DNA of 64,000 nt. Source: Candidatus Helarchaeota archaeon. GTDB taxonomy: Archaea > Asgardarchaeota > Lokiarchaeia > Helarchaeales > RDOG01. The number at the start of each line of letters is the position of its first letter. Within the stretch, counting starts at the first letter, position 1. Position numbers and translations under genes: made by a program. The notes below the pieces were generated by a model. That model saw nothing but the letters and a program-made list of their open reading frames with translations, was not told where the DNA came from and did no database searches. This document shows positions 1 through 64,000 of the stretch, in pieces. The stretch spans positions 96,001-160,000 of the forward strand of contig JAHPZH010000009.1 of NCBI GenBank assembly GCA_019058315.1. Direction: 5' to 3'.

Positions 1-2
1 TA

Positions 3-533
3 ATTGCTATAGCCGGTCCGCACGGAAGCGGAAAATCAACTTATGCAAAAATGATTTCAGAAGAATTTAATTTTAGGCATATTACAATAGGTTTAATATT
101 TAGAGAAATGGCGAAGGAAAAAAAATTATCTTTAGAGGAATTCAGTGCTTATGTCGAAAAACATCCCGAAATTGACAGAGAAATGGATGACAGAATTATT
201 ATAGAAGCAAAAAAGGGTGATGACGTTATTATTGATAGCCAATTATCTGCTTGGATGACGAAAGATCTTTCAAAAATTAAAATTTATTTTACTGCACCAA
301 AATCCGTAAGAATTATAAGAATCGCAGCACGGGAAAATGTTTCTTATGAAAAAGCTGAAAAAGAAACTATAACACGTGAAAAGAGCGAGAAAAAGCGTTA
401 TAAAGAATTGTATAATATCGATATTTCAAATTTATCAATTTATGATTTTATTATTAATACTGATATTTGGTCAATAGAATCCACTTTCCAAATTTTAAAG
501 GTAGCTATAAAGGAATATATCGAAAATCAATAG
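3..533 (+). CDS. cmk: Cytidylate kinase (archaeal type), 5'-partial
   Basis: Frame is open upstream of the ORF-track start and reads IAIAGPHGSGKSTYAK (P-loop); precedes L14e-cbf5 as in many archaea. Confidence 0.9.
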   Translation: MAIAGPHGSGKSTYAKMISEEFNFRHITIGLIFREMAKEKKLSLEEFSAYVEKHPEIDREMDDRIIIEAKKGDDVIIDSQLSAWMTKDLSKIKIYFTAPKSVRIIRIAARENVSYEKAEKETITREKSEKKRYKELYNIDISNLSIYDFIINTDIWSIESTFQILKVAIKEYIENQ

Positions 534-558
534 TCAATATTAAGGAGGTTATGTTAAA

Positions 559-837
559 ATGTCTTTATTTGGAGTAGGAAGAATTTGCGTTAAATTAGCC
601 GGTCGAGAAGCTGGTCGAAAATGTGTAATTGTTGATGTAATTGATAAAAATTTTGTGCTAATCACAGGACCCAAATCCGTTTCTAATGTTAAACGTAGAA
701 GGGCGAATGTGAAACAATTAGAACCTTTGGAAATGATCGAAATCTCTAAAAAAATTTCTGATGAAGATCTTGAAAAAGAATTAAAAAAACATAAAAAAAT
801 CGATTTTATGAAAAAAATAGTAAAAATTTCGGTCTAA
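559..837 (+). CDS. rpl14e: 50S ribosomal protein L14e
   Basis: [26 protein letters not shown]-like signature; GGAGG RBS upstream. Confidence 0.95.
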
Positions 838-860
838 AACTATATTCTTATTTTATTTCT

Positions 861-1889
861 TTGCTGATTTTTATGGTTGGACCAGATTGGGGAACTAAAG
901 CAAGTAATGGGTTCTTAATAAAATCAAAAGAACCTTCTACTAATTTAGAATTTGGAAGTTATCCAGAGAAAAGAGAAATCAATGAGTATATAAAAAAAGG
1001 ATTTATAGTTTTAGATAAACCATCTGGTCCCAGCTCCCATGAGGTAGCAGCTTGGGTTAAAAAAATTTTAAATCTAAATAAAACAGGCCATTGTGGAACA
1101 TTAGATCCTAAAGTTACTGGAATTCTACCAATGGCACTAGAAGACAGTACAAAAATTATTCAAGCATTTTTACAATCGAATAAAGAATATATTTGTATAA
1201 TGAAAATTCATAAAACAATAGCCCCTGATAGAATTAAAAATGTATGTAAGGAATTTTTAGGTCCAATTTACCAAAGACCTCCGCTTCGTTCTTCCGTTAA
1301 AAGAAATCTGCGTATAAGGCATATTTATTATTTTGATGTTTTAGAAATTGAAGATTCAAAAGTCTTATTTCGTATAGGTTGTGAATCTGGGACTTATATC
1401 CGAAAAATTTGTTTCGATATAGGGGAAATTTTAGGTGTTGGTGCGCATATGCAAGAACTCAGAAGAACTCGCCATGGAAATCTGAAAGAGGATGAAAATT
1501 TAATTACATTACACGATTTAACGGATGCTTATCAATTTTGGAAGGAAGATAAGGATGAATCTTATCTAAGAAATATCATTTTACCTATGGAAAAGGTGAT
1601 TGATTTTTTACCTAAAATTATAATAAGAGATTCAGCAATTGATGCAATTTGCCATGGGGCTAACCTAGCAGCACCTGGAATTGTAAAATTAAATCCTTCA
1701 ATAAAACCAAATAGTTTAGTCGGGATTTTTTCTCTAAAAAATGAATTAATCGCTTTAGGAATAGCAAAAAAGACGAGTAAACAAATATTAGAAACTGATC
1801 ATGGAATTGTATGTAAAACTGAAAGAGTCATTATGGAACCTGGAATATATCCTGCTTGGTATGAATATAAAAAATACAAATCAGAATAA
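861..1889 (+). CDS. cbf5: H/ACA RNA-guided pseudouridine synthase Cbf5 (TruB + PUA); start may be ATG 873
   Basis: LDKPSGPSSHEV, GHCGTLDPKVTG, GTYIR motifs, C-terminal PUA; uninterrupted (no intron). Confidence 0.95.
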   Translation: MLIFMVGPDWGTKASNGFLIKSKEPSTNLEFGSYPEKREINEYIKKGFIVLDKPSGPSSHEVAAWVKKILNLNKTGHCGTLDPKVTGILPMALEDSTKIIQAFLQSNKEYICIMKIHKTIAPDRIKNVCKEFLGPIYQRPPLRSSVKRNLRIRHIYYFDVLEIEDSKVLFRIGCESGTYIRKICFDIGEILGVGAHMQELRRTRHGNLKEDENLITLHDLTDAYQFWKEDKDESYLRNIILPMEKVIDFLPKIIIRDSAIDAICHGANLAAPGIVKLNPSIKPNSLVGIFSLKNELIALGIAKKTSKQILETDHGIVCKTERVIMEPGIYPAWYEYKKYKSE

Positions 1890-1906
1890 TTTTTTGAGAG
1901 CTAATA

Positions 1907-2491
1907 ATGAATGAGCATTATTTTTCAGAATCTCCAACTTCAAAAATTAATTTATTTACTATTAAAACTAATTTACGAAACCAAAATTTTCAATTCTTAA
2001 CAGCAACTGGAATGTTTTCTCCTAAAAATATTGACAAAGGAACTCGGCTATTAATCGAAACAATGGAACTTCCAATAGAAGGTAATATTTTAGATTTAGG
2101 GACGGGATACGGGGTTATTGGTATAGTCACAGCTTGTATTGCACCAAATTGCTATGTTTATATGATTGATCGTAATGAAAGGGCTGTTTGGTTAGCAAAA
2201 GAAAATATTAAAAAAAATGCGATCAATAACGCTGAAGCTAGAATTGGAGGATTAGAAGCTGTTAAAAATATAAAATTCAAATTAATATTAAGTAATCCAC
2301 CTCTTTCAATGGGATATGAAAAACTTAATTCCCTTTTTTCATCAATCCCGGATTATTTCGACCAAGATTGTGTGTTTCAAATTGTTTTGCGAAAGACTCA
2401 TCAGAAAATTATTAGTATGATGGAAAATATTTTTACTAATATTGAGATATTGAAAAAAAAGAGCGGCTATATAATTTTAAAATGTTATTAA
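1907..2491 (+). CDS. RsmC-like class I SAM methyltransferase (MTS family)
   Basis: EHYFSE, FSPKNIDKGT, LDLGTGYG, SNPP motifs. Confidence 0.85.
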   Translation: MNEHYFSESPTSKINLFTIKTNLRNQNFQFLTATGMFSPKNIDKGTRLLIETMELPIEGNILDLGTGYGVIGIVTACIAPNCYVYMIDRNERAVWLAKENIKKNAINNAEARIGGLEAVKNIKFKLILSNPPLSMGYEKLNSLFSSIPDYFDQDCVFQIVLRKTHQKIISMMENIFTNIEILKKKSGYIILKCY

Positions 2492-2508
2492 AAATCAAAA
2501 ACACCTAA

Positions 2509-2610
2509 GCTGGGATAGCCAAGTGGTACGGCGCAGGCCTGGAGCTTCCTTTTAAAAGAAAGCCTGTGATTCTTTGAATCGCGAGGGTTCAAATCCCTCT
2601 CCCAGCGCCA
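2509..2610 (+). tRNA. tRNA-Ser(GGA) with a 16-nt intron at 37/38 (2545-2560)
   Basis: Acceptor GCTGGGA/TCCCAGC, G73 + encoded CCA, anticodon stem CAGGC/GCCTG, loop CT-GGA-G|A after intron removal, long variable arm GATTC/GAATC, T-arm GAGGG-TTCAAAT-CCCTC. Confidence 0.9.
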
Positions 2611-2684
2611 TTGTTATATATAATAAATTTACTTTTAAATAAGAAGATATAAATAAAAAACTATTAATTTAAAGCGTGTTATTT

Positions 2685-2802
2685 TTAACCTACTAGTTCT
2701 ATTTCTATAAAAACATCCTCTGGGACTCTTATCCTCATTATCTGTCTCATTGTCCTCTCATCGGCATCGATATCTATTAAACGTTTATGTAGACGCATTT
2801 CC
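2685..2802 (-). repeat. Tandem duplicate of the last 38 codons plus stop of rps10, synonymously recoded
   Basis: 2685-2801 aligns ungapped to 2810-2926 (period 125 nt); 15 differences in 117 nt, all synonymous; same peptide EMRLHKRL...IELVG*. Confidence 0.95.
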
Positions 2803-2809
2803 GATAATT

Positions 2810-3121
2810 TTAACCAACCAGTTCTATTTCTATAAAAACATCCTCTGGAACTCTAATCCGCATAATTTGCCTCATTGTCCTTTCGTCAGCATCAATGTCT
2901 ATTAAGCGTTTATGTAGACGCATCTCCCAGTGCTCCCACGTGGGGGTTCCCTCACCGCAGGGCGATTTTCTTACGGGAATGATTAATCTACGAGTTGGCA
3001 AAGGTACAGGACCCGCCATTTTAACTCCAGTTCGTGTTACAATCTCGGTTACTTGACTACACATCTCAAGCAATTTTGTAGAACTTGTTGAACTGAGACG
3101 TATTCGTGCTCTTTGTACCAT
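2810..3121 (-). CDS. rps10: 30S ribosomal protein S10 (uS10)
   Basis: [33 protein letters not shown]; follows EF-1a. Confidence 0.97.
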
Positions 3122-3188
3122 TTCTAATTATCACTAATATATTATTTTTTAATTTAAAAATAAAATTAAAAAGAAAAACTTTTTGTTT

Positions 3189-4508
3189 CTATTTCTTTTT
3201 CTCTTTCACTTTCTTTTTAAGGTCCATTACGACGCCCACAGCTATCGTTCTTCCCATATCACGGACTGCAAAGCGTCCAAGTTGTGGGAAATCGCTGAAT
3301 TTCTCAATGCACATTGGTTTCTTCGGTTTAAATTTAACCATGCCACCTTCATTCATTTTCAAGAAATCAGGTTTTTCTTGAAGTACTTGACCTGTTCGTG
3401 GATCTGTCTTTGTCATAATCTCTTCAAAAACACATGCAACTTGTGCAGTGTGAGCATGTACTACTGGTGCGTATCCTTGAGGAAGCACGGTCGGATGATA
3501 GATAACTACAATTTGACCTGTAAATTCGTCGGCTACAGTAGGCGGGGTTTTATTTGCATGTCCTAAAACCATACCTCTTCGTAAATCTTTAACTGGTATA
3601 CCTCGAATGTTAAAGCCAATATTGTCTCCTGGGATGGCTTGTTTGATTTGTTCATGATGCATCTCTATCGAACGAACTTCTGTGGTTATTTCTGGTGGCA
3701 TTATTATTATTTTGTCTGCGATTTTTAATACTCCTGTTTCAACTCTTCCTACGGGAACAGTACCTACTCCACTAATTTTGTAAACATCTTGAATAGGTAT
3801 TCTAAGGTCTTTATCAGTAGGTTTTGGTGGAACTTTTAAATTATCTAATGCATCTACAAGAGTAGGTCCTTTATACCATGGCATTTTATCGCTTTTTTTA
3901 GCTAAATTATCACCAGTCCAAGCACTCGTTGGAATAAATTCAACATCTTCTTTCTTGAACCTAATTTCTTCAAAAAGTAACCTCGAAATCTCGTTTTTGA
4001 CTTCATTAAATCGGTCTTCTTTCCAATCGACTGTAGCATCGTCCATTTTATTAACTGCTACTCTTACTTGTCCTACTCCTAAAGTTCGAGCTAAATATGC
4101 ATGTTCTATTGTTTGACCACCAGCTGAAATCCCTGCTTCGAATTCACCTTTTTTAGCGCTTACTACCAGAATTGCTGCATCAGCTTGAGAACTTCCAGTA
4201 ATCATGTTCTTAACAAAATCCCTGTGTCCAGGTGCGTCTATTAGAGTAAAATAATAGTTCTTAGTTTCAAATTTTCGGAACGCAAGATCGATGGTAATTC
4301 CACGTTCGCGTTCCTCCTTTAACCTATCAAATACAAAAGCATATTTCCATGAGGCTCTTTCTAGTTTTTTTGATTCATCTTCCAATTGACGCATTTCTCT
4401 GTCTGTAATTGCACCTGTCAGGATTAACAAGTGACCCATCATAGTGGATTTTCCGTGGTCGATATGACCTATTATGACCAGATTCATGTGCGTTTTTTTC
4501 TCGCTCAT
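3189..4508 (-). CDS. tuf: Translation elongation factor EF-1 alpha
   Basis: GHIDHGKST, RGITID, DAPGHRDF, NKMD, LGRFAVRDMG. Confidence 0.98.
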   Translation of the reverse strand: MSEKKTHMNLVIIGHIDHGKSTMMGHLLILTGAITDREMRQLEDESKKLERASWKYAFVFDRLKEERERGITIDLAFRKFETKNYYFTLIDAPGHRDFVKNMITGSSQADAAILVVSAKKGEFEAGISAGGQTIEHAYLARTLGVGQVRVAVNKMDDATVDWKEDRFNEVKNEISRLLFEEIRFKKEDVEFIPTSAWTGDNLAKKSDKMPWYKGPTLVDALDNLKVPPKPTDKDLRIPIQDVYKISGVGTVPVGRVETGVLKIADKIIIMPPEITTEVRSIEMHHEQIKQAIPGDNIGFNIRGIPVKDLRRGMVLGHANKTPPTVADEFTGQIVVIYHPTVLPQGYAPVVHAHTAQVACVFEEIMTKTDPRTGQVLQEKPDFLKMNEGGMVKFKPKKPMCIEKFSDFPQLGRFAVRDMGRTIAVGVVMDLKKKVKEKKK

Positions 4509-4709
4509 TTATTCACCTCGCGCAATAGCGCTTATTTTTTTAGCTAACATATATTGCTAGTATACTTTATTAATATAACTAGCATTTAAGAATTTTACAT
4601 TATTCGTGAGGGTAAAAAATATTTTACAATATTTAAGTTTTCTGGATATTATAACAATGGAAATTTAAAATGATTAAATAATCAGCAAAAATTGACCTTA
4701 ATGAGATGA

Positions 4710-5321
4710 TTATCGGGCAGATTGAGCTAATCTTTCGCGTTCTTCTTTCCTTTTTATTGCATGACTTTTAGTATCTCCGTTTGCGGTAAGTATTAGTTCT
4801 TCAGCAATAATTTCTTCTATTGTCAAGGGATTATTGAAACTTTTTCTGAAGCAACTTTCAACAAGATATTTCAATGCAAGATCTACTCTCCTCTGTGGAG
4901 CTATATCTACTGCTTGTTGATAAACTATTCCTCCATAACTTAGCCGCGTTGTTTCTTCACGCGGTGCTGCGTTTTCAATTGCTCTGACTAAGATTTCTAA
5001 TGGATTTCGAGATGTTCGAAGATGCATAATTTCAAATGAACTTTTAATGATGTTAATTGTCTTAATTTTCTTTCCTGAAAGTGAAGCGGGTTGTCTGCCA
5101 CCAATTTTTCTCTTGGAGAGTCCAGGGGTCATTAATCGATTGACAAACCGTTCTACGATATTAAGGTTAGATTTTCTAAATTTCTTATGTTCATGGCGAC
5201 CATGGCTATGACAAGTAAGTGTAGGTTTTAAATTAATATATCTTTCTAAACTTATATCTTTGATTTTTACGTCTTTAACATCCCATTTATCAAAGAATTT
5301 TATATCTTCCATTTTGTACAC
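4710..5321 (-). CDS. rps7: 30S ribosomal protein S7 (uS7)
   Basis: AIENAAPREE, AVDIAPQRRVDLAL, EERERLAQSAR. Confidence 0.97.
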   Translation of the reverse strand: MYKMEDIKFFDKWDVKDVKIKDISLERYINLKPTLTCHSHGRHEHKKFRKSNLNIVERFVNRLMTPGLSKRKIGGRQPASLSGKKIKTINIIKSSFEIMHLRTSRNPLEILVRAIENAAPREETTRLSYGGIVYQQAVDIAPQRRVDLALKYLVESCFRKSFNNPLTIEEIIAEELILTANGDTKSHAIKRKEERERLAQSAR

Positions 5322-5563
5322 TAATATCCTAATTTTAAATTCGCTTACTAATTGTGATAGATGAAAACTAAATATAATTTTAATTGATAAATAAGCCCTT
5401 ACTTTTTAAATTTGACTCCTAAATGAAGATTTTGAAAAAATTTTATTTTAAGCAGTATTATCAGATATACAATTGGGGTATTATTCTTGTAAGATGGAGA
5501 TATTAATAAGTAATATAATCAATTCACGTAGTTATTTTATTTAAAACCATGGAGTAAAACAAA

Positions 5564-5962
5564 ATGTCAAGTGAATTGATAGTTCCTAAATCAAAGTTAT
5601 TTAATAGGGTTTTATCTAAAATTATGGGCAATATTAAGAAAGGTAGTGTTATGCTATTAGATACTAATGGCTTCCGGATTGCTGAGATGAATAGTGATCG
5701 AACATATACAGACCAGTTTTGGGGATCAGCAAATAGAATTATAGATGCTGGAGAAAAAGTCTTAAAAGAATTAGGGCAAAGTAAGTTTAATCAAGTTTTT
5801 GAATCGGAATCATATTATCTAATGTGTGGTCCAGTTAACCAAGACATAAGTTACGCTATTTTATCAACTAAGGAAAAAATGTCCCTTGGAATGCTAAAGC
5901 TTCATGCACAATCACTTTGTAAAGACGTTCAAGACTTAGAACATGCTAAAGGATTTCTATAA
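5564..5962 (+). CDS. Roadblock/LC7 (profilin-like fold) protein
   Basis: Size and pattern (MLLDTNGFRIAE ... ILSTKEKMSLGMLKL) typical of roadblock domains common in Asgard archaea. Confidence 0.65.
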   Translation: MSSELIVPKSKLFNRVLSKIMGNIKKGSVMLLDTNGFRIAEMNSDRTYTDQFWGSANRIIDAGEKVLKELGQSKFNQVFESESYYLMCGPVNQDISYAILSTKEKMSLGMLKLHAQSLCKDVQDLEHAKGFL

Positions 5963-6011
5963 GTCTCTCTAATATTAACCATAATTAATGTAAAGCCAAT
6001 TTAACGTATTT

Positions 6012-6848
6012 TTAATCTGTCATTTGCTTTTTACATTGAGGGCAATAAATAGTTGATGGAGGGGATTGAAAATTACAATTAGAACAAGTTTTCCATGTAG
6101 GATACCAATTGAACAAATTCAAAATTAGTTTTTCATTATCTTTTGCTGGAATTCCTGACTTTTGATCATCAGTTAATAAAGCTTCACTACCTAATGCTGC
6201 TACTTTTCCTTTTCCATATTTAGTTATGCCCAAAACTGGAACACATGGTGGATTTGAAGTGGTATTAGAGAAAATTACGGGTTCTGCATTTAATGTAAGT
6301 GTTAAAGAGGCTGAACGGGGAAAAACCACATTGTATACATTTTTAGTAATAGGATGGTCTAACATAAGATTTAATAAAGGTGCCCAAGACCAAGTATCAG
6401 TGTCGGGATTAGCATGCATCTTCTTATCTTCTACAACATCATGAAAACTCAGACCAAACATGTTAGTTAATGCAAAGTTAAAATCTTTTTCAGTACCAAC
6501 ATACTCATTACCAACTAATAGCAACCCACGTCCTTCTTGTACAAATTGCCCTAAAGTTCGTAACTCGGTTGGTGTAAGAGTTGATGCACCAGTAGAACTC
6601 GCACCCATGACAAAAATATCAAATTCACGGAGAGCGGTATAATTTATCGGACCCTGAGTAAGTTTATTTACTGTAAAATTATTACTAGTTAAAATTAAAA
6701 GAAATCTTGAGCGCAGATCATTAACCCATTTATTTGGTTCCCGAGATTCATCAAATAAAACACGTAATTGTGGTCTTTTTACCTCTGATATCTCTTTTTT
6801 TTCCTCTTTTGCAGCAAAAAGTGGAATTTTTTGCTTATGAAGTACCAA
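6012..6848 (-). CDS. GIFT/DUF4350 (GldG/IFT52-like) domain protein with C-terminal zinc ribbon
   Basis: VLFDESRE, FVQEGRGLLLVG, YGKGKVAALGS...DNEKLILNLFNW; CxxC-x10-CxxC tail. Confidence 0.6.
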   Translation of the reverse strand: MVLHKQKIPLFAAKEEKKEISEVKRPQLRVLFDESREPNKWVNDLRSRFLLILTSNNFTVNKLTQGPINYTALREFDIFVMGASSTGASTLTPTELRTLGQFVQEGRGLLLVGNEYVGTEKDFNFALTNMFGLSFHDVVEDKKMHANPDTDTWSWAPLLNLMLDHPITKNVYNVVFPRSASLTLTLNAEPVIFSNTTSNPPCVPVLGITKYGKGKVAALGSEALLTDDQKSGIPAKDNEKLILNLFNWYPTWKTCSNCNFQSPPSTIYCPQCKKQMTD

Positions 6849-6909
6849 TTTTCAAAAACTCCAAAATAGTCAATCCATTACAAATTTAATAAGTTCCCTT
6901 TAATTAATC

Positions 6910-7926
6910 TTATTTTTCATGAAGTATGGCATATATTTTTAGGGGTTTTGCCATTTCTTTATTGATGATTAAAATTGACTCCTTATTTTGAATTCCAATT
7001 TTATTCAATTTGACATTATCATTCCGTATTATACCTTTTACAATAACCTTCATTGGTTCTTTAATGTCTAAAGTCATAATTAATCTATCTTTTAGGTCTC
7101 TAACTGTATCTCGTGGATCTACAGAAAAATCTACGCCCTTAATCCTATTTTTACCACAAACAATGCAATTTGAATTTTGATTTAACTTCATTAATGTAAA
7201 AGTCTGTGATAATCCATCATAGAACAAAAAATTATCTAACAATTTTCCTACTCCTAGGATTAATTTAACCGTTTCTTGTGCTTGAATTCCTCCTATGATT
7301 GTAGAAATAGTTAAAAGCGAGGGCATTTTAGGTGCTTTTTTAACTTTTTTGGTCTTTTTCCGTTTTTTTCCTGGAGGTGTACACGGTTTCTGTAATCTTT
7401 CTTGCGGTAGGAGTGGTTGACAATCGAGACAAGGAGTTTTAAATGGAATTACTACTTGTACATTTCCAAGCCAACCATACATTCCTCCATGAACGAGTGG
7501 TTTATTCTTATCTACACTTATAGAATTCAACCACCTTCTAGCTTCAAAAGTATCTAAACCATCAACTATTACATCAGACTCTTCATAGATTTTAGGATTA
7601 ACTTCCTGAATTTCTTTATTGAATGCAATAATTTCTACATCTGGATTTAAATCAATCAAATATTTTTGAGCTACTGTAACCTTTGATTTATTAATATCAG
7701 ATTCTTGAAAAAGCATCTGTCTAGATAAATTGGATTTTTCAATAGTATCAAAATCACAAATAATTAATTTACCAATACCCATTAAAACAAGGTCTAATGC
7801 AACAACACATCCAAGAGCACCCATACCTGCAATAAAAACTTTTCCATTTCGGATCTTTTGTTGATCCCACTCTTTTAATAGGATTTGCCGTTCATATCTA
7901 CTTTCTTTTCTTGCTTTTTTTGGCAA
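6910..7926 (-). CDS. Ubiquitin-activating E1-like enzyme (ThiF/UBA) with C-terminal ubiquitin-fold domain
   Basis: RYERQ, GMGALG, DFDTIEKSNLSRQ, TPCLDC...PCT (catalytic Cys), second CxxC, beta-grasp-like tail DTVRDLKDRL. Confidence 0.88.
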   Translation of the reverse strand: MPKKARKESRYERQILLKEWDQQKIRNGKVFIAGMGALGCVVALDLVLMGIGKLIICDFDTIEKSNLSRQMLFQESDINKSKVTVAQKYLIDLNPDVEIIAFNKEIQEVNPKIYEESDVIVDGLDTFEARRWLNSISVDKNKPLVHGGMYGWLGNVQVVIPFKTPCLDCQPLLPQERLQKPCTPPGKKRKKTKKVKKAPKMPSLLTISTIIGGIQAQETVKLILGVGKLLDNFLFYDGLSQTFTLMKLNQNSNCIVCGKNRIKGVDFSVDPRDTVRDLKDRLIMTLDIKEPMKVIVKGIIRNDNVKLNKIGIQNKESILIINKEMAKPLKIYAILHEK

Positions 7927-8107
7927 ATGTTCAACCCCTAAAGAAGAAAACTTATATTTTATGTTAAAAATCTAAATGTTGAAAATATATTTAACTTATT
8001 TATTCTAAGAGTTTAATGCTTAAAATAATCAGATTTTTTATAATAAATCAATGGCAAAACAAATTATGGAAGAATTTTCAAATTTAAATCCTATCTAAAT
8101 AAAAACC

Positions 8108-8578
8108 TTGGTGCAATCAATGCTCAGTGAAGAAGACTTCTATTCAAGGTTAGCAATAGAAGCAAAGATGATGGAAGAAGAAGAACCATCATTCAAACCA
8201 GTTGAAGGAGATTTAAAACGTTGGAAAGGTTTTATTTTAGGGACTAAAATATATGAAGGAGGAGTATTTGAAATAGAATTAATAGTTACTCGTAAATTTC
8301 CTTATATCCCTCCAAAGATTAGATGGTTAACTCCTGTCTGGCACCCAAATATAAGGGGAGAAAAGGTATGTGTAGGGATTTTGGGTAAAGATTGGAGTCC
8401 AACTATGAGTCTTACAGGAGTAGTAGAAGCACTAAGAAATCTGCTAAATTTTCCAAATCCGAATGATCCATTGAACAGAACAGCATCCCAGCAAATGAAA
8501 AGGCAGCCAAAGAAATTTGAACGCATAGTAAAGGAATATATCGAGAAAGAAGCGACGTGGGATCGAATTAAACAATAA
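8108..8578 (+). CDS. Ubiquitin-conjugating enzyme E2
   Basis: FPYIPPK, WHPNI...VCVGIL catalytic Cys, DWSP, PNPNDPLN. Confidence 0.93.
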   Translation: MVQSMLSEEDFYSRLAIEAKMMEEEEPSFKPVEGDLKRWKGFILGTKIYEGGVFEIELIVTRKFPYIPPKIRWLTPVWHPNIRGEKVCVGILGKDWSPTMSLTGVVEALRNLLNFPNPNDPLNRTASQQMKRQPKKFERIVKEYIEKEATWDRIKQ

Positions 8579-8621
8579 TTTTTAAAAATTTTATTAAATT
8601 AAGAAAAAAATTGATATTTAA

Positions 8622-8867
8622 TTATCCGCCTTCAGTTCTAGTGATTAAATAAAGTTTATCTAATTCACCAGCACCAATTTCTTTTAAAGTTTGATTTTCA
8701 TTTCTAATTTCACTACCACGAAATGCAAGGACAAAAATATTCGAGGGAATTCTTTTTCTTCGAGAAATTTCATTTTTAATTTGTTGGATTGATGTGTCAG
8801 GATTTAGATTCAGTTCTGTAACATCTCCTCCAATAGCAGAAACGACTTTAACTAACATATATCTCAC
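8622..8867 (-). CDS. Ubiquitin-like protein with free C-terminal GG
   Basis: About 80 aa beta-grasp pattern (DTSIQQIKNEI, LAFRGSEI, QTLKEIG), ends TEGG; lies between E2 and RING. Confidence 0.88.
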   Translation of the reverse strand: MRYMLVKVVSAIGGDVTELNLNPDTSIQQIKNEISRRKRIPSNIFVLAFRGSEIRNENQTLKEIGAGELDKLYLITRTEGG

Positions 8868-9003
8868 CCATTATGATTTTTTTAAATATTTTTTCAAATT
8901 TTATTATCATTTTCAAATTTTATACTTTTATTCAGTTTATTATATGAAAAAATAAAATAAATGGTTTTTGTAGTCGGCAACTAATTTAGATCATTTAAAC
9001 ACA

Positions 9004-9267
9004 TTAGATCGATAAAATATCAGATTGGCTTAAATTCTTACGACAAAGAGGACAAATTCCTTTTAATTTTATCCACTCTATAAGATGGTTTTCATGAGCT
9101 GGATTCCTACAATGCGGACAATATACTTTTTCATTTTTTTCTTCATCTTTAATTGGAAGAGCACATACCATACATTTTTCTACGATATTCCAATTCCATT
9201 CCCCGAGAAAAGTTGTTTTACCTATGATAAAACGGTCCCAATTTTTTTTATGCATAATACGAACCAT
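9004..9267 (-). CDS. Small RING-finger E3 ligase, Rbx1/Apc11-like N-terminus
   Basis: CxxC...CPHC-x4-H-x2-H...W...CPLC; RFxxxKxxxLxxWxWNIV before the RING. Confidence 0.8.
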   Translation of the reverse strand: MVRIMHKKNWDRFIIGKTTFLGEWNWNIVEKCMVCALPIKDEEKNEKVYCPHCRNPAHENHLIEWIKLKGICPLCRKNLSQSDILSI

Positions 9268-9373
9268 TTATTTTGTTTTTCCAGTTTTATTTAATAAATT
9301 ATTAAATAAATATTTTAAATTAAAGGAATAATTCGAGTATTGAATAAATTGATCTTAGTAATGTGATATTTTT

Positions 9374-9778
9374 ATGAGTACCGACGAAGATAAGATTTCA
9401 ATTGATATCGAGGTTATAGAAACACCTCGAGGCAAAGTTGTAAGCCTTGAAAGTATTAAAAATATTATAAATGCATTGAATTTATTAAATGTAGAGCTTA
9501 TTACATCTAATGAAAAAATTAATAATGAGGTTCTGAATGAAATGATAAATGTCGAAAGGGAATTAAAAGCTATTAGGAAGTTATTAGCTGAAAATACAAT
9601 AACACATGAAGCTTTAAAAGAAAATATCAGAGAAATGAAAGATGTTTTAAAAAGTAATCTAGATTCATTAAATACAAACTTTAAAAAATTATCAAATGAC
9701 TTTGAATCATTCGAGAAAAATATAGAAAGGAAAATAATTTCATCTTTAACCAAATTCATTCAGAGCTCAAAATCTTAA
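9374..9778 (+). CDS. Hypothetical coiled-coil protein
   Basis: ATG start, heptad-rich E/K/L sequence, codirectional with UEV gene. Confidence 0.7.
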   Translation: MSTDEDKISIDIEVIETPRGKVVSLESIKNIINALNLLNVELITSNEKINNEVLNEMINVERELKAIRKLLAENTITHEALKENIREMKDVLKSNLDSLNTNFKKLSNDFESFEKNIERKIISSLTKFIQSSKS

Positions 9779-9875
9779 TATCTAAAGTAAGGATCCCATT
9801 TGAAAAATATTATTAGAGTTCAATAGTTAAAGAATTTAGATTTTTTTTATTAATATAAGAAGGACAGAAAATCGG

Positions 9876-10550
9876 TTGGAGGAAAGGATTTATATCGAAG
9901 CAGAATTGATGTATAAAAAACAAAATGATTTTAAAACTATTCAGGGGAATCTTAGAAAGTGGGTAGGTCATTTAAAAACAAGAAATGATGATTCTATCAC
10001 GATTAATATCGAAATTCCTCGTAGTTTTCCTATTGAACCTCCAATTATTAAAATAAGTCCTCCTATTATCCATTCTATTATTGATGAGAGTGGAAATATA
10101 AACTTAAAGATGCTTAAAAATTGGAAACCTGAATATCACATTTTTCAAATCATCAATAGTTTGAAAGCAATATTTTGGAAGGAACCGCCAAAGAAATTAT
10201 ATAGGGTAGAAGTAAAGAAAGTTAAAAGTTCTAGCAAAAAAATTAAAAAAACTAAGCAAATAAAACCTAAAAAAAGAGTCTCTATAAAAGAAACTGACAT
10301 CTCCAGAGAAGAGATGGAAAATAAAATTCAAATTCAATTCTCTTTGGATTTCTTTTCTCCTTCATTAAAAGATAGAGTATTAGATCTTCAAAGCGAAAAA
10401 ATCGCAGTCATTAATTTAGTGGAAAGCCTTGATGAAAATTTTCAAAAAGGAGATATAACAGCTGAGATTTACGCAAAATTATATAAAAAATATTATAATT
10501 TCTTAGTTTTAATAAATACAAAATTAAAGAAAATAAGTCAAGAAAATTAA
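9876..10550 (+). CDS. UEV-domain ESCRT-I subunit (Vps23/TSG101-like)
   Basis: E2 fold (FPIEPP, HSIIDESGNINL) with Asn at the catalytic Cys position; C-terminal LDENFQKGDITAEIYAKLY steadiness-box-like helices. Confidence 0.75.
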   Translation: MEERIYIEAELMYKKQNDFKTIQGNLRKWVGHLKTRNDDSITINIEIPRSFPIEPPIIKISPPIIHSIIDESGNINLKMLKNWKPEYHIFQIINSLKAIFWKEPPKKLYRVEVKKVKSSSKKIKKTKQIKPKKRVSIKETDISREEMENKIQIQFSLDFFSPSLKDRVLDLQSEKIAVINLVESLDENFQKGDITAEIYAKLYKKYYNFLVLINTKLKKISQEN

Positions 10551-10606
10551 AATGGGTTTTTAGTAAATAAATTGGATTAATTAAAAACAAGAAGTTATAA
10601 AATTAA

Positions 10607-11437
10607 TTAAATATCGAAATTAAATTTAAAAGATTTTTTATCTATCCAACTAGCCCTTTTATTTTTAACTAAAATGTTAACAATTTCCCTTAAATCCTTT
10701 GCTGGCAATGTTTCAAATCCCTTTGCAATATCTGCACCCATTTCTCGTAAATCTAATAATGTCAATCTTTCTTCTCCAACTAAAAAAGCCCAATCATAAA
10801 GTATATCTCCCCATTTATCCAGCGATTGCCAAAAAACTCTTAGACGAGTCTTTTCGTCATTAAGCCACTTGGCAAGTTTTGAATCTTCTGCTAGATGATC
10901 CATTATAATCTGTAAACATGTTTCACGGTCCTCTAGAGCGTTAAATGGCTTTTTTGTATGTAAATCATATTTATCAACAATGTGTTGGAGAAATTCTTTA
11001 CACCAATCAAAAAGAAAATTAGCCCATTCACTTGCCCATAACTCAACTTCTTCTTCCCAAGCATCTTTATCTTTTTTCTTATCAGGAATAAAATACATCC
11101 ATGGGTATAGATTTTCTTTATATGCCCATTTATAGGTTTGTATCAACTTTTTAATAATATCTTCTTCGGTTATTTCTTTTACTTTAGCCTTTTCTTTGGT
11201 TATAATCTTTTCTGGTTTTGTTACGGGTGGTTTTTGAACAATTTGTGTGGTTTTCACTTTTTTTTGTTTCTTAATCTTGACTTTTTCTTTGATTTTTTTA
11301 GTTTTTTCATCAATAGTTTCAACTAATTTTTCAGCTTCAGCCTCTAATTCAGAGATATCTTTCTCCTTTTCTTTAATTTTTTCCTTATTTTCCTCCTCTT
11401 CTTCCCGCTCTCTTTGTAATGTTGCCAATTCTATCAC
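10607..11437 (-). CDS. ESCRT-II subunit Vps25-like, with charged N-terminal extension
   Basis: WASEWANFLFDWC and AKWLNDEKTRLRVFWQSLDKWGDILYDWA resemble Vps25 winged helices; immediately downstream of Vps4. Confidence 0.8.
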   Translation of the reverse strand: MIELATLQREREEEEENKEKIKEKEKDISELEAEAEKLVETIDEKTKKIKEKVKIKKQKKVKTTQIVQKPPVTKPEKIITKEKAKVKEITEEDIIKKLIQTYKWAYKENLYPWMYFIPDKKKDKDAWEEEVELWASEWANFLFDWCKEFLQHIVDKYDLHTKKPFNALEDRETCLQIIMDHLAEDSKLAKWLNDEKTRLRVFWQSLDKWGDILYDWAFLVGEERLTLLDLREMGADIAKGFETLPAKDLREIVNILVKNKRASWIDKKSFKFNFDI

Positions 11438-11445
11438 GCTAAAAA

Positions 11446-12627
11446 TTAAATTGCACCAAATTCATTGCCCCATTCAATGTATTTATTTAGTTCATCTTTT
11501 GCCACTGAAGATTTAATGTATTCTAATGTTTCTAAAAAGTCTTTTTGTTTAACTGGTCTTGGGTTCTCTGTTTCAATAAGATTACCACTAATGTCTAATT
11601 CTCTTATAGGTTTCATTATGCTTTCTCTACATATCAAAGCAATATCTGAACCTGAAAATTTATCTGTTTCTTTAGCAAGTTTATCAAAGTTAACATCTGT
11701 ATCCAATTCGACCCCTTTAGTATGTAATTTAAAAATTACAACACGTGCTTCATACTCAGGCATGCCTACATAAATTCTTTTCTCGAATCTTCTACGAAAT
11801 GCAGAATCTATTTCCCAAGGTCTATTAGTAGCACCTAATATTACAATTGCTTGCCCTCCACTTTTTAATCCATCAACTTCTTGAAGTAATTGGGTTTTAA
11901 TCCTTCTTTCACCACCGTGTTCACCACTATCACCTCTAGATGTGGCTATTGAATCAATTTCATCAATGAATATTAAAGAAGGTGAGTTTTCTCTAGCCAA
12001 TTCAAATAATTCTTTTACTAATTTCTCGGATTCTCCTAACCATTTTGAAACTAGTGAAGCTGCATCTGCATTGAAAAATGTAGCATTGCATTCATGAGCT
12101 ACAGCTTTAGCAATTAAAGTTTTACCACAACCTGGAGGGCCATATAATAAAATTCCTTTCCATGGACGTCTAGAACCTTTAAATAAATCTGGACGTAACA
12201 TTGGTAAAATAATAGCTTCTCTCAGAGCTTGTTTTGGGGCTTCTAAATTTGCAACATCCTCCCATTTTACATCAGGTTTCTCTGTTACTATTGTTTCGGA
12301 AACTGTACGTCTTAATTCCATATCTTCTTTGGTTGCAATTTTTTTTATAGGTTTTAAGGGTTTTTCAGATGGCTCAGTGCTTGTCCTAGGTCTGGGTACT
12401 TCATACTCATAAATTCCCCTAATTTCTTTTACTCTTTTTTGATATTGCTCAATCCTATCTAAACAAATATGCCTTAATTTTATATTCTTTGTGACTTTTG
12501 CGAATTCCATCAAAATTTCCATAGCTTCTATATAGTATCGACTTGCTTCATCATAATTCTCGTCATTATCGAGATCAACAGCTTTTTTTGCTTTGCTAAT
12601 ACCCATCTTAAAAGTTCTCATAGACAT
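11446..12627 (-). CDS. vps4: Vps4 AAA ATPase with N-terminal MIT domain
   Basis: MIT (AVDLD...A...Y), GILLYGPPGCGKT, LVSKWLGESEKLVK, FIDEIDS, RRRFEKRIY. Confidence 0.93.
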   Translation of the reverse strand: MSMRTFKMGISKAKKAVDLDNDENYDEASRYYIEAMEILMEFAKVTKNIKLRHICLDRIEQYQKRVKEIRGIYEYEVPRPRTSTEPSEKPLKPIKKIATKEDMELRRTVSETIVTEKPDVKWEDVANLEAPKQALREAIILPMLRPDLFKGSRRPWKGILLYGPPGCGKTLIAKAVAHECNATFFNADAASLVSKWLGESEKLVKELFELARENSPSLIFIDEIDSIATSRGDSGEHGGERRIKTQLLQEVDGLKSGGQAIVILGATNRPWEIDSAFRRRFEKRIYVGMPEYEARVVIFKLHTKGVELDTDVNFDKLAKETDKFSGSDIALICRESIMKPIRELDISGNLIETENPRPVKQKDFLETLEYIKSSVAKDELNKYIEWGNEFGAI

Positions 12628-12711
12628 TAGGATTACACAATATATTTTTTTATTTCATTTAATTCCAAAATCAAAATATTGATAATTTCATAAGGAAGAT
12701 CTATTTGATAG

Positions 12712-13329
12712 TTACAATTTTTCTTCTTTCAATTTTTTTATTTCTTTTTCTAGTTCGATCATCTTCTCTGAAGGAGGTAGTAATGATTTTTTAGCTTCTG
12801 TTTCTATTTCTGCATCTAGTTGTTCCATGCCCTCTTTAATGTCATATTCAGTTACTTGAAGACTCGTTTGGGTACCTTCTTCAACTCCATCTTGGATATA
12901 TTCTCCTGTTAAGTCGAATTGTTGCAAATTTCTTTGTAGATCTGCCATCATCTCTCCTAGTTTCGGAATTTCTACATTTTTTAATAGACTTTTCAAACTG
13001 CGTTGTACAGAGGATAAGTTCTTCGCTATTTCAACATGACTTTTAGCCATCTTAATCTGATGGACTAAACCTTCAATATTCAATCTATATGTGTCTACAG
13101 CAATAGCCCATTTTTGAAATCGTAATCTATGTTGCATGTAAAGCTGAGCTCCCTGATTATTTCCTTCTAAACGATATTTTTTCGCTCTTTTATATTGAGC
13201 TTTAGATTCCTTTTCTAATTGTTTTCTTTGATACATCAAATTTCGGTTAAAAAGTTCTAGGTTATTAAGCAATTTATTATAATTATCGCTTTTTCTCACC
13301 CACCTAAAAAAGTCTTCAAGAACGCCCAT
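12712..13329 (-). CDS. ESCRT-III subunit (Vps2/24/46-like), paralog 2
   Basis: Snf7-type basic N-half and acidic C-half, N-terminal amphipathic helix, adjacent to Vps4. Confidence 0.8.
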   Translation of the reverse strand: MGVLEDFFRWVRKSDNYNKLLNNLELFNRNLMYQRKQLEKESKAQYKRAKKYRLEGNNQGAQLYMQHRLRFQKWAIAVDTYRLNIEGLVHQIKMAKSHVEIAKNLSSVQRSLKSLLKNVEIPKLGEMMADLQRNLQQFDLTGEYIQDGVEEGTQTSLQVTEYDIKEGMEQLDAEIETEAKKSLLPPSEKMIELEKEIKKLKEEKL

Positions 13330-13345
13330 CGACTCACCGGTAATT

Positions 13346-13963
13346 TCAATCTTTACCTTGTTTTAATTTTTTAATTTCATCTTCTAATTCTGAAATTTTT
13401 CCTGAGGGTGTTTTTAATATTTGACCAGTTTCTACTCCAATTTCAGCGTCTAATTCTGTCATTGCTTCGTTTATTTCCGCATCAGTTACTTGTGTGCTTA
13501 CTTGAGTTCCTTCTTGTATACTTTCATCAATAAATTCACCAGCTAGATCGAATTGTTGGAACATCGAATTGACATCATTCATAATTTCTGAGAGTTTTGG
13601 TAATTGTATTGCACCTGCCATGGACCTGAGAGTCCTTTGAATTACAGCTAACGTTCTAGCCATCTCATGATGGGATTGTGCCATGCGAAGTTGATGAAGT
13701 AGGCCTTCTATATTTAGTCTATAGGTATCAACAGCAAATGCCCATTTTTGAAATCTTAAACGATGTTCCATATATAATCTAGCTGCTTGATTGTTTCCCT
13801 CTAGCCTATACCTCTTAGCCGTCCTAAAGTTATCTCTGGATTGTTTTTCCAAATGTTTTCTTTGAAAGGTCAAATTACGGTTAAAAACATCTATTTTTGT
13901 TATTACTTTTTGCAGATTCTTGCCTTTTCTTAACCAACTAATAAATTTTTCTAATACTCCCAT
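13346..13963 (-). CDS. ESCRT-III subunit (Vps2/24/46-like), paralog 1
   Basis: Same length (205 aa) and shared YRLEGNNQ...HRLRFQKWA.AVDTYRLNIEGL block with 12712-13329. Confidence 0.8.
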   Translation of the reverse strand: MGVLEKFISWLRKGKNLQKVITKIDVFNRNLTFQRKHLEKQSRDNFRTAKRYRLEGNNQAARLYMEHRLRFQKWAFAVDTYRLNIEGLLHQLRMAQSHHEMARTLAVIQRTLRSMAGAIQLPKLSEIMNDVNSMFQQFDLAGEFIDESIQEGTQVSTQVTDAEINEAMTELDAEIGVETGQILKTPSGKISELEDEIKKLKQGKD

Positions 13964-14165
13964 GAAGATTTATCTCCAGGATTCTATTTTTTTTTTTAAT
14001 AAAGCAAATTAGTGGATTTTTAATTTTCACCATAATTAAATTTTGTACAAATTTTGCTTAATATAAATAATTAAACACAGTTTAATTAATTATGCTTTGA
14101 GGTTGATTTTCTAATTAAAGTCAAATTTGATAATACAAATTTATTAAATATAATATTAGAAGTTA

Positions 14166-15641
14166 TTAATAACGTCCTCGTTTTTTAGATTCTGCTATTG
14201 CCTCCTCAGCTATTCTTATGGCTTTATCTTTCTCCTCTTTTGTAATTAATAGCTCTTTTTCTAGTTCTTTGTTTTCTATTTTAAGTTGTTTAATAATTAA
14301 TTCAAGTTCTTGGATTTTTGCCTGAAAAGCTTTAATTTCAGTTGTTTTATCAGAATCAGTTAAAAGTAATGAATCAAAAAGTTCCTTAGCTTCTTCAATT
14401 TGAGTCCTTGATCGTCCTTCACTAAGTCGTTTTCTCCTAGCTTCCATAGTTTCTTTTAATTCGTCGCTTACAAAATCTAGGGGATTAAATCCAGAACCTC
14501 CATGTAATGTTTCTCGTATTCGGATTTTTAAAATAAGGGGGGCTCTCTTAATTACATCTCCGGTAATAATCGCCTCACCAGGTTCTAATCGGGAAATATC
14601 TTCATTCCAATCAGATGATAATCCCTCAGAACTCTTGATTGTAATATCAATATCTCTAATATCAGTTAATTGATGAATAATCCAAGTACCAGCTTGAGCA
14701 CGAACAGTTGTATCGAGTAATTGAGGTTTTTGAGTAACAATTACTAAATTTGCACCAAATTTTCTTCCTTCTTGAGCAAGTAATTTGACTGTTTCCCTAA
14801 CTTTTGTTTTTTTCTTAGACGCAAAAAGATGGGCTTCATCTAATATACAGTAAAAAGGTTGAATTTCTCCATCTACAGATGCATCATATAATTTCATTAA
14901 TATTTTGTGGGTCAAAGCTTCCTGAACTTCTAAATCCAAACCGCGTAGATTTACAATTGTACATTGTTGAGATGAGATTAAATCCTTCGCTGAGCTTGTC
15001 ATAAGAAATTCTATGGGTACATCTCCCCCGGGATTTATATCCAAATCCGTAAATTCAATTATTTGTTCAGCATATGATTTCGGTTCGACATGAAATTCTT
15101 TAGAACTATCGGAATTTTCAACTTTAAGGCTCGAATATTCTCCATGACGATCAAAAATTATTACTGGAATCCCCTTTTTCAAAAATTCCTCTATAAAAAC
15201 CCCAACTGTATACGATTTTCCAGAACCACTCTTACCAGTAATAAAAACTCGTCCAAATTTGGCTAAAGGAAGTAAGACATCATATGGATATCCTCTTAAT
15301 TTCCCAAAATATACTCCCTTTTCTTCTGGTGTAAATATTCCTAAAGTCTCCCTTATCAATTCTTCAGTTGCTTTATAAACGACTTCTTTAGGTTTAAATG
15401 GTGTCTTTGGTATACTACCTACAACTTCGGCAACACCATAAATAAAACTTTTTTCATTCCAAATTTCTTTAATAATTAATAAATAGAACTTCTCTCCATG
15501 CTTTGCTTGAATATAATCATTTCTTCCTATTTTTGGATTTGTAATATCAATGTTTACAGTATGAGCATATGTTTTACCCTCGATAGTTCCAATTTGTTCT
15601 AAATTTTCAGTTTCCATTTTAAACCCTATATTGATCAACAT
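14166..15641 (-). CDS. HerA/FtsK-like (DUF87) ATPase with N-terminal HAS-barrel-like region and C-terminal coiled coil
   Basis: GKSGSGKS, IFDRHGEY, ILDEAHLF, EGRKFG, TQKP. Confidence 0.85.
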   Translation of the reverse strand: MLINIGFKMETENLEQIGTIEGKTYAHTVNIDITNPKIGRNDYIQAKHGEKFYLLIIKEIWNEKSFIYGVAEVVGSIPKTPFKPKEVVYKATEELIRETLGIFTPEEKGVYFGKLRGYPYDVLLPLAKFGRVFITGKSGSGKSYTVGVFIEEFLKKGIPVIIFDRHGEYSSLKVENSDSSKEFHVEPKSYAEQIIEFTDLDINPGGDVPIEFLMTSSAKDLISSQQCTIVNLRGLDLEVQEALTHKILMKLYDASVDGEIQPFYCILDEAHLFASKKKTKVRETVKLLAQEGRKFGANLVIVTQKPQLLDTTVRAQAGTWIIHQLTDIRDIDITIKSSEGLSSDWNEDISRLEPGEAIITGDVIKRAPLILKIRIRETLHGGSGFNPLDFVSDELKETMEARRKRLSEGRSRTQIEEAKELFDSLLLTDSDKTTEIKAFQAKIQELELIIKQLKIENKELEKELLITKEEKDKAIRIAEEAIAESKKRGRY

Positions 15642-15904
15642 TAATATGATAAAACAGCATTAAGTATTCAGTAATCTAATATTTAAAATTTTAATGAAAG
15701 CGGAAAATGAATAAAAATAATTACAGAAATAATCTCTATTTATTTTAATAAAGAAAAATAATTGCAAAAATGAAAAAGAAATATTTAATTTTTTGGATAG
15801 AATGCCTAGATATGTAATTTTTTAAATATCGGTTTTGATATAATAGGATTGAGAACTAAAATTTAAAAAAAAGAAACATGACTAGGAAATTAAATTAAGA
15901 GGAT

Positions 15905-16537
15905 TTGAACGAAATGGGATTTTTTAAGAAATTATTCCCCAAAAAGCAAGTAGAAAAAAGAGATCAAATTATATCTCAAATTCGGCAAAGTATGAACCAA
16001 ATGAATTTAAGATCTCGAAAATTTGCCAATCAAGCTGATTTAAATAAAGCTAAAGCAAGAAAATATATTAAAACAAACAAAGCTCTAGCAAAACAATATC
16101 TTGCAAGATATCAAAAAAGTCAAAAACTTCAAAAACGCTATGATACATATATTGCCAAATTGGAAGACAGAATTTTTGCATTAGAACAAGCCGAAGATAT
16201 CAAAGCAATGACGGATGCTATGAAAGGGGCAACTGTCGCATTAAAGCAAGCCAGTGTGTTAATTAACCCACAAACAGCAATGGAACTTTCTGTGGAATCT
16301 CAACAAGCTATGGCTGACATTGATAGAGCAGGAGAGATATTCGCCGAAGAAGAGGATTTAAATTTAGATGAAGAAGAACTGGACGCAGCCCTCGAAGAAT
16401 TAGAAGCAGAGGCACTATTAGGGGAAATTGAAGAATTACCGGAAGTACCAGCCGATACTATTCGACAACCTGAAAAATCTAAAGTTAAAAAACAACTTGA
16501 AGAATTAAGAGAATCCATTGATTCAGATATAGATTAA
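15905..16537 (+). CDS. ESCRT-III subunit (Snf7/Vps20/32/60-like); start probably ATG 15914
   Basis: MGFFKKLF amphipathic helix, LDEEELDAALEELE, ELPEVP (MIM2-like). Confidence 0.85.
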   Translation: MNEMGFFKKLFPKKQVEKRDQIISQIRQSMNQMNLRSRKFANQADLNKAKARKYIKTNKALAKQYLARYQKSQKLQKRYDTYIAKLEDRIFALEQAEDIKAMTDAMKGATVALKQASVLINPQTAMELSVESQQAMADIDRAGEIFAEEEDLNLDEEELDAALEELEAEALLGEIEELPEVPADTIRQPEKSKVKKQLEELRESIDSDID

Positions 16538-16554
16538 AAATAAAATTAAATACT

Positions 16555-16791
16555 TTAGGCCGCCCAAGGTAAATCAGGAGTTTCTGGAGTAGGTGCAGCT
16601 GGTGTCGGAATAATAGCAAGCATAACAATAACACCTACTATTAATAATAATGTAACAATAATAACAGAATAAGGACCTACTTTTACTCCCCAACTCTCCT
16701 CTTGAAAAAATCGTATTAAACCAGCACCTGCAAAAGGCATCGGTCCTTCACGGGATCTACGTTTTTGGCGTCTACCTGGCTTTTTTGACAT
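16555..16791 (-). CDS. Preprotein translocase subunit Sec61beta
   Basis: AGAGLIRFFQEE..GVKVGP followed by one TM helix. Confidence 0.9.
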   Translation of the reverse strand: MSKKPGRRQKRRSREGPMPFAGAGLIRFFQEESWGVKVGPYSVIIVTLLLIVGVIVMLAIIPTPAAPTPETPDLPWAA

Positions 16792-16882
16792 CTTATTTCA
16801 AACTTTTTAATTTTTAATAAATTAATTAATATAATTTAATTTTCTTTTATAAAAGTTAATAACAATCAGAGGAAACATAAAA

Positions 16883-17170
16883 ATGAAAATATCCGAATTT
16901 CAACAATTGATGAAGGATCTATATTTTGAACGAGATAAAAAAAGAGGAGTTTCAAAAACCTTTTGTTGGTTGGTTGAAGAAATTGGAGAACTAGCCAAGA
17001 GTATAAATAAGAAAAATCTTGATGTTGCTCAAGAATTTGCTGATGTTTTAGCATGGTTATGTTCTGTAGCAAATTTATTTGAGATTGATCTAGAGAAAGT
17101 AGCTATAGACAAATATAATTATTTTTGCCCAAAATGTAAAAAAAATCCTTGTAAGTGTGAATTTGATTAA
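16883..17170 (+). CDS. MazG-like nucleotide pyrophosphohydrolase
   Basis: WLVEEIGELA, QEFADVLAWL, C-terminal CPKC...PCKC. Confidence 0.88.
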   Translation: MKISEFQQLMKDLYFERDKKRGVSKTFCWLVEEIGELAKSINKKNLDVAQEFADVLAWLCSVANLFEIDLEKVAIDKYNYFCPKCKKNPCKCEFD

Positions 17171-17353
17171 TTTATTATGAGTAAATAAACAACTTCATGT
17201 TTAAACAATATATTCTTTTATAGTTCAATGAAAAAATAATTAAATTATATAATAATTTGAATTTTAAAACTTGAATTTTTAATGAAAATAGTGAAAAGAA
17301 ATATTAATCAATAACTCAAATCTTACTTAATTTACTCTGGAGTAACGATATTA

Positions 17354-18193
17354 ATGAAAGTAGAGGAAATTATGAAAAAGGAAGTAATTTCAGTAGAAGT
17401 TCCGAATTCTAGAGCTAACCTCATGGAATTATTTGAAAAACATAATTTAAAATCATTACCAGTACTAAAAAAAGGCACGAATAATTTAGTTGGAGTAGTA
17501 ACACAAGCAGATCTCATTAAAAATCCTTCCGAAGATCAACTTGCCTTATTGATGACTAGGAATCCAATTACCGTTTCTGCTAAAGATGATATTAAAAATG
17601 CTGTAAAATTAATAATAAATAACAATCTTAGACGTTTACCGGTTACAGACAACGATAAAAGTTTAAAAGGAATGTTATCGATAACAGATATTATTTCAAA
17701 AGGTATCTCAAAGTTAGGTATTCAAAAGACTATAAAGGATTATATTTTAAGGACTTTTACTTCAATTTGGGAAGGAACTCCACTTCCAATAGTACCTCAT
17801 ATTATGAGGTTAGCCAAAAAACAGGCTCTTCTTGTTTTAAATGATAAAGGTAATTTATCAGGAATAATATCACAAGAAGATCTTATTAAAGCAAGTGAAA
17901 TTGTGTCTGAAAATACAAAATCAAATATTTCTGCTGAATCTGAAGGTGATTTTAGTTGGGATGCTTCCTCTACACTTCTTATAACTCAACATAAATTAAA
18001 ATTACCAAATGATAAACTAATTAAAGATGTAATGGAAAAAAAATTAATCACTGCAATTGAATCTACTAGTATTAAAGAATGCGCTGATAAAATGCGTAAA
18101 TATAATATAAGCCAATTACCGGTTTTAGATGCTCGTGGGGAATTAATTGGATTAATAACCGATAATAGTTTGTTAAAAGCACTTTATGAATAA
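17354..18193 (+). CDS. CBS-domain protein (four CBS repeats)
   Basis: Repeated LPV...L.G.(V/I)T..DL motifs. Confidence 0.88.
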   Translation: MKVEEIMKKEVISVEVPNSRANLMELFEKHNLKSLPVLKKGTNNLVGVVTQADLIKNPSEDQLALLMTRNPITVSAKDDIKNAVKLIINNNLRRLPVTDNDKSLKGMLSITDIISKGISKLGIQKTIKDYILRTFTSIWEGTPLPIVPHIMRLAKKQALLVLNDKGNLSGIISQEDLIKASEIVSENTKSNISAESEGDFSWDASSTLLITQHKLKLPNDKLIKDVMEKKLITAIESTSIKECADKMRKYNISQLPVLDARGELIGLITDNSLLKALYE

Positions 18194-18202
18194 AATTACT
18201 TA

Positions 18203-21200
18203 TTACTTAGCAAATTGCATGATATTTGTCTGATGCCCTTTATCTTTACTACTTTCAAATATTGAATTTATGTATTCTTCAGCTAATTCTAATCTTTGTT
18301 TTAAATAATTATCTAATTCATACTTTTTTGCAATATCAATCGCAATTTGTAAATATTTTATAATTCCACCTTTTGTAACAGTAAGAATTAATTTACCATT
18401 ACATGGTTTATCCCTAATTTTATTTCTACAATTACCAGAAAGCGGAATACGCCGATAAGTTTTATTACATTTTGGACAACGATAGGATTGATTGGCAAAA
18501 GCCCGTAAATTTCCAATAATATCACGTAAAAAATGTTTTTCAATTATACGTTTAGCTGCATCTTTTACGTCAACTGCTCGAATTTTTTTTGCTATATCTA
18601 ATTGAGCTTCGACTTTTTCCTTCATTGATTTTAATTTTTTATATTTAGTCTCTTTAGGCCCAAAATTGATATTTGTAGTATAATGACTGAATTTAAAACC
18701 TTCATATTGCAAAGATGAACCACGTCTCTTATCTACAATATCAATTATATTTCGAACGTCTTTAGGACTTGGAAAATTAATAGTAGAATCATAAAATAAG
18801 AGTGGTAATTTCTCTGCTACCTCCATATTATAAACTTCATCATCAATCTCATCAGGGTTAATTGTGAGGGTGAGAATTAAAGGAGCATCCATTACCCCTC
18901 CACGAGTAGCTGGTAAATAATCGATAGAGAAATTAAGAAGTGCATCAAGAGCTAAAATAATTGCATCTTCATCACTATCACAGTTTCTCCTTTTTCCAGC
19001 ATGCCAATAAGGGTGAGCAAAGAGAACATTTGATTCTGTAAATCCTATAATTCTCCCAACAACTCCTGCTGAAATATGTGGTGCTAATCCTATTACAATA
19101 TGTCCTAAAAGCCCTTTAATATTTTTTAAATTGTAAAATTTCGGTAAATTGTAGACTTTTTCAAGCAAATCGTCAATGAATTTTGAAACTTTTAAAAGAT
19201 ACTCAGCACTGTTATAGGAGATTACAATATCTTGTACTCTTAATTCAACAATTTGGTTTTCACTAGTAAGTTCAAAACCTTTATAATCTGATGTATAACC
19301 TAATCTTTTTAATTCTTTTAAGTCGATACCAATTTCGAATGGTTTAAAATGGGTCAAAGGGGCGTCAGTAGCATCATATCTACAAGTACCATCTCTAAAT
19401 ACAAAGGTATTGTTTTTAGCCCTCAATATTCCTTTTTCTAAAAGTTCAGGTGTTTTATCTTTACTTATTAAACCTATAACACATTTTACTTTTTCAGGTG
19501 CTAATTCTTTTAATGATTTAAGTTTTTTACTTAGCAGTTTATTTAAATTTATATGTTTTTTGGTAGAGAATTTAGCTTGTGCTCCGCAACACTTACATAT
19601 ACCATCATCAATTTCAATATTACATTTCGAACATATCATAACCTTTGAAGTTCGAACTTTACAACGAGGACATAGATTTTCATAAGTGATTTCATTACAT
19701 TTAGTGCATTTTTTCGTAACTATATCAACAAACGGCTCTTTTCTATTGAAAGCAGCTTTAATCAGGTCTCTTTGAGTTCCGCCTGTTCTTCCTATAGGAA
19801 AAAGACTATGAACTGGAGGATTCATTTTTCTTTCTTTGGATTTTTCAGGACGTCCCATACGTGCTCCAATATAATATGGAGCTTTAATTTTAACTTTAAT
19901 ATTAGAAATTGATTCTATAATCTTCAAACAATTGTCTTCTATAAGATCGGGTTGAATATCAATACTTTTATTATCTAATTGTAAGAGTTCTTTTAAAATT
20001 AATGAATTTTCAGTAAAAATAATTTTATTTTCTTTTACTTCATGTGGTATTTCAATTTTCTCGAGAATATTTTTAGCATTTTCATCATATTCATGAATTA
20101 TATAATTGGATGCAGGTCTATTTTGAGAGTTTGATTCTATTAACCAATTACGTAAAAACACGAATTCATCCTTTGATATATCATTCCAGCAATAATTATA
20201 TGTCGGATGTAAAGAAATATCCAGATTTTTAGAGATTTTGATAGCTTCTTTTTGTGTAGGTTTAAAATTTAAAGGTTTTTGGATGAATTTTTCCAATTTT
20301 TCATTATTAATATTCAACATTTTGCTTACTGAATTCAAACTAGGGAATTTTTTAGTTACAGATTTTAATTCTTCAGCCCACCATTCCTCACAATCCGCAG
20401 AAGGTAAAATAACATGATCATTTTCTAAAAATTCTCCAAAAGCAATTAGACAATCCCCTTGAGAAATAATTTCTTTAATTGATGATTTTAATTTTTTTGC
20501 TTCTTCTATTGAATTTATTCTTTTAACACTTCCATTTTTTAATTTAACAAGAGGTCCCTCTATAGAGTCTACAGGCATAACAATAGAGCCTTTTCCAGGT
20601 CTTTCAGTTATAAACTGTGTACCATTCGCAATAAAACTATCTGTCCCAATAATCATTGTAGCAGGATTTAATCCAACAGCAGCTAAACCAGTATTTCTTG
20701 ATCTTCCATATCGTAATCTAAATCCTCCTTTACGAGAAGGATATGCAAGAATTGGTCGTCCTGCAATAACATCCGCTAAAAATTTTGTTTTTGGTTTTAT
20801 ATCCATTTCTTTTTCTTTGACTTTTTGTTTCTGAGTAACCAATTTATCAATCCATTCCCAGCCTTCAATCTTCGACTTCGAAATTATTCGTTTTAATTTA
20901 TGAGCTTTTCCTAATAATCCGTCATTAAAAACTAATACAGCACCACCTCTTACTCTATTGGTCTCTATTCGAGGAAGGTCTCTATGGCCTGTAACTTCTT
21001 CCTTTTGTGTTGGTTCTCCTGTAATTTCAATTGGAATATGTGTAGCAGCATATTTAATATCATCCGGTTTGGAAGGAAATTGAAGGCTCATAATATCCTT
21101 ATATAAATTAATTTCCTCTAAATAACGCTCGACTTCCCTTTCTGTGGTTTTATATCTGCTTAAATGTAAGATTTTACGAACAATATCACCAATTAAAATG

Positions 21201-21724
21201 GTAAGTGCTGTTTCAGTACCTCCAGCAGAACGAATTGGACCCGAGAAATAAATAGCTAAATATTCAGTTTTATCAAGATTTTGCTTAATCTTCACACTTG
21301 CAATACCATCGATAGGAGCTGCTGTTATTCCTTCAGTTAAGATTCCAAGTGCTGTTCTAACCGCTTGATCAGCCCTTCTTTGCTTAGTCTCTAATCCAAA
21401 TTCACCCGAAGCAATTTCTTCGGCAATTTTAAAAGCAATTTTTTCATGGTCTAATTTATTATTAATTAATTCACGAATTCTAGTTGCCACATTTTGAGGA
21501 CCTATCAATTTTTCAACTCGAGATGCCACATCAGTCGCCCAAGGGATTTCTACTGCATTTGAAGGGTCATATCCTTTACCCCTTGCCCGATTTGCGACAT
21601 TATATAATTTTTCAATTTCTGAAATTAAATTGATAAAATAATCTTTGATATTATTACTCATATTATTTTGGTTTAAATCATGCGAATTCTTGCTTTCTAG
21701 AGAACCTTCTTCAGAAATTATCAT
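18203..21724 (-). CDS. polC: DNA polymerase D large subunit (DP2)
   Basis: FSGPIRSAGGT, GGFRLRYGRSRNTG, RMGRPEK, KRRNCDSDED, zinc fingers; no intein. Confidence 0.96.
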   Translation of the reverse strand: MIISEEGSLESKNSHDLNQNNMSNNIKDYFINLISEIEKLYNVANRARGKGYDPSNAVEIPWATDVASRVEKLIGPQNVATRIRELINNKLDHEKIAFKIAEEIASGEFGLETKQRRADQAVRTALGILTEGITAAPIDGIASVKIKQNLDKTEYLAIYFSGPIRSAGGTETALTILIGDIVRKILHLSRYKTTEREVERYLEEINLYKDIMSLQFPSKPDDIKYAATHIPIEITGEPTQKEEVTGHRDLPRIETNRVRGGAVLVFNDGLLGKAHKLKRIISKSKIEGWEWIDKLVTQKQKVKEKEMDIKPKTKFLADVIAGRPILAYPSRKGGFRLRYGRSRNTGLAAVGLNPATMIIGTDSFIANGTQFITERPGKGSIVMPVDSIEGPLVKLKNGSVKRINSIEEAKKLKSSIKEIISQGDCLIAFGEFLENDHVILPSADCEEWWAEELKSVTKKFPSLNSVSKMLNINNEKLEKFIQKPLNFKPTQKEAIKISKNLDISLHPTYNYCWNDISKDEFVFLRNWLIESNSQNRPASNYIIHEYDENAKNILEKIEIPHEVKENKIIFTENSLILKELLQLDNKSIDIQPDLIEDNCLKIIESISNIKVKIKAPYYIGARMGRPEKSKERKMNPPVHSLFPIGRTGGTQRDLIKAAFNRKEPFVDIVTKKCTKCNEITYENLCPRCKVRTSKVMICSKCNIEIDDGICKCCGAQAKFSTKKHINLNKLLSKKLKSLKELAPEKVKCVIGLISKDKTPELLEKGILRAKNNTFVFRDGTCRYDATDAPLTHFKPFEIGIDLKELKRLGYTSDYKGFELTSENQIVELRVQDIVISYNSAEYLLKVSKFIDDLLEKVYNLPKFYNLKNIKGLLGHIVIGLAPHISAGVVGRIIGFTESNVLFAHPYWHAGKRRNCDSDEDAIILALDALLNFSIDYLPATRGGVMDAPLILTLTINPDEIDDEVYNMEVAEKLPLLFYDSTINFPSPKDVRNIIDIVDKRRGSSLQYEGFKFSHYTTNINFGPKETKYKKLKSMKEKVEAQLDIAKKIRAVDVKDAAKRIIEKHFLRDIIGNLRAFANQSYRCPKCNKTYRRIPLSGNCRNKIRDKPCNGKLILTVTKGGIIKYLQIAIDIAKKYELDNYLKQRLELAEEYINSIFESSKDKGHQTNIMQFAK

Positions 21725-21943
21725 ACAAATACTTTATATTTTCTTAGAAATATAAAATAATTTTTAAAAAATAACACTATATTCAAATAAATAAATTATT
21801 AAATTATTATCTTTTCGAAAATTGATTGAATTTCAATTTTTAACTTATTTTATATCCGACAAAAATAATCATCTTTAATAATATTCTATAATTCTTATTT
21901 TTTAACTCGAACCAGAAAAGTAAAATTAATTATTATTAAAATA

Positions 21944-23320
21944 TTGATATTAAAAAAATTAATACATTCCAAAATTAGTATTGAGGAAATCTTTGTGAAA
22001 GCTAAAAGAAAAGGAATAATACGAATTTTTTTAATCGTAGCTATTGTGCTCTTCACTATTCCTTTAATATCCTCAACTTCATTGGAATATACAAGCTCTT
22101 CAGAAGTAAGGATATTATTTGATGAAGCTCATGGGCAATTCTGCCAATTGGATGATTATAAAGGGAATTATATCCTAGCTCTTACCTTGTTGAACATGTC
22201 TGCTCGATATGAAGTAAGAGTCCTTAAAGATAATTCTTCGATTACACCTTTGAGACTACTTGGAGTTGATATTTTAGTTATAGGAAATCCTGGAATTAAT
22301 AATACATATGATGAAAAAGAATTAAATACAATTTCTGCTTTTGCTTTAAAGGGTGGCTCAATTTTACTAATGAGTGAAGGATATGTGGAAGATCGCTATC
22401 CATTAAATCAAAGTATTCCAAATACTACTGAATTAAATAAAATTTTAAAAGCTGTAGGTCTTGTCCAAGCCAAATTTACTAATGAAACTATTAGAGATGT
22501 CAGTCAATGGTTATATTATTATGCAGGTGATACTCATCAAATTCCAATCACTAGTGCTAGTTTCTCGCCTCAATATACAGTAGGTATGGGGATTGATATG
22601 GTATTAATGTTTGGCTCACATATAGATATAAATCCATTTATATTTTCAAATAATATTATGGCAACTGGACGTACATTGGATCTGGGAACTTTTATTTACC
22701 CCCTTTCTACAACTACTTCGGGAACAACTCTACCTATATGGCTCGCAGGATTTCAGCTATTTACAGGATCACGAGTATTACTTTGCGGTTCAACTATGAT
22801 GTTTAGTGACTTAATTCCTAGAGGTTTGGAAAGAAGAATGAAATTTGGGGAAGATAATCTTACTATTGCATCACCATGGTATTTTTCATATGATACTTCT
22901 GATTTTGGGCTTTTATTTGGTCTTCCATCATTTGATAATGCTCAATTATGGATGAATATGTTTGATTGGCTGAGTATTTCAGAAAATCAAAACTTTCTCC
23001 CTTTAATAATAGCTTTTTTAGCTGGTATAATCGGAATATTAGGAATAGGTTTTTCATTATTTATTTATGCAAAAAGGACTAAAATCAAAGAAATAAAAAT
23101 AGAAATCTCGGAACAAGAAATAGAAGAGTTGCCAACTGTATTAGAAAGAGCTGAAACTTTAAAATCTGCAAGAAAAAGTCTAAAAACTGGAGAATACTCA
23201 AAAGCAGCTGAATTATATATCAAAGCTTCAAAATTATCCTCTAAAATTAAAGATGATATTAATCGTAAAAAATTCAATAAAAAAGCAAGAGATATACGTT
23301 CTTCTAGAAAATTAAAATAA
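21944..23320 (+). CDS. Membrane-anchored GIFT/DUF4350-domain protein (N-terminal signal/TM, C-terminal TM and cytoplasmic helical tail)
   Basis: ILFDEAHGQ, DILVIGNP, GGSILLM, SRVLLCGSTMMFSD, DNAQLWMNMFDWL, two hydrophobic segments. Confidence 0.6.
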   Translation: MILKKLIHSKISIEEIFVKAKRKGIIRIFLIVAIVLFTIPLISSTSLEYTSSSEVRILFDEAHGQFCQLDDYKGNYILALTLLNMSARYEVRVLKDNSSITPLRLLGVDILVIGNPGINNTYDEKELNTISAFALKGGSILLMSEGYVEDRYPLNQSIPNTTELNKILKAVGLVQAKFTNETIRDVSQWLYYYAGDTHQIPITSASFSPQYTVGMGIDMVLMFGSHIDINPFIFSNNIMATGRTLDLGTFIYPLSTTTSGTTLPIWLAGFQLFTGSRVLLCGSTMMFSDLIPRGLERRMKFGEDNLTIASPWYFSYDTSDFGLLFGLPSFDNAQLWMNMFDWLSISENQNFLPLIIAFLAGIIGILGIGFSLFIYAKRTKIKEIKIEISEQEIEELPTVLERAETLKSARKSLKTGEYSKAAELYIKASKLSSKIKDDINRKKFNKKARDIRSSRKLK

Positions 23321-23374
23321 ATTTAAATTAGAAAGTCTTAACTTTACTAGAATCATTAAATAAAGGTTTGCTGC

Positions 23375-23638
23375 TTATGCTTCTTGTTCTTCGTAAATTT
23401 TATCAATAAAATGACCATATACATCAACAGGCTCGTCCAAGAATGTAATATTATCTAACTCTACTTTTAATTGGCAATTTCCACAAGTTACGATTGCTCT
23501 GCCTATTCCATCTAAACTCGCTGGTTTAAAAATCTCAATTACAACGCTAGATTTGGTCCCACACATTGGGCAGTCAAAAACTTTTGGAATTCTTTTCCTA
23601 GGTCGACGAGCAACTTTTTGTCTCTTTCTTCTGCCCAT
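23375..23638 (-). CDS. elf1: Transcription elongation factor Elf1
   Basis: MGRRKR, FDCPMC, CGNC, EPVDVYGHFID. Confidence 0.92.
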   Translation of the reverse strand: MGRRKRQKVARRPRKRIPKVFDCPMCGTKSSVVIEIFKPASLDGIGRAIVTCGNCQLKVELDNITFLDEPVDVYGHFIDKIYEEQEA

Positions 23639-23726
23639 ATTTTCAAATCCTTTAATATTTATTAATCAAAATAAGTAAATTCAATTTATTTAATTTTTTG
23701 ATTTATATACTTCCTAAATAGTATAT

Positions 23727-24308
23727 TTAGATTTTTTTTCTTATTGTTGCAAAATCTTCAGTTTCTTGCATATTCCAAGTACAAATTTCTTTCAAATTAG
23801 ACTTATTGAACATATTTTCAAATTCTTTTAATTCTAACTCCTTTTTTAAAATAGTAAAAATTGTAAAACCTCCTCTTTTACATATTCTTTTAACTTCATT
23901 TATTGACATAACGGGATCAGGAAGGTTTTGTAATAGTGTGATTGAAAAAACAGTAGAAAATATGTTTTCCCTGAAAGGTAAAAAATCCGTATCTGCACAA
24001 ATTAAATGTAAGATATTATTTTCGTTCTTTTTTAAGGCAATTTTTAACATTTCTTTGGATATATCAATACCAACTAAAAAATTGGTGTGATTTTTTAATA
24101 GATTAAAAATAAGACATGTTCCACATCCTAAATCTAAAATAGCTTCTTTTTTGAATTTTTTTAACTTATTAAAAATCATTTTATATTTTAGATTTTGGAT
24201 TGATTTATATCGTTTATCATAATTTTTAGCAGTCTGATTATATTTAGAAATCATGTCTAATTTCTTTTTAATTGAATTTATTTTCCCGAAATTTAATTTA
24301 TTAGTCAT
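23727..24308 (-). CDS. Class I SAM-dependent methyltransferase
   Basis: ILDLGCGT, GIDISKEML, ADTDFLPF. Confidence 0.85.
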   Translation of the reverse strand: MTNKLNFGKINSIKKKLDMISKYNQTAKNYDKRYKSIQNLKYKMIFNKLKKFKKEAILDLGCGTCLIFNLLKNHTNFLVGIDISKEMLKIALKKNENNILHLICADTDFLPFRENIFSTVFSITLLQNLPDPVMSINEVKRICKRGGFTIFTILKKELELKEFENMFNKSNLKEICTWNMQETEDFATIRKKI

Positions 24309-24828
24309 TATCGTCTATTTCGCTCTTTGATACTAAAGATTCAATCATTTCATGAAAGTCAAATAAAAAATCATCTAATATTTTTTCACGCGTCTTCATA
24401 GTTTCCTTTTCAGATAATCTTAACAATAACGAATCATCTTTTCTTATGGAATTAATAATCATCTCAATTATCAATTCTTTAATCTTTTTAAGCCCTTCAT
24501 CAGTAAATCTGTAGATTTTTTTGGTCTTCCCTCTACAATGAGCGTATTTCGTCGCTATAATGAATTTACAAATCCCATTTTTTTCCCATTTTTTCAAAAT
24601 GTCCTTTACTAATCTATGAGTTATAGAAAATTTCGTATTTGGTTTATTTAATATCTTTAATACTAATTTTGCTAATTGTGAACTCGGAAAATCGTAACTA
24701 TGCCATTTAGAATTTACACCAACAACATATTCAGCGATAATCCATTCAATAATTTTTTCTTCTTCCTTTAATTTTTTAATTATCCCCAATTCTAAAGATG
24801 ATTTCCTTTTCTTTATTGCTTTGACCAT
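24301..24828 (-). CDS. Hypothetical protein, possible winged helix
   Basis: ORF with ATG at 24828; ILKKWEKNGIC...TKKIYRFTDEG resembles a wHTH wing. Confidence 0.55.
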   Translation of the reverse strand: MVKAIKKRKSSLELGIIKKLKEEEKIIEWIIAEYVVGVNSKWHSYDFPSSQLAKLVLKILNKPNTKFSITHRLVKDILKKWEKNGICKFIIATKYAHCRGKTKKIYRFTDEGLKKIKELIIEMIINSIRKDDSLLLRLSEKETMKTREKILDDFLFDFHEMIESLVSKSEIDDND

Positions 24829-24945
24829 ATAGATATTAATAATGATTTTATAATATAAGGATTTCAATCCTAAATGAATTTAGAATAAAAAGAAGAAAAA
24901 TAATTAATTTAACTAATTTGATAAAAATAGATAAATAATTTATAA

Positions 24946-26757
24946 TTATTTAGAAAGACTTTCTAAACTACGTTTAATAGTTTTAACCTTTGTCCATATT
25001 TCGTCCGCTAGCTTTATTTCTTCTAATTGCTCCGAAATTATTGCGGCTCTTTCTAAAAATCTCACTGCATCATTGAAATTTTCTTTATCAATAGCACCGT
25101 CAGCTTCCTCCATTACTTTTTTCCTTTCTTCTCTAAGAGTTGTTTTTTCTTCATCTGAGAGCTCTATTTTCTCTATTTTTTCTGGAGCTTCTTTGATTTC
25201 CTCTTTTTTTTCTATTTTTAATTTTTTATGAATTTCCTTTTCTAATATTAAGATTTTTTGTAATTCTTCTTCTGCCCCTTCTTCTTTAATTTCAACGAGC
25301 TGCATTCCAATTTTTTTAGCTCTTTCGAGAGGTGCAAGAGCAACATCATACAATTTGTTTTTAATTGCTCTCTTAACTTTAATTAATTCTTCTTTTTGAT
25401 CATTCTTAAGTTGGTCAATTTGTTTTTTATCAAGAATTGGCTTAACTCTGGGTAATTTTGGTTTAGCTATTGGTTTTACTTTTATAACCGGTTTGGGTTT
25501 AGGTACTTCTTTCATTTTAATTTTAGGTTTTGCAGGTAGTTTAACTTTAGGTTTTGCTTCTTCTTTAGCAATTCGTTCGTCTTCTTCTTTTTTCATCAAC
25601 ATTGCAGCTCTTGTACCAAACATTGCTACTTCGGGCGATAATCCTTGAAATATACCTTTTAAAAGATTTAAATGTTGCAATGCAAGACTCTGGGAAATAT
25701 TTCGTTCACCCCACCTTCTACGAATTGCATCCACCATGTATTCGGGAAAAAATGTTGGATAAGCTATATCATTTAATAAATAAATAAGATCGTTTCCATC
25801 CTTTTGTTTTATTTCTTTTATTAATTCTATTTTATTAAGCGCACTTAATTTTGCATCCAAGCTTGTTGGATTAAGGTTAAGAGTTTTAATAAGTGCTTCT
25901 TTCTCCTGATAATTCTGCCTTAAAACTGAAATTACAGAATATAAATCTGGATCTGAAAATATTATTGAACATTCTTTACTATCTTTTTCCTCTAATTTAT
26001 ATTTTTTAAAAAATCTTTGAACATCATTCCTATAACCACTAAATATTGCCTTTTTAACTTTCCCTTTCTTTCCAAATTGTTTAATCATATTTTTGGCAGG
26101 AACTCTCATGAAGAATACATCTTTTATTAAAAATAAGCATTCAGTCTCCGCGCTTATTTCAGTTGGGATTTTAAATTCTTTTAAGATATTAGTTTTGAAA
26201 AATGGCATTAATAATCCATCTAAATCTAATACATCTTCACCCATTCTATCACTAAGCCATTTACGTAAAACTTCTTTAATTACTGCTCCTTCAGTTAATT
26301 TTCTTAAAATTAGTACTCGAGTTGGGTTCTTGAAGATGAAAGAAAACCTTTGTTCATCAGTTAAAGATAAGAATTTTGGAATTTTTTCAAAATAACTCCT
26401 TAAAATATCAGTAAAATTTGGCTTTTTTCGTTGTTCAACTATTTCATAAATAGTTTCAACCAGTGATTCTTCATATATACTAGGATCTTCAGTATCTTCT
26501 AATATTAAAGCAACATAGAATTGATCTCTTCCTTCTTCTGGAAGACCTGTATAATAAGAACAAATATTTAAGCCTTCAATCATCATAGAAAGAAAACCCG
26601 CCTCGCCACCACCCATTGCATGTGTTGTAAATATTCGCAATAATTGATCTTCAGAAATTGAAATGTTGGGATATTTTCCTTCAAGAACAATTCCTATTTT
26701 GTCATCCCATCTGACAAGGACAATTCCTCTTGGAATTTTAAAAACCTCTTTTATCAA
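24946..26757 (-). CDS. Asgard-type protein with N-terminal longin/uDENN-like region, Lys/Pro linker and C-terminal helical (MIT/TPR-like) repeats
   Basis: GIVLVRWDDKIGIVLEGKYP start; PKPK-rich linker; A...A......A...LERA repeats. Confidence 0.5.
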   Translation of the reverse strand: MIKEVFKIPRGIVLVRWDDKIGIVLEGKYPNISISEDQLLRIFTTHAMGGGEAGFLSMMIEGLNICSYYTGLPEEGRDQFYVALILEDTEDPSIYEESLVETIYEIVEQRKKPNFTDILRSYFEKIPKFLSLTDEQRFSFIFKNPTRVLILRKLTEGAVIKEVLRKWLSDRMGEDVLDLDGLLMPFFKTNILKEFKIPTEISAETECLFLIKDVFFMRVPAKNMIKQFGKKGKVKKAIFSGYRNDVQRFFKKYKLEEKDSKECSIIFSDPDLYSVISVLRQNYQEKEALIKTLNLNPTSLDAKLSALNKIELIKEIKQKDGNDLIYLLNDIAYPTFFPEYMVDAIRRRWGERNISQSLALQHLNLLKGIFQGLSPEVAMFGTRAAMLMKKEEDERIAKEEAKPKVKLPAKPKIKMKEVPKPKPVIKVKPIAKPKLPRVKPILDKKQIDQLKNDQKEELIKVKRAIKNKLYDVALAPLERAKKIGMQLVEIKEEGAEEELQKILILEKEIHKKLKIEKKEEIKEAPEKIEKIELSDEEKTTLREERKKVMEEADGAIDKENFNDAVRFLERAAIISEQLEEIKLADEIWTKVKTIKRSLESLSK

Positions 26758-27136
26758 TTCTCAAATATAATTCTGAATAGTTATCATAATAAATGAAGGT
26801 TATTAAATGAATAGACTAATTTTCTAATAAGTCATTTATATCTGTATTCTTTTTTTTATATTTTGTTGAGTATTTTTAAATTCAATAATTATACAAACTT
26901 TCACGTTAAATAATAATTTTAGATAAAATTACCAATTTAAAAAACAAGTTTATTCTTTAATTAATAAAAAAGTTTAGGTATTAAATAATTAATAACTAGG
27001 TATATACAGAAACCGTTTGAAACAGTTATAAATTAAGATATAGCCATTTGAATTTTAAAGTTTTTAGAGAAAAAGGAAAGAAGGGTCAGAAAATAAGAAA
27101 TTTTTTAAAAAATATTATTCTCATGTGAAAACTGAA

Positions 27137-27424
27137 TTAACCGAACAATGCTCCTAATCCAGTCGCTTCCTCTTTCTTTTCTTCTTTCTTTTCCTCTTTC
27201 TTTTCCTTTTTTGGTGCTTCAGGAGCTGTAGATTGAATTATAGGCATAGCTTGTGAACTACTTAAGGCTTCTTCTATATTCACGCCTTCTAAAGCTGCAA
27301 TAACAGCTTTAATCCTTCCAGTGTCGAGAGTTATTCCAGCGGCGGTCATGACTTTTTTTAGATTTTCTTCATTAATATCTTTTCCAGCTTTATGAAGCAA
27401 TAAAGAGCCATATATATATTCCAT
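27137..27424 (-). CDS. rpl12p: Ribosomal stalk protein P1 (aL12)
   Basis: [19 protein letters not shown]-terminus. Confidence 0.96.
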
Positions 27425-27436
27425 TTTTATACCTCC

Positions 27437-28423
27437 TTAACCAAATAAACTACCTAATCCACCTGAACTCGTTTCTTCGGGGGGTTTTTCCTTTTCTTTT
27501 TCTTCTACCTTTTCTTTTTCTTGAGTTTGTGTCGGGACTTCTATTGGTAGCGCGTTTGGATCAATTTCTAAAATTTTTGATAATATTATGTTTGAATTAT
27601 TATAAGCCTTAAATAAAATATCATTTATAAATTCTTTTTCAATAACAGGTGCACTTATTATTACAGACTTCGCTTGTTGATTAGCTTTCTGTAAAAGATG
27701 TGTGATATTTTCTTTATTTGGGAATGTAATTTCGATTGATAAATTCAAAGCAGAAGTATGAGCTGAAGTCAATTGTCCAAATATTTCGCTAAAATCTACT
27801 TCGAGATCTTCTCCTTTAAGTATCACGCCACTATCTAGGGCTGTATATAAGGATAAACCTACTTTCATTGGAAAAATATTAAGTTTAGTTAATACAATAG
27901 CCAGTTGTAATGAGATCTCGTCCCCTTGTTTAGCAATTACTTTTTCTTCTTTTATATGAATAGTACCTGATTGTACTTTTGTTTGTAATCCGACTGAATT
28001 CAATTCACTTATAACTGGTCCTGGTGGAAAACCTGTATCTTTTTCAGGAATAATGATATCAATTGGTGTGATATCGCCAGATTTTGCGGGAGCTTGAGCC
28101 TTATTTTCATTTAATATTTTTACTAATTTAAAAATGTTCAAATCTGTAAAAATGAGAGCTGTGGACCCTTTCATTTCGTCCATTAATTTTTTATATCCTG
28201 GTTTATCTCCAAATTTTTCAAATGCGAATTTGATTAACCGACTTTTAGCCATACGTATTACAGCAGTATCTCGAAGTTTTTTTCTAATAATCTGTAGCTG
28301 TTTTGAAGGAATTTTTTCCATTTTACATAGACCAATGATTGGATAACTTTCTATCAGTTTAGTTAACTCTTTAATTGTCTCTATCTTATGCTGAGGTATT
28401 TTTTTCTTGGCTGTTGTAGACAT
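27437..28423 (-). CDS. rpl10: Ribosomal protein P0 (uL10)
   Basis: QLQIIRKKLR, TGFPPGP, GLGSLFG tail. Confidence 0.96.
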   Translation of the reverse strand: MSTTAKKKIPQHKIETIKELTKLIESYPIIGLCKMEKIPSKQLQIIRKKLRDTAVIRMAKSRLIKFAFEKFGDKPGYKKLMDEMKGSTALIFTDLNIFKLVKILNENKAQAPAKSGDITPIDIIIPEKDTGFPPGPVISELNSVGLQTKVQSGTIHIKEEKVIAKQGDEISLQLAIVLTKLNIFPMKVGLSLYTALDSGVILKGEDLEVDFSEIFGQLTSAHTSALNLSIEITFPNKENITHLLQKANQQAKSVIISAPVIEKEFINDILFKAYNNSNIILSKILEIDPNALPIEVPTQTQEKEKVEEKEKEKPPEETSSGGLGSLFG

Positions 28424-28425
28424 TT

Positions 28426-29103
28426 TTATTTCCTCAAGGGTATTTTAACAGGGGGACTCATTGTTGCTTTAATAAATATTGATTTTACATTTCGTAAACC
28501 TTTCTCTAAATTATGTTCTAAATAATTCATTAAAACTTGAAGATTTTCAAATATTTCTTTAGATTCCATTTTTTCGTTCCCAATTGCAGTTTGAATAATG
28601 GGGTTCTTTTTTATTCGAAATCTGGCGGTTTTTTTGTATTTGTCTAAAATTTCCTCTAAATCCGATTTTGGATTTACAATGGCAGCACCTTTTGGGGGGG
28701 CAAGTGGCATTTTTCCAAGTGGTCCTAAAACAGGCCCTAAAAAACGTCCAACATTTGGCATTAAGTCGATTCCTACTATAAAAAAGTCGAAATCCTTAGC
28801 AATCTTTTTGGCAGATTTTCTGTCACTACCTAGACGCCCTAATTCTTCTTTATCAATTATCTTATCCGCTCCAGCTTTTTCAGCTCTTAGAGCAATATCG
28901 CCCTGTGCAATTACACAGATTTTTACATCCTTAATTGGATATTTAAGAGTTATTTCAGCATTTATTCTATTTTGTGGTTGATTCAAATCCAAATCTTTTA
29001 AATTAATAACAATATCAATTGTTTGAGTGAATTTTCTCGGCTTGGATTTTTTCTTTATCTCTTCAAGGGCAATATTAACATTTTCGGTAGTTACAGACAT
29101 CAA
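28426..29103 (-). CDS. rpl1: 50S ribosomal protein L1
   Basis: RKFTQTIDIVINLKD, LGPVLGPLGKMP, KATMSPPVK. Confidence 0.96.
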   Translation of the reverse strand: MMSVTTENVNIALEEIKKKSKPRKFTQTIDIVINLKDLDLNQPQNRINAEITLKYPIKDVKICVIAQGDIALRAEKAGADKIIDKEELGRLGSDRKSAKKIAKDFDFFIVGIDLMPNVGRFLGPVLGPLGKMPLAPPKGAAIVNPKSDLEEILDKYKKTARFRIKKNPIIQTAIGNEKMESKEIFENLQVLMNYLEHNLEKGLRNVKSIFIKATMSPPVKIPLRK

Positions 29104-29195
29104 TCACACCAGTCTGTTTTATTATTAGTTTATTTAGTAAAAAAAATTAATCTTATTAAATATTATCAAAAAATTAAATTTAGAAAAAATTTAAT

Positions 29196-29684
29196 CTACA
29201 ATACAATTTGAGAATCATATTCATTTTGATCAACAGCTTTTTGAATATCTCTTGGATCTTGCCCTTCGACAGTTACTCCCAGACTTATACAAGTGCCTAA
29301 GACTGTCTTAACGGCGTTTTTAAGATCTTTTGCAAGTAACTGTTCTTTTTTTGCTTTGGCTATTGTAACTATGATAGAAAAATCAAGATCTCCTATCTTT
29401 TCATCCTTCGGATTACCGCTTCCTTTTTCAGCTTCAGGTATTTCTTTTAAAATCAGTGCTGATGTAGGAGGACTCATAACTTCAACTTCAAATTCCTTTG
29501 TATCTGTGTCTACGACTATTTTAACTGGTACTTTGAGCCCCGTATATTCTTTTGTTAATTCATTTATCTTCTTAACTATTTGTAAAAGATTCGCACCAGT
29601 CGAACCTAACTTTGGTCCAATTGGAGGACCAGCTGAGGCTTTACCACCTTCAACAAGAGCTTCACACGTAACTTTTCCACCCAT
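29196..29684 (-). CDS. rpl11: 50S ribosomal protein L11
   Basis: GGKASAGPPIGPKLG, GTCISLGVTVEG. Confidence 0.96.
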   Translation of the reverse strand: MGGKVTCEALVEGGKASAGPPIGPKLGSTGANLLQIVKKINELTKEYTGLKVPVKIVVDTDTKEFEVEVMSPPTSALILKEIPEAEKGSGNPKDEKIGDLDFSIIVTIAKAKKEQLLAKDLKNAVKTVLGTCISLGVTVEGQDPRDIQKAVDQNEYDSQIVL

Positions 29685-29928
29685 ATATTGAAACTTCCGG
29701 TATTTTTCTATAACTTATTAGTAATGTTCTTTTCAATAATATATTTCTATTCTATTGGTCTGTAACATTATATTTACCTTTAAATTTTAAATTTTCTTAA
29801 CTAAATCATAATCAAGATTTGAGCGAATTTTAATGATAATGTAGGCGCGATAAAAAAAAATCTCGATTTTTTTATAAGCGGAAGCTAGTATTAAAAAATT
29901 ATAAAATCAAAATGGTGGTAAAATTACA

Positions 29929-30435
29929 TTGGTTAAAATAGGGATAATTTCCGATACTCATGATAATATTGAAACTGCAAAAAAGGCTGTTCAATATTTC
30001 AATTCAATCAATATAGACTATTGTTTACATGCTGGGGATATTATTGCCCCTTTTATGGCGAACTTAGTTTTTAATGATTTAAAATGTAAAGGAAATTTAA
30101 TATTAGTACAAGGTAATAATGATGGGGAAATTACGGGAAATAAACTTAATTTTACTAAGATTGGGAGTAATTTTGCAGGAAATTACTACGTCGGAATAAT
30201 CGATAATAAAAATATATTAATGCAACATGATATTCATCCAAAAATTTTAGAATCTATAGCATCTTCAAATAAATTCGACATTATAATTCATGGACATACT
30301 CATTCCTCAGAGAAAAAAAATATTGGAAATACAATTATCCTCAATCCAGGTGAATGTTGTGGCATTTTAAGTGGAAAAAATACAATTGCGATAATCGATA
30401 CTGAAAAGATGGATGCAAAAATCATAACCCTATAA
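29929..30435 (+). CDS. Metallophosphoesterase (YfcE/MJ0936/Vps29 family)
   Basis: SDTH, HAGD, GNND, HGHTH, NPG motifs. Confidence 0.9.
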   Translation: MVKIGIISDTHDNIETAKKAVQYFNSINIDYCLHAGDIIAPFMANLVFNDLKCKGNLILVQGNNDGEITGNKLNFTKIGSNFAGNYYVGIIDNKNILMQHDIHPKILESIASSNKFDIIIHGHTHSSEKKNIGNTIILNPGECCGILSGKNTIAIIDTEKMDAKIITL

Positions 30436-31648
30436 TTTTTTTTGGAGCCTCTAATTTAGCAATAAAAAATCCGGAAGTTTTATGAATATCGGGATAAAAT
30501 CGTTGTAAATTATTGTATCTAATATTATTTTCCGTTAGTTCTCCAGGAGAACCTATAAACACATTTTGTTCTTTAATTTTACAATCGAATTTTTCAATCA
30601 TATATTTTATATTCAACTCATTTTCTTCTGGAGAAAATGTACATGTGCTATAAACTATTATTCCACCGGGTTTTACGATTTTTAACGCAATATGGATAAA
30701 ATATTTTTGGTATTTAGCACTATTAATTATATCTTCTTCCGTTTTTGTCTCGTATAACTTTGGTCGAACACCTAAAGCTGAACAAGGAGGATCAATTAAG
30801 ACTTTATCAGCAGAATTAGAGAATTCGGAAAGTAAAAGCTTTGAATCTCCAATTCTTGAAGATATATTTTTAATTCCCAAACGATTAGAGTTTTCATTTA
30901 ATTTCTCAATTTTATTTTTAGATCTATCAATAGCGATAATTTCTCCTTGATTTTTCATTAATTGAGCAATATGGGTTGATTTACCTCCAATTCCTGCACA
31001 TAGATCCACAATTAATTCATTTTTTTGAGGATTTAATATTCTAGAAGTTAAAATAGAAGGTAAGGCTTGATTATAAAAGAGACCTTCACTAAACAACTGA
31101 GTTTTTTTCAAATTTGGGATAGAGTAGAGAGATTTTATATTTTCGAATATAATTCCTTTTCTAATTTTCCCAAGCTCTTTGTAATCTCTTGTAGCTAAGC
31201 CTATTGCAATAGGAATTTCAGTTTCACTAAGAATTGTAATTTGTTCTCCTTGTAAGAATTTATCAAATTTTTGAATTCCAGGAATATATAAATCCGAACC
31301 ACAAAGAACACTTTCTGAAGCAAATTTATCAATGATTACTTTTTTCTTTAGTATTGGAATTTCATTTGGACCTTTTCTAGGAAGAATAATTGCTTCAGGT
31401 ACGATTTTATGCTGTTTGGCTTTTATTCCTAAATTCTCAAGATTTTTAATTAATTTTTTTGGCGAAATTTTAAGTGTATTTGTTCGAATTGTATAAATTT
31501 CACTAGGAGTCTTTAGAGATTCCAATATTTTTATTGTTCTTTCTTTATATCTTTTCAAAAATCGTTCAATAATACTTTTAGGATAAAGAAATTTTTCAGA
31601 TAATTCTAAAAGCTGACTATTTGGGCTTATTTTCATTAAATACCCCAT
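30422..31648 (-). CDS. RsmB/NOP2 m5C RNA methyltransferase with PUA domain (NSUN6-like)
   Basis: DLCAGIGGKS, DPPCSALG, YSTCT; internal PUA. Confidence 0.9.
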   Translation of the reverse strand: MGYLMKISPNSQLLELSEKFLYPKSIIERFLKRYKERTIKILESLKTPSEIYTIRTNTLKISPKKLIKNLENLGIKAKQHKIVPEAIILPRKGPNEIPILKKKVIIDKFASESVLCGSDLYIPGIQKFDKFLQGEQITILSETEIPIAIGLATRDYKELGKIRKGIIFENIKSLYSIPNLKKTQLFSEGLFYNQALPSILTSRILNPQKNELIVDLCAGIGGKSTHIAQLMKNQGEIIAIDRSKNKIEKLNENSNRLGIKNISSRIGDSKLLLSEFSNSADKVLIDPPCSALGVRPKLYETKTEEDIINSAKYQKYFIHIALKIVKPGGIIVYSTCTFSPEENELNIKYMIEKFDCKIKEQNVFIGSPGELTENNIRYNNLQRFYPDIHKTSGFFIAKLEAPKKIIGL

Positions 31649-31673
31649 ACTTCAATACAAAATTAAAAATTTA

Positions 31674-32333
31674 TTAAAAACCGTGTTTTCCTATTAAAGG
31701 AACAAATGCTACGCCACCTAATTTCTTTCTAATTATTTCAGTAGTAGTCTTTTTTAATAATACCAATTCTTGATATGAATGCTTCTTACCTACAGGCATT
31801 ATAAGCATTCCTTCAATATTTAATTGTTCTATTAATGGATTTGGAATTTCAGGTCCCGCAGCTGTTACAATAATCCGATCATAAGGGGCTTCTTCTGGAT
31901 ATCCGCATGTACCATCACCAAGAATGACCGTTACAGTTTCTCCATACCCATTTCTTTCTAAATTATTTCTAGCAAATTCAGCTAATTCAGGGAGCCGTTC
32001 AATAGTGTAAACATGACCTGGATTCTTAGAGCCTTTAGGTGCAACTAGTTCTGCAAAAAAAGCAGCATTATAGCCACTTCCCCCTCCTATTTCTAAAACT
32101 TTTAATCCTTCTTCCATATTTAATTTCTCTGCATAAATAAAAGAAATGTGTGGTGCGGAAATTGTTTGCTTATGACCTATGCTAAGAGGTGTGTCGTTAT
32201 AAGCATGATCAACTTGGGATTCGGGTAGAAATTTTTCACGAGGAACATTATTGAACGCTTCAATTACTCTATTCGAAACAGCAGTTTTTGAATGAAGATA
32301 ACGGTCCAATAATCTTTTCTTTTTTTCTTCCAA
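31674..32333 (-). CDS. pcm: Protein-L-isoaspartate O-methyltransferase
   Basis: VPREKF, QTISAPH, LEIGGGSGYNAA, APYDRIIVTAA, FVPLIG. Confidence 0.94.
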   Translation of the reverse strand: MEEKKKRLLDRYLHSKTAVSNRVIEAFNNVPREKFLPESQVDHAYNDTPLSIGHKQTISAPHISFIYAEKLNMEEGLKVLEIGGGSGYNAAFFAELVAPKGSKNPGHVYTIERLPELAEFARNNLERNGYGETVTVILGDGTCGYPEEAPYDRIIVTAAGPEIPNPLIEQLNIEGMLIMPVGKKHSYQELVLLKKTTTEIIRKKLGGVAFVPLIGKHGF

Positions 32334-32477
32334 TTCAGCTCTACCTCGACTTTCTACCTCTTAAAAACATAACATTATGAGTTTAAAAAAAGATACGTTC
32401 ACATGTATTGGATAAATACTAATTTATTTTTAAAAATTATAAAAGATTATCAAATTTTCTTAAATTAATTAGAGATT

Positions 32478-32915
32478 TTGCGGTGGCGATTTTTGACTAT
32501 AATTGAAGAGATTAAAGCATTAGGACACCAAAATATAATTGGAACGCATAAAACTACTTTTGAAATAACAAAAGAGAAAAATTTGACAAAAAGAGGAAAT
32601 TGTATAATTGGAATATTGGCAAATAAAGGAATAGTAGATTTATCTCAAAGATTTAAGGATATAGCAAAGACAGACATAAAAATTAAATGCGTTCTAATTG
32701 TAAAAGATATTAAAGAAGAAATTTTAGGCTACGGACATCGTTCACTCACATTTTCACATCCTACAGATATCGTAATCAGAAAGAGTAATTACAAATGCTC
32801 TCGTACATTAATGATAGGAGCGAATAAGAGCGCAAGCGATTTGGATAGAAATTTTATCAAATTATTAAAAAATCCTGAAACTCAACTTAAAATTAAATTT
32901 ATTATTAATAGTTAA
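32478..32915 (+). CDS. DUF371 family protein
   Basis: GHQNIIGTHKTTFEITKE..LTKRGNCIIG, DIVIRKS, ANKSASDL. Confidence 0.85.
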   Translation: MRWRFLTIIEEIKALGHQNIIGTHKTTFEITKEKNLTKRGNCIIGILANKGIVDLSQRFKDIAKTDIKIKCVLIVKDIKEEILGYGHRSLTFSHPTDIVIRKSNYKCSRTLMIGANKSASDLDRNFIKLLKNPETQLKIKFIINS

Positions 32916-33985
32916 ATCTTATCTATATCAATATCAATACAAATTTGCCATTCATGAGGGGCTGTAGATTTCACTTTTCTAAATTTTAAATTTGAGATTG
33001 TCCTTTTACTTTTTATAATATCAGTCCTTAATTTCGTTTCAATTTTTTTATTGGTATCTGATTCAGTCTGAAAATGATAGAAATGGATAATACCGCCTTT
33101 TGACTTCAAAGCTTTACAAGCTATTGGCAGATAATTAAAAGATTTTGTAGGAAGATTCATAATTATTCGATCAAATTTATTCTCTAGAGATTCTAAAATT
33201 ATCTTTTCTGCATCACCCAATATAGGAACTACAAGATTTTCTACTTTATTTAAAATGATATTCCTCTTAAGAAAATTTATTGCATCTTCATTTTTATCAA
33301 TGGAATAGACCTTTGCTCCTTTTCTTTTTGCTATTAAAATTGAAAATGGTCCAATTCCAGCAAACATATCAAGGATTAATTCATTTGAATTTGTCATATC
33401 CGCAATTCTAGCATGCTCTGTACCTAATCTAGGACTAAAATAGACTTTTTTTATATCTAATTCATAACGACATCCATTTTCTTTATGTAATGTTAATGTA
33501 TTATTGATTCCTGCTAGAAATTCTAATTCTCTTATTCTGAATTCTCCATTGACTTTTCCAATTTTTGCAAAAACAGATTCTAAAGATTTATTATATTCCA
33601 ATAATAATTTCGCTAGTAATTTCTCTTTAGATTGGATATCATTGGGTATTTCCAATATGGCGATTTTTCCAATAATATCGAATGATTTGGGAATAAATTT
33701 TAATTCATTTTGATCAAAATGTTTAGCCAAATTTTCTAAAAATTTGCTTTGCTCACTTTTTTCTCTTGATTTAAAATCATTTTCTATAAATTGTGCTGTA
33801 TTGAAGTTCTTTAATATATTAGATTTCTCAGTACTACCTAATTTTTTAAGAATAGGAAAGTGAATTTTATCTTCTTCAACTTTAATTATTTTACTCTTAT
33901 CTAATATTTCGAGTTCAATCAGAAGTTTTCTTAGTTTTTCCCCTTGTTTTTTATTTATACACACACAAGGTGACAAATTTCCCAT
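32912..33985 (-). CDS. trm5: tRNA (guanine-37-N1) methyltransferase Trm5/Taw22 family
   Basis: SFDIIGKIA, VYFSPRL, DMFAGIGPF, DRIIMNLP; start moved to ATG 33985 because the track extension overlaps tRNA-Arg. Confidence 0.9.
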   Translation of the reverse strand: MGNLSPCVCINKKQGEKLRKLLIELEILDKSKIIKVEEDKIHFPILKKLGSTEKSNILKNFNTAQFIENDFKSREKSEQSKFLENLAKHFDQNELKFIPKSFDIIGKIAILEIPNDIQSKEKLLAKLLLEYNKSLESVFAKIGKVNGEFRIRELEFLAGINNTLTLHKENGCRYELDIKKVYFSPRLGTEHARIADMTNSNELILDMFAGIGPFSILIAKRKGAKVYSIDKNEDAINFLKRNIILNKVENLVVPILGDAEKIILESLENKFDRIIMNLPTKSFNYLPIACKALKSKGGIIHFYHFQTESDTNKKIETKLRTDIIKSKRTISNLKFRKVKSTAPHEWQICIDIDIDKI

Positions 33986-34008
33986 ATATGCACCATAAAG
34001 AATTAAGA

Positions 34009-34116
34009 TGGCGGACCCGGGGGGAATTTCGCCCAACTGCATATATCAATTGGGATTCGAACCCTCGATGTCCAACTTAGAAGGCTGGTGGTCTATCCTG
34101 GCTAACCTACGGGTCC
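34009..34116 (-). tRNA. tRNA-Arg(TCT) with a 30-nt intron in the T-loop (59/60; 34026-34055)
   Basis: Acceptor GGACCCG/CGGGTCC, G-CCA, anticodon arm CCAGC-CTTCTAA-GTTGG; BHB with helix TTCG/CGAA, bulges AAT and ATT, intron stem CCCAATTG/CAGTTGGG. Confidence 0.92.
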
Positions 34117-34231
34117 TTGAATTCCATTATGCTATTCCATAATATAAAATTTCTGAATTAATTATTAGATAATATTAAATTAAAAATGATATTTTAAAAA
34201 TTCTAATATGGAAAAATTTAGATGATATTAC

Positions 34232-34891
34232 ATGAAACATGAGAAAATTTTACATGATGCAGCAAAAGATTTACAATTTTTATTAAATAGGGGATATAAT
34301 AAAAAAGGCGCTCTTAAATTGGTTGGAGATAGATATATTTTGAATAAAAATGAACGTCATATTTTATTTAGAGCAATTTTTTCTGAAAATGATATAAAAA
34401 ATAGGGAGAAAAAGAAATTATCACAAGATCAATTAAAAGATCAAATTCTTTCGATTGATGGCTACAATGTCTTAATTACTTTAGAAAATATGTTGAAGAA
34501 TAAGATTTTAATCATAGCAGCTGACGGTTTTTTTCGAGATGCTTCAAAAATTTCGAAAAGATATAAAAAATCAGAAAAAACTGATTTAGCCATTAAATTA
34601 ATATTTGAAAAATTAGTAAATTTAGCCCCAAAATATATTTATATTTTCTTTGATAAGCCAATTAGTAAAAGTGGCGAACTTACAGCATTGATAAATGAAA
34701 AGATTTCCGAATTTAAATTAAAAGGAATTGCCAAGGCTGTAAATAGTCCAGACCATGAAATATTAAAACAAGGAGAGACTGTAATTAGCGCAGATAGCTT
34801 AATCTTAGATAAAGGAAAAACAATTTTTGATTTAGCTGGTTCAATTATCAAAGAGCAAGCATATCAAAATATCATTTCATTCTTACAATGA
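34232..34891 (+). CDS. DUF434 family protein (PIN-like)
   Basis: DLQFLLNRGY...LVGDRY, IDGYNVLIT, DKPISKSG, SADS. Confidence 0.85.
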   Translation: MKHEKILHDAAKDLQFLLNRGYNKKGALKLVGDRYILNKNERHILFRAIFSENDIKNREKKKLSQDQLKDQILSIDGYNVLITLENMLKNKILIIAADGFFRDASKISKRYKKSEKTDLAIKLIFEKLVNLAPKYIYIFFDKPISKSGELTALINEKISEFKLKGIAKAVNSPDHEILKQGETVISADSLILDKGKTIFDLAGSIIKEQAYQNIISFLQ

Positions 34892-34945
34892 AGTAAAAGA
34901 TATAACTTCAATAACCATAAAATAAATATTTTTAAAAGAAATTAT

Positions 34946-36031
34946 TTGAATAAAGAAAGTTTGGTTATTTCATTGGATAAATTAAAGAAGTATAATAAAT
35001 ATGGTATAGAAATTATATCTATTCTAAAATTAAGAAATAAATTTGTTCAACAATGCATCCAAGATTTTCAAATTTCTAAAACAGGGATAGTTTGGAGTTC
35101 TCTAATAGCACCTTCATTAATAATAAGTTTAATTCTAAGCAGAGAATTCGAACAAAATGAAAAAAAGAGAATTTATGCAAATTGTCTAGTTGATTTATGC
35201 CATTTATTCTTTGCCTTAGAAGATAGAATTAGAGACCAACAAGTAACAAAACAAAATGAAATTGAAAGATATGAAAACACAAAAAGGGTTTTTAAATGCA
35301 CATTTAGAAAAATTTTAAATAATTCATATTCAGAAGATCTAATTTCGGAAAAAATGAGAAATTTCTTTGAACCTTTCTTGGATAATTTAAATCGTTATGC
35401 CGAACGGGTAGTTTATCCTAAAGATGAATCAGTTAAAGTTGAAAATCTCATTGATAGGATTGTAACTGAAAAAATTTCTGGCCTATTTACTAGCAATGAC
35501 ATTATTGAAGTTCATAAAACAAAATTCGGAAATTTTTTTCGTGGTATGGGATATTTTCTCTATAAATTTTATGAGTTGAATTTTAAAAACAAAAAAGCTT
35601 ACTTTGACTTATTCTTTTATATTGGAATGCTTGCACAATTGGTAGATGATTTAAGAGATTTATTTTGGCAAGATATCGAGATTGAACAGCCAAACATTGT
35701 AATGGCTTTAGTTTTGCATGAAAACTGGAATACTGAAGGACCAAAATTCATTAACCTTATAAAAAATAAAAATAATCAAAATTACAATTTAATTAACGAA
35801 TTAGAAAATAACATAAAAAAAGTAAGAAAAGGAGAAATTAGTATATTTGATTTTTATGGATTGATATTTCCAAATACTTATCAATCCATAACAAAAATTG
35901 TGCAGAATATCAAAGAGAATATTAAATCTAGCCTTAAATCATTAGATATAAAAATAATTAACGCTGAAGAAATTGTCGAGATTTATGGATTTATTATTGC
36001 ATATATTAAAAATATGATGGTAAAAAAATAA
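34946..36031 (+). CDS. Hypothetical protein, possible class I isoprenoid-synthase fold
   Basis: IGMLAQLVDDLRD (DDxxD-like) and upstream LEDRIRD. Confidence 0.45.
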   Translation: MNKESLVISLDKLKKYNKYGIEIISILKLRNKFVQQCIQDFQISKTGIVWSSLIAPSLIISLILSREFEQNEKKRIYANCLVDLCHLFFALEDRIRDQQVTKQNEIERYENTKRVFKCTFRKILNNSYSEDLISEKMRNFFEPFLDNLNRYAERVVYPKDESVKVENLIDRIVTEKISGLFTSNDIIEVHKTKFGNFFRGMGYFLYKFYELNFKNKKAYFDLFFYIGMLAQLVDDLRDLFWQDIEIEQPNIVMALVLHENWNTEGPKFINLIKNKNNQNYNLINELENNIKKVRKGEISIFDFYGLIFPNTYQSITKIVQNIKENIKSSLKSLDIKIINAEEIVEIYGFIIAYIKNMMVKK

Positions 36032-36032
36032 T

Positions 36033-38828
36033 TTAAGAATTAATTTGTTTTTTTATAATTTCTAAACATTTATTTCGTATCTTTTGAACATTTTCCAAGG
36101 GCATTCCTCCGCCTTGTGCCATTTCTACTTTTCCTCCACCTCCCCCGCCTAAAATTTTTGCTAATTCTTTCATTATTTTCCCAGCATGAATTCCTGTTGA
36201 TTGAGCTTTGGATCCAGCAATTATTAAAGTATTAACTTTTTCATTTAGAGTGGTAACCAAAATTCCAATAATATCATTACTTATTGAAATCAATGCATTC
36301 CCAATTTCAATTAAATCATCTACAGTTTTGTTATCAAAGACTTTGTGAACTATTTTAATTCCTTTATATGAATCGGCACTATTAAATAGTTGCTCGGCGA
36401 GTAATAAAGATAATTCTTTTCTCAAACGCTCGCTTTCTTTTAATGCATCCTTCCAATCATTAAAGAAACGTTTTGTTACTGATGGTACTTCTTTCTTCCC
36501 TATATTAAACATTTGAGCTGTTTGTTCTAATATTTTTTCTAATTCTTGATTATATTTAACTGCTGCTTTTCCAGCCATATATTCTAGACGCACTATTCCG
36601 TCTTGAATTCTTTTTGAGCCAATCATTTTGATGGATCCAACTTCATTAGTGTTATCAAGATGTGTTCCTCCGCAAGCTTCAACATCAAAATCACCTATAT
36701 TAACTATTTTTAAGTTTTTACCGGGAACTGCTCCTCCTTGATAGATAGTGAAGCCAAAGCTCGATTCTGCTTGATTTCTAGGCATTTGCTCTTTGTGTAA
36801 ATCAATATTTTTCAGAACTAAATCATTCGCAACTTTTTCAATTTCCCATAATTCTTCCTTACTAACAGCTTTATAATGAGAAATATCCAGATGTGCTCGT
36901 TCAGGAGTTTTTTCCGTTCCTCCTTGCCACACATGGTTTCCTAAAACTTGTCTTGCTGCATAATTTACAATATGTGTTGCTGTATGATGACGCATTAAAG
37001 CAATTCGCCTATCCCAATCGATTTTTCCACTAATTTTTTGACCGATTATTAAAGAAGAATTTTTACTTTTTAATTCATGAACAATTACATTTCCGACTTT
37101 TTCGACATTTTTTACAACCTCATCTTCTATTATACCAGTATCATGAAGTTGACCTCCACTAGTCGGATAAAATAAAGTCTTATCTAAAACTACGTATTTA
37201 TCATTGACGATTTTAAGAATCTTTGCATTAAAATCTGAATTATAAGAGCCTTGATCATATAATTGAATTGTTGCTGGTAAATTATCAAATTTTCCTTTAA
37301 GTTTATCCTCTAAAGTTTCAATTTTTGATACTATTTCGGATTTAACTCGTTTTTCACCCAGTGTTACATAAAAATCACCTGGCACATCAACCTTAAGCTT
37401 TTGTTCTTGAGCGATTTCTTGAACTAATTCAGGTGGTATTCCGTGAGATTCATATAACTCAATAAATTTATCTATTCCAATCTTTTTCTTTTCTTTTAAA
37501 AGCTTTGTAACATAATTTACTCCTTTTCTTCTTGATTCTTGGAATCTATCTTGTTCTACTTTAATTATATCTTCGATAATGTTATTTGCACTTTCTAAAC
37601 GGTCGTAAGTTCGATTAAAATATTCAATTAACTCATAACCTAATTCAATTAAGTCTAAATTTAAATTGTAAATTTTATTCAGACTTATAGCACGTCTTAA
37701 AATAATCCGAAGATTGTAGCCACCACCTACATTAGATGGAAATGCACCATCTGCTACTGCAAATATAAGAGTACGCATATGATCTGTTATAGCATAAGCA
37801 GCTTCAAGAGGACCTAACTGAGATTCTATCTCATTATATGATAAACCTAATTCTGAAGCTACTTTTTTCCGGGCTTTTTCAATATCTTCTACTTCATCTA
37901 CATTAAGTAGCCCAGATATTACAGCGTAACGCGACATTAACTCCTTATCAACTTTAATATCCGACTTTTTTCTTACATTTTCAAAAACTGGCCCAAATGT
38001 CGCTTCATAAATAGTTGGGGTGCCTAAAGCAAACCAACCTATTCGTTCCATTCCCCAACCAACATCTACAACTGTCATATCCATTTGCCGATAACTTTGA
38101 TCAGGAAGAACTTCATACTGCATAAAAACACTGTTTACAATCTCTAATCCTTTGGCAAAAGATTCTAAACAAGGTCCAAAATTTCCTCCGCCTAACCATA
38201 TATCTTCACGAAGTGTAATTTCCATCGGATCAATTTTTAAAACATCTGTCAGAAATTTAAAATCCAGTTCAATGCACCTATCCATCCAATATCCTTTTAA
38301 TTTCAATTTTTTATTATTAAACGAATGTTGTCCTCCCATAATAAAAGAAGTAAGGTGGCGGCCTGTTTTTCCTACATTATCAATGTCATTGAATCCTTTT
38401 CCTCCAAATCTTATACATGGTTGAGGAATGACTAAAGGATTAGCAGGAGGCAGAATCGTACCATTCAATACGTGAGGTTGAAAACAAGTGATGGAAGCAA
38501 GCGTGAAAAAAAGATCATTTCTCCATCGGGCTACAACAGGATATTCTTTAATTCTTTTATGATCATATTTTACAAAAAATTCCGACCATTTTTTTATTGT
38601 ATCATGAAAATCCCATGCTCCTTTAACGGATTTTCCAATGAATTGATAACCTCCTACACACTTGGTATCCCCACAAATCTCTAAATCAGTATTCAAAGTC
38701 CAAAAATAATCTCCACAAATTTTACACTGTTTTCTCTGAAAACCTAATTCATCGAATAGCATAACTTTATACTTTTCGGGACCAAATATTTCTCTTAGCT
38801 TATTTTTATCCAACGACATTGAAATCAT
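36033..38828 (-). CDS. alaS: Alanyl-tRNA synthetase
   Basis: N-terminal Zn finger, YPVVARWR, VDVGWGMER, HTATH and ACGGTH editing domain, GGGGG DHHA1 tail. Confidence 0.96.
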   Translation of the reverse strand: MISMSLDKNKLREIFGPEKYKVMLFDELGFQRKQCKICGDYFWTLNTDLEICGDTKCVGGYQFIGKSVKGAWDFHDTIKKWSEFFVKYDHKRIKEYPVVARWRNDLFFTLASITCFQPHVLNGTILPPANPLVIPQPCIRFGGKGFNDIDNVGKTGRHLTSFIMGGQHSFNNKKLKLKGYWMDRCIELDFKFLTDVLKIDPMEITLREDIWLGGGNFGPCLESFAKGLEIVNSVFMQYEVLPDQSYRQMDMTVVDVGWGMERIGWFALGTPTIYEATFGPVFENVRKKSDIKVDKELMSRYAVISGLLNVDEVEDIEKARKKVASELGLSYNEIESQLGPLEAAYAITDHMRTLIFAVADGAFPSNVGGGYNLRIILRRAISLNKIYNLNLDLIELGYELIEYFNRTYDRLESANNIIEDIIKVEQDRFQESRRKGVNYVTKLLKEKKKIGIDKFIELYESHGIPPELVQEIAQEQKLKVDVPGDFYVTLGEKRVKSEIVSKIETLEDKLKGKFDNLPATIQLYDQGSYNSDFNAKILKIVNDKYVVLDKTLFYPTSGGQLHDTGIIEDEVVKNVEKVGNVIVHELKSKNSSLIIGQKISGKIDWDRRIALMRHHTATHIVNYAARQVLGNHVWQGGTEKTPERAHLDISHYKAVSKEELWEIEKVANDLVLKNIDLHKEQMPRNQAESSFGFTIYQGGAVPGKNLKIVNIGDFDVEACGGTHLDNTNEVGSIKMIGSKRIQDGIVRLEYMAGKAAVKYNQELEKILEQTAQMFNIGKKEVPSVTKRFFNDWKDALKESERLRKELSLLLAEQLFNSADSYKGIKIVHKVFDNKTVDDLIEIGNALISISNDIIGILVTTLNEKVNTLIIAGSKAQSTGIHAGKIMKELAKILGGGGGGKVEMAQGGGMPLENVQKIRNKCLEIIKKQINS

Positions 38829-39076
38829 AACTCTAATATTTTTAAATCAAATAAAAGTAAATTCACAAATAATTAGATCATTCTTACTATATTCTAATTT
38901 AATAACTACGTTATATTTATTTAATTAACTGATTAATCTAAATATTTTCTTTAATGATTTACACATAAGCAATAATTTTTGTAATTATTAAATCGTTTTT
39001 TATGTAACAATTTCTTTTTATTTGGTAAAAGGATAATAATTTGATTAAAAAATTTGTTTTGGAGGACCTTAACCCA

Positions 39077-39763
39077 ATGAGGATTGTAATTAAAGTTGGT
39101 GGATCTCTAATCCAAGATAAAAATGGAAAAATTCGAATTAAATATTTAAAGGAATTAGTGAAAATTTTAAAAAAAATCAAGGAAAATAATGAAATAGCAA
39201 TAATTGTTGGAGGAGGAAAGAGTGCACGAATTTATATCACTGCCGCAAGAGAATTGGGTGCACCAGAAGCACTTTCTGATGAAATAGGTATCGAAATTGC
39301 TAAAATTCATGCCAGACTCTTAATTTCGGCATTAGGTGAGGTAGCTTACCCTAAAACATTCGAATCGCTTTCTGAGGCTGTTTCTGCATTTCAAAGTGGT
39401 AAAATTATTATATTAGGAGGATTACAACCTGGTCAATCCACTAATGCAGTTGCGAGTTTACTAGCTGAACGATTAAATGCTGATTTATTAATTAATGCAA
39501 CTGATGTGGCTGGAGTTTATACAGCGGACCCCAAAAAAGATCCATCAGCTAAAAAAATTGATGAATTAAATATTTCAGATTTTACAAAAATGGTTAGATT
39601 AGAAAAAGCTAAAGCGGGGGAATATTCTTTATTCGATTATGTTGCTTATTTAATTATAAAAAGATCAAAAGTTCCTATTATTTTCATTTCTGGAGAAGAT
39701 CCAAAAAATATTTTAAAAATTGTCAATGGTGAAAAATTAGGAACAAAAATAGTTTATGATTAA
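39077..39763 (+). CDS. pyrH: UMP kinase
   Basis: MRIVIKVGGS, VGGG, PGQSTNAVA, DVAGVYTADP. Confidence 0.94.
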   Translation: MRIVIKVGGSLIQDKNGKIRIKYLKELVKILKKIKENNEIAIIVGGGKSARIYITAARELGAPEALSDEIGIEIAKIHARLLISALGEVAYPKTFESLSEAVSAFQSGKIIILGGLQPGQSTNAVASLLAERLNADLLINATDVAGVYTADPKKDPSAKKIDELNISDFTKMVRLEKAKAGEYSLFDYVAYLIIKRSKVPIIFISGEDPKNILKIVNGEKLGTKIVYD

Positions 39764-40043
39764 TAAGGTGTTTGAAATTCAAGAAAAGAAAAAATCAGGA
39801 GAAATTAGTACTACAAAAAAACAAAAATGGATAAAAAAATGGGAACCGCACAAACATTGTTCTGTGTGTGGTGTCGCAATCGCGATGGATAAAGAAGATT
39901 TTTGCTCTTCTAAATGTAGTGGGGAATATCAAGAATGGAAACTCGAGCAAGAAAAGAAAAATAAAAGAAATAGTATTATGATGTTCGTTTTAATGGGTGT
40001 CATGCTCGTTGTAATGTTAATGGTTACAATGTTTAGTAGATAA
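39756..40043 (+). CDS. DUF2116 family Zn-ribbon membrane protein
   Basis: EPHKHCSVCG...FCSSKC and a C-terminal TM helix; follows pyrH. Confidence 0.85.
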   Translation: MINKVFEIQEKKKSGEISTTKKQKWIKKWEPHKHCSVCGVAIAMDKEDFCSSKCSGEYQEWKLEQEKKNKRNSIMMFVLMGVMLVVMLMVTMFSR

Positions 40044-40070
40044 ACGTAAGTTAAAATATATTGTAAAATT

Positions 40071-40355
40071 TTATTTTTTAAATTCCTTTTCAATTGCCTC
40101 AAAAGCTTTGATTATAGCGTTATCAGCTAATTTTTCAACAACTGAGGTGGATAAAGAGGGAATTTCAAGTTCTAAATCTATTTCTATGTTACAAATATTA
40201 TTCTCAATATTAACCTCAATTGTGCTTTCAAGAATTGTGACTTTTGATTTCTTAATTTTTGAAAAAATAAATTCTTTTATTTTAAAATCAGCAATCTCGG
40301 ATATTCTTATTATTTCTTCTTCATTTAAATTGGAAATACCAATTTCATTAATCAT
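40071..40355 (-). CDS. DUF3194-like protein
   Basis: Small acidic protein directly after prefoldin beta, as in other archaea. Confidence 0.65.
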   Translation of the reverse strand: MINEIGISNLNEEEIIRISEIADFKIKEFIFSKIKKSKVTILESTIEVNIENNICNIEIDLELEIPSLSTSVVEKLADNAIIKAFEAIEKEFKK

Positions 40356-40402
40356 TTGACATCTAATGTATTGGACTTTAAGAAAAAATAGTATATATTC
40401 AA

Positions 40403-40798
40403 CTACATTGGACCAAGATTTCCAAGATCTGATGTAGTTCCTGGTCTTTGTAAAGCACTTTGAATTTTAGTCCTAGCTTCTTCGAATTGTTTCCTTGTAC
40501 GCTCTTCTTGTCTTTGTATTGTCTTAAGTCTCATCTCTAACGTATCTTTTTTATCAATTAGTTCTTCTTTCACTTTATCTTTTTGGGATTTTACTAAAAT
40601 TGAACCAACGTTTTTATATACAACTGAATCTTCATCTAATTTTTCTAATTCTGATAAGGCTTTTTCCGCCTCTTTCATTCTAATTTCCATTTGACTTTTC
40701 TGAGCAACCAGCATTTCTAATCGTTGTTGGAGTTGCTGAAGTTGCATAATTTGATGTTGTAATTGTGGTGGTATTTCTTGCATCTCTATTTTCTCCAT
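40403..40798 (-). CDS. pfdB: Prefoldin subunit beta
   Basis: QEIPPQLQ, VYKNVGSILVK, coiled coils. Confidence 0.93.
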   Translation of the reverse strand: MEKIEMQEIPPQLQHQIMQLQQLQQRLEMLVAQKSQMEIRMKEAEKALSELEKLDEDSVVYKNVGSILVKSQKDKVKEELIDKKDTLEMRLKTIQRQEERTRKQFEEARTKIQSALQRPGTTSDLGNLGPM

Positions 40799-41019
40799 TT
40801 GGTATTTATTTTTATTTCCTCATTTCTTTTATCATTCAAGAGGAATTTTGTAAAAATATAGACTTAATAATAAGATAATATTTTTCTTTATTAAATTTAT
40901 TTTAAATTAGATTATTACTTTTTAAATTAAAGAGAATATCTTGACGCAATATTCACCATTTAAGAGAAATTTTTCCTATTTTATCAGAATATATAATTTT
41001 TTAAAATTTAAAAAAGGAG

Positions 41020-41271
41020 TTATTTTGTTATTTCGACAATACCTTCAATAATTTTAATCCAATTAATGTATGAATTTAGGGTTGCACGAAACGCTGTTGT
41101 ATCTTTTGCATCAATTGAAATTTTTAATTTATTACCCATTAACATTAATTTTGTACTAGATCTATAACTAAACGACTCATCACTTTCAGGATTAAGGGAG
41201 TTAAAGTATATTTGGGCAATTTTTTCATTAAAAAAATCGAAAATAATTTCACTACAAATTTTTTTTACCAA
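41020..41271 (-). CDS. pcc1: KEOPS complex subunit Pcc1
   Basis: SLNPE, IDAKDTTAFRATLNSYINW. Confidence 0.88.
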   Translation of the reverse strand: MVKKICSEIIFDFFNEKIAQIYFNSLNPESDESFSYRSSTKLMLMGNKLKISIDAKDTTAFRATLNSYINWIKIIEGIVEITK

Positions 41272-41291
41272 CTTTTCACCGTAGAGTCTTA

Positions 41292-41570
41292 TTAAACTTG
41301 AGATCTAACACGTTTAATTGTTCTAAAAGCCTTTTTTCCTTCATCAGTCATAGGTATCCAAGCTCCACCAGAAAAAACTATTTTACATTTTTTACAACGC
41401 CAGATTCCTATTGATATCCGCTTCACGGATTTTGTTCTACATTGAGGACATTTATGAGGTGCTTTCATCCTTTCTTCGACTTTTTTTACTCTTTTCCGAA
41501 CAATAGCACCATATCTTGGACCAAATCTTCCTGTAATTCCGACTTTTTTCGTTCTTCCCAATTTTATCAC
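41292..41570 (-). CDS. rpl37ae: 50S ribosomal protein L37ae (eL43)
   Basis: TKKVGITGRFGPRYG, CPQC, GIWRCKKC, GGAW. Confidence 0.96.
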   Translation of the reverse strand: MIKLGRTKKVGITGRFGPRYGAIVRKRVKKVEERMKAPHKCPQCRTKSVKRISIGIWRCKKCKIVFSGGAWIPMTDEGKKAFRTIKRVRSQV

Positions 41571-41606
41571 TTATTGAATTTGAAGGAAATTTTCACTTAA
41601 TTAATT

Positions 41607-42419
41607 TTAGGGTAGGTATTGAAATAATTCTTTCGATTTTTCTAATGTAATCTCAACACATTTTATAATTTCGTCTTTAGTAAAAATACCTTCTCTACCT
41701 TTTTGTATGCTACAAATATTTCCAGATTCATCTACTGTAATTGTAATGCGTGCATCCATTATGCGATCCTCTTGTTCATTTGGATCAACCAGCAATTTAT
41801 CTCCTATCTTTGCTATTGTAACTGAAACTGCTTTATTGGAAAATGGGAGGGATAACCAATCTGCTTTTTTGTATTGTTCACCTAAAACTTCCACTTTATT
41901 ATCAACAATCTCAGTCCTTGGCATTTTTGCAGAAAGTAAAGCTGCCACTCCTGCTAATGTTCCCGCATCAAACATATTTCCATCATAAGATAAAACATAT
42001 AAATCAATAAAAATGATAAAAACTTGTTCGCCAGGAATTAAGCATAATTTAGAATAATCTACTATTTCTGAATGACGAATTCCTCTGTCAACTACACGTG
42101 CAACCTCAACAGAATCTTCATTTGGTGGTCCTGGTTCGAATATAGGGGATGCAAGAGCTGTAAGCTCGGCATTAACAGTGATTACTCCCCTATCAGGAGT
42201 ATCTGGAAATGGAGGTCCAAGTGAAATCTTTACACCTGCAATAATATCTGTATTTCCAATTTTAACACGTGCTGACCCCTCAGCTTTTAGTATTACATCT
42301 GTCTCTACAGATATTTTTCGATAATCTAAAAAATTCCTTCCGTCTATTCTCTGATCCTTTTTTACTAGAGAATTTATATGAGATTTTTCAATTTCAGAAA
42401 TAATTTTAAAAGATTCCAT
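41607..42419 (-). CDS. rrp42: Exosome complex subunit Rrp42
   Basis: RIDGR, AEGSARVKIG, PFPDTP, FEPGPP, ARVVDRGIR, DGNMFD. Confidence 0.96.
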   Translation of the reverse strand: MESFKIISEIEKSHINSLVKKDQRIDGRNFLDYRKISVETDVILKAEGSARVKIGNTDIIAGVKISLGPPFPDTPDRGVITVNAELTALASPIFEPGPPNEDSVEVARVVDRGIRHSEIVDYSKLCLIPGEQVFIIFIDLYVLSYDGNMFDAGTLAGVAALLSAKMPRTEIVDNKVEVLGEQYKKADWLSLPFSNKAVSVTIAKIGDKLLVDPNEQEDRIMDARITITVDESGNICSIQKGREGIFTKDEIIKCVEITLEKSKELFQYLP

Positions 42420-43233
42420 TATATATCCTCCTCCTTTGATATTTCAGTTTCAATTTCTTTATCAAGTTGACTATATTTTCCCTTTATCGTCTGAATTTGA
42501 ATTTCATTTAATTTTTCAATTCCTTTTTCAGCAATATCCAAGGCTTTACGCATTTCATCAAATGTTATTTGACCATCAAATTGCAAAAGTGTATATGATT
42601 TAGATCGTGGCATCATTGCAATTGGTAAATCTCCCAAACCTTCTTTATCTTCAACATCCGATAAATCTAGAACTAATGTGGGTGGATCAGGATTTGCAAT
42701 TTTACCTACTGCTACACCACAAACAAGGTCGCGTAATGATATTCCAGCATCCGCTAGAGCTAAAGAAGCCGCAGTAACCGCAGCACAACGTGTACCACCA
42801 TCTGCACAAAGGACTTGGATAAAAACATCTATTATAGTTTTTGGATAATATTCAAGAAATATTGATGATTCCAAAGCTTGTCGTAAAATTAGCGAAAGTT
42901 CGACTTCCCTTCTAGATGGGGCAGGAGATTTTCTCTCATCTACTTTATTCCAAATTATTCACTCGGTATAATTTAAGCGAACGTAGCCATGCGATAAAGT
43001 ACTCGCAAAACTGCCGCATCTTGACGGGCTAAATGACGAGGGTGAACTTCACGTGGTCCATAAACTGCGACCAAAATTTTATTCTTTCCCATATTTATTA
43101 AAGCAGAACCATCTGCTTTTGTTAATAATCCCATCTCCATTGAGACTGGTCTTAATTCATCATATTTCCTATTATCTGTTCTTATTCCATCCCTAATTAA
43201 CCAATCAGCTGGGACTTGTTTAAAAAGTGCCAT
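42419..43233 (-). CDS. rrp41: Exosome complex subunit Rrp41, two exons (43233-42977 and 42944-42419), about 260 aa after splicing
   Basis: Exon 1 ADGSA...VYGPRE...YRMATF; exon 2 VDERKSPAPSRREVELS...ADGGTRCA...ED..G.GD; removing 42945-42976 joins them in frame. Confidence 0.92.
42945..42976 (-). other. 32-nt bulge-helix-bulge intron in rrp41 mRNA
   Basis: Exon stem CTAC/GTAG, central helix GTTC/GAAT, bulges GC|T and AA|A, intron stem TAAATTAT/ATAATTTG. Confidence 0.88.
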
Positions 43234-43288
43234 AATTATCACCTTTTTATATATTTTTTTAATTCATATCTAAATTTCGATTTTCAAT

Positions 43289-43993
43289 TTACTTCTTCTT
43301 TTTTTCATTCTCTATCAAAATTTTTACTCTATCTGTGAGGCCAGAAGTATGTGCCTCTCGTTCAATTTTCTTAATAATTTTAATCAATAATTGTTCATCT
43401 TCTAAGTTTTTTGTAGATATCCAAACCAAACCATTTTGTCCAACTACGATTTGGCTTTTTGTTGCTTCTTTAATTAAATTTATCATAGAACCCTTTCTTC
43501 CTATCAATCTAGGTATTTTCGCAGAAGCAATTTTTATTACTTTTCCTCCGCGCAATTTACCATATCCTTTACCTCTTATTGATAGAACAGGATCTCTTGT
43601 TCTGTTAAATGCTATTATCTCCCCCACAATAATTTGTCCGATATCAAAATAATTTTTGATATTATCTTTTAAAGGATTAAATGCTCGGTCTATTACATTT
43701 GTAACATGTAAGGAAGCTGTATATGGAGAATCAATATCAACTTTCCAGCTAACGATGGATGTATTTATAATTTTTCCTATAACAACATCACCGACCTTAG
43801 GTACATAAGGTCCACTGAAGGGAACTACATATACATTATTATTTCCTCTAATCTCTGAAAACCCAATAATAGATGCATAAAGTTTATCCTCTTCCTTGTA
43901 TGTTCCAAATCCTGCTCTATACTTAGAACCTTCTACAATTAATTCGCCTGGCACTACAATACGATGCCGTTCAAAACTATCTCCATTTGACAA
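43289..43993 (-). CDS. rrp4: Exosome RNA-binding subunit Rrp4
   Basis: IVVPGE, YVPKVGDVVIG (S1), IPRLIGRKGSM (KH), EAHTSGLTDRV. Confidence 0.96.
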   Translation of the reverse strand: MSNGDSFERHRIVVPGELIVEGSKYRAGFGTYKEEDKLYASIIGFSEIRGNNNVYVVPFSGPYVPKVGDVVIGKIINTSIVSWKVDIDSPYTASLHVTNVIDRAFNPLKDNIKNYFDIGQIIVGEIIAFNRTRDPVLSIRGKGYGKLRGGKVIKIASAKIPRLIGRKGSMINLIKEATKSQIVVGQNGLVWISTKNLEDEQLLIKIIKKIEREAHTSGLTDRVKILIENEKKKK

Positions 43994-44021
43994 AAAAAGT
44001 CCTCCTTTATTTTTAAAACTG

Positions 44022-44756
44022 TTAAAAGAGTGTTTCCTTTAATTTCTTAATATCATGTTTACCTTTTGTTAAATTTTTAAGTTGGTCATTTAATTCAGCA
44101 TGGACACCAACAGGAAGGTCAATTAATGCTATCCATGATCCATCAGATTGCCATTCATCTTTAGAAATTGTACCATACTTTGAAACAATGCCATAAGCTT
44201 TTCCTGTATATTGAGCTGGAATTTTTACAGCAAGAGTAATTCGTTCCATTTTAATAGGGATAATTTCTGCTAATTTCTTCACAATTTTCTTTGCTTGCTC
44301 AACAATTTCCTCATTGGAATCTATAGATATTTTTGCATCTTCCATTGCACGTTCAATGCGAGCTGGTGGATGTGGAAGCCCAGTTTTGGGATTTACACAA
44401 TTACGATTGATAAAATAAATAATTTTTTTTCTAATTTTCTCCGTAAATTCTTTTCTCATTTCAGCTGTAATGTGCAGTTCTCCATTTTTTAAAATCTCTT
44501 CTGAAATTTCAAAAATGTCATCAGTTTCAAATATTTTCTGAAATAACTCCGAATCTGTCAATTTTTCACCGCGTAAAGCGTCTGAAAAAATGTAATATCC
44601 AATTAAAATATCACGTATTTCAATATCCTTTCCTTCTTTGAATTGCCAAGCTAGCTTCGGATCTACTAAGATCTCAAAATGATGTCCCATACTATCATAA
44701 CGAACTATGGTTGCTTTTCCAAGATCTAGTCTTTTCTGTCCCCTTATAGAAACCAT
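44022..44756 (-). CDS. Ribosome maturation factor SBDS/Sdo1
   Basis: HFEILVDP, IFSDA, NPKTGLPHPPARIERAM. Confidence 0.94.
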   Translation of the reverse strand: MVSIRGQKRLDLGKATIVRYDSMGHHFEILVDPKLAWQFKEGKDIEIRDILIGYYIFSDALRGEKLTDSELFQKIFETDDIFEISEEILKNGELHITAEMRKEFTEKIRKKIIYFINRNCVNPKTGLPHPPARIERAMEDAKISIDSNEEIVEQAKKIVKKLAEIIPIKMERITLAVKIPAQYTGKAYGIVSKYGTISKDEWQSDGSWIALIDLPVGVHAELNDQLKNLTKGKHDIKKLKETLF

Positions 44757-44773
44757 ATTTATCTGATCTACTT

Positions 44774-45487
44774 CTAAATCCTTTGTATATATTTATCCAA
44801 TTCCTCGGTAGCTAATCTTTCGAATTCCTTAGTTTCAGTACGTGCTATTGCCACTTCTACCTTAGTTGAATCAAGTTCAGTTTCGATTACTTGTTTTAAT
44901 GCTTTAAGAGCTAACTCAATTGCTTGATCTAATGTCATTTCAGGCTTATATTCTTTTTCGAGTTCTTCTTGTACTGTCTGAGCACCAGAGCCAATAGCAT
45001 TGGCACGATAGCCCCAAAATGCCCCTGATGGATCAGTTAAAAATAATTGAGGCCCTTTTTCATCAATTCCAGCAATTAATAGACTTACACCGAAAGGGCG
45101 AACTCCTGCATGTTGCGTATATAATTGTTTTAGATCACATATCTTTTTTGTTAGCATTTGAATATCAATTGACTCATCATAAGTGAGTTTATTTATTTGA
45201 CATTGAATTCTAGCATGATCTACTAGAACTCTTGCATCAGCTGTCAAACCAGCTATAGCACAGCCAACATGATTATCAATTTTAAAAATCTTTTCTACAC
45301 TTTCAGGTTCCTGAAGTGCAAGAATTCTTTTTTCTACTGTACAAACAACACCTTCAGAACATAAAATGCCAATTGCAGTAGTACCCTTTCTAACTGCTTC
45401 CATGGCATATTCTACTTGAAAGAGTCTTCCATCTGGACTAAAGATCGTGATTGCACGGTCATAGCCCATACCTGGTGGCGCGAACAT
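44774..45487 (-). CDS. psmA: Proteasome subunit alpha
   Basis: GYDRAITIFSPDGRLFQVEYA, RPFGVSLL; start placed at ATG 45487. Confidence 0.97.
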   Translation of the reverse strand: MFAPPGMGYDRAITIFSPDGRLFQVEYAMEAVRKGTTAIGILCSEGVVCTVEKRILALQEPESVEKIFKIDNHVGCAIAGLTADARVLVDHARIQCQINKLTYDESIDIQMLTKKICDLKQLYTQHAGVRPFGVSLLIAGIDEKGPQLFLTDPSGAFWGYRANAIGSGAQTVQEELEKEYKPEMTLDQAIELALKALKQVIETELDSTKVEVAIARTETKEFERLATEELDKYIQRI

Positions 45488-45852
45488 AATGCATAAACAC
45501 CTACCTTTTCTTAAATTAACCAATTCTTTATTTCAAAGTTAAATATATTTTCATAAGAAATTATAGTTTATTTTTTTTACTCTTTTGTATAAATTTATTT
45601 CTTTTATTTACACAAGATTTTCTTATACAAAAATGTTTTTTTCCTTTATTTATATTCATAATTGTTATTTTAAAAAAAAATAAATTTTTTTTCCTTAAAT
45701 TTTTTGGTGAATTTATTAAAAAAGAATTAAAATTTCTTTAATTAAATATAACCGAACTAAATTTCAACATAGAACCGTTTAAAAAACACATATACTTAAA
45801 ATTCTAACGATTTTTTAAATAAATTTTGATTTAAAACCTTCTATCATAGATT

Positions 45853-46362
45853 TTAACTTTGTACAGCGTATAAATATAGAATAGTTATTATACAACCCAA
45901 AATTGTAAAAACACTCATAACAGCAGAACCTGAAGCAAATGCATAAATCAAGGTTAATAAACCAGTTCCAATAATAAAGATAATCATTGATAATAAACCA
46001 GCTGTATGCCTTCTGTATTCTAACAAATTAGCAAATCCTATGAATATGAATGCGAAAAATAGTGATAACAGAAAAGCAGTAAAAATATCAGCTAATGTAA
46101 TAATTCCCAATTTCACTGACCATAAACTTCTGATAAAAATAAGAATACCGTCACTACCAAAAAAATACTCACCAAAGGGATTTTTAAACGGATTCTGAAA
46201 TTCCAAAGTCATTGGGATATAAATAATGAAATAAATAAGAAGAATAACTAAGGATATAAAAAGACATAGATAAAACGAAAAAAGCATTTTTTGTCGGATT
46301 TCGGCTCTTCTTAATCTTTCTTTTTTAGTTATAACTCTTTTTGACATTAAAAAAAAATCCAA
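45853..46362 (-). CDS. Hypothetical membrane protein (about 4 TM)
   Basis: Several hydrophobic segments. Confidence 0.65.
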   Translation of the reverse strand: MDFFLMSKRVITKKERLRRAEIRQKMLFSFYLCLFISLVILLIYFIIYIPMTLEFQNPFKNPFGEYFFGSDGILIFIRSLWSVKLGIITLADIFTAFLLSLFFAFIFIGFANLLEYRRHTAGLLSMIIFIIGTGLLTLIYAFASGSAVMSVFTILGCIITILYLYAVQS

Positions 46363-46430
46363 TAATACTTTTTTTTAAATAGGAAGTAAATAAATAATAA
46401 AAATTTGGTAAAGATATTTATTTTTAATCG

Positions 46431-46877
46431 GTGAAAATGTCTTCTGAAATCCACGTAATTACAATTAGAGATTCTGATTTAGACAAATTAGTAGAATTTA
46501 CAAAAAAAACTTACCCATACGAGTCATGTGCATTATTTATAGGGAATATAAATGGTCATAAAGCAACAGTAGACGAAATTTTATTTGCTGAAAATATTGA
46601 TTACTCTCATGTTAGCTTTTCAATTAACCCTGAATTTCTATATCAAGTTTATATGAAAGCAGAAAAAGAAAATAAGGTGATTACAGGTATATTTCATTCC
46701 CATCCGACTGTCTCTGCTCCTTCGTCAGTTGATTTGAAATATATGGAATATAATCCAGTAGCATGGATTATTTTAGGTGTTTTGGATGAAACTAATATAA
46801 AAAAGGAAGATATGCGAGCTTATCAATACTGGGAAAATTCAATAAAAGAAGTAAAAATAGAAATTATGAACATTTGA
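46431..46877 (+). CDS. JAB/MPN+ (JAMM) metalloprotease
   Basis: PYESCAL, GIFHSHP...PSSVD. Confidence 0.9.
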   Translation: MKMSSEIHVITIRDSDLDKLVEFTKKTYPYESCALFIGNINGHKATVDEILFAENIDYSHVSFSINPEFLYQVYMKAEKENKVITGIFHSHPTVSAPSSVDLKYMEYNPVAWIILGVLDETNIKKEDMRAYQYWENSIKEVKIEIMNI

Positions 46878-47002
46878 ATTAGGTATATAATTTATTGAAA
46901 TATTAGTGCTTAATTTACATTTTTGCTTTAAAACAAAAATATATTAACAATAAATCAACATTAAAGAATAGTATTTTAAAAAGTATAAGAAAGTGAAATT
47001 GA

Positions 47003-47710
47003 ATGGGTAACACTGAACTCTTAGTAGTATTATATATGTTATTGACTCGACCAAGGGGTTTTCCATTATTCGATTACTTTGCTGATAATGCAGCTGGGAT
47101 GTTAGCATTAGGAGGTCTCTTTGCTGGATTTTGGTTTATTGATTGGATAATTAGGCACCCCGAAGCTGAGGAAGAAAGACCTGCATATTTAGTAGCTATT
47201 GATATCATCGGGTTTTTTATTGGAATCATCTGTTTAGGCAGTGGGATCACTTTATTGTTGAATGGACAAGATCCAATAACTGAAGCTATCGGTGGATTTA
47301 TAGGGGGTAAACATGATATTTTTACGAAGGGTCTGATTATAGCAGTCGGTTTATGTTTATTCTTAAAACCAATTAAAGATATTCCTTGGGCAAGTTTGAT
47401 TGCAATGATCGCTGGCGCTGTAGTTGTTTTTCTTGCAATAACTTATCTTGAAACTACCTTTACACAGCTTGCTGGACTTTTAGGTATTGATGTAAAACTT
47501 CTTTATGGTATCATTTTCGTATTAGTATATGGTATTATATTCAGTATGTTCGGTTTAGCTCAATATATTCTACGTATAGTAGCTACAATATTAAGTTCAA
47601 GACCAGGTTCATTTGTTTTATTTGTATTATGCATGATTCAAGCATTATTGATTATCTTGCCACCCCATCCAGACGCTTATAGTCTTGCTCCACTCTTTGG
47701 ATTAACCTAA
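47003..47710 (+). CDS. Hypothetical polytopic membrane protein
   Basis: 6-7 hydrophobic segments. Confidence 0.7.
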   Translation: MGNTELLVVLYMLLTRPRGFPLFDYFADNAAGMLALGGLFAGFWFIDWIIRHPEAEEERPAYLVAIDIIGFFIGIICLGSGITLLLNGQDPITEAIGGFIGGKHDIFTKGLIIAVGLCLFLKPIKDIPWASLIAMIAGAVVVFLAITYLETTFTQLAGLLGIDVKLLYGIIFVLVYGIIFSMFGLAQYILRIVATILSSRPGSFVLFVLCMIQALLIILPPHPDAYSLAPLFGLT

Positions 47711-48352
47711 TCTACCTTTTAATTTTATTTTTGTTAAATACTGATAAGTCAGTGTTTGGCTAGGTGATTTTAAAAAAAGAAAAAGATCTTTAGGTAAATC
47801 AATATCTAATCCAAAATTTTTAGAATTATGTATTATTAAATTGTGATTTTTTACATTACGAGCTTTCTCAATATGTTTTTGAAAACTATTTTCACCATAT
47901 TCAATTTTAATTATGTCAGAAGGCATTAGAAATAAAAGATTAGTACCATTCTTTCTTAAAGATGGAGATATTATAATTGTAGGTGGGTTGATTTCATAAT
48001 TAAATATCTCATCAATATCGTTTGAGGTTATAAGTGGAATATCTCCAGGAATTATTAAAACTGAATTTGCATTTTTTTTGATTGCAAATTCTATAGCAGA
48101 ATTTATTGATTCATTTATATTTGTTTCCATTTGCTCGCTTATTATATCTCCAAATTGAGAACCAATATCTAATATCATTGGATCAGAAGAGATTGTAACA
48201 ATTTTATTGGTTTTTTGAGTTGCACTTGCTGCCTGTATTACATCTTTAAACATATTGATACATAGTTTTTTTCTCTGTTCAGAGTTTAAAATGGAATTTA
48301 GTCTTAACTTTGCGAATTCTAGAGATTTAACCGGGATAATTATAAAATTCAT
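47702..48352 (-). CDS. cofC: 2-phospho-L-lactate guanylyltransferase (F420 biosynthesis)
   Basis: IIPVK...AKLRL, PGDIPL, GTNLL, YGENSF..H, DIDLPKDL. Confidence 0.9.
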   Translation of the reverse strand: MNFIIIPVKSLEFAKLRLNSILNSEQRKKLCINMFKDVIQAASATQKTNKIVTISSDPMILDIGSQFGDIISEQMETNINESINSAIEFAIKKNANSVLIIPGDIPLITSNDIDEIFNYEINPPTIIISPSLRKNGTNLLFLMPSDIIKIEYGENSFQKHIEKARNVKNHNLIIHNSKNFGLDIDLPKDLFLFLKSPSQTLTYQYLTKIKLKGRLG

Positions 48353-49303
48353 TCATCCCACATTTAATTTCATCGCATCTAATGTAATTTGTGCTAAGTT
48401 TTTCTTAATTTCTAAATTCTTCATTAAAGTATTAGTAATTATTACTTTAATTCCTAATTTTTCAATTTCACTTTTTCTATCTTTATCAATTTCATCAATA
48501 ACAAATGTCTTAATCAAGTTTTTATAGAATTTTGCTACGCCAAAACAAGAAACTTCCATTCCTAAACCCTTCATGAGCCTATCAAGAGGTCCTTTTACTG
48601 GTTTATTTCCTATTATTGGACTTATTCCAATAATTGGTTTATCAATTTGTTCTAAAGCCAATTTAATTTCCTTAATGGATAAAATAGTATTTATACTCAC
48701 AAGTGGATTACTAGGACCTATTAATATCCCTTCAGCATTCTTAATTATATCCAATATCCCATTTGTAGGTTTAGCATCTTCAGCTCCCTCATAAATAATT
48801 TCTAAAACTTTATCTTGTGCTTTTCTCTCAATCATATATTCTTCAAAATGAATAATACCATCTGGAGTTCTAATTTTGGTCATGACCTTTTGATTAGTCA
48901 TTGGAATTAAATTTACTTCAACTCCAAGATGTTGACATAATTTTTTAGTAATTTCAGAAAGTTTTAACCCCGATTTTAATAAATTAGTTCTATAAATATG
49001 CGTTGCTAAATCTTTATCTCCCAGTTTAAACCATGTATCTTGTTTATACCTACTTAGCATTTCTAGGCAATTTGTAGTATCATTATCTATTCCCCAACCT
49101 TGCATTTTATCTACAATTCCAGAAAGAGTATACATAATTATATCTAAATCTGGTGAGATTGAAAGACCATATAGCTCAAAGTCATCAGCTGTATTTACTA
49201 TAACGTATAAATCTTTTGGGTTCACTATTTGAACCAATCCTTGGAGAAATCTTGCCGCACCTACTCCACCGGCTAAAACTACAATCAAACAGATTGCCCC
49301 CAT
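48353..49303 (-). CDS. cofD: 2-phospho-L-lactate transferase
   Basis: LAGGVGAARF, ISPDLD, WFKLGDKDLATH, GPSNPLVSI. Confidence 0.94.
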   Translation of the reverse strand: MGAICLIVVLAGGVGAARFLQGLVQIVNPKDLYVIVNTADDFELYGLSISPDLDIIMYTLSGIVDKMQGWGIDNDTTNCLEMLSRYKQDTWFKLGDKDLATHIYRTNLLKSGLKLSEITKKLCQHLGVEVNLIPMTNQKVMTKIRTPDGIIHFEEYMIERKAQDKVLEIIYEGAEDAKPTNGILDIIKNAEGILIGPSNPLVSINTILSIKEIKLALEQIDKPIIGISPIIGNKPVKGPLDRLMKGLGMEVSCFGVAKFYKNLIKTFVIDEIDKDRKSEIEKLGIKVIITNTLMKNLEIKKNLAQITLDAMKLNVG

Positions 49304-49902
49304 TTATTTTTAAAAGTAATTTTTTTAATTTCTATCCTTGAAGGCGGTGAAGGGGTTTCATCTGGATAACCAACTGTTATAAAAGCTTGAGGATCATGGT
49401 CTTTAGGTATACCCAATACTTTACGAACTATATCCTGACAAAATAATGGAGCACAATACCAACAGCACCCAAAACCATTTGTATAACTGACTAAGAGAAA
49501 ATTTTGTATTGCTGCACTTACACTTTGGATTGCCATAATATATTCTGCATTTTGTCTTTTTTTATCAGGATATTTATGCATTCTTTCCATTGATAGACAT
49601 GGGATTAAGATAATTGGTGCTGCTGTAAATTTTCTGATTGATTCTTCAATAATATCTTTTCTAGATGGCTCTGCAATTTGATCTTTTTCTAGATCGTTCT
49701 CATATTCTTCTGCCATTTTTTTAACTAATTCAGATTTTACTTGAGGATCTTCGATAATTAAAAAATAATATGGCATTGCATTATGTGCTGAAGGTGCCCA
49801 AATAGAAAATTCTAGAATTTCTACTATTTTAGAAATATCAATTGGGTTTTTTTTATATTTTCTAATACTTCTTCTTAATTTTATTACATCTTTTATATCC
49901 AA
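49285..49902 (-). CDS. Nitroreductase family protein (FbiB C-terminal-like)
   Basis: RRSIRKY, WAPSAHN, AAIQNFLL, CWYCAPLF, GYP; start placed at TTG 49902. Confidence 0.85.
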   Translation of the reverse strand: MDIKDVIKLRRSIRKYKKNPIDISKIVEILEFSIWAPSAHNAMPYYFLIIEDPQVKSELVKKMAEEYENDLEKDQIAEPSRKDIIEESIRKFTAAPIILIPCLSMERMHKYPDKKRQNAEYIMAIQSVSAAIQNFLLVSYTNGFGCCWYCAPLFCQDIVRKVLGIPKDHDPQAFITVGYPDETPSPPSRIEIKKITFKNKWGQSV

Positions 49903-50080
49903 TATTAAAAACCCCAATAGTAAAAGGTCATTAAACTTGAATAAAAAAAAATTTTTAAAAATATTTAACGTCAAAAATCCAAATTTTCAATAATCTGATT
50001 TAAAAAATGAGTAAAAAAGCATATTTTATTATTTAATTCCCCTATTTTATTAAATTTAAATCAATTTAGATCAAAATTAG

Positions 50081-50149
50081 GGATCAAATCGTCGCAGAGC
50101 TCATCATCAGTGTTGGATTTTTTCAGCTTGGGGCGACGATATCATTTCC
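50081..50149 (-). ncRNA. Candidate box C/D guide sRNA (D' guide complementary to the 23S rRNA P-loop, Gm2251 equivalent)
   Basis: GC-rich island in AT-rich intergenic DNA: GGA-A-ATGATAT(C)...CTGA(D')...ATGATGA(C')...TTGA(D)-TCC; guide GTCGCCCCA. Confidence 0.55.
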
Positions 50150-50306
50150 GAGTTATATTTTATTATCTTTAAATTTAAAAATTACGTAATTACGCGCTAT
50201 AAATAAAAAAACTCTGAAATGCAAAAAAAGAATTTTGCAAAAAACATTTAAAATCATATTAATTGGGAAATATAAATTAAAAATGAAAAGTCCAGAGGTA
50301 AGTTTT

Positions 50307-51400
50307 ATGGTAAAGACTGGAATAATATATCATGAAGATTATTTAAAACATGATACTGGAGATCATGTTGAAAATAAAAAAAGATTGATTGCCACTTTGG
50401 ATTTATTTAATGAATACAAAATTTTTGAGCATCCTAATATCATTAAGATTTCCCCAAATCCAGCATCTATTAAGGAAATTCAAAGAGTTCATAAAGCATT
50501 TTATATAGAAAAAGTCCGGGAAAAATGTTTAAGTGGTGGGGGCTGGCTTGATGCTGATACAATTGTCTCTCCAGATAGCTACAATGTTGCATTATTAGCT
50601 GCTGGAGGAGCAATACAAGCAGGTGAGATGGCTGTAAAAGGTAAAATTGACAATGCTTTTTGTTTAATACGTCCTCCAGGACATCATGCCGGACCAGGGG
50701 TTGCTAGAGGATTTTGTGTATTTAATAATATTGCCATTGTTGCAAAATCTTTAATTGCGAGGTTTGAAGAGGTCAATAAAGTCTTAATATTTGACCACGA
50801 TGCACATTAAAAAAGAAATTTTCTTTTTTAAGCATATACGCAGGTAATGGAACCTCGCAAATTCTATATAACGATCCAAATGTGCTATTATTTGATTTTC
50901 ACCAACATCCGCGAACACTCTATCCTGGAACAGGTTATATAGATGAAATAGGTGAGGAAGAAGGAAAGGGATATAATATAAATTTACCTATGGTTCCCCG
51001 TGCTGGTGATGCTCAATATCTAGAAGTTATTGATGAATTATTCATTCCAATTATTAATCAATTTAAACCTGATATTGTTCTAGTTTCAGCAGGATTTGAT
51101 ACTCATTTTTCTGATCCCATTACACAACTCAATATAACAATTCAAGGATATGGAGAAATCGTTAAAAAAATAAAAAAAGAGGCAAAAAAAGTCTGTGCTG
51201 GGAAAATTATAATTATGCTTGAGGGTGGATATGATTTAAAAGCACTATCTCAGGGAATTCTAACTGAAATATCTGTACTTGGAGATTTAGGTATTGAATT
51301 TATAGAAAATCCTCCTAAAATTGAAGAAGCTATAGTAGATTACAATAGAAAAATGATAGATAAATTAAAAGAAGTTTTAGGTGCTTATTGGAAATTTTAA
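50307..51400 (+). CDS. Histone deacetylase family (HDAC/AcuC) protein, two exons (50307-50805 and 50838-51400), about 353 aa after splicing
   Basis: HVE...RL, RPPGHHA, GFCVFNN, spliced DHDAHAGNGT, YPGTG, SAGFDTH, LEGGY. Confidence 0.92.
50806..50837 (+). other. 32-nt bulge-helix-bulge intron in HDAC mRNA
   Basis: Central helix ATGC/GCAT, bulges AC|A and AT|A, intron stem TTAAAAAAGA/TCTTTTTTAA, exon pairing CG/CG plus ACC/GGT. Confidence 0.88.
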
Positions 51401-51438
51401 ATAATTGAGAAATATAGACTTTGGAGAATTTTAAATAA

Positions 51439-53067
51439 ATGTTTGAAATTATTGGGAGAGATGGTGCGGGGAGGTTAGGAAAATTAAAAACTGCTCATGG
51501 GACTATTTATACACCTGAATTTATGCCAGTATACAATCATAATCATCCGACAGTTCCAATTGATGATTTTGAAAAAATGAATGTTAATATTTTAATTACA
51601 AATGCCTATATAATAAACCGAACTCCCGAATTAAAAGAGATTGCTGAGAAAGGAATTCATAAATTAATAGATTTCAATAAAATAATTATGACAGATTCTG
51701 GAGCTTATCAAGCATGGATGTATCAAAAAGAGCTTGAAATTACAAATAAAGAAATTATCAATTTTCAAGATAAACTTCAACCAGACATTGCAACAATTTT
51801 AGATTTTTTTACAGAAACCAATTCATATTCTATTGCGAAAGAAGGTGTAGAAAAAACTATTAAAAATGCAAAAGAATGTATAAAAATTAGAAAAAAGGAT
51901 TCAAAGATTCTTTGGGCTGCACCAATTCAAGGAGGTCAGTTTCTAGATTTATTGGGGTATTGTGCAGAAGAATTATCTAAACTTGATTTTGATTTTCACC
52001 CCTTAGGAACACTCGCACCCGCACTACTTAATTATAATTTTAAAAAAGTAGCTGAAACAATTGCAGTAACAAAAAAGTATTTAATTCCATCAAGACCATT
52101 ACATGCATTTTCAATTGGACATCCGATCTTTTTTTCATTAGCAGTAGCTCTAGGAGCTGATTTATTTGATTCTTCTTCCTATGCTTTATTCGCAAAAGAA
52201 AATAGATACTTAACAGTAAATGGTACTTTAAGACTCGAAAATATAATATCAGAATTTCCTTGTTCTTGTCCAATTTGTTTAAAATTTACTCCGGAAGAGT
52301 TAAAAAGTAAAGAAAAATTAGAAAAGGAAAAATTGTTAGCTAAACATAATTTATATGTGTGTTTAGAGGAGATGAAACGAATCAGATTTGCTATTAGGGA
52401 AGGTAAGTTATGGGACTTAATTCAAATAAGAATTCAGTCCCATCCTAGATTAGCAGAAGCTTATTATCATGTAATTAACAAATATAAAGAGCTCCTAGAA
52501 CGCTTCGAGCCATTAACCAAACATTCTGCGATTTTCATTACAGATTCAAGTTCTTTAAACCGTCCAGAAGTATTTCGCTACCAAGAAAACTTAAAAAAAT
52601 ATTATCAAGTCCCAAAAAGTGTAAAATATTTAATTCTATTGCCAGATTTAAGGAATATTTTATTCTATAATAAGAAATTTCAGAATATTCAAAATACAAT
52701 CAACGAAATTACTGAAAAAAATAGACCATATTTTCAAATATGTCTAATATCACCCGTATTTGGAATTATTCCAGAAGAATTAAAAGAAATATATCCCCTA
52801 TCGCAATTTGTTTATTCTCAAATAATCAATATGGATTTCATTATCCATAATCAACAAATTATTGAACAATTTATTACTCGTCATAAGAAAAATTATGAAG
52901 AAATAGTATTATACAGACCAAAAGAATTATTCATGGAAGATATAAATAAATCTTTACTGAGTAACCTTACAATAAATAAAATATCTACCGAAATTAAGGT
53001 AGCTATTGTAAATGATGAAGTTCAACTATATGAAAAAATTAAAAAATTAAATCAAAATAAATTTTAG
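51439..53067 (+). CDS. tgtA: Archaeosine tRNA-guanine(15) transglycosylase
   Basis: GRLGKL.T, MTDSGAYQ, PIQGG, DLFDSSSY, PCSCPIC, HNL. Confidence 0.93.
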   Translation: MFEIIGRDGAGRLGKLKTAHGTIYTPEFMPVYNHNHPTVPIDDFEKMNVNILITNAYIINRTPELKEIAEKGIHKLIDFNKIIMTDSGAYQAWMYQKELEITNKEIINFQDKLQPDIATILDFFTETNSYSIAKEGVEKTIKNAKECIKIRKKDSKILWAAPIQGGQFLDLLGYCAEELSKLDFDFHPLGTLAPALLNYNFKKVAETIAVTKKYLIPSRPLHAFSIGHPIFFSLAVALGADLFDSSSYALFAKENRYLTVNGTLRLENIISEFPCSCPICLKFTPEELKSKEKLEKEKLLAKHNLYVCLEEMKRIRFAIREGKLWDLIQIRIQSHPRLAEAYYHVINKYKELLERFEPLTKHSAIFITDSSSLNRPEVFRYQENLKKYYQVPKSVKYLILLPDLRNILFYNKKFQNIQNTINEITEKNRPYFQICLISPVFGIIPEELKEIYPLSQFVYSQIINMDFIIHNQQIIEQFITRHKKNYEEIVLYRPKELFMEDINKSLLSNLTINKISTEIKVAIVNDEVQLYEKIKKLNQNKF

Positions 53068-53091
53068 AAAATAGAAAATGGAGTAATTGAA

Positions 53092-53538
53092 ATGAGTCAG
53101 ACGGCTGAAAGCCGATTTTTTAAAGAAATGGCAGGTTTATTAAACGCTAAAGTAAAAGTTATTACTTCAGATAAAATCTATGAAGGTACGTTATTAGGAT
53201 GGGATCGGAAAAGTATGAGTGTCTGTTTAGGTTCTGCCGAAGATGATGAAGGGCGTGAATATCCTAAAATAATTATATATGGCAATACGATTTTGGAACT
53301 AATCGAGACAGGTAGGGCTTTTGACTTAAAAGCACTATCAGAAGATCTGGCAAAATTGTTTCCAAAAGGTGAAGTTCAATATAGCCCTGAAGCTCGTGTA
53401 ATAATGGTTCTTAATAAAATCAAAGTAACCGAATTTGGTGTAGAAGGATCCGGTCCTTTAGCTGAAAGAATACGTAATGTTTATGAGAGATTTCTTGAAG
53501 AACACGAAAGTGAAGTTGAAATAGAAGAAGAAGTATGA
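53092..53538 (+). CDS. Lsm/SmAP3-like protein (Sm domain plus C-terminal domain)
   Basis: YEGTLLGWD Sm1 motif; C-terminal [17 protein letters not shown]. Confidence 0.85.
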
Positions 53539-53554
53539 AATCATAAAGGAATTT

Positions 53555-55237
53555 ATGATGTCTAGACTAACCGGTAAACCTGTCCTCATCTTAAAAGAAG
53601 GAAGCAAGAGAATTTCAGAACAGGATGCACTTAGGGTAAATATTTCTGCTGCCAGAACACTGGCTAATGCAGTTAAAAGTACTTTGGGGCCTAAAGGAAT
53701 GGATAAAATGTTAGTTGATAGACTTGGTGGAATTATTATTACAAATGACGGAGCTACGATATTAGAAGAAATGGATGTTCAACATCCTGCAGCAAAAATG
53801 ATGGTAGAAATAGCAAGAGCTCAAGATGACGAGGTAGGGGATGGGACAACAACAGCTGTAATTATTGCCGGAGAACTTCTTCGACGTGCTGAATTCTTAT
53901 TAGATTTAAAATTACATCCTACAACAATAATTAGAGGATTTAAAAAAGGGCTGGAAAAAGTAAAAGAAATTCTTGAATCTCTCTCAATTAATGTCGATAT
54001 TGATAAAGATACACAAATTTTAAAACAAGCTGCCATGACATCCTTAAATAGCAAATCTATCTCTGGAGTTAAAGAATTATTTGCTGATATTTGTTTCAAT
54101 GCGGCAAATCAAGTAAAAGAATTACGATCTAATAAGAATTTTGTAGATATAGAAAGAATTCAAATCATAAAAAGACAAGGAAAAAGCTTATCGGATTCAA
54201 AATTAATAGATGGAATTATTATTGAGGATCAAATTGTCCATCCTTTAATGCCTAAAAAGATTGAAGACGCTAGAATATGTATACTAGACTTACCTCTTGA
54301 ACTTGAAAAAACAAAATTTGACGCCGAATTAAGATTCACTGACCCATTAGAAATGAAAAAATATCATATCGAAGAAGAAGAGATATTGAAACACTATGTT
54401 CAAAAAATTAAAGAATCAAATGCAAACGTTGTTTTTTCAAAAAAAGGTATTAATGATATTTCTCAACATTATTTGGTATCAAATAATATAATTGGTATTA
54501 GGCGAATCAAAAAGAAAGCAATGGAAAAATTAGCGAAGGCAACTGGTGCTAGAATAGTCTCAAATATTGAAGATCTAACTGAAGATGATATTGGACAGGC
54601 TAGGATAGTTGAAGAGCAATTAATCGGAAATAAAAAGATAATCTTTATTAAAGGTTGTAAAAATCCAAAAGCTGTTTCTATCCTCTTAAGAGGGGGTGTC
54701 GATAATCTTCTAGACGAAGCCGAAAGAGCTCTAAATGATGCTCTTTGTGTTGTTAGGGATATTTTATTTGAAAATAAAATAGTAATTGGTGGAGGAGCAA
54801 TAGAAGTAGAGATTGCAAAATTGCTTAGAGAATTTGCTTCTTCAATAGGAGATAAAGAACAATTGACTATAGAAATTCTAGCTGACAGTATAGAAATGAT
54901 TCCAAAAATATTAGCACAAAATGCCGGTTTTGATCCTATTGATAAAATTTTACAACTTAGGTCAATCCATAGCCAAGAAAATAATAAATATTATGGAATT
55001 AATGTTTTTAATGGTAAAATTGAAGATATGAAAGAAAATGGAGTTATTGAACCATATTCTGTTAAAATGCAAGAAATAAAATCTGCCGTTGAAGCAGCTT
55101 CAATGATTCTAAGAATTGATGATGTAGTGGCTGCTAAATTAATTTCCCCAGAAGCTAAGGCAGGAATGCCAACGGGACCATTATCTGGAATGGGTGGAAT
55201 GCCACCTGGAATGGGCGGAATGCCGCCAGGTATTTAA
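53555..55237 (+). CDS. ths: Thermosome (group II chaperonin) subunit
   Basis: [36 protein letters not shown]-rich tail. Confidence 0.97.
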
Positions 55238-55258
55238 AAAAATTCTTTATATAGAATA

Positions 55259-55419
55259 GCTCCGGTAGTGTAGACGCAAATTAACGAAAATCTTGCGACA
55301 AAATCCGGTCAAGCATAAAGGGCTCTCGTTTATACGTAATTTTACTATAAAAAGAAACCCTTCGGCTGCTAATTTATTAGCAGGAGGAAACCCGGGTCCG
55401 AATCCCGGCCGGAGCACCA
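55259..55419 (+). tRNA. tRNA-Glu(CTC) with three introns: 15/16 (55274-55303), 37/38 (55329-55356), 45/46 (55365-55389)
   Basis: Removing three hairpin inserts gives GCTCCGGTAGTGTAGTCCGGTCAAGCATAAAGGGCTCTCGACCCTTCGACCCGGGTCCGAATCCCGGCCGGAGCACCA, a complete cloverleaf. Confidence 0.9.
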
Positions 55420-55790
55420 ATTTTTAATTTCTAATGATTTTATTTCTTGATTTATGATCAAATCTAATTTGGTATTATTGAAAAACTATATTTAGTTAAG
55501 GCGCGTATTGGAAAATAGAGTTAAAAAATTTTATGATTATACTAAAATGAAATTTAGCTTTAATTTGATAATATTTATAAATTATTTTTAGTTCTACTAC
55601 AAAAGAAAAATAGAAAATGTTATTAGAGGAAATACGATTTTTAATGAATATTATTTCTAATAATTCAATTTACTCAAATATAAAGAGATGATGCTCAAAT
55701 TAAATTAATTTGTGCTAATATTTTTTGATAATGTCTTATCTGAATTATTGAGAGTTAAAAATTTTTTCCCATATAAGAGGATATGCTAAA

Positions 55791-58610
55791 ATGTCCCAAC
55801 ATAATTTGAAACAAATTGATAAGATTGTTTTTGGAATTTTAGTTCCCGATAATATTCGAAAGATGAGTGTAACCAGAATTATGACTGCTGACACTTATGA
55901 TGAAGACGGGTTACCAATAGATTCTGGTCTAATGGACGGAAGGCTTGGAACGGTCGAGCCTGGACAAAGATGTAAGACTTGTGGCAATAGAGTTGGAGAA
56001 TGCCCTGGCCATTTCGGGCATATTGAATTATCGCGTCCTATAATCCATGTAGGATTTGCTCCTTATATACAAAAAATTTTAAGAGCAATTTGTAGAAAAT
56101 GTAGCCGAATCGTCCTAACAGAAGAAGAACTGATAGAAATTAGAACTGATGAAGAAGGAGAATATGACGAAGATATAGATTTTCAAGATAGACTGGCTTT
56201 TACTGACACAATTTTAAAAAGAGCATACAAAGTTACCACCTGTCCTTATTGTGGAGATAAGGAACTAAAAATCGTTTTAGAAAAACCAACAACTTTTTAT
56301 GAAAAAACTGAGGCAGGTTTTTCTAGATTAAATCCCAGTGATATTAGAGATAGATTCGAACGCATTTCGGATGAAGATTGTATGCGTCTAGGTCTAAATC
56401 CAGAGTATGCAAGACCAGAATGGATGATTTTAACCGTTTTACCAGTTCCTCCTGTATGTGTTAGACCTTCAATTACTCTAGAATCGGGTGTCCGATCAGA
56501 AGATGATATGACTCATAAATTGGTGGATATTATTCGAATTAATCAACGGCTTAAAGAAAATATTGAAGCTGGTGCACCACAATTAATTGTTGAAGATCTT
56601 TGGGAACTTTTACAATACCATGTAACTACTTATTTTAATAATGAAGTGTCAGGTATACCTCCTGCACGTCATCGTTCTGGAAGAGCTTTACGTACTTTAT
56701 CTCAGAGATTAAAAGGAAAAGAAGGACGGTTTAGGAGTAATTTATCAGGAAAGAGAGTGGATTTTTCTGCAAGAACTGTGATAAGTCCAGATCCTAATTT
56801 AAGTATTAATGAAGTTGGTGTTCCAAGGGAAGGAGTGGCTGAAATTCTTACAATTCCGGAACGTGTAACAGAATGGAATATAGATGAAATGAAAAATTTA
56901 GTAATTAGAGGGCCAGAAAAACATCCTGGGGCAAATTATGTAATTCGAGGTGATGGTAGAAGAATAGATTTACGTTTTGTAAAAAATAAAGAAGCTGTTG
57001 CAGATACACTCGAACCCGGATTTATTATCGAACGCCACTTAAGGGATGGTGATGTCGTATTATTTAATCGGCAACCCTCTTTGCATAGATTATCTATAAT
57101 GGCACATGAAGTTATTGTGATGCCATATAAAACTTTCAGATTAAGTTTATGTGTATGTCCTCCTTATAATGCAGATTTCGATGGGGATGAAATGAATCTG
57201 CATGTTCCTAGAAATGAAGAAGCCCGTGCTGAAGCAAGAAATCTGATGTTAGTTCAAGAACAAATTTTATCTCCAAGATATGGGGGGCCTATTATTGGTG
57301 GAATTCAAGATTATATTTCTGCTGCATTCTTATTAACTAGAAAAAATGTATTTTTAGATAAGAAACAAGCTTGTCAATTACTAATGGCTGCGGGATACCA
57401 AGAGAGGGAAGGTAAAAAAATTAGATATGAATTACCTGATCCAGTAATTATTAAACCAGTTCCAAGATGGACTGGAAAGCAAATATTTAGTGTAATTATG
57501 CCAGATGGTTTAAACTTATCATTAAAATCTAAAATATGTCGTAAATGTGGAAATTGTGAAAAAGGAGAATGCCCTAACGATGCGTATGTATTAGTTAGAA
57601 ATGGACAACTTTTAACTGGCGTTATAGATAAAAAAGCGTTTGGAGCAGGTCAACCTGACAGTTTACTTCATAGAATTGTAAAAGATTATAATAATAAAAG
57701 AGCTAGAATATTTTTAGACTCAGAAGCTTCCATGTTAATTGAATTAATAACTAATAGAGGTTTCTCTGTAGGAATTGATGATATAGATATTCAAGAAGAG
57801 GCACGTAATAGAATAACTGAAATATTATCTAAAGCGAATAAAGATGTTAACAATTTTGTTGAAATTTATAGAAATGGTGAATTACAAAGATTACCAGGAA
57901 GATCATTAAAAGAAACACTCGAAATGCGAATAATGAGTGTTTTATCGGAAGCAAGAGATAAAGCAGGGGAAATTGCAGGTCAATATCTTGGAATTAATAA
58001 ACCAGCTGTAATTATGACAAAAACAGGAGCTAGAGGAAATCCTTTAAATCTAGCTCAAATGGCAGCTTGTGTAGGTCAACAATCCGTTAGAGGTGAACGT
58101 ATAGTTCGAGGTTACCGTAAAAGGACTTTGCCTCATTTTAATAAAAATGATCTAGGGGCGAAATCAAGAGGTTTTGTCAGTTCATCTTATCGTAGAGGTC
58201 TTAATCCAATAGAATTTTTCTTTCATGCAATGGGAGGGAGAGAAGGACTAGTAGATACAGCTGTTAGAACAAGTACAAGTGGATATATGCAAAGGAGATT
58301 AATAAATGCACTACAAGATATAAAAGTTGAATATGATGGTACTGTTCGAAATGCAGTGGGAGAATTAATTCAATTCCGCTATGGGGATGACGATATAGAC
58401 CCTGCTAAAAGTGACCATGGAAAGGCTGTTAATATTAATGCCATTGTTGAAAAAATACTAAGTCAACTTGATGAATATGAAATACCATCTGAAGAGGTTA
58501 TCAAATTCAAATTACATAAGGCCTATGATCAAGGGCTAATTTCTAAGTCGATTTTAAAAGAATTAGAAGCAAAATTATTGAAATTAAAAGCTAAAGAAAC
58601 TCAAAATTAA
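55791..58610 (+). CDS. rpoA1: RNA polymerase subunit A' (Rpo1N) with C-terminal extension
   Basis: CPGHFGHIEL, LSGKRVDFSAR, NADFDGDEMN, GGREGLVDTAVRT. Confidence 0.98.
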   Translation: MSQHNLKQIDKIVFGILVPDNIRKMSVTRIMTADTYDEDGLPIDSGLMDGRLGTVEPGQRCKTCGNRVGECPGHFGHIELSRPIIHVGFAPYIQKILRAICRKCSRIVLTEEELIEIRTDEEGEYDEDIDFQDRLAFTDTILKRAYKVTTCPYCGDKELKIVLEKPTTFYEKTEAGFSRLNPSDIRDRFERISDEDCMRLGLNPEYARPEWMILTVLPVPPVCVRPSITLESGVRSEDDMTHKLVDIIRINQRLKENIEAGAPQLIVEDLWELLQYHVTTYFNNEVSGIPPARHRSGRALRTLSQRLKGKEGRFRSNLSGKRVDFSARTVISPDPNLSINEVGVPREGVAEILTIPERVTEWNIDEMKNLVIRGPEKHPGANYVIRGDGRRIDLRFVKNKEAVADTLEPGFIIERHLRDGDVVLFNRQPSLHRLSIMAHEVIVMPYKTFRLSLCVCPPYNADFDGDEMNLHVPRNEEARAEARNLMLVQEQILSPRYGGPIIGGIQDYISAAFLLTRKNVFLDKKQACQLLMAAGYQEREGKKIRYELPDPVIIKPVPRWTGKQIFSVIMPDGLNLSLKSKICRKCGNCEKGECPNDAYVLVRNGQLLTGVIDKKAFGAGQPDSLLHRIVKDYNNKRARIFLDSEASMLIELITNRGFSVGIDDIDIQEEARNRITEILSKANKDVNNFVEIYRNGELQRLPGRSLKETLEMRIMSVLSEARDKAGEIAGQYLGINKPAVIMTKTGARGNPLNLAQMAACVGQQSVRGERIVRGYRKRTLPHFNKNDLGAKSRGFVSSSYRRGLNPIEFFFHAMGGREGLVDTAVRTSTSGYMQRRLINALQDIKVEYDGTVRNAVGELIQFRYGDDDIDPAKSDHGKAVNINAIVEKILSQLDEYEIPSEEVIKFKLHKAYDQGLISKSILKELEAKLLKLKAKETQN

Positions 58611-58619
58611 TTTTTGTGA

Positions 58620-59981
<1,362 letters not shown>

Positions 59982-60043
59982 AATGAAAATTAATCATAAT
60001 GTTTAAAACCCTTTCTTGATAAATTTGAATTGGAAGTAGAAAA

Positions 60044-60340
60044 TTGATCGATGAAGATACAGCGATTAAAATTGCAATAAAAACTGGAAAAGTTATGATA
60101 GGATCAAAAAGGTCTAAGACTTCAATAATTACAAATAAAGCCCAATTGGTAATAAAGGCTGCAAATTGTCCCAAAAAAATTTCGGAAGACTTAAAATATT
60201 ATACAAAATTAACAAATATCCCACTCCATACATATAAAGGTTCAAGTATAGACCTAGGATTTATTTGTGGTAAACCATTTATGATCTCAACTATTGCAAT
60301 AGAAGATGCTGGAGATTCTGAAATTTTAAAGCTTTCATAA
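60044..60340 (+). CDS. rpl30e: 50S ribosomal protein L30e
   Basis: KTGKVMIG, AANCP, LGFICGKPF, DAGDSEIL. Confidence 0.95.
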   Translation: MIDEDTAIKIAIKTGKVMIGSKRSKTSIITNKAQLVIKAANCPKKISEDLKYYTKLTNIPLHTYKGSSIDLGFICGKPFMISTIAIEDAGDSEILKLS

Positions 60341-60407
60341 TTCAAATTTAGCTTATTAAAACAATTAAAAAGAAAAATAAACTGATAATACGGAACGAGG
60401 AAATTTA

Positions 60408-60848
60408 ATGTCACCAGGAATTAAACTAGGAGATACAGAAATTCGATTTATCTCATTATTTGAGAGTATAACTGGCGCAGTTGCAAGGGATTGTATATTG
60501 GATGATACTGAAGAAAGAATAATTTTTGTAGTGAAACCTGGTAATATTGGACTTGCTATAGGAAAGAGTGGGATTAATATTCGAAGGGTTCGGGAATTTT
60601 TAAATAAGAAAGCTATAGATGTAGTTGAATATGCCGAAAAGCCAGAAGCTTTTATTACTAATACCCTTAGTCCAGCAAAAATAAAGACAATTACCATAAC
60701 TGAAAGAAGAGATGGACGAAAAATTGCTTTAGTTACTGTTGATACCAAAGATAGAGGGATTGCAATAGGAAAAAATGGAAGGAATGTGGCTAGAGCAAAA
60801 TTATTAGCTAAACGCCACTTTGATATTGATGATGTAATAATCAGTTAA
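60408..60848 (+). CDS. nusA: Archaeal NusA-like KH-domain protein
   Basis: LFESITGA, GLAIGKSG, GIAIGKNGRN; position after rpoA2-L30e. Confidence 0.94.
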   Translation: MSPGIKLGDTEIRFISLFESITGAVARDCILDDTEERIIFVVKPGNIGLAIGKSGINIRRVREFLNKKAIDVVEYAEKPEAFITNTLSPAKIKTITITERRDGRKIALVTVDTKDRGIAIGKNGRNVARAKLLAKRHFDIDDVIIS

Positions 60849-61149
60849 TCTTATTTGGTCGAAATTTAATAAAAAAAACGAAATTCTGTTTCTAAAATTA
60901 AAATATTTTTTTAAATCTCACCATTATCAACTTTAATTATGACAAAAAACCTCATTTTAAAATTAAACACATAAAGGATTTATATTGGTATTTCGCAATA
61001 ACTTATTAGATTTGTTGGTTAAATTTCAAGAATTAAATTTAATAATTATGATCTAGAAATTGAATCATAACAGTCTAAAAAAAGTTTATAATCACTTATG
61101 TAAAATAATATATTCTTGTGGTCATCAATTAATTTGGATATGATTTATA

Positions 61150-61827
61150 TTGGAAGATAAAGAACAGATTTTGAGTCGAGTCGTAGGATTTCTCTATGAC
61201 GCATTGGACAATTTTAAATCGACTATGGATGATGTAAGTGGTTCTTTAAATACTCTAATGAGTTCATTAACAAAAGTTGAGAAGGATTTACAAGTTTTGG
61301 GTGTTCAACCTAAACATACTACTCCTATGTCTTCAAGTCAAATAGCTGAACGTATCAAAGCTGGCAGTACTACGTCATCGAGAGAGAGATTGATAGGACT
61401 ATTAACAGGAAGACCATTAAGTACTGCTGCTGCAAGTGCTGGAACTCCTTTAACGCCGACAAAGACTCCTACTAGACCGGCACCTGCCGTTTCTGTTTCA
61501 AAACCAATTTCTACTGCTGGACCCCCAAAACAGATGGTAGGCCCTCCTAGAAAAATGGCAAGTCCTCCCAAACCAATGCAACTACCTCCCAAACCAATGG
61601 CTCCAATTAAAACCGCAGCTCCTCCCGTGATGAGACCTCCAACTGTAGCAAAACCTCCAACAACTGTAGCAACACCACCAATTATGAAACCCCCCACTCC
61701 TCCTATGGCAACAGCAAGTCCAACTCCAACAAATGCCTCTGCTAAACCGGGAGGATCAATAATTGGTCTACGGGATGAAATGCTTAAAGAATTAAAAAGA
61801 TTGAAGAGTATAATGAAGGGCGGTTAA
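61150..61827 (+). CDS. Proline-rich protein with N-terminal coiled coil and short C-terminal amphipathic helix
   Basis: Imperfect PPKxM and PPT repeats; C-terminal GLRDEMLKELKRLKSIM. Confidence 0.7.
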   Translation: MEDKEQILSRVVGFLYDALDNFKSTMDDVSGSLNTLMSSLTKVEKDLQVLGVQPKHTTPMSSSQIAERIKAGSTTSSRERLIGLLTGRPLSTAAASAGTPLTPTKTPTRPAPAVSVSKPISTAGPPKQMVGPPRKMASPPKPMQLPPKPMAPIKTAAPPVMRPPTVAKPPTTVATPPIMKPPTPPMATASPTPTNASAKPGGSIIGLRDEMLKELKRLKSIMKGG

Positions 61828-62037
61828 TCCCGAGATTTTTATATAATTTTTTTATTCTTTTAGAAGCAATATAAACTTAAACTTATTCTATTTTTCCTTA
61901 TTAAAATAAACAGTTACTTAATAATTTTGAGTTTAATCACTCAAACAAATCTATTTTATATTGATTTGTAAAATAAAGAGAGAATATTTGAAATGAATAT
62001 TGTTTTTACTAAAATTCAATAAAGTAAAAAAAATTTG

Positions 62038-62307
62038 TTAGCATTGAAGGTCGAAAGTAATATTTGAAATCGGAATGACGAATATGTACCCTTTTCTGAT
62101 GACAACTGTGTGATAATATTCTGCTAGACCTAAAAACCCCTTTATAACACTCTCATCGCCTTCATATTTAAATACTACACTCACAGATCCCTTTTTAATC
62201 TCTGCTTTTTCATAGACTCTCTCGTCAATTAGCGGAATTTTCATCTCATTTACTATTTCATACACTTTTTTTACAAAATCTTCTTTGTCAATTTTCTCTT
62301 TTGGCAT
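62038..62307 (-). CDS. Hypothetical protein
   Basis: ATG with GAGG RBS, isolated in AT-rich flanks. Confidence 0.6.
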   Translation of the reverse strand: MPKEKIDKEDFVKKVYEIVNEMKIPLIDERVYEKAEIKKGSVSVVFKYEGDESVIKGFLGLAEYYHTVVIRKGYIFVIPISNITFDLQC

Positions 62308-62613
62308 TTTCGTATCCTCAAGAATTGTATTATTATTAATTTACAATAGATGTATTTTAATTAAACGAGTTAATATTAAGGTTTTACTTAACAATTTGAA
62401 ATTCTTATTTTTTAAGATTATTTCAAAAAAATAAATTTATTTTAATTAAACATTATTTTTCTGAAATTGAGAGTTGAATGACAGTTTTTAATATTTTGAA
62501 ATTTTAATTAAGCCGTTCTATTATGCTTTATTTGATAAATAGTGTATTAGGACAAAAGTGCTTATGAATTGAACAAATAATAAGTAAAAATTACATTTAA
62601 ACATACAACGAAA

Positions 62614-63765
62614 TTACTGAATTAATTCATATACCGTAGATCTTTGGACGGGAACTCTACCGATATCTAAAATTATTTTTTTAATTCTATCAGGACTTAT
62701 ATATTCCCCATATGTTGCACCTGCACTTTTTGAGATATTTTCTTCCATTAATGTTCCCCCAAAGTCGTTTGCACCTATAATCAAGGCATATTGGGCAAAC
62801 TTCTCCCCCAATTTTACCCAAGAGACTTGGATATTATCAAAATTATGTAAAAATAAACGACTCACTGCATACATTCTCACATCTTCTATTCCAGTAGCTT
62901 CACTAAAATTAATATTATTTAATGCCATTATGTTTTGAAAAAGCGTTGTATTCCAGGGAATAAACGTAAGGGGAACAAATTCTGTAAATCCAGATGTTTC
63001 ATTTTGAATTTGCCTAAGTATTTCTAAATGTTTTACTCGTTGCTCTAGAGTTTCTATATGACCATATAAAATAGTACATGTTGTTGGGATTTTCAATTGA
63101 TGTGCAGTTTTTATAATTTCAATCCAAGTATTAACATCAACTTTATTGGGACAAATTATCTTTCTAATTTCATTATCAAGAATTTCGCTCGCTGTTCCTG
63201 GGATGCTATCCAATCCAGCATCTCTTAAGAGACATAAGGTATCTTTTATAGATAAGCCGATTTTCGTGCCGCCATCGTAAATCTCTTGCGGTGAAAATCC
63301 ATGAATATGAATCTCTGGAAGTTCTTTTTTAATACTTTTAATTATTTTTTCATAATAGTATGCATCCACAGACGGATTAATACCCCCTTGAATACAAAGT
63401 TCTGTCGCTCCCATTTTCCAAGCTTCTTTGGCCCTCTTTAAAATTTCGTTTATAGTCAAATTATAAGCTTCTGGATCCTCCTTATTCTTAGAAAAAGCAC
63501 AAAATTTACATTTCTTAATACATATATTCGTAAAATTAATGTTCCTATTTATTACATATGTAACAATATCGCCTACTTTAGTCTTTCTAATATAATCTGC
63601 TGTTAAAGTTAAAGCACTCAATTCTAAATTTCTAACATTCATTAATTGTATGGCATCTTCCCGCGAAAGTTCTTTGTTTGATAGACTCTTCTCTAGAATT
63701 TCTGCTATCCGGGGGTCTAAGCCTGATAGCAATTGTTCAATTTTTTTTAATTGAATCTGTGTCAA
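62614..63765 (-). CDS. cofH: FO synthase subunit CofH (radical SAM)
   Basis: NRNINFTNICIKKCKFCAF, PGTASEIL, NIQVSWVKLG, GANDFGGTLMEENIS. Confidence 0.93.
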   Translation of the reverse strand: MTQIQLKKIEQLLSGLDPRIAEILEKSLSNKELSREDAIQLMNVRNLELSALTLTADYIRKTKVGDIVTYVINRNINFTNICIKKCKFCAFSKNKEDPEAYNLTINEILKRAKEAWKMGATELCIQGGINPSVDAYYYEKIIKSIKKELPEIHIHGFSPQEIYDGGTKIGLSIKDTLCLLRDAGLDSIPGTASEILDNEIRKIICPNKVDVNTWIEIIKTAHQLKIPTTCTILYGHIETLEQRVKHLEILRQIQNETSGFTEFVPLTFIPWNTTLFQNIMALNNINFSEATGIEDVRMYAVSRLFLHNFDNIQVSWVKLGEKFAQYALIIGANDFGGTLMEENISKSAGATYGEYISPDRIKKIILDIGRVPVQRSTVYELIQ

Positions 63766-63778
63766 AGTGAATCATTTT

Positions 63779-64000
63779 TTATTCTTTTAAGTAACCTTCT
63801 TCATCAACAACAGATAAAATCTTTTCTTTAAGAAATTTTGGCAGAAATTTATCATTTATAAAAGATGGATAAATTGGTAATCTTTCTTTTAATTTAAAAT
63901 AAAAATTTTCTGTAATCCGACTGAGTTCGGATATTTTTGGCCAACTCATCTCAGGATTAATAAAATCGTGAGTAACTGGAGAAATTCCACCCCAATCATT
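63779..64000 (-). CDS. cofG: FO synthase subunit CofG, C-terminal part (5'-partial)
   Basis: Own translation: NDWGGISPVTHDFINPEMSWP...LKERLPIYP...; directly upstream of cofH. Confidence 0.88.
   Translation of the reverse strand, partial: NDWGGISPVTHDFINPEMSWPKISELSRITENFYFKLKERLPIYPSFINDKFLPKFLKEKILSVVDEEGYLKE

Follow-up and report, generated by a model that had tools for sequence, protein, structure and literature searches.

Predicted BHB introns in tRNA and protein-coding genes of an Asgard archaeon

The window analyzed here, a stretch of 64,000 nt from Candidatus Helarchaeota archaeon, contains seven short inserts, five of which lie in tRNA genes (tRNA-Ser, tRNA-Arg, and tRNA-Glu), one in rrp41, and one in an HDAC-family gene. 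These inserts are very probably (roughly 0.85) archaeal BHB introns that are excised by the splicing endonuclease EndA and whose exons are joined by RtcB, in mRNAs as well as in tRNAs. Helarchaeales-like markers (an actin homologue, ESCRT Vps4, and an MCR gamma subunit) are present in the genome. All seven inserts were recovered where the sequence-only reading had placed them, with 2545 and 55389 as the first and last intron bases.

In the raw 64-kb window, ARAGORN called no tRNA, and the Rfam search placed only tRNA-Ser above threshold, with a weak match to tRNA-Arg; the unspliced tRNA-Glu was missed by both programs. After excision of the five inserts, ARAGORN called tRNA-Ser(GGA), tRNA-Arg(TCT), and tRNA-Glu(CTC). 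The tRNA genes and their introns are as follows.

2509..2610, plus strand: tRNA-Ser(GGA) gene with encoded CCA; Rfam RF00005, 52 bits; called by ARAGORN once 2545-2560 is removed
2545..2560, plus strand: tRNA-Ser 37/38 intron, 16 nt; relaxed, not strict BHB, with a central helix of 2/4 in the canonical register
34009..34116, minus strand: tRNA-Arg(TCT) gene with CCA; 23.8 bits (weak) in Rfam when unspliced; called by ARAGORN after excision
34026..34055, minus strand: tRNA-Arg 59/60 (T-loop) intron, 30 nt; strict BHB, 3/4/8
55259..55419, plus strand: tRNA-Glu(CTC) gene with three introns and CCA; called by ARAGORN after excision of the three inserts
55274..55303, plus strand: tRNA-Glu 15/16 (D-loop) intron, 30 nt; relaxed BHB, 0/3/5
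55329..55356, plus strand: tRNA-Glu 37/38 intron, 28 nt; BHB 5/3/5
55366..55389, plus strand: tRNA-Glu variable-loop intron, 24 nt; central helix 4/4, 7-bp hairpin, 2-nt 5' bulge, no outer helix

The third tRNA-Glu intron had been numbered 45/46; the intron itself is present, and its position was counted here as 46/47, a difference of detail only. These five introns are of an already published Asgard kind (PMC11291895; bioRxiv 10.64898/2026.10.13.758758). Asgard tRNA genes carry multiple short introns at noncanonical positions, mostly of BHB type; the gains have been repeated and lineage-specific, and EndA is present as two paralogues (Valentin-Alvarado et al. 2024, PMC11291895; bioRxiv 10.64898/2026.10.13.758758). 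These studies dealt with tRNA genes alone, whereas protein genes are also hit here. The 2026 preprint uses "protein-coding" once, of neighbouring genes, and does not mention mRNA (bioRxiv 10.64898/2026.10.13.758758), and the literature searched yielded no Asgard mRNA intron.

Two protein-coding genes in the window are interrupted, and cbf5 is not.

861..1889, plus strand: cbf5, uninterrupted 342-aa ORF; Pfam DKCLD, TruB_N, TruB_C_2, and PUA
42977..43233, minus strand: rrp41 exon 1, 85 codons plus 2 nt, phase-2 junction; Pfam RNase_PH positions 1-59
42945..42976, minus strand: rrp41 intron, 32-nt BHB; pairings CUAC/GUAG and GUUC/GAAU, 8-bp hairpin; bulges GC^U and AA^A, with the predicted cut marked
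42419..42944, minus strand: rrp41 exon 2, to the stop codon; RNase_PH positions 48-129
50283..50805, plus strand: exon 1 of the HDAC-family deacetylase, phase-1 junction; Hist_deacetyl positions 1-152
50806..50837, plus strand: HDAC intron, 32-nt BHB; central AUGC/GCAU, 9-11-bp A/U hairpin, outer helix weak (2 bp); bulges AC^A and AU^A, with the predicted cut marked
50838..51400, plus strand: HDAC exon 2, to the stop codon; Hist_deacetyl positions 153-295

When the canonical cuts were applied, rrp41 yielded ...YRMATF-A-VDERK... and HDAC yielded ...DHDA-H-AGNGTS..., each gap-free against 29/29 relative loci with an uninterrupted gene. Both junction residues are the same in the closest orthologues; a cut 1 nt earlier would give Glu instead of the conserved Ala in rrp41 and Tyr instead of the conserved His in HDAC. 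Exon 2 of rrp41 is 66% identical to the sister-genus orthologue. The sequence-only reading held that essential mRNAs had been invaded, and a core gene is indeed affected: rrp41 bears a BHB insert and is single-copy, since an intact second copy was sought in the genome and none was found. The genome's third RNase PH gene (C3:499595-500314) encodes a distinct paralogue of bacterial type, and it is retained in relatives as well. A search of genome contigs with HDAC exon 2 returned distant HDACs only.

A different fate of the inserts would be retention in the mRNA, with the ribosome either hopping over them, in the manner of phage T4 gene 60, or stopping prematurely in a programmed way to give truncated proteins. 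The placement of a stop within one or two codons of the 5' junction, followed by a hairpin, bears a superficial likeness to the gene 60 element. In T4 gene 60, however, identical take-off and landing codons flank the gap, whereas here they differ (GCU versus AAA in rrp41, and CAU versus UAC in HDAC). Bypass would also leave the 4-bp helix, the 3-nt bulges, and the identical geometry in tRNA genes unexplained, and an 86-aa truncated Rrp41 would miss most of the RNase PH domain. We regard retention in either form as very improbable.

The geometry of the inserts, written as outer helix/central 4-bp helix/inner hairpin, also bears on the preferred reading as BHB introns. The measured values were 4/4/8 for rrp41, 2/4/11 for HDAC, and 3/4/8 for tRNA-Arg. 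In the BHB motif test, these three inserts matched strictly, the three tRNA-Glu inserts matched in relaxed form, and the tRNA-Ser intron failed; two of the three tRNA-Glu introns and the tRNA-Ser intron depart from the strict motif. The proposal that six inserts share one architecture thus holds loosely, being strict for three and only relaxed for the three in tRNA-Glu. When site and length (16-36) were paired at random in this AT-rich genome, a strict BHB arose at a frequency of 1.15e-4. The minimum-free-energy fold includes the BHB for HDAC and for two genes described below (an EF-2 paralogue and PAC2); in the 56-nt context of rrp41, a different fold has the lowest free energy (-10.1 kcal/mol, against -5.5 for the BHB).

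That the inserts share no sequence was borne out, as each intron matched only itself in the 5.8-Mb genome by BLAST. Other classes of insert were considered. A mobile DNA insertion, whether a MITE or IS-derived, is expected to have multiple related genomic copies, and it was ruled out by the lack of related copies genome-wide in the BLAST search. Group I and group II introns have a ribozyme core and span hundreds of nucleotides; such self-splicing introns were ruled out by the size of the inserts (16-33 nt) and by the Rfam search of the window, which returned no intron family.

Beyond the window, seven additional protein genes with BHB inserts of 16-33 nt were validated as for rrp41 and HDAC, by a spliced junction that is gap-free against uninterrupted orthologues or by contiguous Pfam coordinates, bringing the total to at least nine. 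They encode an EF-2 paralogue, RNase Z, an HTH-CBS protein, a HAD protein, a PAC2 protein, a Cys-rich protein, and a leuC-like aconitase. The exons of the EF-2 paralogue cover GTP_EFTU positions 2-79 and 82-151, those of the aconitase cover Pfam positions 20-129 and 130-305, and exon 2 of PAC2 begins at profile position 14. For all nine genes, the protein predicted after splicing aligns indel-free with uninterrupted orthologues. The EF-2 paralogue is interrupted at the same DTPGH^VD site in the sister genus, where the intron is 33 nt long versus 31 nt here, with unrelated hairpin sequences and a strict BHB in both (4/4/8 in the sister genus versus 4/4/10 here). Structure is therefore kept while sequence varies between orthologous introns in this one pair.

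The inserts are also supported at the DNA level, because contigs of two other studies, approximately 97% identical, carry both mRNA introns. The rrp41 intron was covered gap-free by contigs of runs X2 and X3 from one study and of run X6 from the other, and the HDAC intron by those of X2 and X3. Between strains, the rrp41 intron differs by one loop substitution only, and the HDAC intron by the loss of 2 nt from the tip of its hairpin, which gives a 30-nt intron; of 11 differences in the rrp41 exons, 6 are synonymous and 5 are conservative. An assembly or sequencing artefact of a single metagenome bin might be suspected from the metagenome-derived assembly and its estimated contamination of 6.6%, but the inserts recur in the contigs of the two other studies with strain-level differences, and read depth in the probable source run is uniform at ~19-20x. 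An artefact is thus almost inconceivable.

Neither the rrp41 nor the HDAC insert was present in any searched relative genome or metagenome contig, and 0/80 metagenome relatives were interrupted at the rrp41 site. Intron gain has been lineage-specific. The stronger suggestion that the introns are actively spreading is unproven: there are no related intron copies, the strains compared all carry both window introns, and one intron is common to two genera.

The same loci could be read as recently inactivated pseudogenes, in which a small hairpin-forming DNA element was inserted and is never removed from the RNA, the lost function being supplied by paralogues. The inserts are A/T-rich inverted repeats, and HDAC, EF-2, and aconitase have genomic paralogues, as this account would have it. 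However, rrp41 has no second copy, no insert has repeated copies, and the exons carry no other lesions, with strain changes that are mainly synonymous or conservative. Moreover, all nine inserts (9/9) form part of a BHB, and cutting it canonically gives back the exact protein, against a chance of ~1e-4 per site; the EF-2 insert persists in both genera, where its exons are intact and its BHB, though restructured, is perfect. Pseudogenization is therefore very improbable, although slightly less so than retention of the inserts in the mRNA.

A structure-first census of the whole genome combined the strict BHB with an ORF-merging test and was run in three versions (long ORFs; short ORFs allowed; codon-usage filter with relaxed geometry), with half of the out-of-phase count taken as the null. 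In all three scans, in-phase counts were close to the null (for example, 346 versus 329.5 and 474 versus 428.5), with no statistical excess. Such a scan nominates introns and cannot count them. Since frame-restoring BHBs show no excess, the case for mRNA introns is made by nine individually validated loci and not by a genome-wide signal, and the intron total is probably tens at most. The extrapolation from two introns per 64 kb to many genome-wide (~180) accordingly fails, with the scans at the null and nine validated cases; the expectation of further BHB-restorable split genes was upheld by the seven validated individually and found no statistical excess in the scans. Across 711 kb of relatives' loci, the same scan returned only the EF-2 intron of the sister genus. 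Four nominees were rejected as ordinary boundaries between genes, since Pfam placed complete domains on either side: C5:382681 (MCR gamma and a Fer4 protein), C11:32465 (two tandem glutaredoxins), C11:67660 (Fer4 and an AIR synthase-related protein), and C11:422918 (SCP2 and a 1666-aa WD40 protein). For another nominee, C11:748086, neither flank matched a Pfam family.

The splicing machinery called for by the BHB-intron reading is encoded in the genome, with two matches to PF01974 (EndA; C12:5149-5700 and C1:331414-332016) and one to PF01139 (RtcB; C5:272272-273732). One EndA copy, with N- and C-terminal domains, is predicted to be catalytic, and the second paralogue seems to lack the catalytic His; the enzyme is probably heteromeric, with a catalytic and an apparently noncatalytic subunit, a composition read solely from the motifs of both sequences. 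Because BHB introns occur in nine or more unrelated protein genes as well as in the tRNA genes, the tRNA-splicing enzymes most likely also splice mRNAs. In the proposed mechanism, the pre-tRNAs and the rrp41 and HDAC pre-mRNAs would fold locally into a helix, a 3-nt bulge, a 4-bp helix, a second 3-nt bulge, and a hairpin. The splicing endonuclease would cut behind the second nucleotide of each bulge, and RtcB would ligate the exons and probably also circularize the intron. For rrp41 and HDAC, splicing would remove 32 nt together with an in-frame stop and a +2 frameshift, giving full-length Rrp41 of 260 aa and a deacetylase of 361 aa, and the same process would operate in at least seven other protein genes of the genome. 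Cleavage and ligation in vivo are what we infer from these sequences.

Among known systems, a short BHB intron interrupts the coding sequence of the crenarchaeal cbf5 pre-mRNA, and the tRNA splicing endonuclease removes it (Watanabe et al. 2002; Yokobori et al. 2009, PMC2738675), in lineages with a heteromeric, broad-specificity EndA and with lineage-specific gain and loss (PMC2738675). The introns described here are likewise short BHB introns within coding sequence. However, the cbf5 system involves one gene in one phylum, whereas here at least nine unrelated genes are affected in an Asgard host, and cbf5 is intron-free, as the sequence-only reading had claimed, being one intact ORF with all domains. 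As late as 2020, cbf5 was given as the sole coding-region example (PMC7714728). The HVO_1309 mRNA of Haloferax volcanii has a BHB intron in its 5' UTR that is processed by EndA in vivo and in vitro (Schwarz et al. 2020, PMC7714728). It too places a BHB in an mRNA, but in an untranslated leader, so that the reading frame is independent of the intron, whereas the introns here break the frame or add stops within conserved domains.

In its use of a protein-only endonuclease and a ligase, a short intron, and a change of frame, the predicted system also resembles IRE1/RtcB splicing of XBP1/HAC1 mRNA and TSEN mRNA cleavage in eukaryotes. XBP1/HAC1 splicing is a regulated stress switch acting on one mRNA, with RtcB used in animals. 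IRE1 recognizes paired stem-loops, not BHB, and is unrelated to EndA, unlike the BHB and EndA combination proposed here. The parallel with eukaryotic or IRE1-type splicing is one of analogy only and carries no claim of homology, or of descent of spliceosomal or IRE1-type splicing from the BHB system.

Taken together, it is likely that in one Asgard family, protein-only EndA/RtcB splicing now reaches beyond tRNA and rRNA to about ten or more mRNAs, including those of core genes (exosome Rrp41 and RNase Z), with introns gained repeatedly and at least one kept across genera by selection on RNA structure. In the searched literature, archaeal coding-sequence introns had been confined to cbf5 in one phylum. 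Their occurrence in at least nine unrelated genes, several of them housekeeping genes, which would have to be spliced by endonuclease and ligase before they can be translated, suggests that BHB introns can colonize mRNAs generally, given a permissive endonuclease. Annotation pipelines will miscall such interrupted genes as pseudogenes or split ORFs. The finding also implies that ribosomes are somehow kept away from unspliced transcripts in a cell that has no nucleus. If true, no earlier archaeon would have been known to rely on mRNA splicing to express many of its proteins, and this one belongs to the lineage closest to eukaryotes; it would offer a natural system, among the closest prokaryotic relatives of eukaryotes, for how protein genes tolerate intron gain.

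In the genome holding the window (G000; 5.79 Mb in 12 contigs, ~30% G+C; the window is G000:C10:96001-160000), rrp41 lies between rrp4 and rrp42 and is split into two ORFs in different frames, with RNase_PH positions 1-59 in exon 1 and 48-129 in exon 2. An HDAC-family gene is likewise interrupted. Both inserts contain a stop in frame with exon 1, cause a +2 frameshift, and fold as the bulge-helix-bulge (BHB) structure.

42945-42976, minus strand: rrp41 intron, 32 nt, BHB fold (outer helix CUAC/GUAG, central helix GUUC/GAAU, bulges GC|U and AA|A, 8-bp hairpin)
50806-50837: HDAC intron, 32 nt, BHB fold (central helix AUGC/GCAU, bulges AC|A and AU|A, 9-11-bp hairpin, 2-bp outer helix)

Canonical cuts at these motifs give a predicted Rrp41 of 260 aa and a deacetylase of 361 aa. 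In the 29 relative genomes whose loci were fetched, rrp41 is one continuous frame and the junction region aligns without gaps (sister genus …STFAVDERKSPAPSRREV vs predicted splice …ATFAVDERKSPAPSRREV); the site was also uninterrupted in 80/80 metagenome relatives. The HDAC gene is continuous in 29 relatives, the three closest of which read DHDAHAGNGTS or DHDVHAGNGTS, like the predicted splice. Were the two cuts each moved by one nucleotide, Glu (rrp41) or Tyr (HDAC) would stand where an Ala or a metal-binding His is conserved, so homology backs the exact canonical cleavage positions.

An assembly artefact was excluded by the presence of the inserts in independent contigs. Logan contigs 97-98% identical to the window were obtained from three metagenome runs, which belong to two studies and do not include the likely source; the rrp41 intron was bridged gap-free by all three and the HDAC intron by two. 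Only two strain differences fell within the introns, namely C>T at 42964 in the rrp41 loop (runs X2 and X3) and a 2-nt deletion at 50822 in the HDAC hairpin tip (X2, a sediment metagenome), the latter leaving a 30-nt intron with a 9-bp stem. A 2-nt indel in this insert is tolerable only if the segment is untranslated. Among the 11 strain differences in the rrp41 exons, on both sides of the intron, 6 were synonymous and 5 were I/V/L or A/T exchanges. Together, the independent contigs and this substitution pattern indicate that the inserts are real, inherited, and located in genes still under purifying selection.

The tRNA genes of the window were interrupted as well. ARAGORN called zero tRNAs on the raw window, and Rfam matched 2509-2607 as tRNA-Ser and gave a sub-threshold tRNA match at 34042-34116 in which the acceptor stem fails. 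After five inserts were cut out, ARAGORN called tRNA-Ser(GGA), tRNA-Arg(TCT), and tRNA-Glu(CTC) with normal cloverleaves. BHB geometry is given as outer helix/central helix (4 bp when strict)/inner hairpin.

2545-2560: tRNA-Ser 37/38 intron, 16 nt, no BHB fit (central helix 2/4)
34026-34055: tRNA-Arg 59/60 intron, 30 nt, strict BHB 3/4/8
55274-55303: tRNA-Glu 15/16 intron, 30 nt, relaxed BHB 0/3/5
55329-55356: tRNA-Glu 37/38 intron, 28 nt, BHB 5/3/5
55366-55389: tRNA-Glu variable-loop intron, 24 nt, central helix 4/4, 7-bp hairpin, shortened bulge

The sequence-only reading had reported seven inserts in three tRNAs and two mRNAs, between 2545 and 55389; both limits match the measured tRNA intron positions, all coordinates agree, and excision restores the tRNAs and proteins, confirming the observation. 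Earlier publications describe non-canonical, multi-intron tRNA genes in Asgard lineages (PMC11291895; bioRxiv 10.64898/2026.10.13.758758), and the tRNA half of the finding is a further case of these. Outside the window, ~20 tRNA-model matches occupy 4.3 kb at G000:C3:627500-631800; several are 105-148 nt long, indicating a dense tRNA gene array with introns in many members.

Seven further predicted introns were found in protein genes of G000. A genome scan combining strict BHB motifs with ORF merging nominated three of these, PAC2 was added afterwards, and all seven were tested individually.

C6:81229-81259: EF-2 paralogue, 31 nt; GTP_EFTU 2-79 and 82-151 on the two sides
C6:64108-64136: RNase Z, 29 nt; …FDCGE^GTQ… vs FDAGEGTQ in four relatives
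C5:499169-499201: HTH-CBS regulator, 33 nt, in-frame stop; SQSLIAR^IETG vs SQSLIARIEAG
C6:32233-32261: HAD hydrolase, 29 nt; DLDGT^I
C1:81769-81794: PAC2, 26 nt; exon 2 from profile position 14, relatives uninterrupted
C6:38360-38375: Cys-rich small protein, 16 nt; junction gap-free vs three relatives
C6:232831-232857: aconitase-family large subunit, 27 nt, in-frame stops; Pfam 20-129 and 130-305 on the two sides, relatives 426-437 aa and uninterrupted

With rrp41 and HDAC included, the protein-gene introns total nine. They measure 16-33 nt; in seven the length is not divisible by three, and the other two carry in-frame stops. Among random site/length pairs the strict motif turns up at a frequency of 1.15e-4, which rules out chance for nine exact coincidences. 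Translational bypass, in which ribosomes would skip the inserts, does not fit, because take-off and landing codons do not match and the BHB would be left unexplained. Seven of the nine validated introns lie on C6 (five) and C10 (two), ~9% of the assembly; both contigs hold many translation and RNA-processing genes, and the clustering may reflect a bias to highly expressed genes, or chance.

The EF-2 intron is shared between genera. In the sister-genus genome G001, a 33-nt BHB insert (L188:1834-1866, on G001:C23) interrupts the EF-2 paralogue exactly at DTPGH^VD, as in G000. The two genomes share the exon flanks and the final …AA, the central-helix strand is GACC in G001 and GACU in G000, and the G001 hairpin has a wholly different sequence with a perfect 8-bp stem (BHB 4/4/8 vs 4/4/10 in G000). 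This retention of structure with change of length and sequence is the signature expected for a spliced BHB intron. The EF-2 intron was absent from genomes of the two neighbouring families. G001 and other relatives yielded none of the other eight introns, which are therefore gains specific to the G000 lineage; for HTH-CBS, G001 yielded no copy of the gene at all.

These data contradict the view that the interrupted genes are pseudogenes: the frame is restored exactly in 9/9 cases, the exons are intact and constrained, the EF-2 intron is common to two genera, and rrp41 is single-copy. A PF01138 search of G000 for a second rrp41 found none. Besides rrp42 and the split rrp41 it matched only an RNase PH of bacterial type (240 aa, ~30% identical; G000:C3:499595-500314, outside the window), which is kept beside an intact rrp41 in nearly all relatives searched.

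The genome probably holds some ten to a few tens of such introns. In three structure-first scans, in-phase counts were indistinguishable from the out-of-phase null; four of five other top nominees tested were ordinary gene junctions, and the remaining one, C11:748086, matched no Pfam family. The density first proposed, two per 64 kb, which would imply ~180 introns, was therefore overstated. So was "actively spreading": no intron has a related copy elsewhere, which leaves no sign of an element that is mobile at present.

The EndA catalytic domain was found in two G000 proteins. The 184-aa protein has N- and C-terminal domains and, by sequence reading, Tyr/His/Lys catalytic residues; the 201-aa paralogue seems to lack the catalytic His, suggesting a heteromeric alpha-beta EndA of the broad-specificity kind. 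RtcB is encoded by one gene.

An actin-family gene (E = 4e-134) and, inside the window, Vps4 and an exosome/proteasome superoperon are consistent with an Asgard archaeon. At window 6012-7926 and 11446-12627, a ThiF/E1-like enzyme beside a protein that weakly matches the IFT52 GIFT domain, and Vps4 (MIT + AAA + Vps4_C), are eukaryote-like signature genes. Outside the window, G000:C5:381788-382678 encodes the gamma subunit of methyl-coenzyme M reductase in full (Pfam MCR_gamma 1-246, E = 4e-91) and a 4Fe-4S protein comes after it, which hints at an alkyl-CoM reductase system in the Helarchaeales-like Asgard genome. Also outside the window, G000:C11:417919-422916 holds a 1666-aa open frame of nearly all WD40 beta-propeller repeats. 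Two sub-threshold Rfam matches in the window, at 60480-60508 to a CRISPR repeat family (E = 2.2) and at 41493-41572 to a C/D-box snoRNA family (E = 1.7), are probably chance.

Crenarchaeal cbf5 has a BHB intron in its coding region (PMC2738675), explicitly the sole such case in a 2020 paper that added a 5' UTR case (PMC7714728), and the Asgard intron papers are confined to tRNAs (PMC11291895; bioRxiv 10.64898/2026.10.13.758758). Our literature search, which did not cover all journals, found coding-region BHB introns only in crenarchaeal cbf5 and none for Asgard mRNA. With density and spread set aside, the core of the earlier interpretation is supported: mRNAs of an Asgard archaeon probably contain introns of the EndA type.

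Follow-up and report, generated by a model that had tools for sequence, protein, structure and literature searches.

A predicted BHB intron in the rrp41 coding sequence of a Helarchaeales-like Asgard archaeon

The window considered here is a stretch of 64,000 nucleotides (positions 96,001 to 160,000 of contig JAHPZH010000009.1, assembly GCA_019058315.1) taken from a metagenome bin with an estimated contamination of 6.6%, the host of which is a Helarchaeales-like Asgard archaeon. On its minus strand Pfam matches identify the genes for the proteasome alpha subunit (psmA, 44774-45523), SBDS (44022-44756) and Rrp4 (43289-43993), followed by rrp41 and then by rrp42 (41607..42419, with RNase_PH and RNase_PH_C domains), bearing out the operon order psmA-SBDS-rrp4-rrp41-rrp42 that had been proposed from the letters and open reading frames of the window. 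The ATG of rrp42 overlaps the stop codon of rrp41 in the sequence TAATG (42417-42421). No tRNA was found by ARAGORN in the 64-kb window. The 5.8-Mb assembly, which has 30% G+C, contains this single rrp41 and no second intact copy, the only other match to the spliced Rrp41 protein being an RNase PH paralogue on C3 with 29% identity.

As read, rrp41 consists of two minus-strand open reading frames, at 43242-42973 and 42958-42419, which contain what we refer to as exons 1 and 2. Exon 1 (42977..43233), defined from the ORF list, Pfam and dN/dS, starts at an ATG at 43233, with an alternative GTG at 43242, ends within codon Ala-86/89, of which it holds the GC, and specifies the N-terminal half of the RNase PH domain, matching positions 1-60 of the 130 in the Pfam RNase_PH profile (E 1.5e-12). 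Exon 2 (42419..42944, stop codon 42421-42419) takes up the same profile at positions 64-129 of 130 and continues into RNase_PH_C, thereby supplying the rest of the RNase_PH domain together with the phosphate-site segment PAPSRRE and the active-site segment ADGG. It can be aligned from residue 85 onwards with 3l7z_B, the Rrp41 chain (exosome complex exonuclease 1) of a solved structure, with an E-value of 5e-47.

Between the exons lie 32 nt, TTAAATTATACCGAGTGAATAATTTGGAATAA (42945..42976, minus strand), which have the features of a bulge-helix-bulge (BHB) intron. Archaeal BHB introns are canonically cut between the second and third bases of both bulges, and this rule gives predicted cuts at 42977|42976 and 42945|42944. 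The sense strand, window 42986-42940, reads CTAC GTTC GC|T TAAATTAT ACCGAGTGA ATAATTTG GAAT AA|A GTAG, where TAAATTAT is the 5' inner arm, ACCGAGTGA the loop and ATAATTTG the 3' inner arm, with GAAT AA|A at 42950-42944; sequence and geometry match the original prediction to the base. The outer helix h would be formed by four Watson-Crick pairs between CUAC (42986-42983) and GUAG (42943-42940), both strands of which are exonic. The central 4-bp helix H would pair exonic GUUC (42982-42979) with intronic GAAU (42950-42947) through G.U, U-A, U-A and C-G. A 3-nt bulge adjoins it on each of the two strands, GC|U at 42978-42976 on the 5' side and AA|A at 42946-42944 on the 3' side, each with its predicted cut after base 2. 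The inner hairpin h' (42951..42975) has arms at 42975-42968 and 42958-42951 that would form 8 bp, including one U.G, around a 9-nt loop (42967-42959). The topology is that of a tRNA intron, in which the central helix draws its 5' strand from the exon and its 3' strand from the intron, and with both flanking helices h and h' present the element takes the strict hBHBh' form; the BHB motif itself has been described previously (PMC5829648).

Removal of 42976-42945 in silico joins 266 nt to 526 nt and gives a 792-nt open frame with no internal stops, in agreement with the earlier proposal that excision of exactly these 32 nt would restore the frame with the active-site exon. The predicted product is an Rrp41 of 260-263 aa, with the junction ACGTTCGC|AGTAGATGAG at the nucleotide level and ...YRMATF-A-VDERKSPAPSRREVELS at the protein level. 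The unspliced frame of the window allele reads GCT TAA at the same point.

Several lines of evidence indicate that the insert is present in the DNA of this lineage. An independent contig from run X2, 98% identical to the window, covers 42624-43242 with 12 substitutions and no gaps and holds the insert. Its sole change within the intron, a sense G>A at 42964, lies in the loop and touches no pair, and would strengthen a competing hairpin that is considered below. The X2 strain shows 9 synonymous changes against 10 mostly conservative replacements, with dN/dS of about 0.33 and a neutral probability of 0.016 for that many synonymous changes. A contig from run X7 covers 42700-43005 without gaps, and one from run X6 is identical across 42965-43187. 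No joint skipping the 32 nt was seen in four runs (contigs from other studies). In a short blastn search the 32 nt matched nowhere else in the genome, so that the intron does not belong to a repeat family, and Rfam gave no match at E <= 1 in window 42300-43400.

In more distant relatives the gene is continuous. The spliced Rrp41 is colinear and gap-free with 123 uninterrupted, more distant orthologues (29 + 94). The 29 are species representatives of the same class, each of which gives one uninterrupted HSP over the junction; the 94 come from 96 further loci of diverse archaea, the remaining two being cut by contig ends. Three 'TAA inside' flags had been raised for relatives, and the tblastn alignments of two flagged loci, L024 and L026, contain no internal stops. 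In the nearest intronless relative the empty site reads TTT GCA GTG, and the protein alignment across it is free of indels (YRMATFAVDERKSPAPSRREVELS in the window, YRMSTFAVDERKSPAPSRREVELS in the relative). A metagenome scan with the exon-2 peptide recovered relatives at <=59% identity only, none of them interrupted, and a Helarchaeales MAG fragment with 73% identity (L139) also lacks the insert. The expectation that relatives would lack it thus holds for the 123 more distant orthologues but fails for the closest relatives, in which it is present, and the intron is therefore a character of a clade and not unique to this genome.

These closest relatives came to light when the 86-aa product of exon 1 was compared with other proteins, by design short ones only; the search returned Rrp41 N-terminal fragments of 86-104 aa with 83-88% identity in other assemblies. 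Nine further metagenome contigs from at least seven samples (Logan, JGI, ENA) carry the intron at the identical codon, with lengths of 28, 28, 28, 29, 29, 31, 32, 32 and 32 nt, none of which is a multiple of three. The longer contigs have the gene order SBDS-rrp4-rrp41-rrp42-L37ae, and rrp41 is called as two genes in every related contig that reaches exon 2. Nine distinct alleles, the window allele included, were aligned with MAFFT (alignment A1), and all gaps fall in the loop. The stop that had been predicted one base inside the intron is found in the window allele and in five of the nine A1 alleles overall but is not conserved; in the other four the unspliced frame ends 10-12 codons later.

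What is conserved across alignment A1 is the pairing. The CUAC/GUAG outer helix is invariant and 100% paired in the nine alleles, and the central helix is likewise paired in 100% of cells in 9/9, as GUUC/GAAU, GUUC/GAAC, AUUC/GAAU or AUUU/GAAU, with pair 5-40 occurring as GU, AU or GC and pair 8-37 as CG or UG. Both bulges are 3 nt long in all alleles (GC|A or GC|U on the 5' side; AA|A, AU|A or AG|A on the 3' side). The inner helix, with no fewer than 7 of the first 8 positions paired in every allele, is diverse in sequence (for example UAAAUUAU, UAAGUUAU, UGAGCUAU, CGCAAUCU and CGGCAAA), and double compensatory changes are found at 7 of its 8 pairs. Over the whole alignment 97.2% of cells are paired against 83.0% in shuffles, a value reached by none of 500 shuffles, and 22 cells are changed on both sides where 7.4 are expected; sliding the partner strand by 1-3 columns lowers pairing to 29-41%. 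RNAalifold predicts the outer and inner helices from the alignment, with 7 covarying pairs, and does not predict the central 4-bp helix. Being exonic and constrained by coding, both strands of the outer helix and one strand of the central helix are not free to covary.

Since protein alignment leaves no freedom in where the insert lies, the relevant test against chance is how often an arbitrary 32-mer placed there would form the motif. Among 300,000 shuffled introns a central helix with at least 4 inner pairs arises at a rate of about 9e-4, and among random 32-mers from the genome at about 5e-4; for at least 8 inner pairs, with the site fixed in the same way, these rates are 3e-5 and 1e-5. Folding of the window allele as a single sequence does not recover the BHB: for the 47-nt motif it lies at -4.2 kcal/mol against an optimum of -6.2 kcal/mol and is not the minimum-energy fold, a competing hairpin (CCGAGU/AUUUGG) being 2 kcal/mol lower, and the thermodynamic model gives the central helix a pairing probability of about 2%. 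A 66-nt fold of this allele has z = -0.5. The competing hairpin is confined to the window allele, and the minimum-energy folds of the other alleles keep the BHB register; in them the central helix is either formed or replaced by a 7x7 interior loop, the latter in five of the nine other contigs.

Both exons are under purifying selection. All nine alleles, spliced in silico, give complete ORFs of 260-270 aa. In comparisons of the window allele with eight intron-bearing orthologues, dN/dS is 0.08-0.19 overall, 0.10-0.18 for exon 1 and 0.06-0.23 for exon 2, at dS of 0.7-1.5. In a maximum-likelihood tree the nine intron-bearing alleles form one side of a branch with support of 100/99, adjoining the nearest intronless relative, and given this single well-supported branch one gain is enough to explain the distribution of the intron.

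The genome also encodes the enzymes on which removal of such an intron would depend. Two genes match the EndA family (PF01974). One, at C12:5149-5700, encodes a protein of 184 aa that most resembles the catalytic alpha subunit 3p1z_B (4e-45) and keeps, as judged by eye, the Tyr/His/Lys motif residues; the other, at C1:331414-332016, encodes a divergent subunit of 201 aa without the His. The (alpha-beta)2 type of EndA has reportedly been connected with cbf5 pre-mRNA splicing, going by the title of work by Yoshinari and colleagues from 2006. An (alpha-beta)2 arrangement of EndA, to which this pair of subunits corresponds, is reported for Asgard and TACK archaea (PMC5829648). RtcB is intact, with a PF01139 match of 582 bits in an open frame of 489 aa that contains C5:272272-273576, and ARAGORN flags introns in 18 of the 42 tRNA genes that it finds in the genome.

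Furthermore, at least three more protein genes of the genome, those for EF-2, a histone-deacetylase-family protein and an HTH-CBS regulator, carry similar inserts of BHB geometry. The insert in EF-2 (C6:81229-81259, 31 nt) separates GTP_EFTU profile positions 2-79 from 82-151, and its minimum-energy fold is a perfect hBHBh'. That in the deacetylase-family gene, which lies within the window itself (50806-50837, 32 nt), separates Hist_deacetyl profile positions 1-151 from 154-295 and would have an inner helix of 11 bp and a weak outer helix of 2 bp, and that in the HTH_3-CBS regulator (C5:499169-499201, 33 nt) follows an exon end which is precisely where the HTH_3 match breaks off, at profile position 28. 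Genome-wide, ORF-joining BHB motifs show no enrichment, or a modest one only, over a control with parallel pairing: 87 against 95 under a strict 4/4/4 bp rule, 485 against 425 under a relaxed rule and 48 against 28 when a long inner helix is required. The background of these scans consists of junctions between adjacent genes, and motif scans therefore cannot count introns. Two scan matches were rejected, one at C5:382681-382708, where mcrG is followed by a separate gene, and one at C11:748086-748117, where domain support is absent.

Taken together, we regard it as very probable, on comparative sequence evidence, that window 42945-42976 is a real BHB pre-mRNA intron within the coding sequence of single-copy rrp41. 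Cleavage of the rrp41 RNA by EndA and its ligation by RtcB we infer from how tRNA and cbf5 introns are known to be processed. The psmA-SBDS-rrp4-rrp41-rrp42 transcript would fold locally into the hBHBh' motif, an (alpha-beta)2 EndA heterotetramer would cut after base 2 of each 3-nt bulge, and RtcB would join the exons and probably circularise the 32-nt intron, leaving a repaired frame for the 260-263-aa Rrp41. Unspliced RNA would give a fragment of 86-89 aa only, lacking the phosphate-binding and catalytic residues, and would probably support poor translation of the overlapping rrp42. As the unspliced RNA would yield this fragment alone, synthesis of Rrp41 would depend on splicing, in a trivial sense.

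The claim that this is a BHB intron in the rrp41 mRNA and not the lesion of a pseudogene draws support from the nine additional contigs, the compensatory changes, purifying selection and the presence of EndA and RtcB genes. A pseudogene, in which a 32-nt insertion had inactivated rrp41 and the BHB-like fold was accidental, would account for the stop that breaks the literal reading and for the fact that the BHB is not the minimum-energy fold of the window allele. It is nevertheless very improbable, given that the insert occupies the same site in alleles separated by dS of 0.7-1.5, that both exons have dN/dS of 0.06-0.23 with no other lesion, that the helices covary, that the genome has no other rrp41 and that an insert of the same kind is found in EF-2. 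We consider it just as improbable that the gene is split, its halves being translated separately and assembling into a working Rrp41 without RNA splicing. Gene callers do annotate two ORFs in the related contigs, and a TTG is available at 42874; yet the first start codon of exon 2 lies 23 codons past the junction, so that its use would delete VDERKSPAPSRREVELS, the most conserved segment. A split gene also offers no reason for a conserved 4-bp helix between two 3-nt bulges with compensatory changes, and leaves unexplained why intron lengths always restore one frame.

Less probable still is that the ribosome, rather than RNA splicing, bridges the gap, either by frameshifting or by hopping as in T4 gene 60. 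The gene 60 take-off site has stop and hairpin features, and the window allele is loosely like it in having a stop directly after the last exon-1 codon and then a hairpin. Against this, take-off would be from GCU, for which the window allele offers no matching GCN landing codon within the 32 nt or just beyond them, four alleles lack the immediate stop, the gap varies between 28 and 32 nt while the BHB register stays fixed, and the conserved features are those that EndA reads and not those of a bypass element. That the genome is a metagenome bin might suggest that the insert arose in sequencing or assembly, or that a mobile repeat was captured in this one bin. This explanation, the least credible of all, is refuted by the independent contigs of other studies that hold the insert, and the lack of any other genomic copy and of an Rfam match also speaks against it. 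Two other kinds of intron were also set aside: a group I or group II self-splicing intron, whose ribozyme core would run to hundreds of nucleotides against the 32 nt here and of which Rfam shows no trace, and an orthologue of the cbf5-type intron, as the insert sits in rrp41 and the cbf5 of this genome is uninterrupted (TruB_N match at C10:97059-97400, with no stop, within a 364-aa open frame).

The BHB intron of rrp41 can most simply be read as an insertion that is inherited and tolerated. No dedicated regulator need be invoked, because unrelated genes of the genome appear to carry similar introns, and the candidates in the EF-2, deacetylase and HTH-CBS genes make a role specific to the exosome unlikely. 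It seems doubtful, if conceivable, that the introns of rrp41, EF-2, the deacetylase and the regulator, and possibly of more genes, are selectively kept, such that synthesis of RNA-decay and translation factors would depend on EndA/RtcB capacity.

The closest known counterpart is the BHB intron of crenarchaeal cbf5 pre-mRNA, which was reportedly described by Watanabe and colleagues in 2002 and by Yoshinari and colleagues in 2006. It is described as the only BHB intron reported inside an archaeal coding sequence (PMC7714728, PMC2738675). The two are alike in being short BHB introns in genes for proteins of RNA metabolism, the removal of which restores the frame (Yokobori et al. 2009, PMC2738675), and their hosts are alike in having a hetero-oligomeric (alpha-beta)2 EndA and in the patchy, clade-wise distribution of the intron, which in both cases implies gain or loss. 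They differ in host gene and in lineage, Asgard and Helarchaeales-like here and Thermoproteota there. Splicing of the cbf5 intron is shown experimentally whereas support for that of rrp41 comes from comparative covariation, and the rrp41 genome, unlike the cbf5 case, appears to carry such introns in at least three further protein genes.

Archaeal tRNA BHB introns, which Marck and Grosjean are said to have treated in 2003, share with the rrp41 element the hBHBh' motif, cut positions, size class and, presumably, the EndA and RtcB enzymes. The tRNA genes of Asgard archaea are intron-rich (PMC11291895; bioRxiv 10.64898/2026.10.13.758758). The rrp41 substrate differs in being an mRNA without a tRNA body, where splicing must compete with translation, by ribosomes that would unwind the motif, and where the exonic strands of the helices are constrained by codons. 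Haloferax volcanii, which has an EndA of the alpha'2 type, provides a further comparison. Its HVO_1309 mRNA contains a BHB element in the 5' UTR and is the only other mRNA case reported (PMC7714728); it too is an mRNA processed by the tRNA splicing endonuclease, but the element lies in an untranslated leader and the reading frame is uninterrupted. Outside the archaea, splicing of HAC1/XBP1 is similar in that protein enzymes splice an mRNA and change its frame, with RtcB-type ligation in metazoa (PMC8718801), and different in that the nuclease Ire1 reads two stem-loops and not a BHB, that the ligase is RtcB or Trl1 and that regulation is demonstrated there. It is the model behind the earlier suggestion that splicing might gate exosome synthesis and couple RNA decay to EndA/RtcB activity. 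Literature searches, whose coverage omits many subscription journals, turned up no BHB intron described for an Asgard protein gene. On its reading frame and covariation rrp41 appears to be a second well-supported protein-gene host for BHB introns after cbf5, the comparative case for it, built on a single site shared by nine alleles, their covariation and the constraint on each exon, being unusually good.

A practical lesson is that gene callers split such genes into two fragments in every contig holding both exons. In the main machine for 3'-5' RNA decay Rrp41 is the catalytic subunit, and here it belongs to a relative of the eukaryotic ancestor. The inserts in EF-2 and the two other genes suggest a wider practice, so that enzyme-mediated pre-mRNA splicing may be routine in this lineage. 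Two matters now become testable, namely where splicing falls with respect to the coupled steps of archaeal transcription and translation, and how such introns are gained. If the introns were indeed selected, there would be a splicing checkpoint on mRNAs, competing with coupled translation, in the archaeal lineage closest to eukaryotes.

The only archaeal protein gene reported elsewhere to carry a bulge-helix-bulge (BHB) intron is cbf5 (PMC7714728, PMC2738675). In the host genome no interruption of cbf5 was found across its TruB_N domain, which lies at positions 1059-1400 of the window (plus strand) within an open frame of 364 aa.

Inserts were found in other protein genes of the host. In EF-2 a 31-nt insert (minus strand of contig C6, 81229-81259, equivalent to 2730-2760 of the stretch L130) separates DTPGH from VDL and splits the Pfam GTP_EFTU match into profile positions 2-79 and 82-151, and a perfect hBHBh' motif, in which two bulges and their central helix lie between an outer and an inner helix, is its minimum-energy fold. 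An EF-2 paralogue with 34% identity is encoded at 121873-124065 of contig C5. The histone-deacetylase-family gene of the window carries a 32-nt insert (50806-50837, plus strand) between ...FDHDA-H and AGNGTS, with the Hist_deacetyl profile matched over positions 1-151 and then 154-295. Here the central helix is AUGC/GCAU, the bulges are ACA and AUA, each with its predicted cut after the second base, and the inner helix comprises 11 A/U base pairs, with an outer helix of just 2 bp giving the HBh' type. In an HTH_3-CBS regulator on C5 (499169-499201, plus strand; L133, 269-301), the HTH_3 match ends exactly at the end of the exon, at position 28 of 55, and removal of the 33-nt insert, whose central helix is CUAG/CUAG, restores ...SLIAR-I-ETG at the junction.

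ARAGORN reported only 42 tRNA genes in the whole genome, many of them clustered near 627-632 kb on one contig, and none in the 64,000-nt window; introns of 11 to 763 nt were predicted in 18 of the 42. The set looks incomplete, and many further tRNA genes are therefore probably hidden by multiple introns.

Elsewhere, the full-length gene for the gamma subunit of methyl-coenzyme M reductase (MCR) lies on contig C5 (381788-382678, plus strand; L135, 88-978; PF02240, 4e-91). An MCR that oxidises alkanes has been described in Helarchaeota, and this gene is consistent with it. Outside the exosome operon there is a third member of the RNase PH family, with 29% identity to Rrp41 (C3, 499601-500308, minus strand), and second matches of this kind are present in most relatives.

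For the rrp41 intron of the window allele alone, the predicted stability of a competing hairpin, CCGAGU/AUUUGG (42959-42967 and 42951-42956, minus strand), exceeds that of the BHB. The 98%-identical strain from sequencing run X2 differs within this intron only by a sense-strand G>A at 42964, which would change a G.U pair of that hairpin to A-U. Two distinct intron-bearing rrp41 alleles occur in JGI sample 3300033141, on contigs of 48 kb (L137) and 157 kb (L138), the differences between their 29-nt introns being wobble-compatible changes, so that at least two species of the intron-bearing clade live together there.

Follow-up and report, generated by a model that had tools for sequence, protein, structure and literature searches.

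A predicted EndA/RtcB-spliced intron in the mRNA of an HDAC-family gene of an Asgard archaeon

In Crenarchaeota, the pre-mRNA of cbf5, the pseudouridine synthase gene, contains a BHB intron (Watanabe 2002; Yoshinari 2006; Yokobori 2009, PMC2738675). This intron was called the sole one of its kind in archaeal mRNA as late as 2020 (PMC7714728), and in the papers of 2025-2026 covered by our literature search cbf5 is still the only archaeal mRNA intron cited. In Haloferax volcanii, the HVO_1309 mRNA has a BHB intron in the 5' UTR, which is a substrate of the endonuclease both in vivo and in vitro (PMC7714728). BHB introns are also known from Asgard tRNAs; Asgard lineages are rich in them, and most have two EndA paralogs (PMC11291895; bioRxiv 10.64898/2026.10.13.758758). 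Neither of these two studies reports introns in protein-coding genes, and no Asgard mRNA introns are mentioned in the literature up to 2026 on Asgard tRNA introns and EndA structure that we searched.

Here, we analyze a window of 64,000 nt (G000:C10:96001-160000) from the archaeal assembly G000, which has a length of 5.79 Mb and a G+C content of 30%; positions are those of the window unless another contig is named. The segment 50806-50837 on the forward strand is very probably an mRNA intron of an HDAC-family gene spliced by EndA and RtcB, with cleavage, ligation and circularisation predicted from sequence. Like the HVO_1309 intron, it would be an mRNA substrate of the archaeal splicing endonuclease, whereas the HVO_1309 intron lies in an untranslated leader and interrupts neither a codon nor a frame. 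With the Asgard tRNA introns, the segment shares the motif, the size class (tens of bases, AT-rich hairpins) and the presumed enzymes. Unlike them, it has an mRNA host, the exon half of its motif comes from coding sequence, and its excision must restore the frame.

The interrupted HDAC-family gene

The gene is found as two open frames on the forward strand. The N-terminal ORF (50307-50810) ends with FDHDAH followed by TAA, and the C-terminal frame, read from 50840, begins with AGNGTSQILY and runs to 51400. Both halves match the Hist_deacetyl profile PF00850, with E = 2.8e-37 and 5.3e-48, respectively. Exon 1 (50307-50805), which extends from the ATG to C, the first base of a split His codon, covers profile positions 1-152, and its start aligns with the starts of the orthologs. 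Exon 2 (50838-51400), consisting of the last two bases of this codon, AC, and then the frame of AGNGTSQ to the stop, covers profile positions 154-295. Therefore, nothing is missing at the junction.

Deletion of 50806-50837 yields DHDAHAGNGTSQILY, rebuilds the codon as C|AC and produces a protein of 353 aa. The predicted spliced junction is GATGCAC|ACGCAGGTAAT, and the predicted peptide segment spanning it is DHDAHAGNGTSQ. In the spliced product the catalytic motifs are intact, including PPGHHA with the His-His pair, DHDAH, GFDTH with the second Asp ligand, and EGGY with the catalytic Tyr. The closest solved structures are the HDAC6 catalytic domains and bacterial HDAH-type amidohydrolases. The split codon is assigned to the zinc-ligand His because DHDAHAGNG of the deacetylase aligns with DWDVHHGNG of HDAC6 CD2; in this family, the residue is the His of the Asp-x-His zinc-ligand pair. 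Thus the homology to the HDAC6 CD2 motif bears out the original prediction, in which the intron divided the codon for the zinc-ligand His and its excision rebuilt C|AC in frame.

In the clade of this deacetylase, including the orthologs L002-L004, the zinc-ligand His is followed by Ala (HAGNG) in place of the usual His-His of the family (HHGNG).

Three other HDAC-family matches were found in the genome, all of them distant (31-40% identity), and an intact close paralog is absent. Since the remaining matches are that distant, the gene at 50307-51400 is the only ortholog in the genome.

Predicted fold, cut sites and splicing enzymes

The segment 50794-50845 reads, in order, ACCACG, ATGC, ACA, an 11-bp A-T stem with a 3-nt loop, GCAT, ATA and CGCAGGT. 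The central helix is formed by ATGC of exon 1 (50800-50803; invariant in three lineages) and GCAT of the intron (50832-50835), and has four base pairs. It is bordered by the 5' bulge ACA (50804-50806) and the 3' bulge ATA (50836-50838; TTA in the lineage L098 described below). Between the two strands of the central helix lies the inner helix h' (50807-50831), comprised of a perfect 11-bp stem (50807-50817 paired with 50821-50831) and a 3-nt loop (50818-50820). The outer helix h pairs ACC.CG of exon 1 (50794-50799) with CG..GGT of exon 2 (50839-50845). In-frame TAA stands directly after the split codon (50808-50810), is conserved in L096 and L098, and would end the translation of unspliced RNA. 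The elements of an EndA substrate are therefore all present: a 4-bp central helix, two 3-nt bulges on opposite strands, and the flanking helices h and h'.

In RNAfold predictions, the minimum free energy (MFE) structure contains the central 4-bp helix, the 5' bulge and the inner stem (z = -3.66), and none of 200 shuffled sequences folds as well. The complete hBHBh' structure becomes the MFE structure once 12-nt flanks are included, and the RNAalifold consensus over three lineages is the canonical hBHBh'. Sequence, coordinates and folding thus agree with the BHB proposed at the outset, with its ATGC/GCAT helix, two 3-nt bulges and 32-nt removal, the inner stem being 11 bp long in our reading. 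The outer exon pairing, also part of that proposal, was recovered in the MFE structure with 12-nt flanks and in the consensus, but not as one continuous helix. It is weak, with 2 bp, a mismatch with one extra base and then 3 bp, and is absent from the MFE structure in the 66-nt context. Endonucleases of the alpha-beta type accept relaxed motifs (PMC5829648).

By the established cut rule, the exon contributes the 5' strand of the central helix, and the splice site follows the second base of the bulge, as at tRNA position 37/38 (PMC4090602). The geometry and the cut sites of the HDAC insert agree with this canonical rule, with predicted cuts at 50805/50806 and 50837/50838, behind the second base of either bulge. 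A hand calibration of the rule on the intron of tRNA-Ser(GGA) at 2509-2610 yielded no clean BHB. The position of the cuts is not fixed to the base by protein comparison alone, because moving both by +1 produces an identical mRNA, and moving both by +2 an identical protein. This latitude would suit a different process, in which the insert is removed by a nuclease and a ligase other than EndA and RtcB, or is cut elsewhere. However, the HDAC insert matches the geometry of EndA substrates exactly, and this geometry has been conserved. The same layout and rule appear to fit at least four further inserts in mRNAs of the genome, and both EndA types as well as RtcB are encoded; we consider such a process very improbable.

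In particular, the genome encodes two EndA paralogs (PF01974), one of 184 aa with the catalytic Tyr, His and Lys (in the region of G000:C12:5422-5676) and one of 204 aa lacking the His (in the region of G000:C1:331438-331698), and one RtcB. Such a pair of a complete and a His-less EndA is as expected for an alpha-beta heterotetramer. This type of endonuclease is linked to relaxed substrates (PMC5829648) and to the splicing of cbf5 mRNA (Yoshinari 2006 as cited in PMC12397907). With ARAGORN, 40 tRNA genes were detected in the genome (5.8 Mb), and 16 of these have introns; many others are probably missed owing to multiple or non-canonical introns. The intron-containing tRNA-Ser(GGA) gene on the forward strand of the window (2509-2610) was detected by Rfam, and by ARAGORN only in the intron mode.

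We propose that splicing by EndA and RtcB would proceed as follows. The pre-mRNA would fold locally into hBHBh', with the outer helix formed between the exons, the 4-bp ATGC/GCAU helix between exon 1 and the intron, and an 11-bp A-U hairpin within the intron. The alpha/beta EndA pair would cut after the second base of each 3-nt bulge (50805|50806 and 50837|50838), and RtcB would ligate the exons, creating the CAC codon for the zinc-ligand His of the 353-aa enzyme. The 32-nt intron would probably be freed as a circle. Unspliced RNA would be translated only up to the UAA three bases into the intron, giving a truncated product of 167 aa. The intron also includes runs of four and six T, a possible signal for transcription termination in archaea.

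Lineages with and without the insert

The insert is found at the same place in contigs from an independent study (X2/X3), which represent a strain ca. 97% identical to the window. The hairpin loop has a T>G substitution, and one of the contigs lacks two nucleotides of the hairpin; these are the only changes within the intron. The exons differ at 12 positions, with seven synonymous and five conservative changes.

In the X2 contig, the loop substitution and the 2-nt deletion (window 50820-50823) yield a 30-nt intron with an 8-bp stem; with a depth as low as 7x, an assembly error is possible.

A search for proteins of the N-half length yielded two clusters of exactly 167 aa, with 83% and 76% amino acid identity over the N-terminal exon. 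The corresponding contigs (L096/L097 and L098) come from three further sequencing runs, and all of them carry the insert at the same base. The L096 locus is syntenic, with CofC, CofD, nitroreductase, the two HDAC halves, arcTGT and Lsm. One more contig, P0003/L099, diverges after VALLA, is probably chimeric and was left out. An assembly artefact, named in the original prediction as one way in which it could fail, is excluded by the presence of the insert in contigs of another study and of three other sequencing runs. An exact-pattern search for the intron in JGI metagenome contigs gave no matches.

The insert in L096 has 30 nt, because the 5' arm has lost one A and the 3' arm one T, and its stem is a perfect 10-bp helix. 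The L098 insert has 32 nt; its loop differs at each of the three positions, and its 3' bulge at the first. The loop sequence is different in each lineage, and in the RNAalifold analysis two pairs were changed on both sides and none was broken. This modest covariation suggests that the structure is maintained in the three lineages.

In all 40 GTDB relatives, from the same family, order and class, the frame is uninterrupted, with lengths of 356-400 aa; named homologs are annotated as Candidatus Helarchaeota. An ortholog alignment, proposed along with the intron as a check on it, has now been made: the spliced product is colinear with these 40 uninterrupted orthologs and aligns with them without gaps, and the closest ones also have the unusual HAGNG. 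A search of the genome contigs for related loci revealed only distant homologs, all uninterrupted.

Two relatives that are as close as the insert-bearing lineages lack the insert, namely L100 and L101, which are syntenic and intronless and encode 353-aa proteins (P0025 and P0026), with 75% and 70% identity, respectively, in the C-terminal half. The L101 junction, GATGCACACGCAGG, is exactly the predicted ligated sequence; the L100 junction is GATGCACATGCAGG. In the HDAC tree, the five lineages form one clade (95/98), and the intronless pair falls inside the intron-bearing lineages (90/94). The nested position of this pair would imply a gain of the intron followed by its precise loss. Still, the AU test did not reject the monophyly of the intron-bearers (p = 0.119), and the tree of CofD and TGT did not resolve the branching of the four lineages. 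The history thus comprises a single gain or, alternatively, a gain and a later precise loss.

The gene order CofC, CofD, nitroreductase, HDAC, archaeosine TGT and Lsm (window 47702-53538) is shared by the four closest lineages (L096, L100, L101), while other genera of the order lack it.

The spliced coding sequences of G000 and L096 have dS of 1.02 and dN/dS of 0.157 (0.11 in the N-terminal and 0.21 in the C-terminal exon); for G000 and L098, dN/dS is 0.17. The introns of G000 and L096 differ by one loop substitution and the paired loss of A and T, compared with differences at 56% of synonymous sites. Judged by these substitution patterns, the analysis shows a functional HDAC-family gene. This bears on the possibility that the gene is a pseudogene killed by a small palindromic insertion whose BHB shape is coincidental. 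The insert does have in-frame TAA and shifts the frame, all 40 GTDB relatives are uninterrupted, and both AT-rich hairpins and loose BHB-like motifs occur frequently in the genome. Yet, since both exons of the three insert-bearing lineages are under purifying selection (dN/dS 0.11-0.21 at dS about 1), and since the insert, with its compensatory paired indel, is far more conserved than the synonymous sites, a pseudogene is excluded by this comparison and the insert is shown to be constrained. Moreover, the gene has no further disruption, and there is no intact paralog that could replace it. The insert is single-copy: a blastn-short search of the genome for a second copy found none, with only AT-rich words of at most 18 nt matching. 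Overall, we regard the loss of the gene as extremely improbable. The absence of other genomic copies also led us to reject a repeat or a mobile element of a MITE family as the source of the insert.

Translation could, alternatively, continue across the insert without splicing, by a -1 frameshift, stop readthrough or ribosomal bypassing. In G000, the frame of exon 2 is open for 15 codons upstream of the junction, so that a -1 shift before the TAA would yield a continuous polypeptide. In addition, a hairpin with a stop at its foot is found at the take-off site of phage T4 gene 60, and the insert resembles it. However, the frameshifted product would lack the zinc-ligand His and carry about 11 additional residues in the active site, while extra residues are absent from the intronless orthologs. 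The 30-nt version of L096, being in frame and containing TAA, would need readthrough, and the 32-nt versions a frameshift; therefore, no single recoding mechanism serves both, whereas excision defined by the structure yields an identical junction in every version. As for bypassing, the matching take-off and landing codons (GCA...GCA and CAT...CAT) would resume translation in the wrong frame. These observations make recoding highly implausible.

A true split gene, with two polypeptides assembling into the active enzyme, would account for the two ORFs reported by gene callers, both with Hist_deacetyl matches. However, in no lineage does the frame of exon 2 contain ATG, GTG or TTG at the junction or before it, and its first in-frame start is not before codon 15 (codon 51 in L096). 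The only conserved candidate is codon 51, which has no Shine-Dalgarno-like sequence upstream, yet residues 1-50 (AGNGTSQ...YPGTGY...) are strongly conserved. As there is no usable start before these residues, exon 2 must be translated as the continuation of exon 1. The break would also lie in the core of the fold, where it would part the zinc-ligand His from the GNG loop. We therefore consider two separate polypeptides very unlikely. Taken together, the purifying selection, the compensatory indel, the intronless orthologs with the predicted junction and the lack of a start in exon 2 considerably strengthen the interpretation of the insert as an intron.

Other inserts in the genome and known mRNA introns

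To estimate how often such structures arise by chance, we searched both strands of the genome (11.6 Mb). Loose BHB-like motifs with minimal helices number about 39,000. With an additional ORF-joining filter there were 200 matches, compared with 159-180 for shifted-junction controls, and this census alone is not discriminating. By contrast, only 22 BHBs remain when the inner stem must have 10 bp or more and the length may not exceed 45 nt. The strong BHB of the HDAC-family gene lies within 1 nt of the sole junction restoring both frame and homology, and with only 22 comparable structures in the genome this is far beyond chance. The earlier argument that two independent BHBs, each restoring frame and motif, are unlikely to be accidental is in line with this. 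The restricted census recovered the HDAC and rrp41 inserts and one HTH-CBS case; most other candidates resembled non-coding frames.

The rrp41 gene, encoding an exosome subunit of the RNase PH type, has a 32-nt BHB insert on the reverse strand (42945-42976), with the Pfam RNase_PH match extending over two ORFs. It has the helix GUUC/GAAU, the bulges GCU and AAA, an inner stem of 8 bp and an outer helix of 4 bp, and its excision joins MATFA|VDERK. Our re-reading agrees with the original prediction of an rrp41 intron equal in length to that of the HDAC-family gene and likewise with in-frame TAA at its start (42973-42975, reverse strand).

The other inserts lie outside the window, all on the forward strand. 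In the RNase Z gene, excision of a 29-nt BHB insert (G000:C6:64108-64136) with the same layout and cut rule restores DCGEGTQ. An HTH(XRE-like)-CBS gene has a 33-nt BHB insert (G000:C5:499169-499201; L116:570-602), identified in the census, with the helix CTAG/CTAG and a 9-bp inner stem. Its excision restores SLIARIETGSVD and joins GVSQSLIAR, I and ETGSVDARLST into a classic HTH motif. In a leuC-like gene of the aconitase family, GGD and SHT are separated by a putative insert of 27 nt that contains three in-frame stops (G000:C6, about 232900-232930) and was recognized from the sequence. A search of the genome for PF09754 (PAC2) found five unbroken matches and revealed no intron.

In three of these five predicted mRNA introns, in-frame TAA stands right after the split codon (50808-50810; 42973-42975, reverse strand; G000:C5:499171-499173), and in the remaining two a stop occurs within three codons, although the set of five is not unbiased. 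The stop behind the 5' splice site may reflect mere AT-richness, or it may be selected for the release of ribosomes from unspliced RNA.

As a tentative extension, the genus might routinely splice mRNAs with the tRNA machinery, in at least five genes (HDAC-family, rrp41, RNase Z, leuC-like and HTH-CBS), with introns turning over fast among sister species. The nested intronless HDAC alleles would then be precise losses via a spliced-RNA intermediate, and the UAA a selected fail-safe that frees the RNA of ribosomes so that the BHB folds. If true, this lineage would offer a natural setting in which the entry of introns into protein-coding genes, and their exit, can be followed in the archaea most closely related to eukaryotes.

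Among the known systems, the cbf5 intron is the most similar. Like the HDAC intron, it is short, has the BHB motif, lies within a protein-coding ORF and must be removed for a full-length protein to be made; its hosts have a hetero-oligomeric (alpha-beta) endonuclease, and its presence varies among related lineages. The differences are in the host, an RNA-modification enzyme in Crenarchaeota versus a metabolic or regulatory deacetylase in an Asgard, Helarchaeota-like archaeon, and in the evidence, as cbf5 splicing has been shown experimentally, whereas that of the HDAC-family gene is predicted by sequence comparison. Unlike the cbf5 intron, the HDAC intron splits the codon of a catalytic metal ligand and is accompanied by at least four further predicted mRNA introns in the same genome. 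Since the host gene is Hist_deacetyl (PF00850) and not cbf5, this is a new host gene for the same mechanism, and not a homolog of the cbf5 intron.

In eukaryotes, the HAC1 and XBP1 mRNAs are spliced under stress regulation by IRE1 and a tRNA ligase (RtcB in metazoa), at sites defined by stem-loops. As proposed for the HDAC intron, this splicing is non-spliceosomal, removes a short mRNA intron, changes the frame and uses a tRNA ligase to join the exons. However, the nuclease is IRE1 and not a member of the EndA/Sen family, the motif is different, and stress regulation is a feature of the eukaryotic system.

One consequence is that such genes would be systematically split or truncated by gene callers in Asgard MAGs; another is that some Asgard lineages may regularly rely on EndA/RtcB splicing of mRNA to express their genes. 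The HDAC intron offers concrete substrates of ∼60 nt and junction sequences for direct tests. It appears to work like the cbf5 intron in a different gene and phylum, and the HTH-CBS case appears to be new. Next to cbf5, it would stand as a second type with comparatively good support, located in a catalytic codon of an enzyme gene of an Asgard archaeon, with sister lineages that have and lack the intron and with companion cases in the same genome.
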